Below, piece by piece: positions 1 through 64,000 of a stretch of DNA of 64,000 nt. Below the pieces are notes generated by a model that saw only the letters and a list, made by a program, of their open reading frames with translations, had not been told where the DNA came from and made no database searches. Position 1 is the first letter of the stretch; each line of letters begins with the position of its first letter. The position numbers were made by a program, and so were the translations under genes. Location: NCBI GenBank assembly GCA_024704765.1, contig JAKMXF010000066.1:751854-815853 (forward strand), in the 5' to 3' direction. The DNA comes from Oopsacas minuta (Eukaryota; Animalia; Porifera).

Positions 1-125
1 CGGAAATCTAATATAAGATAATTACTTATCTAGCATTACATTTTACATTTACTGTATCTATGATAAAGTATCTGGGACGAGGTGTTGTGTTTTTATAGAG
101 CTAGTGTGATTTGATTTCCCTTTAG

Positions 126-947
126 GAGAGAGAATCCAAACGGATGCAAGACAAAGAAAAAGAGAGGGAACGAATTGCCAAAGAGAAACTTGAAAGGGAA
201 AAAAATAAACATGTTGATAGCGATGAAGGGAAAACAAAATCTAAGAAGTCATCGTCACCTCGTAGAGAGGATCGTAAAAGGAGAGATTCATACGAGAGGG
301 ACAATAAATCCAATAGATCACGGAGAAGTCGTGAGAGAGAAAAGGAAAGGGATAAAGAGAGGGAAAGAGATAAAGAAAGGGAAAGAGAAAGGGAAAGGGA
401 GAGAAAGGAACGTGAGAGAGAGAGGGAGAGAGAGAAGGAGAGATTAAAACAGAGGGAGAGAAGGATTAGATCACTCAGTCGTAGCAGAAGGAGATCACGA
501 TCTATAACCAGTTCTGATAGGTTAGTTAATCATGTACAGCGCATAGCAACAAGTTTGGATGAGTGGAATTCTATTTTATTCATTTTATTGAAATTTAGTT
601 CATTTCTAATTCTTCCCAGGGGCCAGGAGAGAAGACGATTGGTTGATAAAGATGAGGACAGTGAAAAACGGAAGTTTGAAAAAAGACAGAAAGAGAGAAA
701 ATTAACTTTTGAAAAAGTAATTTTGGTGCGATTTTTACAAAAAATGTATGTTTAATCCTGATTATATTTTAGGCATTAAAAAGTTGGGATTCAAGAGAAA
801 GAAAGAAAATTCGAGATTTTCATAAAAGAAGGGAAGATGAAGCAGCAGAAAATGAGGAATTGGTAAGTAGTGGCGTGTAGGAACCGTTATGATCGACTCT
901 ATCTGATAATTTGTCTCCGTCCCTCTTGGAATGTTTCGATGGTTAAG

Positions 948-1023
<76 letters not shown>

Positions 1024-4000
1024 GTGTGTTTTGTTGTCTATCTTAGCTGTAGTGATGAAATTTACCTGGAGTTTGTGTCAGGTTTACTCCTGTGTGTAGT
1101 CCGGATGTCTAACTACCTCATTGTCGTTGGATTAGGTCTTTGGAGTAGATATCTACTTGCTGGATATGAGTTAGATAGTAGAATTGAAATAATTTTAATT
1201 TTTTCTCTTATTTTAGAAAAGAGAGTCTAAGAAATTAGCTAAATTCTTAGCTGACTATGATGACGAACATGATGACCCAAAATATTATAAGTGAGCTTTT
1301 ACAATGTATGCTGGTTATAAGAACACCCTTGGGAGTAGCAATACATGTTCTCATAACCTGTATCAAATATGCAGGAATATATGAGGACCATGGTGTTCAT
1401 GTCCGGCAATGTTCTTATAACCAGCATCTGTTCTATCAGATAGATAGATTGATTTTTTTAACTTATCACCTTTTAGAGGAGGAAATTACGCTCGTAGAAG
1501 GAGAGATCGGGCCATTGAGAGTCAGGAAGATTCAGAAGATAGAGGCAGAGAGAAAACTGAAATAAATGAGATGAAAGATTTACAAATTAATGACATTTCC
1601 TATTCCAGGGATTCTATATCAATGTCTCAATCAGATTCTAATCCAATGGGATCTGTAAGTATACTGTATTGCTATAAATGGTTTTCATATGACTAATTCT
1701 TATGGATATATTCATACAGGACTCAGATGGGAGAGATTCTAGCCCTGACCATTTGAGTGACAAGGAAGAGGCAATACCATTAGAGAAACCCTCTCAAACT
1801 CAATTCTATTTCTCTTCTCATCATTCTAATTCTAATTCTAATACAGCTCAAACCTTTATGAAACATGAAGCTAAACAGGATATTCTTGTTCCTCCGGTAA
1901 ATATGTCTGTTTGCAATATAAATACAGTCAACTCCCGTTATGCCAAACATGGATATATCGAAGTCTATAATTGTACAAACATAGTCCCTTACCGTCAAAG
2001 TAACATATTTCATTCGTAATATCGAGGTGATTATCACTGTCCCTTCAGCTTAGATATAACCGAAGTTGATTGTATATTAATACGCAATATACATAGTGTT
2101 ACAAATTTGCTATATTTAGATAAAGAAAGAACACAACTTAGAGGATGTGAGACAATCCCTCCCCCCATCTGTCCTACTCACCCTCAACAAACCCCTGACA
2201 CATGAATACCCTGATCCTCACTCTACAGATCACGCAGATATAAAGCCTCAACAAATACTACAGAACTTTACCCCCGGGAAATTAACATTCGATCTCATCG
2301 CTCCGAATAAACTCAAGCTAGAGCCTAAACCTACTGACTCCGGTCGTAAACGAGCTGTCGATATTGCATTCAGTCTAGACGATGAACCTGACACTGAGAT
2401 AGTTCCAGTTTCAAAGTTCCCCAAACAAATCCCTCCCGAAATCCAGATGGATATGAGCTTCCCACCTCCTCTCTCCTCTGACAGTGGTATTGGTAGAATT
2501 CTAAACGAAGAAGATAAGAAGAAACAGACTAAGAAATTAATCAGCAGTATACCTACAAGTAAAGAGGAAGTATTCAAATATGATCTTTGTTGGAATATGA
2601 TTGATAAAGTTAGTTATTTATTTTGCGGACATCTGAGGACCGAATACTCTCTATCCCAGCGCTTCCCAATCCTTTTCACTCGTGTACCCCCTCCCATAGA
2701 CTGCCATCAAATTTTGAGTTATGGATTGGGAACCGCTGCTTGGGTATTAACTGAAGTAATAGGGTATGCATTTCGCCATCTATGACCCGTATTTATGTCC
2801 TTCCAGGAGATTAAATTTTGTGTGCTACTTTAGGCAATGATGGATAAACGGATTCGTCCTTGGATTAATAGGAAGATTGTTGACTATATTGGCGAGGAGG
2901 AACAAGCTTTAGTGGACTTCATCATAGAAAAGGTGTGAATTATTAATTATATGAATATACATTAAACTTTCTTTATAACGAAGTGCTCATGATCTTTGTT
3001 TAAAATCATTTACAGTATACTCAGCTTGATAGGGTCACATCGAGATCAGGGTATTTTGACCTGATTAACCGTTGGTCTATTAAGCTGGCTCTACTATACT
3101 TCCAAGCTATAGGGGGTAAAGAATCACTTCGTTAAAACGGGAGCTTCGTTATATCCGAGTTATAACGAGAATTTCCCTAAATTTTCTATGAGTATTATGA
3201 GGGGGTAGAAGTTTGAAAATATCCATATTTCTATTTCTACCTTCTGTAATATATTCTACTAGTAGAAAAGTGCTGATAGCTAATTACTAATATTACATGC
3301 AAATATTCTACTCAGATTGCTTATGTAAATTTATCTTATAGCTACAAGAAAAATGTTCTGCATCATCTCTACTACAAGATATCGTGATGGTTAGTTCTCT
3401 AGCAAGCATGTTTTGTGAATTATGCATAGTTTTATCATTTCCGTCATAATGTTGTTAAGTGGTATTTAGTTCTTCTATCCTAACAACAAATAATATTAAT
3501 TCCCGTAAGCCAATCAATTTCAATCTCAGATATGTAGGTAATAAGAACCAATGAAAACCATTATGTAACTTAACTAATTGAATGTCAGCCTAACTAAACC
3601 CTCAAATCTGATAGGTCAAAGCATTTGACATCCATCTCAGTGAGTTGTTCAGATATCGCAACACAAATGCCAAATGCCAAGTTTGTGGCTCTTACCAGTT
3701 TCTCAATCATTTTGGGCAAAACCATTGAAAATTGGAGTTCAGTTAACTTCCGGTATATCTAAGCTCAAGTGACCGTGATAATTACTTCGATATAACCGAT
3801 GATATATGTGTTACTTTGATGGTTTGGGACCATATTTGTATGATTACAGACTTCAATATAAGCGATTTCGTTATATACGTGTTCGATATAAATGCGAGTT
3901 AACTCCAATAGTATATATGATTCATATATTTGCTCTTTTAGGTCCTAGACGAAGATGCGGAGATGTTTGTTGTGAAAATGTGGCGATTAATGATCTACGA

Positions 4001-4037
4001 ATCAGAGGCTAGAAAATTGGGGATTTGCAAGTACTAG
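126..4037 (+). CDS. RBM25: RNA-binding protein 25 (RBM25/Snu71-like splicing factor), 3' part; the N-terminal RRM lies upstream of the window. Exons approx. 126-520, 620-716, 773-862, 1217-1290, 1477-1654, 1720-1896, 2120-2608, 2834-2932, 3342-3389, 3942-4037
   Basis: RE/RD-rich charged region, then LKSWDSRERKK and FLADYDDEHDDPKYY motifs, then a C-terminal PWI domain (IRPWINRKIVDYIGEEEQALVDFIIEK...VLDEDAEMFVVKMWRLMIYE). GT-AG junctions keep the frame to TAG at 4035-4037. Confidence 0.92.
947..1022. repeat. (GT)n microsatellite in an RBM25 intron
   Basis: About 76 bp of near-perfect GT dinucleotide; it produces the spurious VCVCVC ORF at 931-1230. Confidence 0.97.
1307..1430. mobile_element. 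MITE family B (terminal inverted repeat gtatgctggttataagaac...gttcttataaccagcat); further copies at ~11515-11605 (inverted) and ~14939-15063
   Basis: Inverted termini within the copy, and the same internal sequence recurs in three different introns/intergenic sites. Confidence 0.7.
1925..2073. mobile_element. MITE family A (Tc1/mariner-pogo-like; TIR cagtcaactcccgttat...ataacggagttgactg, TA-flanked)
   Basis: TA-CAGTCAACTCCCGTTAT at the left end and a complementary right end. Related copies at ~3740-3905, ~6782-6920, ~8530-8617, 12558-12713, 14191-14373, ~15944-15990, ~40255-40375 and ~58678-58825. Confidence 0.75.
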
Positions 4038-4859
4038 AATTGGTGATCTCTCGTCTCTACCATTATTTTAGGTTGTTATAATTAACAATTGACTCACAAA
4101 TTGGATTATTGAATTATTAAATGAATTACTGTTAAAGGTTCTGGAAGCAATATTTAGGATAATTAATACTTATTTACAAGAGTTTATTTACTGTTAACTT
4201 AATGGGGTTTGTTGTTTTGAGATTCTTCATAAAATCACATGTCTTTGAGATTGTTGAAACGAACTTGCCAAATTTCAATGCCTTTCTCTAACATAATGAA
4301 AGATCTCATTTTCTATCTTTTAGATATTTTATTATAATAAATGTAATATACTTCATTGGTGTTATAATTATATTAAACTATTGATTTCAGTGGAACCTGA
4401 ATTCTGGTTAAGCAATTGAACTGATTTTGCCTTGGACGAGTTGTAGTTGGCATGAATGTATTTTCAAGTTAGTAGTGTACAGCTTTTAACCACGGGGGTA
4501 GGGCGAACTGGTGCATTCTCCTCGGATTTATACATCCTGGTCCCTGATCTTCCAACGCCTCCTCAGTTGGTTAGTTGGAAATTGTTTCAGCTCCAATTCT
4601 CGTTATAACACCACTGCGTGTTTGTATTCCATTTGACGAATTTCTGCACATGGAAACCAGTACTAAAGGTTCCACTAACATTAAAGATGTGTATTATATG
4701 ATATTATTATTATTATGTTATTGTATGGGAAGAACTCTTGATGTTAATCTACAACTACAAATTACAGACCCTGCCTAAAAGATAGCTAAGAAGGTCTATT
4801 TATTTTTATTATTTGTATTTACTTATTTCTACTGATAACAAGGTAAGAGAGTATTAATA

Positions 4860-4985
4860 AGGTAGACTCCGGTTAATAGGGGGCACTTGGCCAGAAACAG
4901 AGCCATAATAGTGGTAAATTACTCCAGTTAATCGGGTCAAATGGCCTCTGGTTCCGATGTGACCCTATTAAGCTGAGTCTACTGT
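4860..4985. mobile_element. MITE family C (TIR gtagactccggttaatagg...cctattaagctgagtctactgta); related copy at ~3013-3100
   Basis: Inverted termini and a TA flank, with a similar element in an RBM25 intron. Confidence 0.6.
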
Positions 4986-5681
4986 ATTCAAATTTATCAT
5001 TTCACCATTTGGTATTATTAAGCAAACAAATCAATTGAGTTTAATATATAAACTATGTGTACTATTCCACAAGAAGGTAGTTAATGTAACCTTAATACTA
5101 ATCTTCGTAACATTTTGTATTTAAGCAAAACCACATCGAATTTCTATACTTACTAATTAATACACTAACTTACTACGAAACTCATTAATATTTGTGATAT
5201 TACGTATGGAATTCCTGTTTTTAGTCTAATAGTCCGCCAAATGTCTCAATCAATACTACTTGCTATGGTTGTCATGGCCAAATGCGCTATACTTTTGTAC
5301 TCACGATATAGGAATTTCGTACTCAGAGGTGTATATTACCTCAATTCTAGATATTAATTAACCGGAATTACTTATATTTCCTATATGGCTAATATTATAG
5401 GCGCCAAGCCCGCCTGGGCTTAGAGCTAATGCAAAATATGTGTGAGTCCTCCTGGATCGTTCAAATTGTTAGAAAGTTCGGCGCCTCTGGTTGGAATGCC
5501 TATCGGAGACTTTGATTGGTTTAGGAAAATGTTTATTGGAAAATAACTGAATTCCTTCTCACCCGAACCGTTGCTAACCCTTAGGAACTAATTCAATTAT
5601 AAATAATGCTATGCATATTAATACAAATATACAAATCAATACTCTAATATTTCTAAACAAGTTCTAACAGAAACAATACAT

Positions 5682-8600
5682 CTATTGAATTGGGACTTTG
5701 AGGGTGTTTACAGACAGTAAATTAGTTACTGTACCAATTCCCTTGGTTGTACCCTCTCTGAATAGTATCTTAGTACCAATACTCAGGTACTCTGGATGGC
5801 GAGTAAATCTGAAATGAACTTTCTTTTGATTTCCAGGTTCTAGTATATCCTATATGAAAATATTCAGTGGAATTACATAATTTGAAACTCGGCATGTGTG
5901 TGGAATAGGGTGTGTTTTGAAACATGTCCTAAGATCTAACCGATATCTCTTAAAGTCTCTGAGATAGGTGACAAAATATCTTAACCTATTAGATTTAAGT
6001 GTTCACTCAGCACATTTTGGTATTCATTCTTAAAGGACACTTTTGCAAGCAGCACACCTTAAAAATTACAATTTGTACCGACATCATACTGTGTGAAGTT
6101 ATGCATAGTGGAAGTGTGACACTGTGGATTTAAATCGTATACGTACCGAGGTGGATATCTTCAGGTCATAAACCCTTTGGCGAAATTTCAACTCTTAGGT
6201 TTGTGCTGTAGAGCGAACACGGAAGAATAATGGGCGACTATACGTACTGAAGTATAGTCGGAATAGCCAAAATCGAAGCGTGCATTTATCAGCTATTAAT
6301 ATATCAAATACATACACATATATTACTTACATCTTCAATCTGGAATATAATAGCCTGTTGTCTAATGCTATTGATGTATACTGTCAGTCTGAACTTGGAA
6401 GTTATAAAATTTGTAGTGTGATAAATCAAATATGTGTCAGCTACAAACTCCATACAAGATAGACAATCCCTCTCTAATCCAAGACCTACCATTCCCTATA
6501 GAATTCAAGGTGTTAGTTATATATTCGCTTTATCCAGAATTCGAGTTAGTTTCATTTAATAATTTCTAGAAATATATTTGTTAGTAACTTACAATTCTAA
6601 CTGAATCTCTGTGGAGATGTTTACTTGCTATACACGCTACTTGTCCCGGTCTAACCAAGCGGCAAGCTGCTCGCTTCCTCTGAATTGTGGAAATTTGGAT
6701 CTGTTTATAGCTGCCATCCTCTGCAGGACCAACTTTCATATAGTCCCCCTCTCTGATAATACCTCTATACATATTTCATAATACAGTCTGTTATATAGAA
6801 CACGGATGTAACGGAATATCCGCTCACATCAAAGTCTAAATTTATACAAATATGGCCCCAAACCGTAATGAATATTAAGCATATTCCCGCTATATCTTAT
6901 TGATATCGGAGATTTTCCTGATATTGATATTTGTAGAACTTTGGATATTTGATAAAAATAAATAACTAACTCCTTTAAGTATCCAGACACAACAGTGCCA
7001 GTGCCTGTTACAGAATATACTTCATCAATATGGAACTCGATTGGTTCCGCTTCTCTTCTCTCCACTTCAGGTTGTGTCATTTTTGGCAGGACTAGGTTTA
7101 GGAACCTGATTATTAGATCCAAATTGTGTCCGCTTACAGCTGATACAGTGAATATTGGTGCCACGCTAAATAGAGAATCAATAAATAGATTTAGATTTCA
7201 TGGCGTGCTAGCGTGCCTCGCTTGCGACAGCTTAGTAGACAGGACCTTACCTTTTCATGCTGATCGGCTATGTACAAGTTAATTTTCCAACATATTTATG
7301 ATATAGACTTACCTAAGAGTGTATATTTTAGCTGCAGCAAGATCTGCGTCATCCTCTGTCTCAATTAAGCTCGGTTTTAAATTACATCCCATCTGTTTAA
7401 GGGTGTCCTGCAGTTGTATTATAGTTTTCCTCAGCTGTTCCTTTGAGCATACATCTACTTTATTGATTATTAGACATATGGGAACTTTCAATGCGAGTGC
7501 ATAGCTCAAATGTTCATGGAATGTGCCAACTAAATAAATAGAAGAGTTTAAGAATTTCGAACAATGAAATAGTATTAATTTCTTAAAAGAGAATTTATAG
7601 AGGTAATTAGGGGGTGTAGCTCAGTGGTAGAGCGCTCGCTTCGCATGCGAGAGGCCTCGGGTTCGATCCCCGACTCCTCCAGTTCTTTTTAACCAAATCT
7701 CTTATTCATAGTCTTCCCCTACCTCATAATACTAAATTATAATTGAGATTGAAAATTGGTCCCTAATATGATTATTAGTAATATAACCATGGATAATTGG
7801 ACTAGTTCATCTGCGATTGTTGTTCTATGTCATTTTGAGGCATTCCTCGCTTGGTTGTAAGGGCTTTTCTATAACTTATAGAGGGACTATTATTGTCACA
7901 CACTACAACTTACCAGCTCCACAAGCCGCACTAACTACTAGCATAGTTATATCAGGATGTTGTCCTGTCAATCCAAATACTGTAGTCTTCATATACTTAG
8001 GATGGCCAGCTAAATCAATAAAGGTTATAAGCTTTGAAGATGCTTGGCATATCTCTTCGGTCTTTCTCATAGTTGAATAGTTTACCATCTAAGAAATTTT
8101 ACATATTTTAAGATAATGTAATAATGGGAGCAAATATGGACCATGGATACTGAAAGGAGTACATCAATTGTACCCTATTCCAATAAATGGCCACTTTCAC
8201 ACCTCGAAACGGATACAATTGGATTCTTGCCAACCCATTTACAAGAAATCCAGGACAAATTGTCTCCGTATGTTACTCACATTTCCTCCACAATCAAAGC
8301 CTAGAATTTCCTGAGAAATGGACGAAGTTCTGCCAGACTTCATTTCATGTAAATGTCTGAACAGATCAAGTCTAGCTCTCCCTCTTCCATTATCCGTCTC
8401 TCCATGAGTGAGTACTCCCAAGAGGGTACTCTTTCCAACTTCCATATGACCTGTCACGGCTATTCGGACTTCTATGAACTATAAAACACAAATACATTCA
8501 ACTCCAATTATATGAAAATACCTGCTTATATTTGAAATTGTCAATATAAGAAATAGTTCATCGGTAATAACCAAGTAATTATCGCGGCCCCTTGAAATTC

Positions 8601-10794
8601 GATATGACCGGAGTTGATTTTCGCGAAGAGGACACTCTGATCTAAATTTTGTAATTTTGAGCATATATAATGGACTCATACTTTTCGAGAAATGGTCATG
8701 CAAAGTGGTTGAGCCACAATCAATTGTTGTCCCCGGTTAATCGGGCCAAAATGGCTTGATCCGTAACATACAACTTCCATGGGTTTCCATAGGGGTACCA
8801 AACAACCGTGTTATGTATTTGTGAATCTACATTTCTTACTTGTTGGTCATCGGGCACCTTTCTGACATGAACTTCTGCTGAAAATCTTTTCTCTCCATTT
8901 TCATAGTCCACTGTTCTTGTACGAATTATCTTAATAGTGGCATCTAATCTAATTAACATATATATTGTAATGATGATGTCTATACTTATTAATGGTTTCC
9001 AACATTCACTCAGTTATAAATGCAGAAGTTTAACAAATTTTAACAATTTTTCGTTGCGATGAATTGTCCCCTATTTTGTGGAAAATTTGTTTGTTCGTTT
9101 GTGTTTGTTATAAATGTTATTGCACAAAAGGAAGGTGCCCAAGGAACGGATGATAGCGGGTCTTGTAGTATACTTTGTATTTCAATAATTGGAGGAATTT
9201 TCGGGGTTTTTATTTTGAGCGTTCCGTTCATGTTTGCTTTATATTTCTTAACGAAAATAATATTGAAAACAATAAATAAAGCTATTCGATTAAGGAAAAT
9301 AAACACAATTCGACCAAATTTGAGTTTTATTGAGATGAATGCGTTGGAGAAAAGCAATGAGAATAAACGAAGAAAAAGCTCAACTACAATGCTGGAAATT
9401 ATTGAGGAATTACCTGAGAATGAAAGTTGAGCATTTGTATTTATTTGTATTTTGTTTATTGCTTATTTAAACGAGAGATTCATTCTATTTCTCTGACTTG
9501 TTATTGTATGTCAGCAGTTAAGCAACCGAAAATCTTTACTGTATTACCTCGAATAGTAGCGGGGGTGATTATTCATATTTTAACACCCTTGTACAGGGGA
9601 CATAATATATAATCACATACTGCGTATCATGAGTCTATTCACCAACTCCCTAACGTGATTCTGTCCCAGTTTCCAGGGTTACCTGGTTGGTATTTGGCTA
9701 CACCCCTCAGCGAGGGATGCAATCATTAAATGGGCTACTATTCGATATATTCTTAGGATTCTTACAAATACGAAGGTGCTAACACAACATAGCGACATAT
9801 AATGCCTGTTGGAATGTTATGTAGTTATACAGTTAGTTTGCAACAGGTGACCTATCATAGGTAAAAGATGTTCAGATGATTACTCTTATCTCACACCTTA
9901 TGTCATTTCCTAGAACTATCCTTTAATTATTTTTCTAGATTTTCCTGGTATTTATACGTGAGTTTAGTGCCTATTTAAACTCGAACTATGTGACCCAATT
10001 AAAACGCAGCGTTGAACTTACCTCTCTGCCATTTCTTTGAGAGTTTCCAGAGAACTGTCCAAGTCTTCCTCACTTAACCCAGCCACGTTTCCCTTGTCCT
10101 CTACCCCTATTTGGTAGATAGCTTCCCCTCTCCCTTCCCTCAGTCTCCATTTCATCTGAGTGACGAGCTGGGCTAACCGAGCAGCTGTTGGATCGATTAA
10201 CTTCAACTAAAAACAATAAATGTAAAATTTAAATACTCAAATTTGTATTTTTACAAAATACTGTTATAGTAACTGTACTTCCTTATAAGGAAATATTACA
10301 TTTTTATTGAACCATAATCATTGAGAAAATACCCATATGTACAAGAGTTAAGGATACTTGAGAGTACTTGTCGATTCGGATTCTCATTATGGATGTAAAA
10401 CTTGGAAATTTTTGTATCAGCGTTGGCATTCGGTAAGCATACAAATATTGTGTTTATTTACTGAAAGATAAACAAATTGATTTGTAAACTAATGCAATTA
10501 CATATTAACCACCCACTTGTAACTATTTCCCTCAATATTATTCTTGAATCCCCCTCCCGTATGATTGTTGATAATAACTAACCTTGTACTCAATATTTCC
10601 TTCTTCAACCTATGAGAAGACAAGTAAACAAATATACTAGTAAACAAGTAAACAATATACTAGTAAACAAAAACAAATATTACCTCAGGGGGTAGTTGAT
10701 TATTCGTTACATTCAATTTCAACTCTGAAAACGTATCTTCAATGTCCGCCACTCCATCGTCATCCCCAAACAGAAAACAAAAACTTTCATCCAT
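5682..10794 (-). CDS. GTPBP2: GTP-binding protein 2-like translational GTPase (GTPBP1/2 family). Exons approx. 10794-10684, 10609-10583, 10206-10022, 8948-8840, 8478-8281, 8088-7914, 7529-7313, 7165-6971, 6764-6593, 6495-6331, 5849-5682
   Basis: [16 protein letters not shown]; [21 protein letters not shown]; P-loop [17 protein letters not shown]; [15 protein letters not shown]; G3 DLAGH; G4 NKVD; C-terminal [12 protein letters not shown]. Splice phases are consistent. Confidence 0.92.
7610..7681 (+). tRNA. tRNA-Ala, anticodon CGC, inside a GTPBP2 intron on the opposite strand
   Basis: GGGGGTGTAGCTCAGTGGTAGAGC...CTCGC-TT-CGC-AT-GCGAG...TCGGGTTCGATCCCCGA-CTCCTCCA. Cloverleaf with the G3:U70 alanine identity pair, A and B boxes, and one U6:U67 mismatch. 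Confidence 0.93.
7686..7690 (+). terminator. RNA polymerase III terminator (T5) downstream of tRNA-Ala
   Basis: TTTTT 5 nt after the discriminator base. Confidence 0.75.
9059..9430 (+). CDS. Candidate small single-pass membrane protein (123 aa) nested antisense in a GTPBP2 intron
   Basis: ATG-to-stop ORF with a hydrophobic N-terminus, short polar spacer, TM-like stretch [27 protein letters not shown] and basic juxtamembrane tail. No homology recognised. Confidence 0.45.
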   Translation: MNCPLFCGKFVCSFVFVINVIAQKEGAQGTDDSGSCSILCISIIGGIFGVFILSVPFMFALYFLTKIILKTINKAIRLRKINTIRPNLSFIEMNALEKSNENKRRKSSTTMLEIIEELPENES

Positions 10795-11669
10795 TATAAT
10801 AATAATAAATTTGTTTTAATAAGATTGGTATTTACATGTTTGTAATTTTGGTAGCTGTTTTGCTACAATTCAAATCCAAATTGTTGTTTGAATATTATAT
10901 CATCATTTTGAAACGATTTATGGTTTTAGCCCACTTTCGCTATTTGATTCTAATTATTCTCTTATATTTATGGGTCTGTATAAAGTTCTAAAGTTCTATT
11001 TTTAGTATCGAGTATAAAACTGCTTATCCAGCAAAACCACGTTAGTAATTATTCTATTCTAATTTCGACACATAAACGTGGAGGTCAATTGCATGATTCT
11101 TAATATTACTATATTGTAGAAAGCTTAGGGAGACTTGCCAACATTTTTCATGTGTCTCTGCGTTGTCGAGGTGTGTTGACATATGATTTCTGGTTGCAGT
11201 TAATCTAGTCATCCAATCTACTCACCACATTCCTTTAATTATGTACATATACATTTATATGTGAATTGCTGACACTTCCGTGTATGAATATACTTTATGA
11301 CACCTCTATATATGAGTATGATTTCATCTGTGCGCTATTTTGAGCTGTAATTGTTGTCTTATCAATATGGCACTTGTGTATTTATCTTAGTTTATTTCAA
11401 CTTTTGAACTTTATGGAAACAATAGTCCCTCAATCTGTATTTGTATAAAGTCGAATTGGAATTAGAATTATCGTAAAAGAACTAATATACTGCTGGATAT
11501 TAGTACCATCCTCTGGAAACTGTTCTCATATATTCCTGTATATTTATACCGGTTATAAGAGCATGTATGGTTACTCACAAGGGTGTTCTTATAACCAGCA
11601 TACACTTTATTAATATTGGATAACACATGCTTCTATTAGAGCTGAATATATCAGCAAAATTATCCTAGA

Positions 11670-14600
11670 ATGCAGCGTAGATATGACAGAACTTCAGACA
11701 TACAGCGACTCCGCTCTCATTACAGAGAAAGACCTTATGAATTCAAATTATGTTGTAACTATATTTGGCATTGTACACTAACATCTAAACTTGGCTGTGG
11801 ATCGTTTGGGTCGGTTTATTTCGGGTTCCACGAGTTGGAAGGATTCGAAGTAGCCGTCAAAGAAATTCCTAGAGAACTGTTCGCAAGAGATGATAAAGTT
11901 AAAATCAATTTACAGAGAGAGGTTGAGATACAACAATTGCTATCGTATTGCCCGTATGTAGTTAATTTGTATCATGTAGAGGAAATAGCTGCTGGCATAG
12001 TGATGATAATGGAGGTAAGGAATTTGCATAGTATTTGCTTGGATAGACATTTTGTTGTAAATAATCCACACCTTATATTTTTGTTATTATAAATCACTCA
12101 GGTGTAAACAATATTCCTAACTCACACCTTTCTCCATCACTTGATTTGACAATTTTTAATCATATTCATTTCTATTTTTATCTCAGTTTTCATTAACTTG
12201 ATCCCAAAAATAGATTTGTCGCTAATTTTAGCTCTCATTTACAACATAACTATTCATATAATCCTCCTAGGAATATTCTGCTATTACTCATGACAGATTA
12301 TACTATTTCTTAGCAGAATATTATTTAGCAAATATTGCGTTGGATTTCCTCTCAAACTTGTTGAGATATATTTGGGGAATATTAGTTGTTTTTTATAAAT
12401 TACCCTGTACAGACTTTGATGAGAAATTTGTACCTAGTGTGATGATAGGGTTCATGCGTCATACTTGACTTCTGAACACGCGCAAGCTCAGGTGTGAGGC
12501 TATTGAAGAGTCTAATCCCTTCTTTATCACGGATGAAAGTCTTAAAATTATATACTACAGTCAATTCCCGTTACGTGTTATTTAGAAGCTCAAGACAACC
12601 GTGATAATTAATAAGATATAACCGATAAAACTACATTACTTTAACGGTTGGGACCATATTTATGTAATTTATAACTTCGATATACCCGTGTTTGATATAA
12701 CCGGAGTTGACTGTTATTTCTGAAACCTTAGTATGAGTTATAACAACAGATTACAAATATTTTATTTATTGATGTCATTATATAGTTCTGTGACACAGAC
12801 CTCGAACAATATCTGAAGACACACAAATTCAATGAAACACAAATCAAGAGTTTCCTTAAGCAGCTATCAATTGGAGTTAAAGCCATGCATGATCAGGGTA
12901 TAATACCTCTAGTTATCAGTATTGCATATTAACGCAATGATTGAATAATTATTTGCATTTATATGAAAAAATGTAGCAGAGTTCATTCTCGAATACATAA
13001 CTCAACATTCTGTGGATCACATCCCATAGACTGTAATACAAATTTTGAGATCCTACAGACCCTGCCCCTGCTGTCGTCTACGGACCTCACGTTGGGAACC
13101 GCTTCCCTAGATACGCTATAATATCATAGGAATGTATGATTAATTACCCTAATAGGTATAGTACATAGAGACATCAAACCGCAGAATATTCTACTGAAGT
13201 TATACTGTAACGATCTATTTGAGATAAAGATAGCAGATTTTGGTTATTCCAGACATTACTTGAAAGGAGAAGGCACTAAGAACTTCATTGACATGAATTC
13301 AGTAGCGGGTACTCCTGTATTTATGGCCCCTGAAGTTCTGTATTGTGTGGTTATGCCAGGAGGACATTACGATCATACAGTAGACATGTGGAGTGTTGGA
13401 GCATTGCTGTATAGGGTATTGGTTGGTAAGTGCGGGTTCTTTCTATTCTGTGAGAAAGGACTTCCTGGAACAATTCAGAAGGTGATACCTATTCTCAAAA
13501 GTAAGGGAGATGCCATAGCCTTTGAGGTAAGTTGTTACAGTGCACCAAACAGCACTGCTCCTATTGCAAATTGTTCGGATTAGTGAAATGCATGTGTAAT
13601 ATTGTATTATGTATTTGTCCGCAGTAGAATTGGTATTTAGAACATTCTAGAACATTTTTCAGAGGTGCTTGATTAATGACATTTTATACTTCTGTTTAGA
13701 TTCAACGTAACAGCAGACCACATTACATATACGAACTACCCTCTACTGTAGATGTTATGATATCTGAATCTATGAAAAGTCAACTCAATAAGATCCTGAA
13801 AGAACTCCTCAAGGTGTGAAAATATGCATATAGTAGAGTTAATAATATGTTCAACAGTTTGTCAGGCGCGAACTCCTCTGTACAATTACTATTCAATTCT
13901 GTAGGTTGATCCAGCACATAGAATTACAGTAAATGAATTCTATACATTTGTGGATGATTTAGTACAGACGAATTTAGAAATGGTTGATGTACTCAGTGGG
14001 AGAAGTTGTAAGATCCCTTTAGAGTCAAATGTTACATTAGATACTCTCAAATTTGAGGTGAGAATGTTGTTGTTGTTGTTGTTGTTGTTGGTGGTGGTGG
14101 TGTTTTACATAGACTTGTAATATTCCACACATATGTCGAATTTCAAATTTGTAGCTCTTACCAGTTCCTCAAATGATTTTGAACGAACTACAGTCAACTC
14201 CGGTTATATCAAATCGATATACCCGCTGATATCGAATCGATATACCCGCTTATACATCAAAGCCTTAAATTGTATAAATATTGTCCCAAACCGTCAATGT
14301 AACATATATTTAATTGGTTATATCGAGGTGATTATCGCGGCCCCTTGAGCTTCGATATAACGGGAGTTGACTATACATAAGTGTTACTACAATAATCCTT
14401 GTAGGTAACCCAATCACTTGGCATAACACGTGAGAACCAAATCCTTTTGTGTGATTCACCAGCTTCCAAATCTAAACTAATCTCTCAGGAAGATCTTATA
14501 TTCTTTCTACGATGTGCTACTAAGAATCTGGGCCCCATCATTTTATACGTGATAGATAAATCTACAGTAATTGGTAGCTCAACTATAAACATACAATTTC

Positions 14601-16723
14601 CATCTTTGTCAGAGATGAATGATATTTTATTAAAATGTGATACTATTAAGCGTAATGTAAATGGCGAGTTGAAAACATATGACATGAGTTTACCGAATAT
14701 TTGTGTTTCTGTGGTGAAAGACATGGGAAAGAATCAAGAATTACAAATGAAAGCTTTGCAGTCGTTCACATATTTCATGACTACTTCACAAGATAGCTAC
14801 GAAGCAGCGAAAAGTAAATTTGAAACAAAGTTCAAAGTTCTTGAAGCGAAAGTTAGTTTTCTGGCTGATTGTCTGTTAATGGATATGGAAAGTTTGAAAA
14901 ATAATGAGCAATACAAACAACGGGTAAATATTAATATAGTGTATGCTGGTTATAAGAACACCCTTAGGGGTAGCAAGACATGTTCTTATAACCGGTATAA
15001 ATACACAGGAATATATGAGAACCATTTCCCAGAGGATGGTGCTTATATCCGGCTTCTGCTGTATATTTTCTATTATACCAAATTATGTTTATTTGTTTGT
15101 TTGTTTGTTATAGGTTGAGAATCTTACAACACTGTGTCACTCCCTACGGCACATGTTAAGAGAGGTAATTATTGTTATTTTGAATATAAGTGGGTTCCAC
15201 CAGGGGATCCATAGGATCTAGAAAATTGTATTACAGTCTATGGGAGGGGGTCAACTAGTGAAAATGGTTGGGAACTGCTAAAATAGTCAATAAGCATATT
15301 TATTACCCAATCTAGGCCCAGTTACCAGTAGGGTCAATAGAAGAAGAATTCAAACGGTTAAACCGTAGTTTATTGAAAGAGATAGACAAATGTATGGATG
15401 TAGAATACAGTAAGGATTATCAGAATATTCTAGCACAGAGCCAAAAGATACAATACTTCTCTCCACCTTACGTACAGAGAGTTAGAGAAATGGTTGAAGT
15501 TATTGTTAATAAATATTCTGAATTCCTACTTAAAATACAGGTTTGTGAGTACAGTTAACTCCCGTATACTTGGTTACAACTGAAACTGAGAACGGTTTTG
15601 TGGAGGTTACACTTTTGTTTACAAGTATAACTATATTATTACTCCTTAGACGAGGCTGCAGACATCATTTTCTATAATGAGTGAGATATACTCTCTCACT
15701 TCAAAGCTAAACGAATTAGCTGATAACTTGTCCTCTGTATACACACGGAAGTTGATGGATGTACAGACCCATTGGAGACAGGAAATACTCTCTCTGGTGG
15801 GTGGGGAGGCCACCTGTCAGTCGCCCGAAGCTTCTGACGAAGAGCCCCTGACTCGACATAAAAGGCGGGCGAATCTACAGCAACAGTTGGAGTATAAGAA
15901 TAGAGAAAATGCTAAATTAGTTGATAAATGTGAGGAATTATTACAGTCATATCGAAGCAATTATCACTGTCCCTTGAGCTTTGATATGACAGGCATATAA
16001 ATAGGCTTTACAATGTGTTATTGTATTTTAGTTGAAAAGCTCAGATCTCAATTAAAGAAAGCAGAGGCTAGAGCAATCTCTGCAGAAGAGCTTCTATCTC
16101 AAAAAACTGAATTACTGCAAGATCACGAGCAATTAGAAGTATTCTATTCGTGTATGAAACTGATACAATCTATATGCCCAAATTCACCCAAAACAAATTC
16201 TGGGAATTTAGAGTTAGAATTTAGCGGTCTTTGTTTGAAAGAACCTGCCATATCTCCGGTGCAAAAGTTACAGGAAAGTTTGAGAGATTTGTCACAGATT
16301 GATATTAATAAACTAAAAGTACAAATTGAAAAGAAATTGGATAATAAAACCGCCAATTCGAATGGATTAATTACAGTTTCGAATTTCAAAAAAGGAGATT
16401 TAGTACTGTTTTTACCTACGAAACATCAACCTGGATACCACGCTATGCCTCAGGCATTCACTACTTTACAAGACACGATATACCTCGATAAATCATGCTA
16501 CGGTTCATTCGGTGTGGGGGAAAATGAACCTCTACGGACATGGCTAATCGGGCGATGCACTTCGAATTTATTTCCAGAAACAACTGGACCTAATTGTGTC
16601 TACCCAGCTGGTAAAGTTAAACAAAATTTTTATACAATTACAGCTGAAGCGAGCGAGTTTGTTTCAAGCGAACCTCGTAGACGGACTTCAAGTCGTAATT
16701 TAAACGTTCCAGTTAAAAACTAG
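11670..16723 (+). CDS. Ser/Thr kinase (ULK/IKK-TBK1-like) + ubiquitin-like domain + helical/coiled-coil region + Atg11/RB1CC1(FIP200) Claw-like C-terminus, ~950 aa. Exons 11670-12014, 12786-12897, 13156-13526, 13700-13813, 13905-14057, 14405-14923, 15114-15164, 15316-15540, 15650-15929, 16032-16723
   Basis: Complete kinase motifs (GCGSFG, VAVK, HRDIKPQN, DFG, APE, DMWSVG). All nine GT-AG introns join in frame. The last exon has ITVSNFKKGDLVLFLP...WLIGR...NFYTITAE, resembling the Atg11/FIP200 C-terminal domain. Confidence 0.82.
12558..12713. mobile_element. MITE family A copy in kinase intron 1
   Basis: TA-CAGTCAATTCCCGTTA...ATAACCGGAGTTGACTG; inverted orientation relative to the 1925 copy. 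Confidence 0.75.
14191..14373. mobile_element. MITE family A copy in kinase intron 5
   Basis: TA-CAGTCAACTCCGGTTATATC...GATATAACGGGAGTTGACTA-TA; near-perfect TIRs. Confidence 0.8.
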
Positions 16724-16852
16724 ACATTTCTACACACATATTTATATATTTATTTTTAGTAACATTCATCTATTTATTACAGATTCTTATATTTCTGTCT
16801 ACAGTCATACAACTAGCTAATTTCTACTTTCTATTTCTATTAATTATTCTGT

Positions 16853-19800
16853 TTATTTATTTGGCTTTTTGATCACAAAGTCGAGTTCCTTCTTTCCCAG
16901 CTCTTCTCCTTTAGGAAATGCATCGCAGATTGTGTTGCAAACTCCTAAAATGAGGAATAATTATACATTTTTGGGAGATAATCGTTGCTAGAATATTCAG
17001 CTTGTTGTAATTGAATTAAGACTTACTTATTTTACAAAAATATTTTCCGACTATCCATGGTTTACCGGTGCCTATTTCCCAATCCACTTCCCAGGAGCCG
17101 AGTTTCAAAGGAGTCCAGAGCTGCAGTTCAACTGGAGAATACAAAATGCAATAATTGAAATAAGTATAGACACATTAAGGCCCTTGTTAATGAGAAACTT
17201 GTTTCAGCTCCACCTGATGTCAATCTAAGCATAATCTCATTATACGTGTAGTGGAGCTGAAAAAGTTTTCCTAATACCTCTTACCTGTGCTGTTAGTCTT
17301 GTTTTGGGGACAATCAAACTTAAACTGAACTACTCCTACCTCAGAGCTATCCACCACCACTGCTTTTATCTTAATATCTTTTCCTATACAATAATAGTAT
17401 TGAAATTACATAGCAAATATCAATTTGGTTATTCTTTGGGAGATAGTGTCTAAGACTAGGGAGACAAGTAACAACGAGTTAAGGTCAGCTGTTTCCAACC
17501 TGGGGCCCCTTGGTGGTTCACGGACGACAGCAAGGGGTCCACAGGAGAAATGGTTGGGAACCGCTGAAGTAAACAAACAAACAAACAAACAAACAACAAA
17601 TAATTGAGTTCAACTTCAAATTATATTAGAGTTTGCGGGCATGAAACACATGACTCGTTCCCAAAGCACTCCTGCAAACTTTAAAATCCAGCAGGAACAA
17701 ACAAATAAACCCAAACAAACAATAACAACAGGACAATCAACACACAGAAAGCGTCCATATTCCGCCTACACGAAGCTACACGATACCGTCAATAGTATAG
17801 ACACCCCGGCATCTAACCGTGAGCAATGGTGGCGAGCAGAGCTCCGAGAGACACCTGTGTCCACACGGTATCATATCAAAGATTTTGTACAAGATATTTC
17901 TGATCGGAATGATACCGTATCATTCAGAGATGTAGGTCGTGAGAAGATAATACCGTCCGCACAGACACACGGGGGGCTTCTCTTACCCGGGGCATACCAT
18001 AAGAGTAGATATCCTGATGATTATTTGTCCTCAAATAGGTTTTCGTATAATTTCAGGTCAGTAGAGCGTGATAAACTTCCTAAACTAGGTCATGGCCACG
18101 CGGATAAAGAAGTAGATGTTCCTCCTAACCAGTACGACGTAGTTAGCTACACCTCCTCTGTCGGGAATAAGGACGCTGTATTCAAGTCGACAATACAGAG
18201 AGAACCGTTCCGTGGCAAAATCGGACCTGCTCCTGGACAGTACCATAATCTCGTGAAAGGAGAGCCCCCAAGTTCTAGTTACATGTTCAAGAGTCGCGTT
18301 CCTCGACTAATGTCTTCTACAACTCGTGTACCAGGACCTGGTAGTTATAATCCTAAAGATGTTGTATAACTCTTCTCTCATTATTATACTGCAATATGTC
18401 TCAGTTTCAGTTTCAGTTTACATTAGAACTCGGGAAAGACGTAGCCAAAGTATGTCTTATCCAAATATTTAGTATAGTAGAGTTCCCTTATTAGCAAGTT
18501 CGCATATAAGCAAGTTTTCTCGTGCAAAAACCCGACTTGCTAATAAGCAAACTCCACTTGTATATGAAATTGTGATCCGTTCTATGTACTAACTGAGTGT
18601 ACGTCTTAAGCCGAGTTCTACTGTAATTACAGTTACATTTTGACACCTGGCTCAGAGAGTTGTGGTGATATCTCATAGATATTAGGATATGTTCCTAGAT
18701 TAATCACATTCCACAAATTTCTAATTTATAGCTCTTAACAGTTACTCAATTAATTCCCGGAAAAACTGCGGGTCTAAATATAGAGTAGACTTAACCAGAG
18801 TTATTTATATAACATAATTATCGTTTGAATAATCCCTAATTGGCATAAAATTATAATAAACAAGTACCTAGGATAATTGGAGTAGAAACAGTAGCTGAAA
18901 CGAGAGAAGCTTTGCCTTTCTCCTTGGGACAGTCATTGATCTCTTCACAGAAGAAAGCATAGTTCAGTTGTGTACTAAAGATATTGAGAGTGTAATTATT
19001 AAATTACGTTCCTCTCTTTGGCAATATTCTCAATTAAGTGGAGCTATTTAACACCAAGGTCTAGTCGAGCCTGAATTTTCAAATTTGGGTCAATGCCCCC
19101 GTTGTCACTGTATTTAAGGCCGTGGGGGCTAAAATAAATCCACTTGGGAACCCATCGAAGGAATAATGAAACATTTATTCCCCGTACGAGGAAATAGTTC
19201 AGAGTTCTATCTTTAATGTCTGCTATGATTCTGGTCTTGGGGCAATTGACTCGAAACTAAATAGAGCGAATTCTTAGTCACAAACGAAAATAAACCTCCA
19301 CTAATGTGAATTTAGTAGAGACAGGGAAACGGGTAGCATTGTCCGGTCCCTATTTGCAGAGAATACACTCTGTAACTTACTTGTTAAGATGTTTCTTAAG
19401 CTCATCAATACCAACTGCAGTACATGCTACCATGCATATATCTCCAGCTAATGTGCTATTAACTGCCTTGTGTATTAATTCACACATTCCTGCACAAGTA
19501 CCAACAGGTGTGATATCTATCAGATATGGTTAATTATTAATATCAATAATGATCACTTTAGGTAATACCCTCTATTTGCTATTGATAGATTAACACTTTG
19601 AATCAGGGAATTATGTACACTCGGTTAGTACGTGCTAATTTTCTTACTTGCCACCACGGGTGAAAGAAACGCGTGACGTAGCATATATTTGGGACATTAA
19701 CCTCAACACATGTCCGATAAAGCGAAACATCCGGACAAAAACAGGACAGTTGGCAAGTATGAAATATATTTATTTACCTAAAGCTGCTTTTAGAATTTCT

Positions 19801-19913
19801 TCCGCAACTTTCCCTCCATTCTTCAAACATTCAGTACAACTTGCGGCATTTCCCAAACCAATCTCAGCTAAAACTATTGATAAACAGAACAGAACAACAA
19901 GTAAACTTCTCAT
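16853..19913 (-). CDS. Countin-like secreted saposin-B domain protein, paralog 1. Exons 19913-19778, 19516-19381, 18974-18868, 17383-17285, 17131-17027, 16944-16853
   Basis: Not in the ORF track because all exons are short. Spliced product: signal peptide MRSLLVVLFCLSIVLAE, saposin Cys pattern (SCTEC...TCAGMC...ICMVAC...FFCEEINDC) and C-terminal VCNTICDAFP...DFVI. Six exons with the same phases as the paralog at 28516-30102. Confidence 0.75.
17487..17567. mobile_element. hAT-like MITE family D (cagctgtttccaacc...ggttgggaaccgctg); related remnants at ~2668-2740, ~13060-13105, ~15190-15280, ~38920-39012, ~49565-49660
   Basis: Inverted termini of the CAG..TTCCCAAC type and a recurring internal gg(a)cccc motif. 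Confidence 0.55.
17641..18369 (+). CDS. SHIPPO/sperm-tail PG-rich repeat protein (STPG/ODF3-like), nested antisense in intron 3 of countin paralog 1
   Basis: 242-aa ORF with PPNQYD, PAPGQYH and PGPGSYNP repeats typical of PGPGxY axonemal proteins. It lies entirely within intron 17384-18867. Confidence 0.7.
   Translation: MKHMTRSQSTPANFKIQQEQTNKPKQTITTGQSTHRKRPYSAYTKLHDTVNSIDTPASNREQWWRAELRETPVSTRYHIKDFVQDISDRNDTVSFRDVGREKIIPSAQTHGGLLLPGAYHKSRYPDDYLSSNRFSYNFRSVERDKLPKLGHGHADKEVDVPPNQYDVVSYTSSVGNKDAVFKSTIQREPFRGKIGPAPGQYHNLVKGEPPSSSYMFKSRVPRLMSSTTRVPGPGSYNPKDVV
18420..18627. mobile_element. MITE with TIR tagaactcgg..aagacgta / tacgtcttaagccgagttcta; a terminus copy also occurs at ~45268-45292
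   Basis: Inverted termini are visible, and the same terminus lies in the TSSK intron. Confidence 0.55.
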
Positions 19914-21289
19914 TTTACAAACTTTCATAAAACTGAATACTGTCAGTATATTTACTACATGTATATGCCTATAGAAGATAGATATCGATTACAGCAGAAT
20001 TATATCTCAGTTATTGCGTATTTAGAACATTTGATTCCTAAAATTAGCCCTGCCTGCTTATGTATGGTATAATTTCGAAATTGGGGAATTTGTAATTGTA
20101 CTTAATACTACTAGGGCCACAGCGCCCTCGTATATTCCTTCAATTGTAGTCTATACTCACTCTTCTTTGCTGACTCTAACCTTCTCGTTAAAATCTCGAA
20201 TTATCAACCTTCACAATTCGTTTTCCTACAATAATTAAAGCGATAGAAAAGTATCTCTCTTAATCTGTGCAGACGGAATGCTTTTAGCAATTACTAGTAT
20301 TTGTACTTTAAGAATTATTCTAATTCACAAGTCAGTGATAATCCAAATACAGTATTGATAGTAATCAGCTAATAAACTAAGATATTTTATGATTATTGAG
20401 ACAAAACCTAACTACAAGAATAATATCTATGTTAATGGAATAATTGAGGTTTGTACCATAATTATTGATTCTTATTCAACAAGAACACTGAATATATGAA
20501 TAGTGTAACTGACTTGCATCGCTTGCTAGATCTCTGCGTATTATTAATCAGCTAATTGTATAGAGTTATGAAGGCTATGCAACAGAATATACTCATCACT
20601 AGAGTGATGACGAGGGACATTTGTTGCATTATAGGTTACCTGTGATACAAATTTCAAACTCCTATCATTAAAACTGGCTGAGCACTTGTTAATATTGTCT
20701 TAGCCAGACCCATAATATCCCTGTACCCTAAAATCAGCCCTGTAGGTCTTCCAGTTCCTTCAATCAATTCTAGACATACAAACATATACATATACTACAC
20801 ACATATATACATACAGAATAATTGCGTTTTACTGGTATCGATTCAATCAGAGTTGAGTGATTGTAAAACAGCTGATTATGAGCCTAAGTTGTATATGCCA
20901 TAAACATTCTATTATAGTCTGTATACTACTCCTATGGTTCCATCTATAGAATTATTGTAAGAACAAATATCCTTAAAATAGAATATTGCTAATATCAAAC
21001 AATATTCTGTAAGTTTGTGTTTAAGGAATTGTATCAGTGTTGTAAATACAAATCAGTTTATTATCACACAAATTAGCACTAATCAACAACAAAAAGATAT
21101 GAAATTACTTACAAAGTCATTGTAAGGAAATATTTACAAGCCTAGAATAGATATGAATAGAATATAAACAAAATGTGAATAAATGTGTACAAAAGTAAAT
21201 ACTTACAACAAACACCTTAATAGAATAATGTAAAACATAACTTAACAATCAGCTGACGTGATTATGAGTTCAGATGTGAGAGTATCTGA

Positions 21290-23290
21290 TCACACCTGTG
21301 GAGATACTTTGTTCTCTTTGAAGGGTTCTGGAGAGTATACTACTGAGTCAGAAAGTGGGTTTTGTATGACGGTAGATTCATTGGCTTTCTTCTTGTCTAA
21401 TTCAGCAATTGTAGGATTATACCCAGGTATCTGTTTGGGTGAATATGACCATCTCTTCGTAAAGAAACAGAACAAGATTACTATGAATATCAGGATAAGC
21501 AATACGAGTAGAACGAAAACTACAACACCGAATATGATGAGAATGAATTCAGTCTTACCAAAGTTGAAGATTTGAGGATTGACAGGAGCGATATCACAGT
21601 CACTACTGTTGGTAGGGGATTTGTTGAATCCATCAAAACATGAACAATCGAATGAACCAATTATGTTATTACAATTGTGTTCACAACCTCCATTATCTAC
21701 CCCGCATTCATCTACGTCAATGCATTTTGTTCCATTTTCAGTGTATCCTTGGATACAAGAACATACGAATGACCCGTTGGTGTTGGCACAATTCTGTTCA
21801 CAACCTCCATTGTTTACCTCGCATTCATCTATGTCAATGCATTTTGTTCCATTTTCAGTGTATCCTTGGAAACATGAACATACAAATGAACCGATGGTGT
21901 TGGTACAATTCTGTTCACAACCTCCATTATCTATCCCGCATTCATTCACGTCATTACAGAACGTTTCATTGAGATTAATGTATCCTTCACGACAATCACA
22001 TGTGTAGGAACCAATTGTGTTAGTACAGTTACCTTGACATATAATACTACTGTCTTCACACTCATCTATGTCTGAACATACGAAACTACTATCATCGTAG
22101 AAGGCACGTTCTGGTGGATAAGTACAGTTACAACCATCTTCTGTATCAACTCTATACCACGTATTATTGCCAGGACATACTATTGAATGATTGAAGCACT
22201 GATAACTGGGGTTACTACAGTTTACATAAATGCTGGGATCGTCTACTTGAAGGCTTGAATTTCCTGAGCAGTAACTGCTTGGGTCTAATTCTATTCGGAT
22301 CCTATACTCATTTTCTATTTTTGACATCCACTCCATTTCACAGGTGCAATCAAATGAAATTTCTCTCATCTTTAAATCTGATAATCTTGGGAGTTGTTGA
22401 AAAATTTCTGGATTCAATAACGCAGGATTATAATTCTCTATGTCTAGGTCTCTAATTCTCTTCGCTACTGTAAGAGTTGATAGGAGAAATGATGGATTGT
22501 TATTCAACCGTATGGTTTCTAAACTTTCCAGACCGATGAATGTATACTTTCCAACTTTGGTTATGTCATTACCTGACAGATCCAGAAATTCCAAGTTCAG
22601 TAAACCCAGGAAAGTGCAGTCATATAACTCATTAATCTTATTCCCTTTAAAGCTCGAATATTTTAACATGTTTGTTTCGTTAAAAGAATCGGCCATTATT
22701 TTTTTTATATTACCATATTCCCAATAAAATACCTCTAATTTCTCTAGTCCCCCTATGATACTCCGATCTATGACACCATTTCCCTCCGTTATTGATGATT
22801 TGGATACTCGTATCTCTTCTAAATGTATATTCTCAGTGAAAAATGGCATTAAATTCAATCCTAAGTGATCCGCGTAGATATCCTGCATGTTCGGGAAATA
22901 TGTGAAAAAGTCGTTATGATTAATGAATACTTCATTGATTCTAAATTCTATACTTATAATATCAGAATTTATCAAAGAAGTTTCAACATGACACGGTGTG
23001 ACGAACTCATTATTCATAGCCAAAGCTATTATATTAATCGGTAAGCTTAGATTCAATGTAACGCCTTCCCCCCCTTGTGTAATGTAAATTCTGAGGTAGG
23101 GCTTATTTCCTTCAGAACATTCGTACATTTTTTGTTGTATTGCATCTGTGTCTTGTCCATGAATACGACAATCCTTACTAAATCTACCATCATTGCAGGT
23201 TATTTCGCTATTTCCACAGTTGCCTTTGACCAGTACAAAACAATATAATATGAGTATTATAAGGATAATTACCTTGTTAGTTGATATCAT
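21290..23290 (-). CDS. Intronless LRR - LRRCT - 4x calcium-binding EGF - TM receptor (666 aa)
   Basis: Signal peptide; LRRs (LEFLDLSGNDITKV, LETIRLNNNP); LRRCT FDCTCEMEW; cbEGF D[IV][DN]EC...GSF.C.C..GY; TM FILIIFGVVVFVLLVLLILIFIVILFCFF; short tail. Confidence 0.88.
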   Translation of the reverse strand: MISTNKVIILIILILYCFVLVKGNCGNSEITCNDGRFSKDCRIHGQDTDAIQQKMYECSEGNKPYLRIYITQGGEGVTLNLSLPINIIALAMNNEFVTPCHVETSLINSDIISIEFRINEVFINHNDFFTYFPNMQDIYADHLGLNLMPFFTENIHLEEIRVSKSSITEGNGVIDRSIIGGLEKLEVFYWEYGNIKKIMADSFNETNMLKYSSFKGNKINELYDCTFLGLLNLEFLDLSGNDITKVGKYTFIGLESLETIRLNNNPSFLLSTLTVAKRIRDLDIENYNPALLNPEIFQQLPRLSDLKMREISFDCTCEMEWMSKIENEYRIRIELDPSSYCSGNSSLQVDDPSIYVNCSNPSYQCFNHSIVCPGNNTWYRVDTEDGCNCTYPPERAFYDDSSFVCSDIDECEDSSIICQGNCTNTIGSYTCDCREGYINLNETFCNDVNECGIDNGGCEQNCTNTIGSFVCSCFQGYTENGTKCIDIDECEVNNGGCEQNCANTNGSFVCSCIQGYTENGTKCIDVDECGVDNGGCEHNCNNIIGSFDCSCFDGFNKSPTNSSDCDIAPVNPQIFNFGKTEFILIIFGVVVFVLLVLLILIFIVILFCFFTKRWSYSPKQIPGYNPTIAELDKKKANESTVIQNPLSDSVVYSPEPFKENKVSPQV

Positions 23291-23879
23291 CTTAGAAGTT
23301 GCAGGAATGTTTGTACTTTGTCTACCCCTCTCTTAATTTATATTATATCCTAGTATGAATTATGTATTTGTATATTCTACAGGCATAGTGTGAACACATG
23401 TAGAATATTTGAAAAGTATTTTGTATTTGAAGAAGGATAACTGTTTTGTAGTTGTGAAAGTATATTTGGAATTCACATGGTATTATTAGTTTTGTACTTT
23501 TGATTTGTTAATAATATTTGCTTGGAGTCTCTACCTAATCAACAGGTTTATACTTAGAAGTCTAAACAATTTGTTGATCCAAGAAAATGACTTAGTATTG
23601 GGCTTTTGTCCTTGTAAACAATATTTTATTCAGCTATTACGTATTTTAAATGATCACAAGTGTCCAGTAGTCCTATAGATTTAAGCTCAAATCATATTGT
23701 TAGCAACTTACAGGTGATATTTGATCTAGTGAGATCTAATAGGTGTTCTTGGATCATAGAGTATACAATATATACTGTATGATCCCTTGATGAAGTAACA
23801 GTTTACATTCTTAATGAAATCGATTAGCAAAGTACTTATCCTATTATATTCGTAATAAATGTTTGCTCGTTTCTAGCCA

Positions 23880-24962
23880 TGATGCACCTGTGTGTGGGGA
23901 TTCTATAGTCACGTGTTCCTTAGATGGTGATGAGCTAGATTGTGAGATTCGGGGATAGGATCCCGAACAGATACAACAAACAATCCATGAATGTTCGCAG
24001 GGTAATCACGACTATTTTGACATCAAGATACGCTTAGGTGGTATTGGTGTTACATTGTACATAGATATCCCTACAAACGTAAAAACTTTGAAAATTGAGA
24101 ATAATTTCATTACAACTTGTTTCGTCGAAAATTCGGTAATTAATGTTGATGTAACCAAAATCATTTTTGACGAAAATGAAGTATTTATCAACCACAACGA
24201 CTTCTTTACATATTTTCCAAGCTTTAATACTTCATGCAGATTTTATAGGATCGAATTTGATGCTATTTTTCTCCCAGAATGCATATATTCAAAAAATTGA
24301 AGTAGATAACTCTTTAGTCGTACAAGAGTCAAGAAGTGTCATAGATCAGACAGTTGTAGGGTGATTAGATAATTTGGAGAGATTTTATTGGGAATCTGGT
24401 CGTATTACAAAATTAATGCCAGATTCATTTATTGGAACATACATGTTAGAAATTGAGTTTGTATGACAATAATCTCCAAGAATTAGGCGACTGTACTTTT
24501 GATGGTTTATATCATTTGTATTCAATTAACTTGGCTGGGAATAACATAACAAAGGTTGGAGAGTACACATTCATTGGAGTGGATATCTTACAACGTGTGT
24601 ACCTAGATGATGATAATCCATCATTTCCACTGTCGGCCCTCACGCTAGCGAATACTATTGTAAAACTCGACGTCAATCATTACGATCCAGCACTTTTGAA
24701 ACCTGAAATCATATCTGTCACTGGAGTACATATCATTCAATTGCACCTGTGAAACAGAGCTTATTTCCACATTACGTGGTCATAAAATCTCCGTTAATTT
24801 AGATTCATTCAATTATTGCCCAGGAAATCCAGGAATTCAAGTAAATGATCCTAACCTCTATGTTAATTGTAATAACACCAACCCCAGTTATCAGTGCTTC
24901 GATCTTTCAATAGGGGTAGATACTCTGACCTCTGAATTAGGGATTATATCTACAGATTGTTA
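23880..24962 (+). pseudogene. Degraded LRR-receptor paralog with stops, frameshifts and an internal deletion of the EGF/TM region
   Basis: Fragments match the neighbouring genes (EVFINHNDFFTYFP, LQELGDCTFDGL, TKVGEYTFIG, FNCTCE, PSYQCF). The sequence then jumps straight to ggggtagatactctgacctctgaattagggatt, the last codons of the 25431-27837 gene. Confidence 0.8.
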
Positions 24963-25430
24963 AGTATATTCTATAAATAGAATGCTTTAGTTATACTTTC
25001 TTGTAATTACAAGATTGTAAATCGCATATACAGTTTCACACTTTTCTATTCTTGCTGAATTTCTTATCAACGAAATACTATATAGTAATCAGTGCCAAGG
25101 ATTTGTGGAAAATAATCTTTGTCCATGTATGTACTATTAGCTATATAGACAAAACTTTCATGATATATTGAAATAATGAATATTTGTGGTAAATGTACTT
25201 ACTCAAGTGGTAGTGGCAATTGGAGAAATTATTGTTGTCTAACCGCTAGGAAGATGTGATCTCAGAGCTTTTTATATGATACTGTTATAATTGATCACAA
25301 TGACTCTTACCCAACACGATATTGTGTTTCTTCTAATAAACAGATTAGTTAGGCCCAAAATGAACATACGTAAAGATTTGGTAGAGATTATACAAAAAGA
25401 TATATATATAAAGTTTGAAAAATATCTTCA

Positions 25431-27837
25431 ATGGAATTTCAAATGATTCAAATTATCCTACTTTCTCTCTTATTAAGGTTTTGGGTCATTACAGCTCACG
25501 ACATATGTGGCAATGAAGAAGTGACATGTTTTAGTCATAGCTATTATGACGGTGTGACTTGCCAAATTCGCACTACTGAGAAAGAAGTAATTCAAGAGCA
25601 AATTTTTAACTGCGCTAAAGACCTGTTTACGCATCTGAAGATTGAAATAAGTGCTAATGGTAAAGGCGCAACGCTGTATCTTTCTCTCCCTGCTAATATA
25701 AAATATTTGAAAATTTCGAATCGCTACAAAACTCCATGTTACGTAGGAACCTCTTCGGTACATACAAATTTAACTAATATTTATTTCAGCGATGAAGAAG
25801 TATTCCTCAATCATAACGACTTTTTTTACATATTTTCCGAATTTGGAATATTTTATTGCATATGAATTTGGATCAAAATCCATGCCATTCTTTACAGAAA
25901 ATATGTTTCTTCGCGTAATTGAAGTTCATCGCTCGAACATTGAGGAAGAATGCGATCGTGTCATTAATGAAACTATGTTAAGAGGCCTCTTCATATTGCA
26001 TACATTTATATGGCAATACGGAGGAATTACAAGGTTGATGCCAAATGCTTTCACCGATACCTTATCACTAGAAGTACTGGTACTAATTGGGAATGAAATA
26101 CATGAGCTCTATGACTGCACATTCGAGGGTCTAGAAGGTTTGACGCGTATATCATTTGCTCAGAATGATATAACGACTGTAGGTGAATACACATTTATCG
26201 GATTAGACAACGTAGAATTCATAAATCTCAACTATAATCCATCTTTTCCACTAAATACAATCACGTTAATGAAAAGAATTGAAGTAATTCTTCTCTTTCA
26301 ATACAATCGATCGCTTTTATCTCCCGAAATATTCCAACAATTCCCGAAATTACGATATCTTGTTTTGCATTTCATCACCTTTAACTGTACATGCGAAACA
26401 GAATGGATCTCACAATTAGAAGCTTTTGGAATTTATGGAATAGTAGATGAATATTTCGAATGCATCCAATATCCAGGCTTCTTAGCAGACGATCCCAGCA
26501 TTTATGTAAACTGTAGTAACCCCAGTTATCAGTGCTTCAATCATTCAATAGTATGTCCTGGCAATAATACGTGGTATAGAGTTGATACAGAAGATGGTTG
26601 TAACTGTACTTATCCACCAGAACGTGCCTTCTACGATGATAGTAGTTTCGTATGTTCAGACATAGATGAGTGTGAAGACAGTAGTATTACATGTCAAGGT
26701 AACTGTACTAACACAATTGGTTCCTACACATGTGATTGTCGTGAAGGATACATTAATCTCAATGAAACGTTCTGTAATGACGTGAATGAATGCGGGGTAG
26801 ATAATGGAGGTTGTGAACAGAATTGTACCAACACCATCGGTTCATTTGTATGTTCATGTTTCCAAGGATACACTGAAAATGGAACAAAATGCATTGACAT
26901 AGATGAATGCGAGGTAAACAATGGAGGTTGTGAACAGAATTGTGCCAACACCAACGGGTCATTTGTATGTTCTTGTATCCAAGGATACACTGAAAATGGA
27001 ACAAAATGCATTGACATAGATGAATGCGGGGTAGATAGTGGAGGTTGTGATCAGAATTGTACTAACATCAACGGTTCATTTGTATGTTCTTGTATCCAAG
27101 GATACACTGAAAATGGAGCAGAATGCATTGACATAGATGAATGCGAGGTAAACAATGGAGGTTGTGAACAGAATTGTGCCAACACCAACGGGTCATTTGT
27201 ATGTTCTTGTATCCAAGGATACACTGAAAATGGAACAAAATGCATTGACATAGATGAATGCGAGGTAAACAATGGAGGTTGTGAACAGAATTGCACTAAT
27301 GCAATAGGAACGTATGAATGCACTTGCTTTGAGGGATATTCTATGCAAGGACTCTTGTGTGCAGATACAAATGAGTGTGAGGAATCAAATGGAAATTGTC
27401 TCCATAATTGTAACAATTCAATAGGGTCTTTTGAATGTTCGTGTTTTGAAGGATTTGTCATTTCCTCTACAAACAGTAGTGACTGTGAATCAATTACTGC
27501 AGGTCTCAGGATCTTGAACTTAGGTCAGACTGAATCTATTCTCGTTACATTGGCTATTATTTTTCTCATCCTAATATTATTCTTTGTGGGGATAATTCTT
27601 GTAATTCTGTTCTGTCTCTATGCTAGGAGCCGGTCACGCAAACCACTAGCGAAACCAGTGATTACTACAAAACCTACAATTGCCGAATTAGACAGAATGA
27701 AATCTATCGTGATTGAAAACCCACTTTCTGGGTTAGAAGGATTCCCCTTAGAACCCCCGGAAGACTCTAAATCGGTTCCAGATGTTGGGGTAGATACTCT
27801 GACCTCTGAATTAGGGATTACATCTACAGACTGTTAA
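25431..27837 (+). CDS. Intronless LRR - LRRCT - 7x calcium-binding EGF - TM receptor, with a +1 frameshift in a T7 run (25821-25827)
   Basis: ORFs 25431-25865 and 25792-27837 join if one T is removed (NHNDFFTYFPN, as in both paralogs). Signal peptide, LRRs, 7 cbEGF, TM and a tail sharing PTIAELD...VI.NPLS with the minus-strand paralog. Confidence 0.82.
26776..27300 (+). repeat. 117-bp (39-aa) tandem repeats encoding cbEGF modules
   Basis: aaatgcattgacatagatgaatgc-type motif recurs with 117-bp spacing (about 26887, 27004, 27121, 27238). Confidence 0.9.
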
Positions 27838-28515
27838 GTATATTCTATAGATAGTCCTCAATGCTTTTGTTGTGAATTATATATTTATGTATCTACATGT
27901 TATTTATCCTATTCTTATTTATTTCACCTGGAGCGTATATTTAGTGGAAATCAATTATATTGCCACTTGAACATAATGTCAGTTTATATTACAAATATTA
28001 CTTAATACTTTAAGATCTATTAGGCAAACAAAACAGCTGATGAGGTTGTCAGTTCATGAAATTTGTCAAACCTTTGTAAATACTTTGGAAATTAGTATCA
28101 TTCAATCTCTTACGAATTGAAATGTTTTCAATGCCGTTACTATCTCTAACAAGTCTAGGATATACAGGTGCTTGTTTGGGTATAGTATGTGACTGCTTAT
28201 TCAAACGGACTGCAGCTGGGTATTCAGGGGATGTGTTTAAAATTGGTACAAAGTCCATGGGTGAACAAGATTGGGAACCGATGTGCTACTCGTTAAATGA
28301 AGTTTTTATTTAACTCTAAAATACTCAGCATACGTATGGAGTAGTAAAGAGTTCGTTAAGGCATTAATGAGATAGGGTGGACGTCTAATAACTATCTGAG
28401 TAAACTATGCATATTACTCAAGGAATAAATATTGATAAATATGTACAAACTAATTAACAAAATATGTATCGCTAGTTCGGGCAGGATTTCTAACATATCT
28501 TTAATCTTCTTTCGT

Positions 28516-30102
28516 TCATCCAGTGATGGTGAAGTTAGCAGAACCTTTGCTGTATATCTTGTGGTGGGGATGCTTACTGTCACACTGTGCTTCACAGATA
28601 GCTGTAAGAATTAATGTGAATAATTATTTACAATTTACAGTATAGCTCCGATAAAACGTAAAAAGTAATAGCTAACCGAAGTACGTCTTATGTGATGTTT
28701 TCAAAGTTTATCTACTGTACTTTGAAAGACATTTTACCAATTGTGACACTGCCTATAGTATATGCGGCTTTGTACAATTCTACTGAGGTTAAATTTACAA
28801 TTGACTTACTAATGTCTACGATGTATACTCCTGGTAGCCATCTCTCACATATCGGGTCCTGACAGTTTTGATTCGGAGTAGCTTCTAGTTTGATATCAAC
28901 CTCGTATTGTTTTGGAGTTTGTTGATAAAGAATGAATTCATTCTCTAAATATGAATAAATCACTGAAAATATTGGAATGTATACAATGAGACAAACATAA
29001 CTAATACTCATTGGTACATACTTTGTCGGTGTCAGTTTATACAGGCTACATTGTATGTTAAATAATTGTGTATTTACTACAAACTCACCTAGTGGTAGTT
29101 TATCTACAGTTTGAATAGCCAGAATAAGGTCTGCAGTCCCAGTTGTATTAATAACGGTGTAAGCAACAGTAATATCAAATGTGGAACCTACAGTACATGA
29201 TTTTATCATAACAAACACGTTTGGCTTGTTTTCATTGTGTAGCTTGCGAACATTATATTATTTACTAAACAGGGAATACATTTTATTATTATTATAGCAG
29301 AATCGACTCTAATTAAAACCCGAATAAGTGCCGGGGATATTTAGCAGTGAAACCGATAACACCAAAAATCATGTATTTTGGCCAAGCCAACCACCACGGG
29401 ATATAAATTTTGTCGAGCGCTGGCATTTAGTATAAATAGAAACATCACACTTTCAGTTTCAATTAACTTTCAATTCAACATACAAAGGAAACTGCGGATT
29501 ACTAACATACCTTGTGCAGCTTTTGGTGGTTGTACAGCCACGCTGTTTATCTTAACATTTCCGTTATCGGTCCAAGCACACAAACTCAGTTCTTGGCAGT
29601 AGTATATTGGATCTATGTCTATCCTGCAGGAGAATATAACTCAATTTACTAATCCACTATAACTATAACTGTACTTACTTTTTGAGTAAATCTACAAACT
29701 CCTCGATTCCTTCGTACATACAAGCTATCGTACAAACTGCATCCACTATTTGAGATCCATTGAAAATCTTCTGAGCAATCGCAGCACAGCCATCTTGACA
29801 TGTAGCACCTAACCCAGCATCTACACAATATTATATAAGGAGCAATGATATTGTGAGTCAATACAGTGAAACAGTCAATAATAATAATAATAATATTTAT
29901 TTAACTTACTTAGAATTATGTTCAGAAAATCTTGAATAAAATTGTCAACAAAGTCTAGACAAACTTTACATTTTCCATTACTATCGCTGATATCACTTGC
30001 TTTGTGTTTATACACTTCTTCTATCAGATGGTTCATTGAATATATTGAGTTAACTGTGCCCAAAGAGAGCATAAGGACTGCTACAAATATCACGCCTTTC
30101 AT
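28516..30102 (-). CDS. Countin-like secreted saposin-B domain protein, paralog 2. Exons 30102-29910, 29820-29679, 29623-29511, 29187-29089, 28944-28810, 28601-28516
   Basis: Signal peptide; CKVCLDFVDNFIQDFLNIILNAGLGATCQDGC...VCTIAC...IDPIYYCQELSLC; C-terminal ICEAQCDSKHPHHKIY. This pattern resembles Dictyostelium countin and its animal homologues. Confidence 0.8.
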
Positions 30103-30670
30103 TTTGGAGTTTTTCCTAGAGTTATATTATTAAATTAAATTAACTGTTTGTGTCTATTCGATATTTTAAGAATTATATATCATAGAATTTACATTGAGTT
30201 ATATATGGCATATACATTCATGAATTGGTAATGGGATATCCCAATACATTCAAATTTATTGTCTTGTGATTCTTTGGAATGTGAACTTAAAAATCACGAG
30301 AAGATATGGGAGAGTTCTGGAGTCATTTGATCAGATACAGAGTATATTATTATGCGAGTAATTATGGGAGCCATTAGCCCTGTCCTTAGTGATTGGAGAG
30401 TTAGATTGGAATGTTGTTTCCTGAATTGTATTAACCCAAGGTTATACAAGTAAACCCTCAAATCTGATTGGGCGAGAACAATTGTCACCTTTTCTCAATG
30501 ATTTTTGAATAATTTGTCCACATAATTACGATTCACCCTAGTTACACTGTAATTGATGTAAATGCCAAATTTCAAATTTTCAAAGATATTTCTGCTAATT
30601 ATAAGCAGAACATAATATCTTGCAATTATCAATAAACAAATATACAAACTAAACACCAAAATAAATGTTA

Positions 30671-32920
30671 CTACTTCGATAACTTTTTATTACTTCTCCA
30701 GAGTCGGTCGTATGCTTCAGAATTATTTCCTAATCCTTCACTACTGAGAGGAGAAACCCTATTCGCATTATCGTCATATTTACCAATCGGGAACAAGAGT
30801 GGTGATGATTTTGTGTTCATAAGGCTACTGAATAACTGATCATCAGTCTTACCACTTTCGTCTTGAAAAACCTGTTCCATTTCGAGGCATTCATCTGATA
30901 CTAATCTCTCACGTAATTTCCTTCTAAAATCCTGTATTTCATCCTCGTTTATATCAGCATAGGTTGCTAGTCGATTTTGCGCAAGGTTCATTGTACTTTC
31001 ATGAAGTTTGCTTTGGACGAGATCTTCTATTCGATTTCCTGAGGTTTTTCTATACCATGTTGTGTATATTATCACACATGTAAGTAGAATAATCACTAGC
31101 ACCAATAGACAAAGCACAAATGCCAATACAGCAACTGAAAATATTAGAATATAGTTTTGAATTAATTCTGGAAATGTGACTGTTTGATCATTTGGCGTAA
31201 TTGAGCAGATTTGAGGTTGATAAGGAGTCGTGAAATAATTTTGGATATTAGCACCTGTATAACCGATAATTTCTATTTCATATATCGCTAGATATTTACT
31301 TGAATTTAATGGTATTTGTAGAACTATTGTTTGCTCAGGTCTGTTTATGGAAATTTCTTTTCTATTGATTGAGTATTTTGATTCATTTTCAAGTTTTCCG
31401 GAAGAAAAATCGTTGATATCTATTTCTACATGATGATAACAAACTGTAGATATATAGTAATAATGCGAAAGTCTGATTGTAATATTTAATGCTGTTTCAT
31501 TTCCTGTAAATAGATAGAACTCGCTTTCGTTGTTCAGTTCCAACTTTGAAATATCACCTAAAGTTATGAAAATAAATACTAATATTGGTATGTTCTCCAC
31601 AATTCGACATTTAGGCACATTTTGTCACGGGAATTGACACTTAATATGTCAAAAAGTGTGACAGATGACAACAATAAATAAACAACAATAAAATTCGAAA
31701 ATCTCACATTCCTGTGCCGACGAAATTTTCACTAATTGAATGCTAGTCATAAATTCCAAAGTCTACATCTGATTGCCCTAAACGAAAAGTGTGAATAGAT
31801 ATGAAAATATACGCATATGAAAAATTTCTAATATCGGGTATACAACTAGAAATCACTAAGAGTATACATGCCAAATTTAGTATACTAATCTCTAAAGGTG
31901 TGAACAGGAGAGTGAACACATATATCAGCACAGTAGAAACTAACCTCTCTCTCCATCAAATAACTTCCCGATTCCTCCAATACACATTCCATATTCACAT
32001 ACACCCGTGTAATCACTGTTTGTATTTGAAACTGGAACTATACTCATCCCATATTCTATAATTGGAACCATTAACAAGAACTCTGTCGTAATTGGACAAC
32101 CAAATAATTCATACTGGACACAGTATTGCTTTGAATCAGGTATTACTCTCTCAATCTGAATGAATACAATATTATTCACATATATTAAGGGATAAATAAT
32201 TCTTCAATAATTTTCATAGCATAATCCCGTGATTACTCCTATTCCACTCAAAATATCCAGAAGTATAGCAAAAAATGAAAATTTCCCGAGATTTTCAGAA
32301 TACACTGAGGAGAATGTTAAATAATTCGGATAATTACACTATTCATGTGGGTGGTGAAGCTGAAACAAGTTTCCAACTAATAGTGGGCGAGTGAATGAAA
32401 CTAATTATGAAATAGGGAATTTGACAATAATTATACTTACTGATATTGACTGTACTGTGACTGGGTTAATATTAGCTCTGAATATGGAATTATCACTAAC
32501 TTCATTAATATCATTTATTGCGTAACTCATGCCATCTACCAAATATGTAAATTTATATAAACTCGAATTTACAGCTGATTCGTTCTGACACGTGTAAGAA
32601 TCATAGTTCCGTATTGCAACACCTGTAATTATATAGTACGCACTCCCTGTTTCGAATTTATTAAAATCGATAGTTATTTTATTGAAAATACTATCCAACT
32701 GCCAATATGTTTGCGAGTACAAATTCGGTATTCTTGGGAATTCGTTACTTCCATTATTTAACGCAAAACCATTCGTTTCAGTTGCCAAAAGTACTTGAGC
32801 TTTTTGCAGATCTTTCTGAATGACGCCATTGAATATTTCTTGCCTGCAGTCGAAGAATATATTTTGACTTTTCACAAAAATCGAAGCAAACAAAAATCCG
32901 TAAATAATCAACATATACAT
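30671..32920 (-). CDS. Kinase-less DDR-like receptor A (discoidin + DS-like + TM + Tyr tail). Exons 32920-32441, 32155-31945, 31557-30671
   Basis: YCVQYELFGC...YTGVC...CIGGIGKLFDGERG; LAIYEIEII; TM; tail with TYADI and AYDRL. Intron phases 0 and 1. Confidence 0.72.
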
Positions 32921-33269
32921 TTAATGTTATCTTTTTCTTTGTTATTCCAAGCCTAATTTCTGCTGGAGGAATTTGATCCGATGCTATCATCTCTGATTAA
33001 ATACCCACATTCTCCTTGGTTACTGAGTACGCAAATGGAATGTATTGAACTGACTGCACCATACAATACACGCGTTATCATTATTGTTATCAAAATGTTA
33101 TTGCAACAAAATAAGATAAATGTTATTTGTGTTAGCAAATCATTTGGGGATAATTCAATAAACAATATTTATATATTAATAAACACTCTCACACAAATCA
33201 CACTTATACACGCAATGTATAATATAATAGTAGGATGACGAGAATAATCGAAAAGTATAATCATGTCTG

Positions 33270-35464
33270 TTATTTATGCTTTACCCTGTCGTAAGCAGAG
33301 AACTCAACATTTCTCTCATTAACATCAAGTTGTCCATAAACAGTTGATACAGGTTCCTGTTTATCATTTGTATCATACAGTGTGTTCTCTAACATTTCAT
33401 ACTTAGAGGAACTGTCTGCAATCGCATCTGAATTATCGTATATAACTGGATTTGTGGCAATAGTATCAGACCTTTTCTGTTCGCTTTCTAGAGGTTCTTC
33501 AATAGAAAGAGCATTTGTTGTAGACAAGGGCTTTCTATGCGATTCCTCTTGTATTACGGGTATAGTTGGCAATCTGCCTACTCGAGTATCATTGTTTACA
33601 CCTGATTCAAGTGACCCTACAGCAATAGTAGCATATAGCGATTCGTTTCTTTCTTTGTTTGCGTTTCTTGTCAAATGTATATTTTCCTGGATTCCCCTGT
33701 ATCTATATGTAGTGTAGATACAACAAACAAATAACAACAATAATAAGAAGAATTGTATCACCACTATAATCGAAAAGACAGCATAGATCGCTGTGTTATC
33801 ACAAAATTCGATCTTTTGTGAAGGCAATGTGCTATTCATTGCAGATACTGTTGTCTTCTTAATTGGTGGTGTTGTTGGTGTTGAAATTTCGCATGGAGTT
33901 GTTGTTGACTCGTTGGGTGTTATTGGTGATGTTGCATTTACAATGGAGTACATGTATCCAATATCCAAAGGTCCGAGATTAATATCCTGGCTCAAAACTT
34001 CTACTTCACTCAGAACTAACTTTTTTTGCTCTTGTACATTCATATTTAGTTCAATCCTGTCAACAACCTCATTGATAGATAGACGTACATTATATGTATT
34101 ACTTGTGATATCAGAGGTGTCTGTAGTGAAGTACATATCTGGGTATACTAGCTGTATTTTTGGTGGTCGTATTTTCGTTTCGGTCTGATAACCGTAGAAT
34201 ATTATCTGAGATATGTTAACTGGGACTGCTAAGATTATGTTCAGTTTGAATGCACAATTAGTTTGTATGCTTGTGTCTCCATCTGAAAAACATCTCCAGC
34301 CAACTATGATGTTACTCTGACTGTTATCATTGTTATCACCTAATAGAAATAGTGTTAAAAGGACCTCGAATAGTAGCCGGGGTGATTATTCATATTTTAA
34401 CACCTTTGGACGGGGGGACATAATATATATATTCACACACTACATTCCATGAATCATAGCATTCTATACATGAATATATTCACCAACTCCCTAACGTGCT
34501 TCTGTGACGTGTTATGTCCCAGTTTCCATAGTTACCTCTTTGGTACTTAGCTATTATGAAATTTCCACTACTAACCTATTATTCCATCCATTAGTTGTCC
34601 CTTTCCTCCAAAGCACAGTTCATCATTACACCATCCAGTATACGTATCATCTGCCCCTCTATCTCCTTGAGTTTCTAACATAGGTCGACTAACAGTATAG
34701 CTTAATACTGCTGCTCTTGTCAAGGTATACCCAACTAGTCCATAACTAACACAGTAATTATCTGGTGTAGCCAAGAATCTTGAGATCTATTGAAAGAGTA
34801 TATCATTAATGAATGGAAGGTGTTGCATATTTGTAACAGTATGGTCTATTCAGAAATCTCAAATTTTAGCTTTTGACATTTCTAGATAGATCATACTGTA
34901 ACTGTGCCGACGAGATTATCTCAAATCAAATATTCAGGATTCTATTTGGACTAACTACGCTAATAAGGTGTGAATTAATATGTGATTCATGTATACAAAT
35001 GTTCCAAAATGTAAGATAAAACGAGTCCTTACATATATTTCTTCAGCTAAGATAGGTTCAATAGTCACCACCACGCTATTATTCGTCAGTAAATAACTGC
35101 TGTTAGGGTCCAGTCTAGTGCTTGTCTTTAAATTCTTGAATTTGTTTGTTATAAGATAATCGCTAATGTTTATATTATTCTCTCGTATACAATTATTCAC
35201 ACCATCACCCGCTTCAACTTTGATCTCAATTTGTGTAATTACAAACACGAAAATACAATTTTCTGGAAAAATATTATATTTTACTTCAAAGTTTGTTTGA
35301 TTTAAGATCGTTTCATTTCCAATTCTAATCAGTTCCCTTGAATTTGATCCTTCAACACACTCTACATTCACATTTCTAATAATTGGTTCGTAATTAGCAT
35401 TGGCTATCTGAAAAATCTGCAAAACACAAAATATGCAAATCAAGAATACAAAAACCTTTGCCAT
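33270..35464 (-). CDS. Kinase-less DDR-like receptor B. Exons 35464 (or 35512)-35033, 34786-34576, 34339-33270
   Basis: YCVSYGLVGY...YTGWC...CFGGKGQLMDGIIG; VGW; LVLSEVEV; Thr-rich stalk; TM; tail with SLYATI, SKYEML, TVYGQL, SAYDRV. Confidence 0.72.
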
Positions 35465-35710
35465 AACTTCTGTTTTCTTATTTACAATATCTACACCATG
35501 GTTTATATACACATATATTCCCTAACACATAACAAATATCAAATTACAATTATTATGTATTTGGATAATTTAGCAGAATATTCTGCAAATTTATTGATTG
35601 CTAGATAGGTTCATATATTTTAATATGGTTATTCAAATTTTGACACCTTTTTGTGTATTCTACACTACCAGATCGGCATCTCATTCGGGTTTAACATAAC
35701 AATTTAATCA

Positions 35711-35779
35711 TACAAACATACCAACACATTCCCTTATTAATACAAACATACCAACACATTCCCTTATTAATACAAACAT
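35711..35779. repeat. 30-bp tandem duplication (tacaaacataccaacacattcccttattaa x2.3)
   Basis: Two exact copies plus a partial third. Confidence 0.85.
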
Positions 35780-35849
35780 GAATTTACAAGTAATGTATTA
35801 TACGAATCCATATGTGAATTAGAAAAAGGTTTTAAATATACAGGCAAAG

Positions 35850-38414
35850 TTATTTATGTTTGAGAACGTTATACCCACTGAAATCACCTGTTCCCTCTGG
35901 TATAGCAATACAGCATTCATTTCCTATGGAAGCATAGATATGTTTGACGTCACAAACTTCTAGTGGCTCTTTTGTGCCATTTTTCATTTTGACACCTAAA
36001 CAATTCCGTGCTGAGACATACCCCGCATTGTCCACCATAGGAATACCTAAATGAGCTTGCTGGAGGGATTCTTGACAAGTTTCAATACATATTTCTGGGA
36101 GCTTATTATGATCTGTATAAGCTATATTGTCTTCCATCTGGACTTCGTGTTCATCTTGCACGCAAGTATCTTGATTAATATGTGGGACTGCCTGGTGACA
36201 GGACGTGTTATCGACTACAGTGATAGAAGAGCTGTTTTGATTCATTAAATTACTGTTAATACAGTATGTGGAGTTTCGAATGATTGGGTTTGCGTTGCTC
36301 GGTGAATCGAATCCGCTATCTCGCTGATTGCTAGTATCCCTCGTAGTTAGAGAATCATACACATCATCGATGGATATGCTATTCACAATTACAGTCTCTT
36401 GTTGTACATTTTCAGCGTAATTTCTGAAAGATTCGGTTTTCGAGTTTTGTAGTGCATGCAGTTTTCTCCTGACTTTACGGTTATTCCTGGCTAGCAGAAC
36501 TATTATGATTATACTGTTGAGTAAAGTTGTTATTACGAAAATCCCAAGTGTTCCGACTATTGAGAAAAATACAGATCTCGCCGTGCAATCGTCTTTAAGA
36601 GGTTGTGGATCGACTGCGGTTGATGCATCAATTTGAGTTGTTGAGATGGTTGAGATGGTTGATTGAAATGTGTTTGTATTTTCCATGGTTATAGTTGATT
36701 CTGTTGTTGTTGATGGTATTGTTGTACCAGTTTCAGTTCGATCTCCGATAGTTTGAGCGTCAAAAGAAGCTCCATTTTGAAAATTCGCAATATGTGAGCT
36801 AGTGGGCCGTTCTTCTTCAGGAATTTCGCCTACGTAATTATAGCCAACATTCTCAACAGCAATATTAACATCTTCACCAGTAAATACAGCTATTTCTGAT
36901 AGCACTATATTTGTACCAGCTGCTACTGTGAAAGAAAACTGGAATAAGTTCTCATTCGAGTCTATTGAGGTTGTAATTGAGTAAATATTGTCTATTAGGA
37001 TTCCATTTGTTGGACTTTTATCAGGATTACTTGTCATTTTCACTTCAGGTAATCGATCAGATCCTTGGATTAAACCGAATATGACTACTCTGCTAATATA
37101 AGCTGTTCTTGATAGCTTTATTTTTACGTAGAATATACAGGACTGGTCTCTGTCTGATTGGCAGTTCCAACCGACACCGTCTGTAGTAATTGTCTCGATC
37201 TCTAAGTAAAGAAAATAGAAAATATTAAACTCTAAACTAGAGATCACTACGAGTATCATAGTTTATACACATACCAAATTTTATGTTTGTAGCATCAATG
37301 AATAACTCATGATATTAGATATACATGTAAGTAAATATGTAAAATTCACACTTAACTAACCAGTATTGCCATCTGTCAATCTTCCCTTTCCTCCAATACA
37401 AAACTCGCTGCCACATAAACCAGTGTATTCATTGTCCATTTGCAAGTTCGGCACACTGATATCATAATTCAATACCGACACTCTTGCAATCTGATATCCG
37501 ACTAGTCCATACCGCATGCAGAAGGTCTCTTTGATCCCAGTTCTCTTCACTATCTTGAACAAATTGTTAAACCCAGATTTATAATTGAATTAAATAGAAT
37601 AGAATTGAATAACACTCCAAAAGTGTTAATTACTATACACTATATATATATCATATTGTTAATGGAGTATTAGCTTGTTAGAGTTCATTAATTAAATCAA
37701 TAATTGAGTATTAGATATAATTATAACACTTATAACAAATGAGGTTTAGTAAGTATGTGAATTATTCAGAATATTAAATGAGCGCGCGCTCCATTTATGA
37801 TTCAGGAGTGAAGGTGGAGCGCTCTATTTTGAAGGAGCAAACACACTCGAACACGCGGCTATTTAATCGCAAAAAACTTCAGTAATTTTTCAGATCAAGA
37901 GCACGGAGCGATATCCCACTCCAAAAAATGCGCAGCGCTTAATGCCCTGGAATTATTAAATGTTGTCTAAATATGAAAATAAATGCAATAAGATACTTAC
38001 TGTAATTGAGTCAGCAGGTATTGGTTCAATCTCAATTGAAGCTATGTGGTCACTAATATGTGTAGAATCTGTTGCTAAATTTAGAACGCGTGTTTCTTGT
38101 CCAATATTATAGCTAATTAGATAATCAGCTGACCTTATTGTTGTCTCAAGAGTGCAAGTAATCGAAGATCCCACAAATATTTGTATTTGTATTGACGTAA
38201 TTACGAATGTAAATGTTGAGGTATCTGCCGCCAGTCCGAATGTAACATCTGGATTATTACTGTTAATTAACCAGTAATTGTCAGAGTTTATGAAAGGGAA
38301 CGTGGATGTGATTAACCGCTCCCCATCAGTTGTCACATCCATATTTTCAAGAATGTGGATCTGTCCATAAACACGAAAGATTAGGAATAGAAAAACTACA
38401 AAAATGGACTTCAT
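35850..38414 (-). CDS. Kinase-less DDR-like receptor C. Exons 38414-38001, 37553-37361, 37201-35850
   Basis: FCMRYGLVGY...YTGLC...CIGGKGRLTDGNTG; GVGWNC; NIVLSEIAVF; Thr-rich stalk; TM; long tail with VYDSL, IYASI, SGYNVL. Confidence 0.72.
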
Positions 38415-39296
38415 TTTTCGGATTCAAAAGATTAATGCCTCTACAGTTTGAATTATATTTACTTATAGCCGAATTTGTTTCTACTCCAGGAGTTTACTGC
38501 ACATAATTAACTCAAGAGTTCCAGTTTAAGACTAATTCGGTCAAGTAATTGATCTGACACTATTGTTAATTAGTTCCATATTAGTCCAATCATAATTAGC
38601 AACCTCGTTATGGTAGGTATCTTTCCTCTAAAATTAATAGAATTTTTGTTTTATTTCCTATAGTTACGCATGTGGATAATTAGAATGTAAACTTTCTAGC
38701 AAGACGAATGTATTTTATAAATAATATTGTAATTTACGCAAAAGTCACTTTGGTTAATAAAGAACTAATATTCCTTCCGAAAAATTCATTGCAAACCATA
38801 CATGCAAGATTTTCGCTTACTCGTATTGCACGGCTTGCAAACTCTTCAAGAATGACATATCAAAATATTTGGGACCTTTCTCAGGATTTTGATACTATAA
38901 GTTTGATCAACGGTCAACCTTTTTCAGTCGTGGACCCCTATACCAATTGTAACACATTCTGTGGACCCCCTGCTGTCGTCCGTGGGCCACCAAGGCTCAA
39001 TAGACCCCAGGTTGGGTGCCGCAATATGCCACATGCAGGTCAGATTTAATTCTCTTATTATTTGCTTAATCAATTCAGAGAAACAACAAACGTAAATAAT
39101 AAAGTTTTCAAATACGTATAGGATTTGCAGATATTATGCGAATTGGCTTTTGACACCTTCCATTTATATGGTTTGTTTTATCTGAAGTTCTATTCTCCAA
39201 CAGTTTGCTAGAAAAACTATAACTTGATGGGGAAAATGATAAGTTTAATTGAGTCTGTAATTACAACAAAGATAATACAGCTACTTAACAAATTAG

Positions 39297-41661
39297 TTAG
39301 AAATGTTGTAAGTTATTGTAATCATAGAACGTTTCTTTGCGAGGAATACTTTCATCATTTTTGAAAGATTGGCTGGCAGTGGGCTTCTGATGTCCTATAT
39401 TCTTTGTTCCAGTTTCAACCTCCCCGAGGGTTGATGATACAACCTTTTTCGAATTCCCCTCATAGACTAAATAATTATCCGTGAAGTCAATATTGGATTC
39501 TCCCCTTTTTTTAGCTTTAACCTGTGGCAAAATTGTCTGATTGATTGCCGGCGACCTGTCACTAATTTCATCATAGAATTCCGACTCCAAAAATGTTGAA
39601 TCGTCTGGAACTAAGGGTAGCGTCATAGACTTCCATTTTGTAGTTCTTGTCAGAGTTAAAATGAATTTTTTTTGTTGATAATATTTTATAAAGAGAATGG
39701 TGATAACTACAATTAATATTATTATCAAAGTAGACGCAAGGAATGAAATTAATCCCAGAGAGGTTTGATCAAATTCCTCACCTGCACATGTCAGAATACT
39801 CGATTGTATATTTATATCCTCTCTAAATAATATTTTGGTATCAAAATTATCATAAATACCTATACTATAAACGTCTGCGACATCTCCTGGATCTAAGCAA
39901 ATATCAAATGAGAAAATGTTCGAGATTTTCTTCGCTCCTGTTTGGAATGACTCTTTATAAATTTGAAACATTCCATATACTCCCCCGAACAGCGATTCAC
40001 CAGTTAAACAATTTCTTCTCCAAGGGAGAAGTATTTTCGGTAAAGACCTGTTTTTAATTGTCAGACCACTGATTGTCAAACTTTGTATCAGCACGCTGTA
40101 ATCCAGGAAGATTGTAATGTTTATTCTGCAAGGACTTTCCCCTTCACATGCCCACTTGAGTCGTTCTGCTGGTTTTACCATTTCTTCCATTAATGACTCT
40201 ATATAGAAAACCGTTATGTCAAACACAGATATAGCGTAATACCCATTTATATCCAAGTCATAAATTGTACAAATATGGTCCTAAACCGTCAGAGAAACAG
40301 AAATTCACAGTTAAATCGAACTCCGCTCATATCGAAGTAATTATCGCGGTCCCTTGAGTAACTGGCGCGGACTGTATATAACATTCTGTCTCAAAAAGTG
40401 TATTTTGGACAATTTATAGTTTTTAGACATTATTGAGTGAATTATAATAAATATAACTCACCGTCTCTACTGAAAATATATGATATTCCACCTGAGCATA
40501 TGTTATACGCTTTGTCACATACTTTCCCTTCAATCTGGTAGTTAGTTAGATCTCCTTCTGTAGGTGTAGTTGTCTCAAATCCGATTATGTGACTTGCATT
40601 CGTAATTGAACCCAAGAAATCAAAGCGAATACAAATGTTAGTGCCTTCAGGAATGTTCAGCATTTTAACCTAAGTAAATAACAATAAATTGAATAATGTA
40701 TAAAACTTGGAAATAATAAATAGTTAGGAAATATGCTACATACTTGTCAAATGCGCCATATCTTTGCACTTTTTGCAATTTTATCCGGTGACAATAGTGA
40801 CAAATATGTACATACTAGCCTCAGCGCCTCCCTCTGTGAGGCTTTTTCTGCTAGTTCCTGCGGAATGCTTTTTCGGCCCTCATTATTGTTTTTGGAGTTT
40901 GCGAATGCTACGCTTATTATACGAAGGAAGGAATTTGATTGGCCAACGTTGACCAATTCCTCCGAAAATGCATTGATTTATATGGGCGAGGTGTGAAAAA
41001 TTCACATATCTTGTCCAAAAATGGTTCGATTCGAAAAATAATTCTTATTTGGAAAGGTTGAGTACTACTACTTAGTCGACACACAAAATTTGGTTCGAAT
41101 CAGCCCCGGCATCTCTGAGACAACACACACACACACCTTGTTTTATATGTGTAGAAGATTTGTCTCTCTGATTATATAAATATTAGTTACCTGTATTTCT
41201 GAAGAAATAAACTTGTTAAAAGGTAGATTCAAAACCAAGTCCTCACTGTGTAGAGTATATTGCATGTCAGGAAGTTTAAATGTAACCAATTTGTTATTTT
41301 GCATGTATCCTATTTGAATTTTTTTCAAATCTAATACTGATAAATTCGCGCATTGTTCATTGCCCATTTTCTTTGAAGTTTGTATTAATATGCTGTCTAC
41401 ATTGTACATGAAAATAGAGGTGTTTATGTTTTGAGGTATTTCTATAGAAATTCTGTCGTTTTGGTTTGTGAATATCCAAGTGTTGTTTGCGTTTATATAA
41501 GGAAATTCATTGTTGTTAAGCACTAAGTTATTATTTATTTCATTCCCTCGCCAATCTGGAAAGAGCATAGATGTTTGCATCAAAACTTCAGTATTTTTTA
41601 CAAGAATCAATCCTTGTAAACATAACAATACAAATAATTTCATAATTGCGAAGATTTGCAT
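39297..41661 (-). CDS. Kinase-less DDR-like receptor D (most divergent). Exons 41661 (or 41643)-41191, 40669-40462, 40198-39297
   Basis: ICIRFDFLGS...CSGGISYIFSRDG; LKWAC; TM; tail with FYDEI and YDYNNL. Same intron phases as the paralogs. Confidence 0.65.
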
Positions 41662-42157
41662 ATTAAAGCAAAGTTTTGAAATTTATTCACTTCTCTTTTA
41701 AGAAAATGCTTTGACCAGCTTTTTCTGCTAACGAGCTTTTCCTTGAAATATTACTAAATGATTCATAATTATTATTACTGGTGTAATATGCTTCGCTGTA
41801 TGATTTATACATAGCATCTTGTACTACATGTTGTGGTTCATATTTCCTATTCGAGCCAGTAGCTAATTCTGTGTATCTCTAGTTATTCTCTATTTGACTA
41901 CGTTTGAACAATTCTAATACAGTGTAACGTCCACATACGGGGTGCTAGTGACGCCGAAAATATCTGCAAATCCAACATCTGTGGAGGTTCATTTGTATGG
42001 AGTAGGAATTCGGTCAATATATTATTTACGTCGTTCCCACAGACCGTAGTTACATATTTATCATTTAATGAATTATCAACAATTCAGGTGAACAAACAAA
42101 CAAACAAATAACCAAAATATGATACAACTAAACAAAATAATAACAACAAACAACAAA

Positions 42158-43976
42158 CTAATGTCTACCAGAATGATCCAGTTTGTCATAATCATTAAAA
42201 GCATCCTCATTAATTACTGTAATCTCATTCTTATATGGTTCTTTAGGTGTTATTTTCCCTGCCGAATGCAGTCGCATCATCTCGGTAGATACATATTGAG
42301 GATTTTCACTTACGAAAACTTCAGAGTTACTTCTGTCCAATTTCCCTTGAGGATCTGGTGTTCCGTTTTTATCGTAAATGGGATTTTCTTCCAAACTGTC
42401 TTCTGAATTAAAATTTTCTCGTTTTTTACGTTCTAACGTTCGATTCCTGACTTGTTCTTCCAATGAATCAGTGAAACTAACCGGTTGTCTTGAGAGTTTT
42501 GGATTTCTTTCATGTGATAGAGGTTCCACTTGTGCCAAGGGTTCAATCCTGACAGGAATTGCGTTTTTCGTATCAGCTGCACTCGCTTGAGTTCTTATAT
42601 CAGTGTAAACATGCTGCGTCCTTTCATTATTTTGGATATTTTCAATATTTCGAGGTTTATAAGTACATTGTAACCATCCAGCCCTTTTGCGTACATACCA
42701 GGATATTATGGGGAGAGCGAATCCAATTATGAACATGATTAAGCCAATACCAACAATGATCAAACTAGCTGTGCTGTCCGGTAAACTATTCCCAAAAGTA
42801 GATTGTTTGGCGCATGACACTGTGGTTAGTTGGTTTTGTGTCCAATAAGTGATGAGAATTTCTTCGATTTCAAATGATTCGCCTATGTCAACACTTATTT
42901 CAAATTCTATAAAGTTTACTGCAGTTTCTAATGAAAACTTTATGCCTTGATCTACGTTCTGAGTTGGGAATTGAGAATTGGTACTTACATTTGCCACAGA
43001 TGTTAGGAATATTAATATATTTGAAATACCGACATGTTGGTAGAAGCTAATACTGAACTGTCCTGATCCTTCCCATTTTAGTGTGTTTTCTATGAACAAA
43101 AATATATGTTTAAATCAGTAATTATTCATCTATACAGCGGGTAGACCCCATTTGGGAACAACTACATGCAATGTTGGCCACTAAAGTTGAAAGAAAGAAG
43201 ATTGGCAGTTTCGCTGCAAAAAACATTTTGAAAACTCACTAAAGTTATCATCAATTAATTCTCCAATTCCTCCAGAACACCACTTGCCACTACAAACACC
43301 AGTGTATGTAGAGTCTGCGTCCGCTGGCTGTGTTGAATCGTATGAAAGTACTGGTCCGCAACCAGTAGGTCTGTCTGTACAGCCGTATAGCTCGTATTGT
43401 ATGCAGTAGACAACAGGATCTGTAACTTCTGTATTATTAAAGACCTTGCGTATCTAGAGAATAAACACGATCTATTATCAATATTTGCAAGTTTGCGAAT
43501 TAGTAAGGGAAATTCTTGCGATTATTATAGTACAACTTTTTCTCCAGATTTGCATACAGAATTCTTACCTGTATTGTAGATCCATAAGTTGTGATGAATG
43601 ATACCTTAATGAAAGTTTTATTGATTAATTTTCTATTTGGAAAATCTACTCGCTTTTTGTCAACAATAATTTCAAATTCTCTCAAATCAATTGAGCTCTC
43701 AACAAAGTTACAAGGCGATTTATTTTCCGTGTTTACTCTTATTCCAAATCCTGTTAAGTAGGTTGGGGTGTCTAATTCCCCCTCTACGATTTTATCTTCG
43801 CCTTTTAGCTGCCAATAATCACTCGAGTTAATTAGAGGGATTTCTTGACTAAGTGCTCCTGTAATTGTGAATTTATTCTTCCCAAGAAGACCATCATTAC
43901 AATTTCTAACGTCTATTGCGATAGTTAATGCTATTTGTAGCAATGTTATGAGGGAAATTATGAAACTCATTTGCAA
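42158..43976 (-). CDS. Kinase-less DDR-like receptor E. Exons 43976-43569, 43453-43240, 43089-42158
   Basis: Middle exon, absent from the ORF track, reads YCIQYELYGC...VLSYDSTQPADADSTYTGVCSGKWCSGGIGELIDD; LKW; FEIEEILI; TM; tail with VYTDI, IYDK, DYDKL. Confidence 0.75.
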
Positions 43977-44166
43977 ATATTTGTGTATATTTTGTGAATA
44001 CTCTTCTTATATACATTTTCTATATCAGCTGGTCAGACTCTGGTCTTTGTAATCTAAATTTTATTCTATTGAATAGAATTGAAGTGAAAATTGTGTTCAT
44101 TTGTTAAATAGTTCCAACTTTAGAAGTATACATAATGTAATAGAATTGATTAATATCTAATCTGAA

Positions 44167-45940
44167 TTATGCTTGCATAAACGGATGCTTAATTATATCT
44201 TTCACTTTCAACCTTTGATGTCCTTCCTCTCTCAGAATCTCATTTACCAATAGTTTGGCTGTATAAGATAGTTTTTCAGGAAGTTTTAAAGTTGTTCGTA
44301 TCTGTTTGACAAGCATTCTAGCACTATTTCCATCATAAGGCAGACAGCCACATAACAATGCGTATAATATTATCCCACTACTCCATACATCTGCACACCT
44401 ACCATCATAAGGTAAGCCTTTCAGTATTTCAGGGCAGGCGTATGCAAATGAACCACAAGATGTACTCAGCATCTGGTCTCTCCTCCTACAATAGTTGTAG
44501 TTAAAATGTACTTTATTGTAATTAAGATAGTAGTAAACACATCTGGGAAATGTAAATATGTGCTCAGGGTTCTTAAACGGCAACTCGCGCGCGCGTCAGA
44601 CAGTTGCAAAATATCTCGTGAGCAGTCTAGTACAAGTATAAAGTTGATATATAATATGTATGTGTAATTGAAAGTATTAGGAATTTGTCAATAAATCTTG
44701 AAGATTAATTGAATTTTTTGTATATGATTAATTGCAATAAAACTTAATTAGCAGAATTATTTGTAATTAGACTTACCAATAATCATTAATATATGAACTG
44801 AAAGTCTTATCTTTAGAAATACGATCGTCTGTTCTTGGTTCAACAATGCTTATATAAATATTTGTGGTATGTTGCAAAACAGAATTCTAAATTAACGCTG
44901 AATTACATCGGTTTTCGAATGAACAACATATTAATGTAACAAATCACAAATCATGTGTACTATTCTTTATAGTTTTGTTAATTTCCTAATTAGACCTAAA
45001 GAATTTGACTTTTCCTTAATGCAAGTACAATTTCCATATTTCAGTGTCAGTCATGCCATAACTCTCTTTTGATTTTCTCGCCACATTCTCTATGTACATT
45101 ACAAAACATTGAATTTTTCAACTATACAAACAGCGTAATGTAGATTGCATACTTTGTGACCAAAGAATTATCCATAAATTTGGAAAAAATACAAATATAA
45201 TCTTTCTTGACGGTAACTAAATTTGGGAAGGGCGGAGATGAGGAAAAGTATATTATTTAAGAAATTCTACGTCTTAAGCCGAGTTCTAGTGTATGCACAA
45301 ACCGACCGTATGAATTGTACAAAGTATTCCTTAAAATGCCTGAAGGGAACTTAACCATTGTAAATCGGGCTTAACAAACTCACATATTGATTGCAAATCC
45401 AAAATCAGTGATTTTAACCTTCAATCCAGGATCCAAGAGAATATTCTCACATTTTAAGTCTCTGTGTGCTATTCCGTTAGTATGTAGATATTTGAGTGCC
45501 TCCAGCATTTGCCGGTAAATATACCGACATACGTCTTCTTTCTGAGGTCCTCTTTTGTTGATAAAGTGTAGCAAATCTCCGTCTCTGGCTAAGTCCATCA
45601 CGATAAAAATCTTTGACTCATTTTCTATTACTTCTCTCACACAAGTGATATTCTGATGATTCAGTTTTGTTATTATCTCGATCTCACGTGGCATAAATTT
45701 TGTTGAGTAATTCAAAGGTGTATCTTTCACTTTTATTATTTTAATAGCCACATTGTTTCCGGTTGCTCGACACCTACCAAGTTTTACTTTCGCATACGTA
45801 CCATGTCCGATAACATTGTATATATCGTATCCTTTGTTTCTCTCCTTAAGTTGAATATTGTTACGACTGTCTTTTATATTTTGAAGTTTATTATAATTCA
45901 GTTTATATGATAAATCGAATTTTTGCATAATTGTAATCAT
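44167..45940 (-). CDS. Testis-specific serine/threonine kinase family protein (TSSK-like). Exons 45940-45384, 44485-44167
   Basis: IGHGTYAKVK, FMPREIEII, HRDLKCENILLD, DFGFA, STSCGSFAYACPEILKGLPYDGRCADVWSSGIILYALLCGCLPYD. The KCEN and CGSxAYA motifs are TSSK hallmarks. Confidence 0.87.
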
Positions 45941-47156
45941 TTTGAGTTAAAAATACAAAAATATATACAAAATTTGATCGTAAAAATGCGTAAAATTTCT
46001 TTTTATACTTTTCCTACTCTGCATACTGTTGACTACGACCAATCAGATCCCACTCTTAACCCTCGAATCTGATTCACTTAATTTCGTACATACATTGTAT
46101 TAAAATTCCTATTTACGTAACTTGTTGTCAGGGCTGCTGATTATCTGCATCAAGGTATCCATTGTGCCCTTTGGCATGTTCAAACTTTAACATTAATAAT
46201 TGCATTAATTATTGGGTAAATGATTTGGTAATTTCTACATTATTTATTGTCAAAAGCCTTGATTTAGTCACGAGATTTTATGTCCCATTTGCTTATGGGT
46301 GTGTATCATAGTTATCAGGTGGATGTTGTTCCCCTGGCGAGTCAAATTCCAGAATTATTAGTTAGCAACCTCAATAACATATTGGAAAGAGCTACAGCTA
46401 CTGATCAAAGTGATTTATCGTATTCATGGTTCACCTGAACAGATGTATTCATATACATCTGGAATTGTGGATAATATATAGCTGTTGGTATTGACGTGTT
46501 GTTGTTGTATTACAAATTATCTACGATTCCAAAACTGTGGCATAATATACATGTATCATTTCAGAATCTACTTTACGTCGTAATAACTATTTACAATATT
46601 AGTCATGCTTAGATACAGATCTGGTTGAATGGAATGATAATTCTGCCGTTTAATATTTTATAGTTCATCAACTTTATTGCTTACGGCAAAAACGTAATTT
46701 TTTGTTCACGAACTCTGTTTTGATTTAACTCCTCTTCCAAATTCATTGGTGCAACCAGGCTACTGGGTCTGGTTGGGGAAAGATAACGCCAAGTCCACCA
46801 AAATGACCCTAGGTGGCCTATAATATAATTATTAAGAGCTAATATGTGTTAAAAAAAGGTCCCATTGAATAATCAAATATTACTAAATGAAAGTTTTGAG
46901 ATTAATTACATTCTTAACAATCAGTAGCTTGCCTACGAGTATGCCCAGTTGTATATCGAAACATGAAACACTGCCATCGTTGCATGAATTACATACGATG
47001 ACAATTCTTACAAACTTTATCATAATGAAATTCGGTGAATCGTAGATTAGTTTATTCCTTTTGTCTAATAAAGTACAGTAAACTGCAAGATAATCAAATA
47101 TTCTAATAGCAGACATATAAGTATCAACTCAAGCCAGTATTTCATTATTTATTGAT

Positions 47157-49415
47157 ATGAATAAGTGCGTTTTGTTTGTTATTTTGTTGTTTTTCTCATT
47201 TGTAAACACACAATATTCTTCTAAATGCAATATACCGGTATTTAAATCACATGACGGATATTTTGTTGATTTTCGCTTTCCTTCTGAAAGTATTTCACTG
47301 ATATATGGAAATTCTGATTTAAATATTTCTTCATGGAAAGAGTTTGGCTCAATATGGAAAGTAACAAAACTCAAGAATTTTATAGATATTGAATTCACGA
47401 ATCCAATAATTATATCCAGTTTTGCAATCAATTTTTGCATTGAAGAAGATGAAAATGATTGTAGAGAATACTCAAAAACAGATTTTTCTGTTTTCAAATT
47501 TGATTATATATCTCCGGGTTCTCCCGGTTTCACACGTTTAAAACCGATCCAATATCCTGACGGATTAATTAAACTCTCAATTCTATCTGAAGGCCTACCA
47601 AATGAGATAGGTTTCAACCAGATTCTTGCTAATTACATACGGGTAAGCGAGTAATTTGATATTTAAAATACGTATTTATCTGATGTCAGTACTGTATGGA
47701 ATAACTTAGTGGAGGAGCTAGACATTGTAGGTTGAAGTTATGTACAACAAAAATTCATATTCACGATTACACTAGCTTATAAATTTGTAATATTACAATA
47801 TGTCTGATAGTATCAGTCCATTGTTACACTTGCTGACAAGAGTATAGACTATTAGCACTAAGTATTATTGCTGGCTATTGCTATCATCTTCAATTCGTTT
47901 GCCATACGACTCTTGTCTCATACCAACGAGAGTATACTCATAATTGCCAGCTGTCTCGCCTTTTCTTCACTCAGGTTGGCAATTATGTATACACCTACAT
48001 AACTTTTCTCCATTTAGATAACCAAGAATTACGCTCTATCAGGATCTGAAGAGAGTAACTATCTCATACAATTAGAACTGTTTGGCTGCTCACCTCTTCC
48101 TGACAATGTACTCTCTTTAAACGATAAGGTTATCCACTATGACGTATCTCCAAGCTTCATGGATTATTCTATTAATATACTGGACCATGGATGGTGTAAT
48201 AATGAGGCTTGTAGTGGATTAACTGGAACTTTAATTGATGGAATTATGGGTGAGTTTACTGCATTAATATTTTGGTTATAATGGGAACAGCTGCTATAGA
48301 TCAAACTGTAAATTCTTATTATATTTGTAGTTTACAGATCTATTCTTGCTTCAAACTCAAATACGCTAAACTGGGGAAATAAAGGACAGCCAATAAACAT
48401 ACAAATATTCTTCAAAGATAACTACAATTTTACTAATTTTGTCGTTCACTGCATTTCAAGTCAGAATTTGAAAAATTGCATCCCTCAAGCAATTATTGGG
48501 GGAACTACACAAAAAGCAAAGACTATATTTTCAAAAGGAACCTCACATGGAATATTTGGGTTTAGCCAAGAAGGTAACACATTGGAAATACAGTTATTGG
48601 TTCCTAGAGGTGTTGAATTTATACTCTCAGAGATAGAAATATTTGGTGAAGAAATAGTTGGAAGTGAAAATTTTGCTCAAAATACATTGCAACCGCAATT
48701 TGTGTCAATTTTTATTTCTTCAATTTTCTTCACGATTACTCTTGCGCTGATAATCCCACTGTTAATTGCTGTTGTTATTATTTGTTTCAAAATCAAGAAA
48801 CAGACAGTGTATTTCCCAATCCAGCAGGAATATTTCAAATCTCAAAAACCAACACCAAACACATTTCAAACAGAAATATTACGAGCGAAAGATGAAGAAA
48901 AATTCCAGAATCCTACCAGGATAACAATCGACTCCCTCGATCAAGCTCCTATTACTGGGGACTCAATTAAGCGTCTGGATACAAGCGTATTGAACAATAT
49001 GTACGAACGTATACCCACTATATCTACACTACAAGGAAACAAAATGCGAGAATCTTTCAAGAGACCGAATGCGATGGACGTAGGTATTTCACCCACGCCA
49101 CGCCTGAAACTACCTGAAATACCAATTTATAGTATCCCAAATAAAACTAAAGCTACTAACAGTCTTAACAGACCCGCATCGCATGAAGGGTATTTGGAAA
49201 TAACAGATCTGAGCGTCAATGGAATTTCTCCTACATTCCCCAATTCAGAAGATGAGAATCCTCTATATGACTATATACGTCCGAGATCTGCTTTGCTTCC
49301 TGTTAATAGCGATTCTAACAATTCAATTACTTCACCTATCTCTGAGTATGTCAACAGTAAACAAAAACAACAGCAATATATTAACATGAATAATAATAGC
49401 ACTACTGCTCTTTAA
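47157..49415 (+). CDS. Kinase-less DDR-like receptor F. Exons 47157-47642, 48018-48249, 48331-49415
   Basis: LIQLELFGC...GWC...CSGLTGTLIDGIMG; LNWG..INIQIFFKDNYNFTNFVVHC (cf. DDR VEMEFEFDRLRAFQAMQVHC); FILSEIEIF; TM; tail with MYERI, GYLEI, LYDYI, EYVN, QYINM. Confidence 0.75.
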
Positions 49416-49709
49416 CAGTTATTGTTTTTATTGACAAGTTTACTAATTTGTAAGTATATTAATCTTTAGATTGTTAATAATGAATGATATATGTATTGTA
49501 GTCATTTCACACCTTTGTGCTAATTAAACTTTCAATAATTACATATTTGAGTAGTATATTAACTGACCAGTGGTTTCACACCTTCCATAGACTGCAATAC
49601 AAATTTTGAGATTATGTGGACCCCCAAGGCGCCTATAGACCCCAGGTTTGCAACCCCAGACTAACTATATAACATATTCACACCTTTGAAATTCATTTTT
49701 TATCACATT

Positions 49710-50300
49710 TTAAGTTGAAGCTACAAATGTGTCAGATATATCGTCTCTGTCACAAATTTCATCTATAGAATCCATACGGCTTTCTTTAAACCTCAAGTGT
49801 GTAGGTAACATCTCCTGATAAGCACTCTCCGTACTGATCGATTTCTGGAACTTATTTCGACTATTTGTTTGTGCTATTGTTTGTTCTGTTGTTGTTAATG
49901 TTGTTGATGGTGGTGTCGTGGGTGTCGTTGGTAAAGATGTTGGTGTAGGTGGTAGTGTGTGTGTATTTGCAAAAGATGTTAGTACAACATTTTGTCTACA
50001 ATTCAATCGAATATTTCCTCTTTGATTTTCTATCATACCAGCTGGGTTGACTTCAGAGTAAATTGTACCATCTCTTTCCAAACGGGGTTTAACTTTTCGT
50101 GTAGTTTCGTTCTGAACTGATCTCTCTCCAATACGATAACAAACCACACAACAAACTACACAACAACTTACACAACAACATATAATAATCAAAACAACTC
50201 CAATTATCCCTGTGAGGATTTTTTCTAGCAATATCTTTACGGGAATTATCAAAACCTCTTCTTGAGTTGCGTTTAATCCTGAAGGAATTATTTCAACCAT
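49710..50300 (-). CDS. Small single-pass membrane protein with a Cys-rich juxtamembrane segment and Tyr tail (transmembrane-adaptor-like G)
   Basis: TM ILTGIIGVVLIIICCCVSCCVVCCVVC, then TIYSEV and SAYQEM. The 5' end is uncertain because an AG acceptor lies just upstream. Confidence 0.6.
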   Translation of the reverse strand: MVEIIPSGLNATQEEVLIIPVKILLEKILTGIIGVVLIIICCCVSCCVVCCVVCYRIGERSVQNETTRKVKPRLERDGTIYSEVNPAGMIENQRGNIRLNCRQNVVLTSFANTHTLPPTPTSLPTTPTTPPSTTLTTTEQTIAQTNSRNKFQKSISTESAYQEMLPTHLRFKESRMDSIDEICDRDDISDTFVAST

Positions 50301-50529
50301 TTCTATGAAACTTTAATTCTCATATTCCCTACGGTTTATATATCAAATTCACCACATTCATTTCTGTATTCGTAAGCTAAAAGATTGTTTAGTTGTCAAT
50401 TCTATACAGCCGATTTGTGGTACTTTTAACAAGAAATATGGCCCAGGATTATCCAAGTATTAAATCTACCTAATCATGCTATTTTGGATAAAAAATATTT
50501 TTGGCTTAGGTAGGCTCTATTAATAGAAC

Positions 50530-50830
50530 AAATCTCAAATCACCGCCTGTGCAGACTAAAATTTACCAAATTAGCTTTTGTTGATTATTGAAGTTATATT
50601 ATTCTATTAAATATCAGTTTTAGCAAAGAAAGAAAACATTCTTAGACAGTTGAAAGTGTCAAGTTTGAATTCTACTTCCCTTTTACCCCTAGTTAACAAG
50701 TGGAAGCTAATGTCTAAGATTATTTTAAACTGTTTACTAAAATGTGTGAAAATATGATTAATCAGTGTGTGTGTATATAGTTAATAGAATGTATTGACCA
50801 ATTTAATTGCAGTCTACATCCATACAAATA
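50530..50830. repeat. Interspersed ~300-bp repeat; second copy at ~51780-52095 and inverted partial copy at ~57608-57725
   Basis: Shared blocks aacaagtggaagctaat, ggtgtgaaaatatgattaatca and aatagaatg.attgaccaat. Confidence 0.7.
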
Positions 50831-51089
50831 CATGTCACTACGAGTACACATGCCAAATTTGGTACCATAATCTCTAAAGGTGTGTATAGGAGAGCGAAAA
50901 CAGTCGGAATGTTCCCACAAAATAGACATTCCTAATTCACTGACCTTAGCAACAAAAGAGTTGACCAATAGCTTATAATTCAAAATTCCAACAAATGTAT
51001 ATTGAGCTGTAAAAACGCTTGTTATTATTACAATTTGACACCTCTGTAGAAATATGAGTAATCAAATAATATAGAGCTAACAAAGGCTA

Positions 51090-51575
51090 TTACTTGTTTA
51101 CGTAATGGTGATCAGTTGGTGGTGTGAAAAATCTCACTTTACTTGGTTCGATATAATCATACTGAAAACTATCATCACTTGCCTTGTTGTTGTTTATTAT
51201 GCTGTATCTATGAGCTGTTGATGAGATACTTTCATAAATATTTTGTGCGTTGTCAAGTAAAGAATATCTAATATTGTTTTCCGTGTCATCTCTGATGATC
51301 GAATTCTGCCTCCTACATTTGAAATTTTTGTATATTTTGTAAGTTTTTAGTGGTACTTTCCTATGTAAATAATAAAAGCAACAACAACAAAAACAACATG
51401 TAAATATGCATATTAAGCATAAACAAACTGAGATTATCGCGAATATAATCGTAGAATAAAACCAAAGAGTTTTAGTTGAAAAACATTCAGTCAATTCTTC
51501 GAAAAGATAGCTTTCTATTTCTGCAAAATTTAGTTCAACAAAAGTTAAAAGTAAACACAACAACAAATAAATCAT
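51090..51575 (-). CDS. Transmembrane-adaptor-like protein H (161 aa): signal peptide, ~15-aa ectodomain, TM, poly-Cys, Tyr tail
   Basis: CLCLICIFTCCFCCCCFYY; RRQNS; NIYESI; SFQYDYIE; HYVN. Confidence 0.65.
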   Translation of the reverse strand: MIYLLLCLLLTFVELNFAEIESYLFEELTECFSTKTLWFYSTIIFAIISVCLCLICIFTCCFCCCCFYYLHRKVPLKTYKIYKNFKCRRQNSIIRDDTENNIRYSLLDNAQNIYESISSTAHRYSIINNNKASDDSFQYDYIEPSKVRFFTPPTDHHYVNK

Positions 51576-52184
51576 TTTGAATTTGTTTAGCTTTTGTGTA
51601 TCAAACGTGTATTTATGTAACTTCTTATTAACACCAGATTTTAAGCTTTGCCTATACTTAAAATGATTATATGAATTTTCTTACACACATGTGATTTGTG
51701 AAAGTCTATTTGTTGTTATTGAGTATTACCTAATGATGAATAAGAGTTCGGATCAAAGTTTGGATAAATTCTAAGAACAAAAATCCAAAATCGCCGTCTG
51801 TGCCGACTTTACCAAATTAAGGATTATTGAAACTGTATTATTCTATTAAATATCCATTCCAGCAAAGAAAGATAAATTTGAACTTTAATAATCTTGTTAG
51901 ACGTCTGAAAATGTTAAAATCGAATTATACGTCCCTGTTTACCCCTATTTAACAAGTGGAAGCTAATCTCTAGGATACTCTTGAAATATTCACCAAAAGG
52001 TGTGAAAATATGATTAATCATATGATAAATCAGTGTATATATATATTTAATAGAATGCATTGACCAATAGAATTACAGTCTACATCAATACAAATGCATT
52101 ACAGTGCTAACTAAACTACAAACACTCCATCAGAACTACTTCACACTTAACACTTCCTCCACTTTAATAATATTATGAATATAC

Positions 52185-52766
52185 TTAAGGTATTGTGTAT
52201 ATATTATTAACACTTGGAACTTTAGGTAGATCCACGTAATCGTACATGAAACTGCTATCATTCTCAGCAGTAAAACTATTACTAAATGTTCTTGTTGGTA
52301 GACTAGGATTAGATGTTGATAATCTGCATACCATTGCTTGTGTTTGGTTGCTAAGCATAGTTGTGTCAGTCATTAGTCTTCCGTTGGTGTGTAAGCTATT
52401 AATAGTATCATAAAAGTTCGATTCTTCAATTCCTTGTTTGGTAGTTTTTCCCTTTTGAAGTGTGTTTTGCCTTCTAGCGTAGTAAATTTTTGTAATCCTG
52501 CCATTATTACATTTTTTATAACAACAAAAACAACAACAACAAATTATAGCACCAACAAAACAACAACAAATTTCAACACCTAAAATACCAATAGTTATAT
52601 GGAACCACATATTTTGTGTTAGTTGCGGACTCGAACAATTTTGCCCATTCACAAGCGGGCAAAATAAAATGAGAACTAATAATGAAACAAACTCCATCTC
52701 TCTCTTCAATTCATCATATTTTTGTCCGTTTATATATTTCAGGATTTCCTGTGCAGTTCTACGCAT
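52185..52766 (-). CDS. Transmembrane-adaptor-like protein I, paralog of H; probable start at the internal MEFVSLL
   Basis: Signal peptide, tiny ectodomain, TM with ICCCFVGAIICCCCFCCY, RRQNT, FYDTI, SSFMYDYVDL, IYTIP. Confidence 0.65.
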   Translation of the reverse strand: MRRTAQEILKYINGQKYDELKREMEFVSLLVLILFCPLVNGQNCSSPQLTQNMWFHITIGILGVEICCCFVGAIICCCCFCCYKKCNNGRITKIYYARRQNTLQKGKTTKQGIEESNFYDTINSLHTNGRLMTDTTMLSNQTQAMVCRLSTSNPSLPTRTFSNSFTAENDSSFMYDYVDLPKVPSVNNIYTIP

Positions 52767-53600
52767 ATATTATACTATACTATTGATTCAGTTGCAGTAA
52801 ATACCTTATTTACGTAATTAATGTGTGGATGCTACCATAAGCAACTTTGCGGAGAACTCTATTATGTTGAAAGTTAACCTAAGTAATTGAACTATCTGTA
52901 ATCTGCAAGTTTTGGGAATTTACACTTTCAATCATTACACCCCGAGGAGGGGCGTGTTCAGAGTGCAAATAAATAGCATACTGATTAGATGGGACATCGT
53001 GGGATGTAGTATATTTGCATTGGACTTCTAAAGCGGATAATTAAGGTTTGTGGCAAGTTTTGGCGGGACACTAGCCTCATTGACCCTCAACACATGTCCA
53101 AAAAAGCCAGCGGGATGTCCCGTCAAAATCGGAACAGTTGGCAAGTATGCAATAACTCCTGCGGGAAGAGTATCTTATCGGACACCCTCCTTCAAATTGG
53201 GTGACGAATCCAGTTAATTTGTATATCACATCTCAACCAATATAGAATCTCTTCCTTTCCAAGTGTGTAAACAATTAAATTTGATTGTCCAGAAACATAA
53301 CACGCCATTTTCCAAAGAGGTGTTAACATTATTGATCCACTATTTATAGTATAGATTAACAAACGCATATTCACTAATCACTATTAGTTCCATATTATAT
53401 CATATTTAATTATTTCCTTAATTATCCTATTCATAAACCCAAAATTGAATTAAGGTAAATTGAGAGATACCAAATTCAAATTGGAACAATCGTATGTACG
53501 ACAAACACCCTTTCAAATTCCAATTTGTGACGTGACAGGTGTCTTCAAATTTTGGTATATATTATGAAGTTAGCGACACAAATCAAATACTCAATCCCAA

Positions 53601-55965
53601 ATGATACTATTTTCCTTAATAATATGCTGTGTTTTTGCAAACAAATGTTTTGTATTTGCAATGCTTCCGAGTTTTGAAGCTACGAATATTTGCAATCAAC
53701 GAATTCTCACAGATATCTCACAAACTGCAATTGATAATCTCGTTATGTACTCAAATGTTTTATCATATCAACTCCCCGGAGAACTTCAAATACCTTTAAT
53801 TACCCAAAACGAATCATTTTGGCTGTTGAATTCGATGGACACTATAACCTTCGACTTCCAATACGCGTTAGCAAAACAATTCTGGATAACTGGCATTGCT
53901 ATAAATCAAAACGTCCCTTACAATCCTTCGTTGGAAACATTTTGCAATTTTGGAATAGACCCAAACGACGCACAATTCTATGCAATAGATAATATTTTCG
54001 ATAATAAGGTAAAGTATTTGGAATCAGAGTATATAGAGAATGACAAATATTCATTTGATCCTACTGGCAGAGGTGTGAATGTCTCCGTTAAAATAGCAGT
54101 CAAGCCAGTTCTATCAGATGGAATTAAGGTAATTTTCATTTTTCAGAATAGTGTAATCTCCACAAATGAGGTCTTTGGTAACTGGAAACGGAATATAAAT
54201 AGACCGAGTTCTATAGCATTTTTGGCGTCCCTGTCACCCTGTTTGTGTAATATGGGGTCTAGAATTTGACCCTCATCCAATATTATAATTAGTAAACCTC
54301 TACAGATCACCAAGCTGTATGGCAAGGACAACACATTACCACGCTGTGTACGTATAGACTTATACGGATGCGAGATGACTGAGACTTCTTTGATTTATCC
54401 AACAATTCTCTTCTACAATTCTCCAATACCTGATGTGATAATCTCCACAGAGGACACTAATATTCATTATACTGGTGTCTGCTCAGAACTGTCTTGTACA
54501 GGGGGAATGGTATATTGACAGATGGACTATCAGGTGAGACTCTTAATGTAATTAAAGACAGGGAAAGTGTCTATTGGCTGGGTCAATTGTCCTGAGACAT
54601 CTTTTTCTGGTAGAGGCCACTCTGGCGTTCATTTTGCAATTTTGAAAATGTGGATATATAAAGTGGTTGGCCACAAGTTTGTGGTTGCATAATTCCACTT
54701 TTGGAGTTTTTTTTAGTGCCATATTGGGAAAGGTGTTAAATATACTATCATAAATAAATTCGTTGCAACAACAAACAACATGTAAATAACTTCTTATTCT
54801 ATTTTTAGGTTCACAAACATACCCAGACAACACAATCGGATTCAAGAATTGTTCAAATTGTGAAATCACATTTTTCTTCAATTCATTGGTAAATATAAAC
54901 GTTATTAAAATACATGGAGTGTCTACATTAACACCAGAAGCTTACCCTCCCTACAGAGTTATGATTCCAGACGAAGGTGTTGATAAAATCACATATGATC
55001 CTTCAAACTTCACAAGAGGATTTGATTACTCAACAGAGATGTATTATTGTATAGAAATACAAAGAAATTTCGAGTCTTTGCCAAGAATATCAATACAATT
55101 GGAAGCGTTTAATAACTCAAATATTTTACTGAATGAGATACAATTCTATTCAGGGATTGTGTCATTAAATTCTCAAACTGATATTCAAGAAATTGAACAC
55201 CAAGAAACTACTACCACACCAGGACCTAGTAATCCACTACCACCACCAACACGACCACCACCACCACCAACAGCACCACCACCACCACCAACAGCACCAC
55301 CACCACCACCAACAGCGCCACCACCACCACTGCCAAATGGAAATATACTTCCAGCAACTGAGCCATCTGAACCAACTGAGTTTCCACCTCCCCAGCCTCC
55401 TGGAACGACTGTGGATAATATTTTCGACCTCAGTTCTCCCACTACGATAATTTCAATCCTCCTGTGTTTGGTATGCACCCTCACAGGCTGTGTAGGTCTA
55501 TTTATAGTAACAATCTGCTGGTTTTTATTGATAAAGTATAAACTACGCTATGTTGTGGTGAAGGAAGAAGTGAAAAAACGCAAAATGCATCAAGAATCAA
55601 TGTCAAAAGGCACAATTCCAACATACACCCAGGCAACCGAAATGGCATTTGAGAATGTTTCAGATAGCACATCCGCCAGGACACCACCGTTACCTCAAAA
55701 CCACCCTCTCCCTAATTCGTACCCTCAGGAGCAAATCTATGAACTGATCCCTAATGACAGAAGGCAACATTCGATAGTCAGAAGTGTCTACGAAGTAGAA
55801 AATATGGATGACTTTACCCTTGGGAATTATGCGGAGTTACAAATACATGCAAATACTAATCCGTTCAGTAATACTTCAATAAGAAGTCCTCAATATAACT
55901 CCAATCACTTAACCATCACGGAGAACATCGAGGAAGGATATATTGCAATGTCCCCCATTAAATAA
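53601..55965 (+). CDS. Kinase-less DDR-like receptor J with a Pro-rich stalk. Exons 53601-54128, 54306-54533, 54809-55965; a -1 frameshift in the G5 run at 54501-54505
   Basis: RCVRIDLYGC...YTGVC...CTGG[NGILTDGLSG after adding one base]. Exon 2 is 228 nt, whereas all six paralogs have 3n+1. ILLNEIQFY; (PPPPTA)n stalk; TM; tail with QIYELI, NYAEL, GYIAM. Confidence 0.72.
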
Positions 55966-56409
55966 AGAGTATATATTTTGTTGTGTGTGTATTTTAACTT
56001 TATTTGTAAATAAATTTAGTAATATCTAAGGTGTTAATACGTCTTATACGTTCAATCTACAATTTTTGGTGACGTAACTTCAATTGGGCTAATTACTACA
56101 ATAAATATTTACATCAAAACAGAAATTCTCGAATGTTAATGAGTAATCTCAGCATAGTTACCCAAGTTATGTAATACTTGATAATAGAGTGATTTATACA
56201 AGTCTAAACATGTCAAAAGCTAATATTTTGTTGTAAACCTAGAAGTATAATTTATTATACGTTATACGCGTATTATACAAGTTAGACATTTACAAGGTTT
56301 TGAAGGGATATTTCTCCATAGAAACCGAATTGCCACTTTCGTTTGGGACTTAACCACTTTTAATCTAAGAAATTCCTTTAATAATACACGGTCTATTATA
56401 TTATATACG

Positions 56410-56491
56410 TGTGTAACTTGAGAATACCAATTGACGTCAATGGTTGCTATGGTAATTTCAGTGAAATTATTGAAACAAATTGTAGATTTAA
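56410..56491. repeat. ~80-bp direct repeat (second copy at 57447-57527, inverted partial copy at 57550-57589) containing a CRE palindrome and an X-box-like motif
   Basis: tgtgtaacttgaga.taccaattgacgtcaatggttgctatggtaatttcag occurs at both sites. Confidence 0.85.
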
Positions 56492-56510
56492 TACAATTGA
56501 AACAACTTAA

Positions 56511-57330
56511 TTAGTATATTTGCAGATTGAAATCAGACTTATGAGACACAACAAAAATAGTTCCAAATTGAGAGATACAAACACCAAATGGATGAGTAAC
56601 TTTCTCCAAATAATATCCTTTGCCCCTTATGGCATGGATTGGTTCCCCTGAGGGAGAAAGTATCTTGATACCCTGACAGGAATAATCGGTAGTGAAAATA
56701 TTCCCTACTGGATCCAAACAGAAGAACAATGGGTCCAAAACCATATCCGCCCACCCCTGAGTAACACACGAGTTTATTAGGTGTCCATTTCTAGAGAAGA
56801 AGTGGACACAATTCGGACTCCCGTCTAGCACTACTATGCTGTTTGGAGTTACTTTAACGTCTCTAGGATAGTTCAGCTGTTGAGTACCCAAATAATTTAT
56901 GAATTTAAGTTCATTTGAGTAAATACAAACTTTGTGATTTATATTTTCAGCCACATACACATCTCCGTTATAGTCTATACAGAGCCCACGTGGATGAGTT
57001 AGCAGTATCTCTCCTGATCTTGTGGCATCAGCCCTCGCTACATTGAAATCACTGAATTGGAACAATTGGCAATAATAGTTCGTAACGAAGACATGATCTT
57101 CTGTTACTGCTACTCCGTAGGGCCTCTTGAGTATGCCTTTTCCAAAATCAGTGACGAAGTTTCCCTCAAAAGTAACAACTTGTATACGACAGTTACCAAA
57201 ATCAGCTATGTATATCAGCTGATTAGGTTCATATATAGCTAGACCGCAAGCATAAGTAGTTCATTATTAGCTTTCCCTTTCTTCCCTACAGTTATGACAG
57301 GCTGGTTCTTGAGAGAGTAGTCCAGCTCCC
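56511..57330 (-). pseudogene. NHL-repeat (beta-propeller) protein gene fragment with an apparent frameshift near 57255
   Basis: DYSLKNQPVITVGKKGKANNEL / YACGLAIYEPNQLIYIAD..RIQV..., PYGVAV, HPRGLCID..GDVYVAE, YPRDVKV, HPFGVCIS. The 5' segment is in a different frame from the rest. Confidence 0.7.
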
Positions 57331-58110
57331 ATTCTTTCATCTCAGCAGACATACGAGCATTCTTTGATTTATTTGTTGCTATTTTGTTTAGAGTTTAGTT
57401 TGTTAGAAATAATATTAACAAATACAGAATAGACTCTATTTATATTTGTGTAACTTGAGAGTACCAATTGACGTCAATGGTTGCTATGGTAATTTCAGAA
57501 ATGTTATTGAACAAATTGTACATTTTAACTTTAGCTATATAAACTAGTGATTACCATAGCAACCAGTCACATCAATTGGTATTAGTCAAATATATAGACA
57601 CCCTGAGTTATCATATGATTAATCATTATTTCACACCTTTTGGTGAACATTTCAAAATTATCCTAGAAATTAGCTTCCATTTGTTAATTAGGGGTAATCA
57701 GGGACGTAAAATTCGATTTTAACAATTACATTTGCTGCCAAGTCTCCGTATATTTGACTGCAATCTACATTTCTAGTTTACATGTACTTGTAATGCTTTG
57801 TTAACGATGAAGGTCAATATTCAAATTCCTCAGTGTTGGTACCTACCTCGGAGTAGTACGAGTTAATTACTCAAAGTATGTACGATAATATCAAATAGTT
57901 CTTTGATAGTTTGTTGTATGCTGATAGTGATTATAGGTTATTGTTTACAAACGCGAAAGCGTCAATATTTCTACATTTATTAATGATTATTAATAAAAAG
58001 TTGTTGTCTAATGGCACTTGTAAAAGCAAATTAAAACCTGTTGGGGGTCATTAAGGGATTCTTCACTAAAAATTATATCATACTCATTGTACATTCCTTA
58101 TCTAGCTTCA

Positions 58111-58124
58111 GTTTCCATAGCAAC
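58111..58124. promoter_or_regulatory. Candidate RFX X-box (GTTTCCATAGCAAC) 10 nt upstream of the TMED start codon
   Basis: Close match to the imperfect palindrome GTNRCCATGGYAAC. Motif match only. Confidence 0.35.
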
Positions 58125-58133
58125 AACTGAACT

Positions 58134-59108
58134 ATGCTCATTATAATAATACTGCTACTACTAAACTCCTATGCCACATCCATTGAGCTAACGTTTGAGT
58201 TACCAGATCGTAGGGAACAATGTTTTAGCGAGAAAATTGAGATTGACGTCGATTGCATGCTCGAATATCAAGTTATCACCGGGGGTAATTATGATATCGA
58301 TGTTCGGTTATTCGATCCTGATTCTAATCAACTTTATGCTGAGAAGCGGAAAGAGTATGGCATACATTCCTTTAGGACAATAGAGGAGGGAGAATACACA
58401 TTTTGTTTCAGTAACGAGTTTTCTACTGTAACTCATAAACTTGTTTATTTCGAGTTTACAGCCGGAGATGAGCCGATTGATCCAATTGATACAGGTATAG
58501 TTCATATGTGTAAACCCTCAAATCTGATAGGTCAACACATTTGTCACCTATCTCAGTGAGTTGTGGATATATATGTTAGATATTGGAACATGTTCCTTTG
58601 TGTACCACATTCCACACTTGTGTCAAATTTCTAGTTTGTAGCTCTTACCTGTTCCTCAATAAATTGAGTTCTATGTACAGTCTATTCCCGTTATATCAAA
58701 CACGGATATATAGAAACACCCGCTTATATCGAGGTGTGAAATTGTACAAATATAGTCCCAAACCGTCAAGGTATCATAAAGCTATATCGAACTCCGCTCA
58801 TATAGAAGTAATCGCGGTTCTTGGTGCGTCTACGTATATGACGGAATGTCTCATTTCTAGGTCAAAAGCACACAGCTCTGACTCATATGGAAACTAAAGC
58901 TGTATCAATTCACAATGCAATGAACATGATAGTTGATTATCAGACCCATCACAGGATCAGAGAGTCCCATGGAAGGAGTATGGCGGAGCGAGTGAATGAA
59001 AGAGTACTCTGGTGGTCCTTACTAGAGACCTGTATAATTGTATTAATATCAATTACACAAATATTGATTTTAAGATGGTTTTTCGTTGACAAGAAGTCAG
59101 CCATATGA
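58134..59108 (+). CDS. TMED7: p24 gamma-subfamily cargo receptor (TMED3/TMED7-like). Exons 58134-58494, 58861-59108
   Basis: ELTFELPDRREQCF, GOLD domain YQVITGGNYDID...YTFCFSNEFSTVTHKLVYF, ALTHME, DYQTHHRIRESHGRSMAE, C-terminal TM and FF. Confidence 0.85.
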
Positions 59109-59599
59109 TTAATTAAATTATAGCATATTTGTAGTGTATTGGATTGAAAGGTGTTAAGCCCACAATGTGTCATGTCCGTGTTTACTTACCTGCAGACGAT
59201 TAATCATATTTTCACACATTTGTATAAATTACAATTGGCTACGTATGTATAATAGTCATATGTGGGCATTTTCAAAGTGCTTAATCATATTATGAAAAAT
59301 CTAGAAATTCTATTTTTAGACACTGCTCTCATTTATAAGTGGTGGAATTATTAATAATTTTACAAAAGTACACCAAAGCAGACAACACCTCTATAACAGA
59401 CAAGCTCGTGGAACGAAATAAGTTCATAATACATGTGCTGGACACGTTTGGGACATCGCTTCTGTCCGTTGTAGAGGGATTGTCCGCCTCTCGGAGTGTC
59501 CTTTTGGGGAGGTGTTAAGAAACTATTTCCAGGAAAAGCGTGGAAATTATTGAACAAATGCCTTTGATAACATTTTATTTCTTTACTAGTTATTTACTA

Positions 59600-60238
59600 A
59601 TGTCAACACCATCTCGCCGCCGCCTCGTCCGTGACCTCAAGCGGTTACAGCAAGACCCCCCTCATGGGGTAATAGCTACCCCCATGGATAACAACATAAT
59701 GCTTTGGAATGCTCTGATCTTTGGGCCAGACGATACACCCTTTGAAAACGGGACTTTTAAACTTGTAATGGAGTTCTCAGAAGAATATCCTAATAAACCG
59801 CCAAAAGTGAAGTTCCTTTCTAAGATGTATCACCCTAATGTATATGCTGATGGAAGTATTTGTTTGGATATACTGCAGAATAGGTGATGAGTTGTTGATA
59901 GAAAACAAACAAACAAACAAACAAGCAAACAAACAAACAAACAAACAAACAAACAAACAAACAAACAAACAAACAAACAAACAAACAAACAAATTAATAC
60001 AATACTATTCCCTAGATGGAGTCCTACATACGATGTATCAGCTATATTAACATCTATACAATCACTATTAGATGAACCAAACCCGAACAGTCCTGCTAAC
60101 GGACAAGCAGCCCAACTCTACAACGAAAATCGGCGAGAGTATATTAAGAAGGTCCGCGCTATTGTTGAGGAGTCCTGGCAGGCTGCGGAGAACGCAGATC
60201 CCCCTAAAGAGAAGGAGAAACACGGGGTAGCAAATTGA
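59600..60238 (+). CDS. UBE2A: Ubiquitin-conjugating enzyme E2 A/B (Rad6). Exons 59600-59883, 60016-60238
   Basis: [21 protein letters not shown]...[46 protein letters not shown]; the catalytic Cys is present. Confidence 0.95.
59902..59993. repeat. (AAAC)n microsatellite in the UBE2A/B intron
   Basis: About 22 near-perfect AAAC units. Confidence 0.95.
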
Positions 60239-60568
60239 ATAATGCGTCTAATTTAAAACTGATTGAACTCTGTATTGATTAGTATTTATATGTCATATGT
60301 GAATTGCTGGCAAGTTAATTAGTTGATAAACAAACAAATAAACAAATAGACACACAGACTGACTAACAGGCAGACTAACAAACACACACACACACATATA
60401 GTTCAACAGAGACCTATCTGACCTTTGGAGGCTGATTGAGCACAGTCATATAGCTAAAGGTGTGAAAATATGATTAATTATAATCATCACACAGACACAT
60501 GAATATTTGTTTGTGTTATTGTTTATTTCCCATTTATTTGTATTAATTTGTTATAATATAATTAGCAA

Positions 60569-63499
60569 ATGACAGAATCAGCTCCATACAGGAATTGTGA
60601 TTACTGTAGGAATGACATTCCAACTGGTAACATTGGTATCCATGAAGCAACTTGTATTCGTCACCATGTTAAATGTTTGGAATGTGGCGAATTCGTTTCG
60701 AAAAGTGGCAGAGAAGAACATGAGCATTTATACCACACAGTGCAAAGGTGTGAAAAATGTGGCATGAGTTATAAACCCATAAATAAAGACAGTCATGATT
60801 CTATTTGTCAGTTTAGCAAAGTGACATGCTCATTTTGTGACAGTCATGTTATTCGGAAAGATTTTAGAGAACATCGGGAAGCGTGTGGTGCTCGAACTGA
60901 AAGGTGTGAAAATTGTGCCAAATATGTCATGCTTAAGGACACAACGACACATATTTGTGGTCACATACCTCTGGAAGATTTCACCACACAAATTGGAACT
61001 ATTGCTAGTTCTGGTCCAATTGATAATGTCGAGGAAATGGTTAGACGACAACAAGAAATAGGTTTTTCAAACCTGAGTTATATTTCTAATCCAGTAGCGA
61101 CACATATAACACCTAGACAAGAGTATATTCCCCCGCGTAAAATTGTGCCACCTACAGACAGGGGAATAGTAGAGCCACAATATCAGAGAGATACACACGT
61201 GTCACGACAAAGGGCTATGCCACTCGAAAGGAAACCAACACCTCCACATGTTCCATATCATCCACAACAGAGAGACACACAGCCACAAAAACAAAGTGCT
61301 CTGCCACTTGAAAGGAAACAAACACCTAAAAATGTGCCATTTGAGCCACAAAAACCAAGAGCTCTGCCACTTGAGAGGAAACCAACACCTCAAAATGTTT
61401 CAATTCAGTCACAACAAACAGCCACACGGCTACAAAGACAATTGCCAGTGCCACTTGAAAGGAAACCACTACGTAAAATAGAGACCCAACCACCTGCACA
61501 CCAATGGGAGTTGTCACATCAAAGGAGTTTATCAAAGGAGCCACGTCAAACGAATCCATTCAGAGAACCGCCTAGAGAACCCATGCCACCATTCAACATA
61601 TTCCCACCACCTCCACCACCCTCTTCCGACACAATTATAACACCTCAAACACGAAGTTTTGTATCACTATCCTCGCTAGAAGATCGTCTCCCTAAGGATG
61701 AGGATTCTGAAGAGGTACCCATCGATTTAGAACCGAACCCCTCTGCTCCTTGTGAGTTCTGTGGTAACCAGGTTCCCCTGAGTGCTCTTGAAGGTCATCA
61801 AGTTAATTGTAAACACCGAATCTATCAATTTGAAACTGAAACTAAGTATTGTTCCAGTTGTAAGGAAATGATTTGGGAACATAATTGGGAGGAGCATTCT
61901 AGAATGTGTCTCGCTAGGACCGATCGAGGTATCTTTGACCAATCGATTGGTTCACATCAAACAAGTAGAAATCAACCTGAACACAAACCGGAAGTAACAC
62001 CTCTGCATAGTTCTAGTTTGATTCCGTGTGAGTTTTGTGATATAATGTTTGATTTTTCAGAGATTAAGGTACACCAAAATAAGTGTCCCAATCGGATCGG
62101 CTCTGATTTCAGGGGTGCAGAAATCCCAATCCAATGTGGCATATGTGAACAATATTTTGAGGAACATGAAGTAGTTGAACATAGAAAGGGTTGCGTGACA
62201 CAGCGACACCAACAACCACATTCAACTGCCAAGACATTTGATTCCAAATCAGAGAAAAAGAAATCTGAATTTTGTGATCGAGAAGTTAGTAGCCTTGAAA
62301 GTCATTTTGATATTTGCTACGAAAAGCCTAGAAAATGCAAATATTGTCTGGAACCTGTCACAAGAAGTGAGATCTCAGATCATGAGAATACTTGTTCCTA
62401 TCATCACTTTGATTCCAGACCCAATACTGACCTCCCGTTTAGCACCCCAGCTACTAAATTCGAGAAAAAGAAAAGCGATCCGATAACGAACAAATGTCCA
62501 TTCTGTAACTTCCCTTACCCCAGTATTAATATGGAAAATCATAAAAACAATTGCGCTAAAAACCCGAAATTTCGCTATAAGTCTCCACCTCCTAACCGCA
62601 CTTCTCCAGAGGTCAATTTGTCAAAGTCGTTGGGACCTCAGTCGCCGGTTTCACCTGGAATGGCGCCTAAGTTCCAGTATGATACGAACCCATTTCGGAG
62701 CGAATCAAATTCACGCAAATTCCCAAGTACTGAACGAACCATGGATATTCTAAATTCGCCAGGTTTCCCGAGCAATGATTTGTCTAAATACAGAATATAC
62801 TCAAACAGAGATCCGTCTCCTCGACAACAAACAACTAGTAAACAACAACAATTTGTGTCTCCTTATACAAAAGCACCATCACCAACTTCACTATTCAGAG
62901 GCACAAATGAGAAAAGAATCGCTTTCTCTGATATCAAAGATAGCAAATCGGAACCAAAATTTGTACCCATAACAGATAATTATATGCCACAAAATCATGA
63001 ATTCAAATGTGAACTGAAACCACTTATTCCACAAGGCACAAGGAGCAATCTCAAGAAACCACCTCAAAAGCCATCACAGCTAAATTTCTTTGAGAAACAA
63101 CCGACAATTGGTAAACCACTTCTAACACCTACTCAGGACACAAAATTTATGATATTCGAGCCGTCAACAGAATTAAAGACTCGTTACACAGATACTAATG
63201 CTTCTGACAGACCACAAGCGACCACCCGCAAACAATCAACTGGGCAATACAAATATCCTCGACACAATTCGCCAGTTACAAACGAAAAATATCCAGATAG
63301 TTTTTACACTGACAAAAAGGAGATTAAGTACCCGCCGGGTGCAGGAAACAGTCGAGATAGCTATCCAAGAACATCCTCACAAAATCCCACCGAGACCATT
63401 GTGGACCCGCCGGACCATGTGACGCACAGGCGACCTTCGAATTACACTTTTGATGATCGCTATAAAGTTACTAAAAATCAAATTCATAATAAGTATTAA
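60569..63499 (+). CDS. XAF1/TRAFD1-like zinc-finger protein, intronless, 976 aa
   Basis: N-terminal TRAF-type Zn array (CDYCRNDIPTGNIGIHEATC...CGARTERCENCAKYVMLKD), followed by ~7 further C-x2-C-x11-12-H-x3-C fingers and low-complexity Pro/Gln regions. Confidence 0.78.
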   Translation: MTESAPYRNCDYCRNDIPTGNIGIHEATCIRHHVKCLECGEFVSKSGREEHEHLYHTVQRCEKCGMSYKPINKDSHDSICQFSKVTCSFCDSHVIRKDFREHREACGARTERCENCAKYVMLKDTTTHICGHIPLEDFTTQIGTIASSGPIDNVEEMVRRQQEIGFSNLSYISNPVATHITPRQEYIPPRKIVPPTDRGIVEPQYQRDTHVSRQRAMPLERKPTPPHVPYHPQQRDTQPQKQSALPLERKQTPKNVPFEPQKPRALPLERKPTPQNVSIQSQQTATRLQRQLPVPLERKPLRKIETQPPAHQWELSHQRSLSKEPRQTNPFREPPREPMPPFNIFPPPPPPSSDTIITPQTRSFVSLSSLEDRLPKDEDSEEVPIDLEPNPSAPCEFCGNQVPLSALEGHQVNCKHRIYQFETETKYCSSCKEMIWEHNWEEHSRMCLARTDRGIFDQSIGSHQTSRNQPEHKPEVTPLHSSSLIPCEFCDIMFDFSEIKVHQNKCPNRIGSDFRGAEIPIQCGICEQYFEEHEVVEHRKGCVTQRHQQPHSTAKTFDSKSEKKKSEFCDREVSSLESHFDICYEKPRKCKYCLEPVTRSEISDHENTCSYHHFDSRPNTDLPFSTPATKFEKKKSDPITNKCPFCNFPYPSINMENHKNNCAKNPKFRYKSPPPNRTSPEVNLSKSLGPQSPVSPGMAPKFQYDTNPFRSESNSRKFPSTERTMDILNSPGFPSNDLSKYRIYSNRDPSPRQQTTSKQQQFVSPYTKAPSPTSLFRGTNEKRIAFSDIKDSKSEPKFVPITDNYMPQNHEFKCELKPLIPQGTRSNLKKPPQKPSQLNFFEKQPTIGKPLLTPTQDTKFMIFEPSTELKTRYTDTNASDRPQATTRKQSTGQYKYPRHNSPVTNEKYPDSFYTDKKEIKYPPGAGNSRDSYPRTSSQNPTETIVDPPDHVTHRRPSNYTFDDRYKVTKNQIHNKY

Positions 63500-63911
63500 T
63501 AATCAGGTTATTATAGGTGTGATATTTTAGCTTAAAACCTATTGGTTGAATTAGTCTTAGTGGTATTTTTGATATAATCACGTCTGTCTGTTTGTTTGTT
63601 TGTTTGTTTGTTTATTTGTTTACTTATTCTTGATGTATTTATATATTTTAAAGTTACTAATTGAATTCAGTAGCGAATATTGGCAGTCTAACTTAAGTAA
63701 TGCAAAATTCCACAAATTTATCATTATTTGTGGCACAAAAGTGTCACCCTTTGTCTGCCACATTGGGCCACATATCAATGCTACCTTTTCGTGGTTATTT
63801 TTCAAAAAAGTGTCTGTCTGGATTTGACTGCTACTAACAGTAATTCACACATATCTAATACAACACTAAGTTTACTTTATCAGCTATTCTATTCAATCTT
63901 AAATTGGAACT

Positions 63912-64000
63912 ATGGCTGAAGATCAAAGCCCAACACGTACCATAGAGGAAGTGACCTCACGGACTGACACTCGAAATGAGATGCGGGCTAAATCTCGAAA
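63912..64000 (+). CDS. Possible 5' end of a downstream gene (MAEDQSPTRTIEEVTSRTDTRNEMRAKSR...), truncated by the window edge
   Basis: An open frame from ATG to the window end with a GC rise. Too short to identify. Confidence 0.3.
   Translation, partial: MAEDQSPTRTIEEVTSRTDTRNEMRAKSR

Follow-up and report, generated by a model that had tools for sequence, protein, structure and literature searches.

Selective autophagy begins when cargo receptors unite a kinase (ULK1, aided by TBK1) with a scaffold (FIP200 or, in yeast, Atg11, an autophagy scaffold of 1178 aa), and how much of this kinase-scaffold assembly is needed is usually studied by artificial tethering. To our knowledge the kinase and the FIP200/Atg11 scaffold are separate proteins in every studied organism. 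The gene at 11670-16723 in a 64,000-nucleotide stretch of an Oopsacas minuta contig (the window) raises the question of whether the two can be one protein and, if so, what such a protein would do. We find that in this glass-sponge gene, which is expressed, a ULK-like kinase is followed by a small scaffold of FIP200/Atg11 type with a Claw domain at its end. The initial annotation had considered this architecture one not recognised from characterised animals, and our literature searches likewise found no description of it.

The splice model gives ten exons, with GT..AG ends in all nine introns, that translate as one open coding sequence of 2862 nt (953 aa plus stop; Table 1). This agrees with the ten canonically spliced exons and single frame of ~950 aa proposed earlier, and every peptide string quoted at that time is found in the translation. 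Sequencing run X4 has the character of RNA in that its contigs are spliced, and runs X1-X3, DNA from that sample, follow the genome collinearly. The X4 contigs contain exact joints for introns 1, 2, 3, 4, 7, 8 and 9 (7 of 9), including those flanking exon 2 (12014 to 12786 and 12897 to 13156) and the joint into the Claw exon (15929 to 16032), at a depth of about 760-930. The joints of introns 5 and 6 are missing from this list because the joint listing left out repeats at 14057-14109 and 15080-15117; a Trinity transcript of Vazella pourtalesii, P0006, spans both junctions and has a single ORF from the kinase tail (exon 5, kinase subdomain XI) through the Claw to the stop. Complete orthologues are present in four other assemblies, at loci that match the whole protein, and one of them (L008) was compared exon by exon. 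Its ten exons, phases and splice sites are identical in layout and its frame is open throughout at 82.6% identity (for exon 1, 97% aa and 81% nt), and since the synonymous sites are saturated the conservation of the frame is far beyond chance.

A concern about any such fusion is that neighbouring kinase and small Atg11-like genes have been read as one. No X4 contig from the source organism bridges exon 1 to exon 10 single-handedly, the intron 5 and 6 joints are not reported by that run, and public Oopsacas annotation has a paralogue as two gene models, all of which would fit such an artefact. However, the annotated split falls within continuous homology, the RNA joints tie exons 1-5 and exons 7-10, X4 depth is similar across exons 1-10, the Vazella transcript carries the frame from the kinase into the Claw, and the ten-exon frame is open both here and in the rebuilt L008 orthologue, with the whole protein matched at four further loci. 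The two-gene reading is thus close to refuted, and the claim of a single gene stands.

Table 1. Features of the kinase-Claw gene, in positions of the window.
Feature	Position	Strand	Basis or location
Complete CDS (ten exons, 953 aa + stop)	11670..16723	+	Splice model, RNA joints, orthologue with identical structure
Exon 1: first 34 residues, then kinase N-lobe	11670..12014	+	Pfam Pkinase E 6.5e-10
GCGSFG	11793-11810	+	Exon 1, kinase N-lobe
VAVK	11850-11861	+	Exon 1, kinase N-lobe
Exon 2: kinase hinge, C-lobe start	12786..12897	+	Pfam Pkinase E 0.018 (short piece)
Exon 3: catalytic core	13156..13526	+	Pfam Pkinase E 6.3e-23; top PDB matches ULK2/ULK1
HRDIKPQN	13164-13187	+	Exon 3
DFG	13236-13244	+	Exon 3
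APE	13326-13334	+	Exon 3
Exon 4: family-specific C-lobe segment (YIxELP..VD)	13700..13813	+	Kept in types A and B
Exon 5: kinase end and start of probable ubiquitin-like segment	13905..14057	+	Family alignment, weak ISG15 matches
AHRIT	13914-13928	+	Exon 5, kinase end
VDDLVQT	13950-13970	+	Exon 5, start of probable ubiquitin-like segment
Exon 6: rest of probable ubiquitin-like segment (to about 14569) and first long helices	14405..14923	+	Type B alignment, AF2 of P0006, Atlas lead to ATG17_like
GPIILYV	14531-14551	+	Exon 6, end of probable ubiquitin-like segment
Exons 7-9: predicted helical scaffold, coiled-coil region	15114-15164, 15316-15540, 15650-15929	+	X4 joints of introns 7-9; AF2 helices of P0006, low confidence
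Exon 10 (whole)	16032-16723	+	Splice model
Exon 10, first part: helices into Claw	16032..16375	+	AF2 helices, low pLDDT
Claw domain, aa about 839-932	16376..16657	+	Pfam PF10377, AF2, Foldseek, profile to 6gma
Pfam ATG11 match, aa 819-901	16316-16564	+	Pfam PF10377
Basic, Ser-rich C-terminal tail and stop codon	16658..16723	+	Near-invariant in all type A sequences
RRRTSS	16676-16693	+	C-terminal tail

The C-terminus had been likened to the Claw of Atg11/FIP200, and Pfam, a profile search of PDB sequences and the predicted fold agree on this identification. Exon 10 matches Pfam PF10377 (ATG11) at E 3.3e-8, with 34.1 bits against a curated cut-off of 22, and three independent relatives (P0006, P0004 and P0003) also exceed the cut-off at 27.1-33.7 bits. 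In the AF2 model of exon 10 the Claw part has a pLDDT of 71-84, and the 24 best Foldseek matches of the model in the PDB are all the FIP200 Claw, with E-values of 3.4e-6 to 5e-4 and target-normalised TM scores of 0.55-0.73, the next fold following at E 0.018; the alignment with 6GMA, which comprises coiled coil plus Claw, extends over 135-141 columns, so that helices precede the Claw as they do in FIP200/RB1CC1 and Atg11. A Claw family profile searched against PDB sequences found 6gma at E 0.0033, with FIP200 in eight of nine matches. Profiles of 4 and 13 sequences recovered FIP200 and a profile of 3 did not; as single sequences, exon 10 and P0006 found neither FIP200 nor TBK1 in the PDB, and an Atlas feature search of exon 10 gave nothing specific. 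In these and our other sequence searches we used single exons or P0006, the orthologue from Vazella, as queries and not the spliced 953-aa protein.

The hydrophobic pocket and the basic residues of the FIP200 Claw have known roles (PMC7946963), and the two have fared differently here. In the HMMER alignment to 6gma the pocket residues Y1564, F1574 and F1582 align with F, Y and F, so the hydrophobic pocket is conserved as in FIP200. In contrast, type A, the form present in the window, does not share K1568, K1569, R1573, K1581 or R1584 with FIP200; opposite K1569 and R1573 the window protein has G and V, in a loop where the alignment is uncertain, and the type B residue opposite K1569 is R. K1569 and R1573 are required for FIP200 to bind the CCPG1 and optineurin motifs, and their binding of phospho/acidic FIR residues is a vertebrate FIP200 feature, yeast Atg11 being without both (PMC7946963). 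Since these two residues are missing, the ligand of the sponge Claw may differ from that of FIP200; with the pocket kept and the phosphoserine-reading residues absent, it is predicted to be, probably, a hydrophobic motif bound independently of phosphorylation.

The kinase, which the initial annotation called intact and ULK-like, has Pfam Pkinase matches above cut-off in exons 1-3, and its GxGxxG, VAVK, HRD, DFG and APE motifs are all present and invariant in the alignment of five family members. It is confidently predicted to be a Ser/Thr kinase with a full set of catalytic elements, and its core is nearest to ULK1/ULK2 (Atg1). Searched against PDB kinases, the family profile of the core scored 75.5 bits with ULK2, 70.7 with ULK1, 62.9 with phosphorylase kinase and 49.3 with ULK3 among the 60 best (the lowest scores listed in the single-sequence and profile searches of the core were 45.4 and 46.6 bits), and it shares with ULK1/ULK2 the HRD.KPQNILL catalytic loop and the G[ST]P.[FY]MAPE activation segment. 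The ULK-like description holds for the catalytic core but not for the N-lobe, for which AMPK/Snf1 was best and ULK was not among the matches listed. The protein also differs from ULK1/ULK2 in a longer C-lobe insert, whose profile (excluding the GDAIAF stretch) gave only noise against the PDB and no TBK1/IKK; the exon 4 segment had neither a PDB nor a Pfam match, and an Atlas feature search of the core gave nothing specific. A further difference is the ubiquitin-like segment that probably follows the kinase directly. Besides Pkinase, Pfam searches with exons 1-6, exons 8-10 and P0006 (which covers exon 7) found ATG11 as the only domain after the kinase, the tandem-MIT (EAT) domain being absent; therefore no ATG13-binding region was detected.

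Kinase and Claw are separated by this probable ubiquitin-like segment together with some 390 aa of predicted helices. A profile of the conserved post-kinase segment (~85 aa) found ISG15 in nine of ten matches, weakly, at E about 0.9, which is consistent with the ubiquitin-like segment proposed earlier. The TBK1/IKK-like C-lobe insert and ubiquitin-like domain (ULD) proposed earlier found no support, as TBK1/IKK were absent from all sequence searches and the Pfam scans of exon pieces and P0006 gave no match to TBK1_ULD (PF18396), TBK1_CCD1, the IKK SDD or ATG17_like. The AF2 model of P0006 shows long helices over the middle region (480 aa) at low confidence, with a mean pLDDT of 45 and an alignment too shallow for a confident model. 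In an Atlas language-model search with P0006 residues 1-370, which lack the Claw, ATG17_like and Atg11-type clusters came top (0.86, 180 shared features), a match that is borderline by the tool's calibration and on which five of the ten best named matches agree; one of the ATG17_like clusters also carries ubiquitin. As a lead, then, the helical part may be an ATG17-like domain such as forms the N-terminal part of Atg11/FIP200, which would give the same order of possible Ubl and ATG17-like/TBK1-like helices as in those scaffolds and would lend some substance to the FIP200-like scaffold of the initial annotation. The scaffold part, at about 620 aa, is much shorter than the 1594 aa of FIP200 (PMC7337493).

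Comparison with L008 gives a dN of 0.043 for the kinase and 0.16 for the Claw; dS is either saturated or 1.26, and on these values the whole kinase-to-Claw arrangement is evidently under purifying selection. The same domain order is found at L001, L005, L006/L007, L008/L009, L010, L012, L014 and L016, and a divergent, older paralogue type (B) shares it with type A. MAFFT misplaced some type B fragments; of the alignments used here, A9 has one misplaced 28-aa type B stretch and A3, judged by its summary, has two short window pieces partly out of place. In Oopsacas the type B copy apparently has neither N-lobe nor catalytic loop, so some members can do without kinase activity. A phmmer search with exon 10 against 1.84 billion representatives returned only four relatives, all fragments, with FIP200 absent, and a homologous-protein search with P0006 gave no match; as far as seen, the kinase-Claw family appears limited to glass sponges. 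The gene is surrounded by clustered receptor-like genes, LRR/EGF ones among them, and the LRR/EGF receptor neighbour is kept at orthologous loci.

We lean towards reading the protein as a single-chain version of the selective-autophagy kinase-plus-scaffold unit. The Claw would dock on a short linear motif in a cargo receptor or adaptor, and the helical region would dimerise, like the coiled coil of FIP200 and like Atg11 in its action on Atg1; Atg11 is reported to activate Atg1 via dimerisation (PMC7511232). Two kinase domains, brought close to each other as the protein clusters on cargo, would then autophosphorylate in the activation loop, and the active kinase could go on to modify receptors or later-acting autophagy factors at the cargo site by phosphorylation. 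Such a self-recruiting kinase might serve selective autophagy or defence, and because of the receptor-like gene cluster and the paralogues a defence (xenophagy-like) role would be favoured over bulk autophagy. The earlier proposal of a kinase that needs no adaptors and initiates autophagy we would likewise word conditionally.

A rather unlikely alternative is that the protein is an innate-immune kinase of IKK/TBK1 type in which a Claw replaces the C-terminal adaptor-binding coiled coil or NEMO-binding domain, so that it would directly bind adaptors like NAP1, SINTBAD or optineurin and its output would be immune signalling, not autophagosome initiation. The order of kinase, ubiquitin-like domain and long helical dimerisation scaffold is that of TBK1/IKK-epsilon and IKK-alpha/beta, the N-terminal domain of FIP200 structurally resembles the TBK1 ULD plus scaffold (PMC7337493), and a FIP200 Claw with bound NAP1 motif has been solved (7ea2). 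In addition, the ubiquitin-like segment ends in GPIILYV in type A and DPNLFLL in type B, a P-I/L-hydrophobic motif at the position where TBK1 and FIP200 carry NPIF (PMC7337493), and the surrounding receptor-like genes would suit immune signalling as well. Nevertheless, similarity to TBK1/IKK is undetectable in the sequence of kinase, ULD or scaffold: besides the null results above, the 60 solved kinases that best match the catalytic core include no TBK1/IKK chain, with single sequence or family profile. The public name of one half of the Oopsacas type B copy, "IKK-beta-like", would point the same way, but it is automatic and untested.

Less probable still is that a kinase working outside autophagy, for example in signalling below the neighbouring receptors, has adopted the Claw and helices as a general-purpose module for dimerisation and peptide docking. 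This would fit the lack of conservation of the basic residues that read phospho-FIRs, the apparent restriction of the family to glass sponges, and the conserved RRRTSS tail after the Claw, which is nearly invariant in type A and absent from FIP200 and type B. The absence of K1569 and R1573 does not itself argue against autophagy, however, since Atg11 lacks both, and the retained pocket, the nearness of the core to the autophagy kinases ULK1/2 and the ATG17_like clusters recovered by the Claw-free part all favour the single-chain autophagy reading.

If so, glass sponges would offer a natural experiment in which kinase, predicted dimerising scaffold and receptor-binding Claw share one polypeptide of ~950 aa, a minimal system for cargo-driven kinase activation, and a Claw with a non-basic pocket that should be useful for motif specificity. 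The gene also bears on whether TBK1 and the ULK1-FIP200 system are related by evolution, as has been suggested; Shi et al. 2020 put forward a TBK1-FIP200 link on the basis of cryo-EM (PMC7337493). We think it very doubtful that the kinase joined to ULD, scaffold, coiled coil and Claw is an ancestral form kept by glass sponges, with TBK1 and FIP200 its trimmed descendants; were this true, TBK1 (kinase, ULD and scaffold) and FIP200 (ULD, scaffold and Claw) would be remnants of one self-contained autophagy-initiation kinase. Public annotation overlooks the architecture, the Oopsacas paralogue standing there in two pieces, one of them named "IKK-beta-like".

Joining the ten exons of the kinase-Claw gene, whose splice model was rebuilt here, gives a CDS of 2862 nt that encodes 953 aa plus a stop in one open frame with GT..AG at every intron, in agreement with the single-frame model of the initial annotation. 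The sole boundary needing care is intron 9, with its donor GTGAGG after 15929 (phase 1) and its acceptor side at 16032. The window stretch is present in four sequencing runs from one sample, three of which (X1-X3) are collinear with the genome. In the fourth, X4, which behaves as RNA, about half of the sampled words are present and the contigs are spliced, with joints that match predicted introns 1, 2, 3, 4, 7, 8 and 9; every exon is covered at a depth of the same order, and most introns at low depth. The joint listing passed over the repeats 14057-14109 and 15080-15117, so introns 5 and 6 are absent from the X4 joints, and for intron 5 this is partly because a (GTT)n(GGT)n microsatellite (14058-14108) starts at its donor. 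Both of these junctions are covered by P0006, a Vazella pourtalesii (glass sponge) Trinity ORF of 635 aa in EukProt that falls in one 90% cluster with the closest database match. P0006 opens in kinase subdomain XI (exon 5), reads on uninterrupted across exons 6-10 and ends at the same C-terminus. This ORF and the joint 15929|16032 in X4 (depth ~930), which connects the Claw exon with the helices before it, confirm that RNA joins into the last exon (16032-16723), as the initial annotation had it.

Features of the kinase-Claw gene, its surroundings and the Oopsacas minuta paralogue (type A, this gene and its orthologues; type B, the divergent paralogues)
Feature	Location	Strand	Remarks
Exons 1-10	11670-12014, 12786-12897, 13156-13526, 13700-13813, 13905-14057, 14405-14923, 15114-15164, 15316-15540, 15650-15929, 16032-16723	+	rebuilt splice model
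Post-Claw tail SSEPRRRTSSRNLNVPVKN	16658-16720	+	near-invariant in 6/6 type A sequences
242-aa ORF	17641-18369	+	3' of the gene; Ser/Pro/Tyr-rich, no assigned domain
LRR/EGF-CA transmembrane receptor, 666 aa	21290-23290	-	single-exon ORF; read by eye: signal peptide, LRRs, several calcium-binding-EGF-like repeats, TM helix
Type B gene of Oopsacas minuta	L016 10001-13403 (GCA_024704765.1, JAKMXF010000363.1)		annotated as two adjacent genes

The proposal that the C-terminus is an Atg11/FIP200 Claw was upheld by profile and predicted-fold comparisons alike. Exon 10 scores 34.1 bits with Pfam ATG11 (PF10377), whose curated cut-off of 22 is also passed by P0006 and by the related database proteins P0004 and P0003. 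When a four-sequence Claw profile was searched against PDB sequences, all eight matches were FIP200 Claw chains (E 0.085-1.2), and with a 13-row profile the best E value was 0.0033 and FIP200 accounted for 8 of the 9 matches. An AlphaFold2 model of exon 10 made with the 13-row alignment has a pLDDT of 71-84 at exon residues 115-208, and in a Foldseek search of the PDB all 24 of its top matches (E 3.4e-6 to 5e-4) were FIP200 Claw, from entries 6GMA, 7EA2, 7CZG, 7D0E, 9J54, 7CZM, 8YFK-M, 6DCE and 9D34, with target-normalised TM scores of 0.55-0.73. The first fold other than the Claw, S1/OB, appears only from E 0.018. By these profile and fold results together, the Claw of exon 10 is genuine.

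The kinase carries GxGxxG, the VAVK lysine, the alpha-C glutamate, HRD..N, DFG and APE, all invariant in five aligned family members, and Pfam Pkinase is matched by exon 1 (E 6.5e-10), exon 2 (E 0.018) and exon 3 (E 6.3e-23). Its likeness to ULK, as first described, is supported for the catalytic core but not for the N-lobe. As a single sequence against the PDB, the core leads narrowly with ULK2 (57.7 bits) and ULK1 (55.9) over the next match at 55.7, and as a family profile it leads clearly, with ULK2 at 75.5 and ULK1 at 70.7 compared with phosphorylase kinase at 62.9 and ULK3 at 49.3. The N-lobe alone is best matched by AMPK/Snf1, and ULK is not among the matches listed. The IKK/TBK1 likeness first suggested for the C-lobe insert gained no support from the catalytic core, for which no TBK1 or IKK chain was among the best 60 PDB matches in either the single-sequence or the profile search. 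Because of these core and N-lobe rankings, we classify the kinase by its sequence as ULK/CAMK-like with a ULK1/2-like core, in which IKK/TBK1 likeness is not detectable.

Directly after the kinase lies a conserved segment of ~85 aa (VDDLVQT...), for which a small profile gave weak ISG15 ubiquitin-like matches (9 of 10 matches, E ~0.9), and the next ~390 aa form long helices in an AlphaFold2 model of P0006 at low confidence (mean pLDDT 45). Pfam scans of this middle region found none of TBK1_ULD, TBK1_CCD1, IKK SDD and ATG17_like. In an Atlas feature search with P0006 residues 1-370, from which the Claw is excluded, ATG17_like clusters came top (0.86 with 180 shared features and 0.85 with 174), a cluster also carrying ubiquitin reached 0.73 and a cluster with both ATG17_like and ATG11 stood at rank 5; the ATG17_like match is borderline by the search's own calibration. 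As a borderline lead, this result, which is independent of the Claw, points to the same protein family as the Claw. Shi et al. (PMC7337493) found the N-terminal domain of FIP200 structurally similar to the ULD and scaffold of TBK1, and pointed out that in each protein the interface between ULD and scaffold carries an NPIF motif. In our alignment the corresponding place reads GPIILYV in type A and DPNLFLL in type B, a suggestive counterpart at most.

The Claw pocket was read from a HMMER alignment to 6gma with residue roles from Zhou et al. 2021 (PMC7946963). The hydrophobic pocket of FIP200 is kept (Y1564 to F, F1574 to Y, F1582 to F) whereas its basic residues are not (K1568 to T, K1569 to G, R1573 to V, K1581 to N, R1584 to T), and from this comparison, in which the loop alignment is uncertain, we infer that the ligand would not be phosphoserine-read. 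Yeast Atg11 likewise lacks K1569 and R1573 (PMC7946963), and in the type B Claw an R stands where FIP200 has K1569. The tail that follows the Claw in type A is not present in type B or FIP200; its RRRTSS resembles a target site for basophilic kinases and might serve as a regulatory switch adjoining the Claw.

An orthologue is present in L008/L009 (ENA ERZ25069837), and the L008 copy, when rebuilt, agrees with this gene in its ten exons, their phases and their splice sites and encodes 955 aa with 82.6% identity. Between the two, the identity of exon 1 is 97% at the protein level and 81% at the DNA level. Synonymous sites are saturated in this comparison, in which dN is 0.043 for the kinase, 0.09 for the Ubl-like segment, 0.18 for the helices and 0.16 for the Claw, and dN/dS of the Claw is 0.13. 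Further complete type A orthologues were found in L010 (ERZ25072730), L012 (ERZ25766962) and L014 (ERZ25072740). At L003 8188-10520 (ENA ERZ20067936) only the C-terminal half (equivalent to aa 535-882) was seen; its Claw exon is frame-shifted, and a 382-aa ORF lies upstream at the expected place of the kinase. This may be a pseudogene or disrupted copy.

Type B genes with the same collinear domain order are present in L001, L005 and L006/L007. Relative to type A, their kinase is 52% identical, the Ubl-like segment 28-36%, the helices 13-17% and the Claw 33-34%. Two samples carry both types at similar contig coverage, which argues that they are paralogues. The G+C content of the type B loci L001, L005 and L006 is 43-51% compared with 35-37% for type A (L010, L012), even within the same assemblies, and the Oopsacas copy of type B has 37%. 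At the latter locus, type B homology is continuous across the annotated split between P0019, a 423-aa 'Inhibitor of nuclear factor kappa-B kinase subunit beta-like' product, and a second, unnamed product of 426 aa with the Claw in it; the public annotation thus mis-splits the sole annotated member. Detectable homology there begins at the DFG motif, and a search of the 10 kb upstream gave neither an N-lobe nor an HRD loop, so this gene is either a kinase-dead or truncated copy or interrupted by an assembly gap. The identifiable family members are from glass sponges (Vazella, Oopsacas), and an exhaustive phmmer search returned no member outside the small set described here.

From the architecture shown here we infer a possible mechanism, in which the protein would be brought by its Claw to a motif on a receptor or adaptor and would form dimers through its helices, and local clustering would then turn the kinase on. 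The coiled coil and Claw of FIP200 have been crystallised together (6GMA), and S. pombe Atg11 is described in PMC7511232 as activating Atg1 via dimerisation. Candidate outputs would be the initiation of autophagosomes, a TBK1-like phosphorylation of receptors, or immune signalling. No account of a kinase-Claw protein came up in full-text literature searches, and we rate it as a new domain architecture assembled from known domains. Its high interest for work on autophagy lies in embodying the kinase-plus-FIP200 logic that had been proposed on structural grounds, an interest tempered by the narrow taxonomic range found.

ORFs of 241-248 aa lie at the same relative position behind the orthologues in L008-L015, so the 242-aa ORF is probably a conserved neighbour gene. 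Synteny is conserved, since LRR/EGF_CA ORFs comparable to the receptor in the table flank the orthologues in L008, L009, L014 and L015; other receptor-like genes have also been noted within the window. A minus-strand transcript adjoins the 3' end of the gene (about 16730-17100 and beyond) at an X4 depth of 23,000-44,000 compared with ~1,000 for the kinase gene, and the CT..AC joint 16943|17026 in X4 is a minus-strand intron of this very highly expressed transcript. Just upstream of the start codon is a repeat of ~125 nt (11492-11617), with an inverted, 89% complementary copy in intron 6 (14927-15053), which we take as a very high-copy MITE/SINE-like element because its DNA-run depth is ~5,000 compared with ~100 in the flanks. 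Introns 2, 5 and 7 contain other high-copy repeats (12852-13062, 14210-14403 and 15205-15255; DNA-run depth 1,300-8,800), and 13012-13062 and 15205-15255 form an inverted pair.

What the first reader, a model, noticed from the sequence alone, without database searches (positions are those of the whole stretch)
30671..55965. Tandem family of seven kinase-less DDR-like receptors with tyrosine-motif tails
Seen in the sequence: seven genes (A 30671-32920, B 33270-35464, C 35850-38414, D 39297-41661, E 42158-43976, F 47157-49415, J 53601-55965) share a 3-exon plan with phase-0 and phase-1 introns. Their middle exons carry C-x3-[EG]-L-[FYV]-G-[CY]...Y-T-G-x-C...C-x-GG-x-G-x-L-x-DG-x2-G. Exon 3 continues with (V/L)xW, an F/Y-x-F-like strand and [LF]SE[IV], then a stalk, one TM and a cytoplasmic tail ending in a stop within the same exon. 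Established knowledge: this matches the junction of the discoidin (DS) and DS-like domains of DDR1/2 (CLRVELYGC...DSTYDG...GGLGQLADGVVG...VGW...WLLFSEISF). DDRs are collagen-binding receptor tyrosine kinases. Here no GxGxxG, HRD or DFG follows the TM, and intergenic gaps are too short to hold kinase exons. The discoidin exons are so divergent they barely align by eye. Inference: a lineage-specific, rapidly diversifying receptor array that reuses the DDR ectodomain and signals through recruited kinases or phosphatases. It is a candidate immune, allorecognition or matrix-sensing complex.
Basis: partly seen in the sequence, partly recalled or inferred. Interest (0 to 1): 0.87.

Follow-up and report, generated by a model that had tools for sequence, protein, structure and literature searches.

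The report
Kinase-less DDR-type receptor array, glass sponge
A glass-sponge genome carries a conserved row of seven membrane-protein genes with the outer part of collagen-sensing DDR receptors but no kinase, so they cannot signal as DDRs do and probably work through tyrosine docking motifs in their tails.

Summary
Seven three-exon genes lie at the stated coordinates, all with GT-AG introns (phase 0, then phase 1). Six give uninterrupted proteins of 515-652 aa. J has a real 1-nt frameshift in exon 2, yet it is transcribed and spliced as modelled. The organism is Oopsacas minuta; NCBI lists the genes as hypothetical proteins.

The DDR reading of the ectodomain is well supported:
- A profile built from sponge sequences only hits every DS+DS-like protein tested (Hydra 1e-27, DDR kinases 1e-15 to 1e-6), but not neuropilins, factor V/VIII or CNTNAPs.
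- The reverse profile hits 6 of 7 genes.
- An AlphaFold model matches the DDR1 ectodomain best (Foldseek 1.5e-9; DS-like Z 13.6).
- The DS-like calcium ligands are kept in 6 of 7.
- No kinase domain or kinase motif follows the TM.

The "lineage-specific, rapidly diversifying, allorecognition" part is not supported. The same genes, in the same order, occur in two other assemblies. Two haplotypes of one show pN/pS 0.18 for E and no differences in B and C.

Tail tyrosine motifs (NPxY, ITIM-like, C-terminal YxxL/V) are conserved between orthologs. I read these as non-catalytic DDR-family receptors; their signalling is inferred, not shown. The scan's first readers noted DDR-like genes elsewhere in this genome (unchecked).

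The parts
32441..32920 (-). Gene A exon 1: signal peptide + most of a divergent discoidin (DS) domain
   Evidence: ORF and phase-0 GTAAGT donor. ESM-feature neighbours are F5/8 type C clusters, score 0.93.
31945..32155 (-). Gene A exon 2: last DS strand (YCVQYELFGC) + start of DS-like (YTGVC..CIGGIGKLFDGERG)
   Evidence: Joined exactly this way in NCBI-derived P0002.
30671..31557 (-). Gene A exon 3: rest of DS-like, TM, 130-aa tail ending AYDRLW...
35033..35464 (-). Gene B exon 1 (signal peptide + DS)
   Evidence: Ortholog L001:11773-12189, 47% identity.
34576..34786 (-). Gene B exon 2 (DS/DS-like junction)
   Evidence: Ortholog 72% identical with the same splice sites.
33270..34339 (-). Gene B exon 3: DS-like, Thr/Pro stalk, TM, tail with SLYATI and C-terminal AYDRVKHK
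   Evidence: DDR-ectodomain HMM E 4e-12 on the spliced protein. Motifs conserved in the ortholog.
38001..38414 (-). Gene C exon 1
37361..37553 (-). Gene C exon 2
35850..37201 (-). Gene C exon 3: DS-like, long Thr-rich stalk, TM, 211-aa tail ending GYNVLKHK
41191..41661 (-). Gene D exon 1
40462..40669 (-). Gene D exon 2: degenerate junction motif, both Ca-ligand positions lost
   Evidence: No hit to the DDR HMM.
39297..40198 (-). Gene D exon 3 (TM + tail ending FYDYNNLQHF)
43569..43970 (-). Gene E exon 1 (ATG at 43970)
   Evidence: Identical to KAI6659218.1 / P0004.
43240..43453 (-). Gene E exon 2
42158..43089 (-). Gene E exon 3: DS-like, TM, tail with two NPxY motifs and C-terminal DYDKLD
   Evidence: AF2 model of the E ectodomain matches DDR1. 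Motifs conserved in the ortholog.
47157..47642 (+). Gene F exon 1
   Evidence: Identical to KAI6659220.1 / P0007.
48018..48249 (+). Gene F exon 2
48331..49415 (+). Gene F exon 3 (FILSEIEIF, TM, 208-aa tail with NPLYDYI)
53601..54128 (+). Gene J exon 1
   Evidence: RNA-like run X4 joint 54128->54306, GT..AG.
54306..54533 (+). Gene J exon 2, interrupted by a 1-nt deletion
   Evidence: Joints on both sides in X4. Contigs of all 4 runs agree with the window here.
54501..54518 (+). J frameshift: G5 run 54501-54505, with the resulting premature stop at 54516-54518
   Evidence: No insertion or deletion reported there in any run.
54809..55965 (+). Gene J exon 3: DS-like, PPPPPTA-repeat stalk, TM, tail; readable only in the shifted frame
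   Evidence: Best match to the DDR HMM when read with X at the break, E 4e-14. Joint 54533->54809.

Best explanation
These are seven tandem paralogs (six intact; J frameshifted but expressed) of a glass-sponge family of type I membrane proteins. The ectodomain is a diverged copy of the discoidin-domain-receptor ectodomain: a discoidin (DS) jelly-roll followed by the DDR-specific DS-like domain, with its calcium site kept. A stalk, one TM helix and a 120-210-aa disordered tail without any catalytic domain follow. Shown: the gene structure; homology and fold of the ectodomain; absence of a kinase; conservation of the array in other sponge assemblies; purifying selection; and conservation of specific tyrosine motifs (NPxY, ITIM-like S-x-Y-x-x-I/V, C-terminal Y-[DN]-x-[LV]). 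Inferred: the ectodomain binds an extracellular matrix or glycan ligand. The tail then acts as a docking platform once its tyrosines are phosphorylated in trans, either by cytoplasmic tyrosine kinases or by kinase-bearing DDRs. NPxY would recruit PTB-domain adaptors, as in the DDR1 juxtamembrane region. On this reading they are non-catalytic receptors or co-receptors of the DDR family, not kinases. I put the identity part at about 0.9 and the phosphotyrosine-docking mechanism at about 0.45.
For: Gene models: identical to NCBI models for E and F. J introns are seen as GT..AG joints in run X4. Splice positions are conserved in orthologs.

Homology:
- The exon-2 profile has a single hit in all PDB sequences, DDR1 4AG4, exactly at the DS/DS-like junction (E 0.031).
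- The same profile against 1.84 billion proteins finds a Hydra 2x(F5_F8_type_C + DDR1-2_DS-like) protein at E 2e-4.
- An HMM of 20 DDR-type ectodomains hits spliced J 4e-14, B 4e-12, A 4e-8, E 8e-7, F 1e-5 and C 4.5e-5 at Z=20000, spanning CLRxELYGC through WLLISEI.
- Shuffled and reversed controls do no better than E 6.8.
- An HMM of sponge sequences only hits all DS+DS-like proteins (1e-27 to 1e-6) but not discoidin-only proteins.

Fold:
- The AF2 model has pLDDT 78.8.
- Its top Foldseek hit is 4AG4_A at 1.5e-9, against 2e-5 for the next hit.
- VIA gives Z 13.7 for the whole ectodomain and Z 13.6, rmsd 2.6 A, for the DDR1 DS-like domain 8PE9.
- The family-only model independently gives a discoidin fold for the N-terminal domain.
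- ESM features agree.

Other points:
- Ca ligands D233 and E361 (PMC3320712) align with the D of GGxGxLxDG and the E of [LF]SE[IV] in 6 of 7 genes.
- No kinase.
- Tyrosine motifs are conserved at 36-40% overall tail identity.
- Synteny in two further assemblies.
- pN/pS 0.18 and zero differences in B and C.
Against: - No member reaches Pfam's own cut-off for PF00754 or PF21114. The best is 17.9 bits against a cut-off of 27, for the paralog P0011.
- The confident DS-like model came from an alignment that included DDR sequences. The family-only alignment left that domain below pLDDT 50.
- D matches no DDR profile and has lost both calcium ligands.
- No canonical ITAM is present.
- The NPxY and YxxPhi motifs are equally good endocytic signals.
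- Nothing here shows phosphorylation, a ligand or a partner.
- RNA evidence covers J only, and J is the broken copy.
- Collagen-contact residues could not be mapped, because exon 1 aligns poorly to DDR DS domains.
Confidence: 0.62

Rival explanations
1. Endocytic, scavenger or adhesion receptors. The DDR-type ectodomain captures a matrix or glycan ligand. The NPxY and C-terminal YxxPhi motifs act as AP-2/PTB sorting signals (as in LDLR or LAMP), not as phosphotyrosine docking sites.
For: NPxY in E (two copies, conserved), F and P0011. A YxxL/V within 5-10 residues of the C-terminus in A-E, G-Y-x-x-L in C and its ortholog. No ITAM. CBM32-like folds are typical carbohydrate binders (PMC3320712).
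Against: Several conserved tyrosines sit in ITIM-like or acidic contexts (SLYATI, DDVYDSL, HVYTDI). These are not classical sorting signals. Tails of 120-210 aa with 5-9 tyrosines are long for pure sorting signals.
Confidence: 0.2
2. Decoy or modulatory partners of kinase-bearing DDRs.
For: They share the DS + DS-like ectodomain. Sponges have DDR kinase orthologues (PMC6485061). Unchecked first-reader notes report kinase-bearing DDR-like genes elsewhere in this genome.
Against: Ectodomains are extremely diverged from DDR kinases (15-18% identity) and from each other, so shared ligands or dimer interfaces are doubtful. W187 and the N211 glycosylation site of the DDR1 interface are not conserved. 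No kinase-bearing partner was examined here.
Confidence: 0.12
3. A polymorphic immune or allorecognition complex under diversifying selection.
For: Tandem array of divergent paralogs with ITIM-like motifs. Receptor exons evolve faster than the neighbouring kinase: 37-47% against 81% identity between species.
Against: 1:1 orthologs in conserved order in two other assemblies. Two haplotypes about 1-2% apart show E pN/pS 0.18 and no differences at all in B and C. Only one SNP and one repeat-unit indel in 5 kb across four runs of the window's sample.
Confidence: 0.04
4. A generic tandem of two discoidin/CBM32 domains (as in neuropilin b1b2 or factor V/VIII C1C2) that resembles DDR only by shared fold, not by specific descent.
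For: The family-only AF2 model ranks FV/FVIII and neuropilin tandems above 4AG4. Pfam thresholds are not met.
Against: A sponge-only HMM hits all DS+DS-like proteins but not neuropilins, FV/FVIII or CNTNAPs in the same test set. The only PDB sequence hit is DDR1, at the junction. For the second domain, DS-like Z is 13.6 against 9.8 for the best non-DDR match.
Confidence: 0.02

Closest known systems
Discoidin domain receptors DDR1/DDR2 (collagen-activated receptor tyrosine kinases; structures 4AG4, 8PE9, 2WUH)
   Same: Type I membrane proteins with an N-terminal DS domain joined directly to a DS-like domain. Shared features: the CxRxELYGC end of DS, GGxGxLxDG and [LF]SE[IV] carrying the Ca ligands, a Pro/Thr-rich extracellular stalk, and an NPxY motif in the cytoplasmic part of some members.
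   Different: No kinase domain at all. DS domain too diverged for Pfam. An extra Cys pair (YTGxC...C-x-GG) not present in DDR1. W187 and the N211 sequon not conserved. Collagen binding unknown. They form a separate long-branched clade.
Kinase-less DS+DS-like membrane proteins of cnidarians (Hydra XP_065679766.1, Clytia 'DDR tyrosine kinase B-like' 518 aa, Nematostella 'DDR2' 556 aa); automatic annotations only
   Same: Same architecture: DS + DS-like, TM, short non-catalytic tail.
   Different: The cnidarian proteins pass Pfam thresholds easily (1e-54 and 3e-36) and group with DDR kinases in the tree. Their tails are shorter (about 25-110 aa) and do not share the sponge motifs. They were not seen as a seven-gene array.
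Non-catalytic tyrosine-phosphorylated receptors (immunoreceptor-type ITIM/ITSM receptors) and NPxY receptors of the LDLR type
   Same: Single-pass receptors without enzymatic domains, whose tails carry conserved short tyrosine motifs.
   Different: Unrelated ectodomains. No canonical ITAM. Phosphorylation not shown. This is a resemblance of working principle only.
Truncated or kinase-dead DDR1 isoforms (DDR1d, DDR1e) of mammals
   Same: DDR ectodomain without kinase activity.
   Different: Those arise by alternative splicing of a kinase gene. Here they are separate genes with a stop codon in the TM/tail exon.

Membership tests
DDR family (discoidin domain receptor tyrosine kinases) | N-terminal discoidin / F5-8 type C domain | tested here: met
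   Met by fold, not by Pfam score. The family-only AF2 model has pLDDT 70-85 for residues 30-140 and matches FV/FVIII C, neuropilin b1 and DDR2 DS (TMt 0.55-0.58). VIA Z is 10-11. ESM features point to F5/8C clusters. Pfam PF00754 is not detected on exon 1.
DDR family (discoidin domain receptor tyrosine kinases) | DS-like domain (Pfam PF21114) directly after DS | tested here: met
   Custom DDR-ectodomain HMM gives E 4e-14 to 4.5e-5 for 6 of 7 genes. The reciprocal sponge-only HMM is specific for DS+DS-like proteins. VIA Z is 13.6 to 8PE9. Caveats: Pfam's own cut-off is not reached (at most 17.9 of 27 bits), and gene D is not detected.
DDR family (discoidin domain receptor tyrosine kinases) | Calcium ligands of the DS-like domain (DDR1 Asp233, Glu361) | tested here: met
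   Equivalent D in GGxGxLxD and E in xxE[IV] are present in A, B, C, E, F and J, and lost in D and its ortholog. Positions are taken from PMC3320712.
DDR family (discoidin domain receptor tyrosine kinases) | Cytoplasmic tyrosine kinase domain | tested here: not met
   No Pfam kinase hit on any exon 3. No GxGxxG, HRD or DFG. A stop codon lies in the same exon as the TM. The J transcript continues past its stop without a further joint. The neighbouring kinase is a separate Ser/Thr-type gene.
DDR family (discoidin domain receptor tyrosine kinases) | Collagen-binding loop residues of the DS domain | tested here: inconclusive
   Exon 1 does not align reliably to DDR DS domains; the HMM alignments start at model position about 125-165. 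The residues cannot be mapped.
DDR family (discoidin domain receptor tyrosine kinases) | Interface Trp187 and Asn211 glycosylation site (strictly conserved in vertebrate DDRs) | tested here: not met
   No Trp after ELYGC in any of the seven genes. A sequon at the N211 position is seen only in the species-2 ortholog of E.
Non-catalytic tyrosine-motif receptors (ITIM/ITAM/NPxY type) | Single-pass receptor without a catalytic domain, with tyrosine motifs conserved in the tail | tested here: met
   Conserved between orthologs: S[LM]YATI and FSxYD[RK][VI]KHK (B); DDVYDSL, KHIYASI and GYNVL[KR]HK (C); HVYTDI, NPIY, NPQYV and YDKLD (E).
Non-catalytic tyrosine-motif receptors (ITIM/ITAM/NPxY type) | Canonical ITAM (YxxL/I x6-12 YxxL/I) | tested here: not met
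   The regex finds none in any tail.
Non-catalytic tyrosine-motif receptors (ITIM/ITAM/NPxY type) | Tyrosine phosphorylation and SH2/PTB recruitment | not testable with these tools
   Needs biochemistry.
Allorecognition / polymorphic immune receptor loci | High allelic polymorphism with excess non-synonymous change; rapid gene turnover | tested here: not met
   Haplotypes L001 and L002: E has 8 non-synonymous and 12 synonymous differences (pN/pS 0.18); B and C have none in 1229 codons. Orthologs are 1:1 and the order is conserved. The sample is small: two haplotypes of a relative.

The most novel reading that the evidence does not exclude
The array is one half of an ancient paired-receptor system. 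The kinase-less DDR-type proteins, each with a different DS surface, would pair with kinase-bearing DDRs or with Src/Syk-type kinases to read out different matrix components of the syncytial glass-sponge body. They would do so through ITIM-like and NPxY tails. That would make it a non-catalytic phosphotyrosine receptor family that arose independently of, and long before, vertebrate immunoreceptors.
Probability: 0.15. Interest if true: 0.75.

Novelty: new variant of a known kind. Interest (0 to 1): 0.5.

Why it matters
DDRs are the only receptor tyrosine kinases activated directly by collagen, and they are known to predate bilaterians. This array shows that the DDR ectodomain was also used, in an early-branching animal, on receptors with no enzyme. 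It was then kept as a multi-gene array across species. That gives a concrete set of genes for two questions: what the DS/DS-like module bound before or beside collagen signalling, and how tyrosine-motif tails without kinases work in sponges. It also corrects the public annotation. All seven are 'hypothetical proteins'. Three of the five models I could inspect (A, D, J) are wrong, and B and C were not recovered with their middle exon.

Tried and rejected
- Pfam on single exons gave nothing for exon 1. It gave only sub-threshold PF21114 hits for exons 2 and 3. The spliced proteins had to be analysed locally.
- The search for homologous proteins with C exon 3 found one ORF fragment from a relative. 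With a family alignment it returned only the query itself, so no genome-wide paralog count was possible. One solitary paralog (LOD99_5900) came from the representative search.
- A first large alignment with separate exon fragments of B and C was visibly misaligned (A4) and was dropped.
- The family-only AF2 run did not resolve the DS-like domain.
- Between-species dN/dS was not computed. At about 40% protein identity, synonymous sites are saturated. Haplotype pN/pS was used instead.
- Collagen-contact residues could not be mapped.
- I considered that the J frameshift was an assembly error. I rejected this because contigs of all four runs, including the RNA-like one, agree with the window. All four come from one sample, however.
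- I considered onward splicing to the nearby kinase. I rejected this because the kinase lies upstream of E, has its own start codon and is a complete Pkinase domain.
- The paper searches found no paper on this family.

Full report
**What is in the sequence.** ORF listing and six-frame reading of 30671-55965 show seven units. Each has a long 5' ORF with an N-terminal hydrophobic signal-like segment, a short middle ORF and a long 3' ORF. The 3' ORF contains a hydrophobic TM-like segment and ends in a stop.

Searching for splice sites gave one consistent solution for each unit. There is a phase-0 GT donor at the end of exon 1. A phase-0 AG acceptor lies in front of an I/V-x-[KR] start of exon 2. 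A phase-1 donor (G|GTxAGT) follows directly after the DGxxG motif. A phase-1 acceptor follows a pyrimidine tract.

- Six genes then translate without interruption: A 525, B 570, C 652, D 526, E 515, F 600 aa.
- J does not. The conserved CTGG-N-GILTDGLSG is split between two frames by a missing base at the G5 run 54501-54505. This gives a stop at 54516-54518.
- tblastn of the spliced proteins against the window shows that paralogs recognise each other only through exon 2 (30-47% identity). No further copy is present in the 64 kb.

**Identity of the organism and annotation.** A profile of the exon-2 peptides was searched against 1.84 billion representative proteins. It returned spliced proteins that are the window's own genes. 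According to the cluster look-up they are Oopsacas minuta (glass sponge) 'hypothetical proteins': LOD99_14891 (E), LOD99_14893 (F) and LOD99_14895 (J).

- E and F are identical to my models.
- The A and D models start late.
- The D model removes the TM by an extra intron.
- The J model avoids the frameshift by using a donor after HYTG.
- One more paralog, LOD99_5900 (P0011), lies alone on another contig with the same three-exon plan.

**RNA and DNA reads.** Four runs of one sample hold the region. Laid on 51000-56000, three behave as DNA. X4 behaves as RNA and shows two joints, 54128->54306 and 54533->54809, both GT..AG. These are exactly my J introns and contradict the NCBI J model.

No run shows an insertion or deletion at the G5 run. 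The frameshift is therefore real in this sample, and J is transcribed and spliced nonetheless. The J transcript contig runs past the stop to the end of the laid stretch (56000) with no further joint. Their models rest on the NCBI models and on conserved splice sites.

**Conservation.**
- The only database relative of C exon 3 (P0001) led to two 98-99% identical contigs of an ENA assembly (L001 and L002).
- Those contigs carry, in the same order as the window: F (reversed), the Ser/Thr kinase, E, D, C, B, a remnant of A and an LRR-EGF receptor.
- Their exon borders are the same.
- A third assembly (L004) has C-B-A in order, with A complete.
- Ortholog identity is 37-47% in exon 1, 55-72% in exon 2 and 36-40% in exon 3. 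The neighbouring kinase is 81% and 68% identical.
- The receptors therefore evolve fast, but the duplications are old.
- Between the two haplotypes, E has 12 synonymous and 8 non-synonymous differences (pN/pS 0.18). B and C have none in 1229 codons.

**Is the ectodomain DDR-like?** Sequence evidence:
- The exon-2 profile has exactly one hit with E<10 among all PDB sequences. It is the DDR1 ectodomain 4AG4, aligned at CLRVELYGC...DSTYDG...GGLGQLADG (E 0.031).
- Pfam PF21114 (DDR1-2_DS-like) is hit weakly but collinearly by five exon-2 peptides (profile 22-45) and by J exon 3 (profile 68-177).
- In the 1.84-billion search the profile reaches a Hydra protein at E 2e-4. That protein scores 1e-54 for F5_F8_type_C and 3e-36 for DS-like in Pfam.
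- From the Hydra protein I collected 13 DDR kinases and 7 cnidarian DS+DS-like ectodomains and built an HMM. Against the spliced sponge ectodomains at Z=20000 it gives J 4e-14, P0011 2e-12, B 4e-12, A 4e-8, E 8e-7, F 1e-5 and C 4.5e-5. D gives nothing.
- The best of 231 reversed or shuffled controls is E 6.8.
- The reverse test is free of circularity. An HMM built only from the sponge sequences hits every DS+DS-like protein in a 100-protein test set (Hydra 1e-27, DDR kinases 1e-15 to 1e-6). It does not hit the neuropilins, coagulation factors or contactin-associated proteins, which have discoidin domains only.

Structure evidence:
- With a family-only alignment, AlphaFold2 gives a moderately confident N-terminal domain and an unresolved second domain. 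Foldseek then finds FV/FVIII C domains, neuropilin b1(b2) and DDR2 DS.
- With DDR-type sequences added, the model reaches pLDDT 78.8, and 85-95 in the second domain.
- For that model the best PDB match is 4AG4_A at 1.5e-9, four orders of magnitude ahead of the next hit.
- VIA-align gives Z 13.7 over both domains. It gives Z 13.6, rmsd 2.6 A, to the isolated DDR1 DS-like domain, against 9.8 for the best non-DDR match to that domain.
- ESM features of A exon 1 point to F5/8 type C clusters.
- The DDR1 structure paper (PMC3320712) names Asp233 and Glu361 as calcium ligands of the DS-like domain. By the numbering of the alignment, these are the D of GGLGQLADG and the E of LFSEI. Both are kept in A, B, C, E, F and J, and both are lost in D and its ortholog.
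- Trp187 and the Asn211 sequon, conserved in vertebrate DDRs, are not kept.

**No kinase.** No Pfam kinase domain matches any exon 3. No GxGxxG, HRD or DFG occurs in any tail. The TM, tail and stop codon are in one exon. The only kinase nearby (44167-45940, minus strand) is a complete two-exon Pkinase gene with its own start. It lies upstream of E, is of Ser/Thr type (HRDLKCEN) and is itself conserved in synteny.

**Tails.** At 36-40% overall identity, particular tyrosine motifs survive between orthologs:
- B: S[LM]YATI, STVYG and FSxYD[RK][VI]KHK at the C-terminus.
- C: DDVYDSL, KHIYASI and GYNVL[KR]HK at the C-terminus.
- E: HVYTDI, NPIY, NPQYV and FNxYDKLD.

A motif scan finds ITIM-like sites in B, C and J, and NPxY in E, F and P0011. 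Every gene has YxxPhi, and none has an ITAM. This selective conservation shows that the tyrosines matter. It does not tell docking from sorting.

**Relation to known proteins.** On the DS-like region the sponge proteins form one side of a branch (SH-aLRT 93) with very long terminal branches. Orthologs pair, and B and C are sisters. The cnidarian kinase-less proteins group with the DDR kinases. Those cnidarian proteins are also type I proteins with short non-catalytic tails. A kinase-less DDR ectodomain is therefore not unique to this sponge, although it is known only from automatic annotation. Literature searches found that sponges have DDR kinase orthologues (PMC6485061). They found nothing on kinase-less DDR-type arrays or on discoidin proteins of Oopsacas.

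**Verdict.** The evolutionary and functional gloss (lineage-specific, rapidly diversifying, allorecognition) is not supported. The best reading is a conserved family of non-catalytic DDR-type receptors or co-receptors whose output runs through conserved tyrosine motifs. The ligand, phosphorylation and partners remain inferred. Other first-reader notes report DDR-like genes, some with kinases, elsewhere in this genome. I could not check them.

Noticed in passing
window 49710-52766 (minus strand ORFs 49710-50300, 51090-51575, 52185-52766): Three small single-TM genes with Cys-rich membrane or juxtamembrane segments and no Pfam match lie between F and J. Two carry a [FQ/FM]YDY[IV] motif like F's NPLYDYI. 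In the RNA-like run X4, 52169-52669 has word depth of about 5000-7500, against about 100-300 for J, so this gene looks very highly expressed.
   Followed up: partly
window 55254 (J exon 3, PPPPPTA repeat): The X4 contig lacks 21 nt, exactly one PPPPPTA repeat unit. DNA contigs of the other runs break at 55283-55287. This may be allelic repeat-number variation or an assembly collapse.
   Followed up: no
window 51835-52168 and 53004-53170: Word depth rises to 3900-16000 (and 540-2200) in the three DNA-like runs, with many loose ends at 51993-52032. These are high-copy dispersed repeats in the intergenic DNA.
   Followed up: no
window 44167-45940 (minus): A stand-alone two-exon Ser/Thr-type protein kinase (Pkinase 9e-41 and 4e-18) sits between E and F. 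It is 81% and 68% identical and syntenic in the second species, so it is a stable neighbour of the array. It is not a tyrosine kinase.
   Followed up: partly
L001:14309-14860 versus L004:17473-19389: In the second species the ortholog of A is reduced to a TM + tail ORF, with only 356 bp between it and B. The third species has a complete three-exon A. This is lineage-specific loss of an ectodomain.
   Followed up: partly
L001:5965-6752 versus L002:5915-6703: Exon 3 of the D ortholog is split into two overlapping ORFs in one haplotype and is a single 262-aa ORF in the other. This is a possible segregating frameshift, like J in the window.
   Followed up: no
NCBI models KAI6659222.1 (J), P0002 (A), P0005 (D): There are public annotation errors. 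J uses a donor that the RNA joints contradict. A and D start inside exon 1. D has an extra intron that deletes the TM. B and C did not appear among full-length hits, so they may be mis-annotated or unannotated.
   Followed up: partly
L005 (GCA_046554155.1, 440-nt contig) / P0021: An ORF runs from the exon-2 motif straight into exon-3-like sequence without an intron. It is either transcript-derived sequence or an intron-less relative in another assembly.
   Followed up: no
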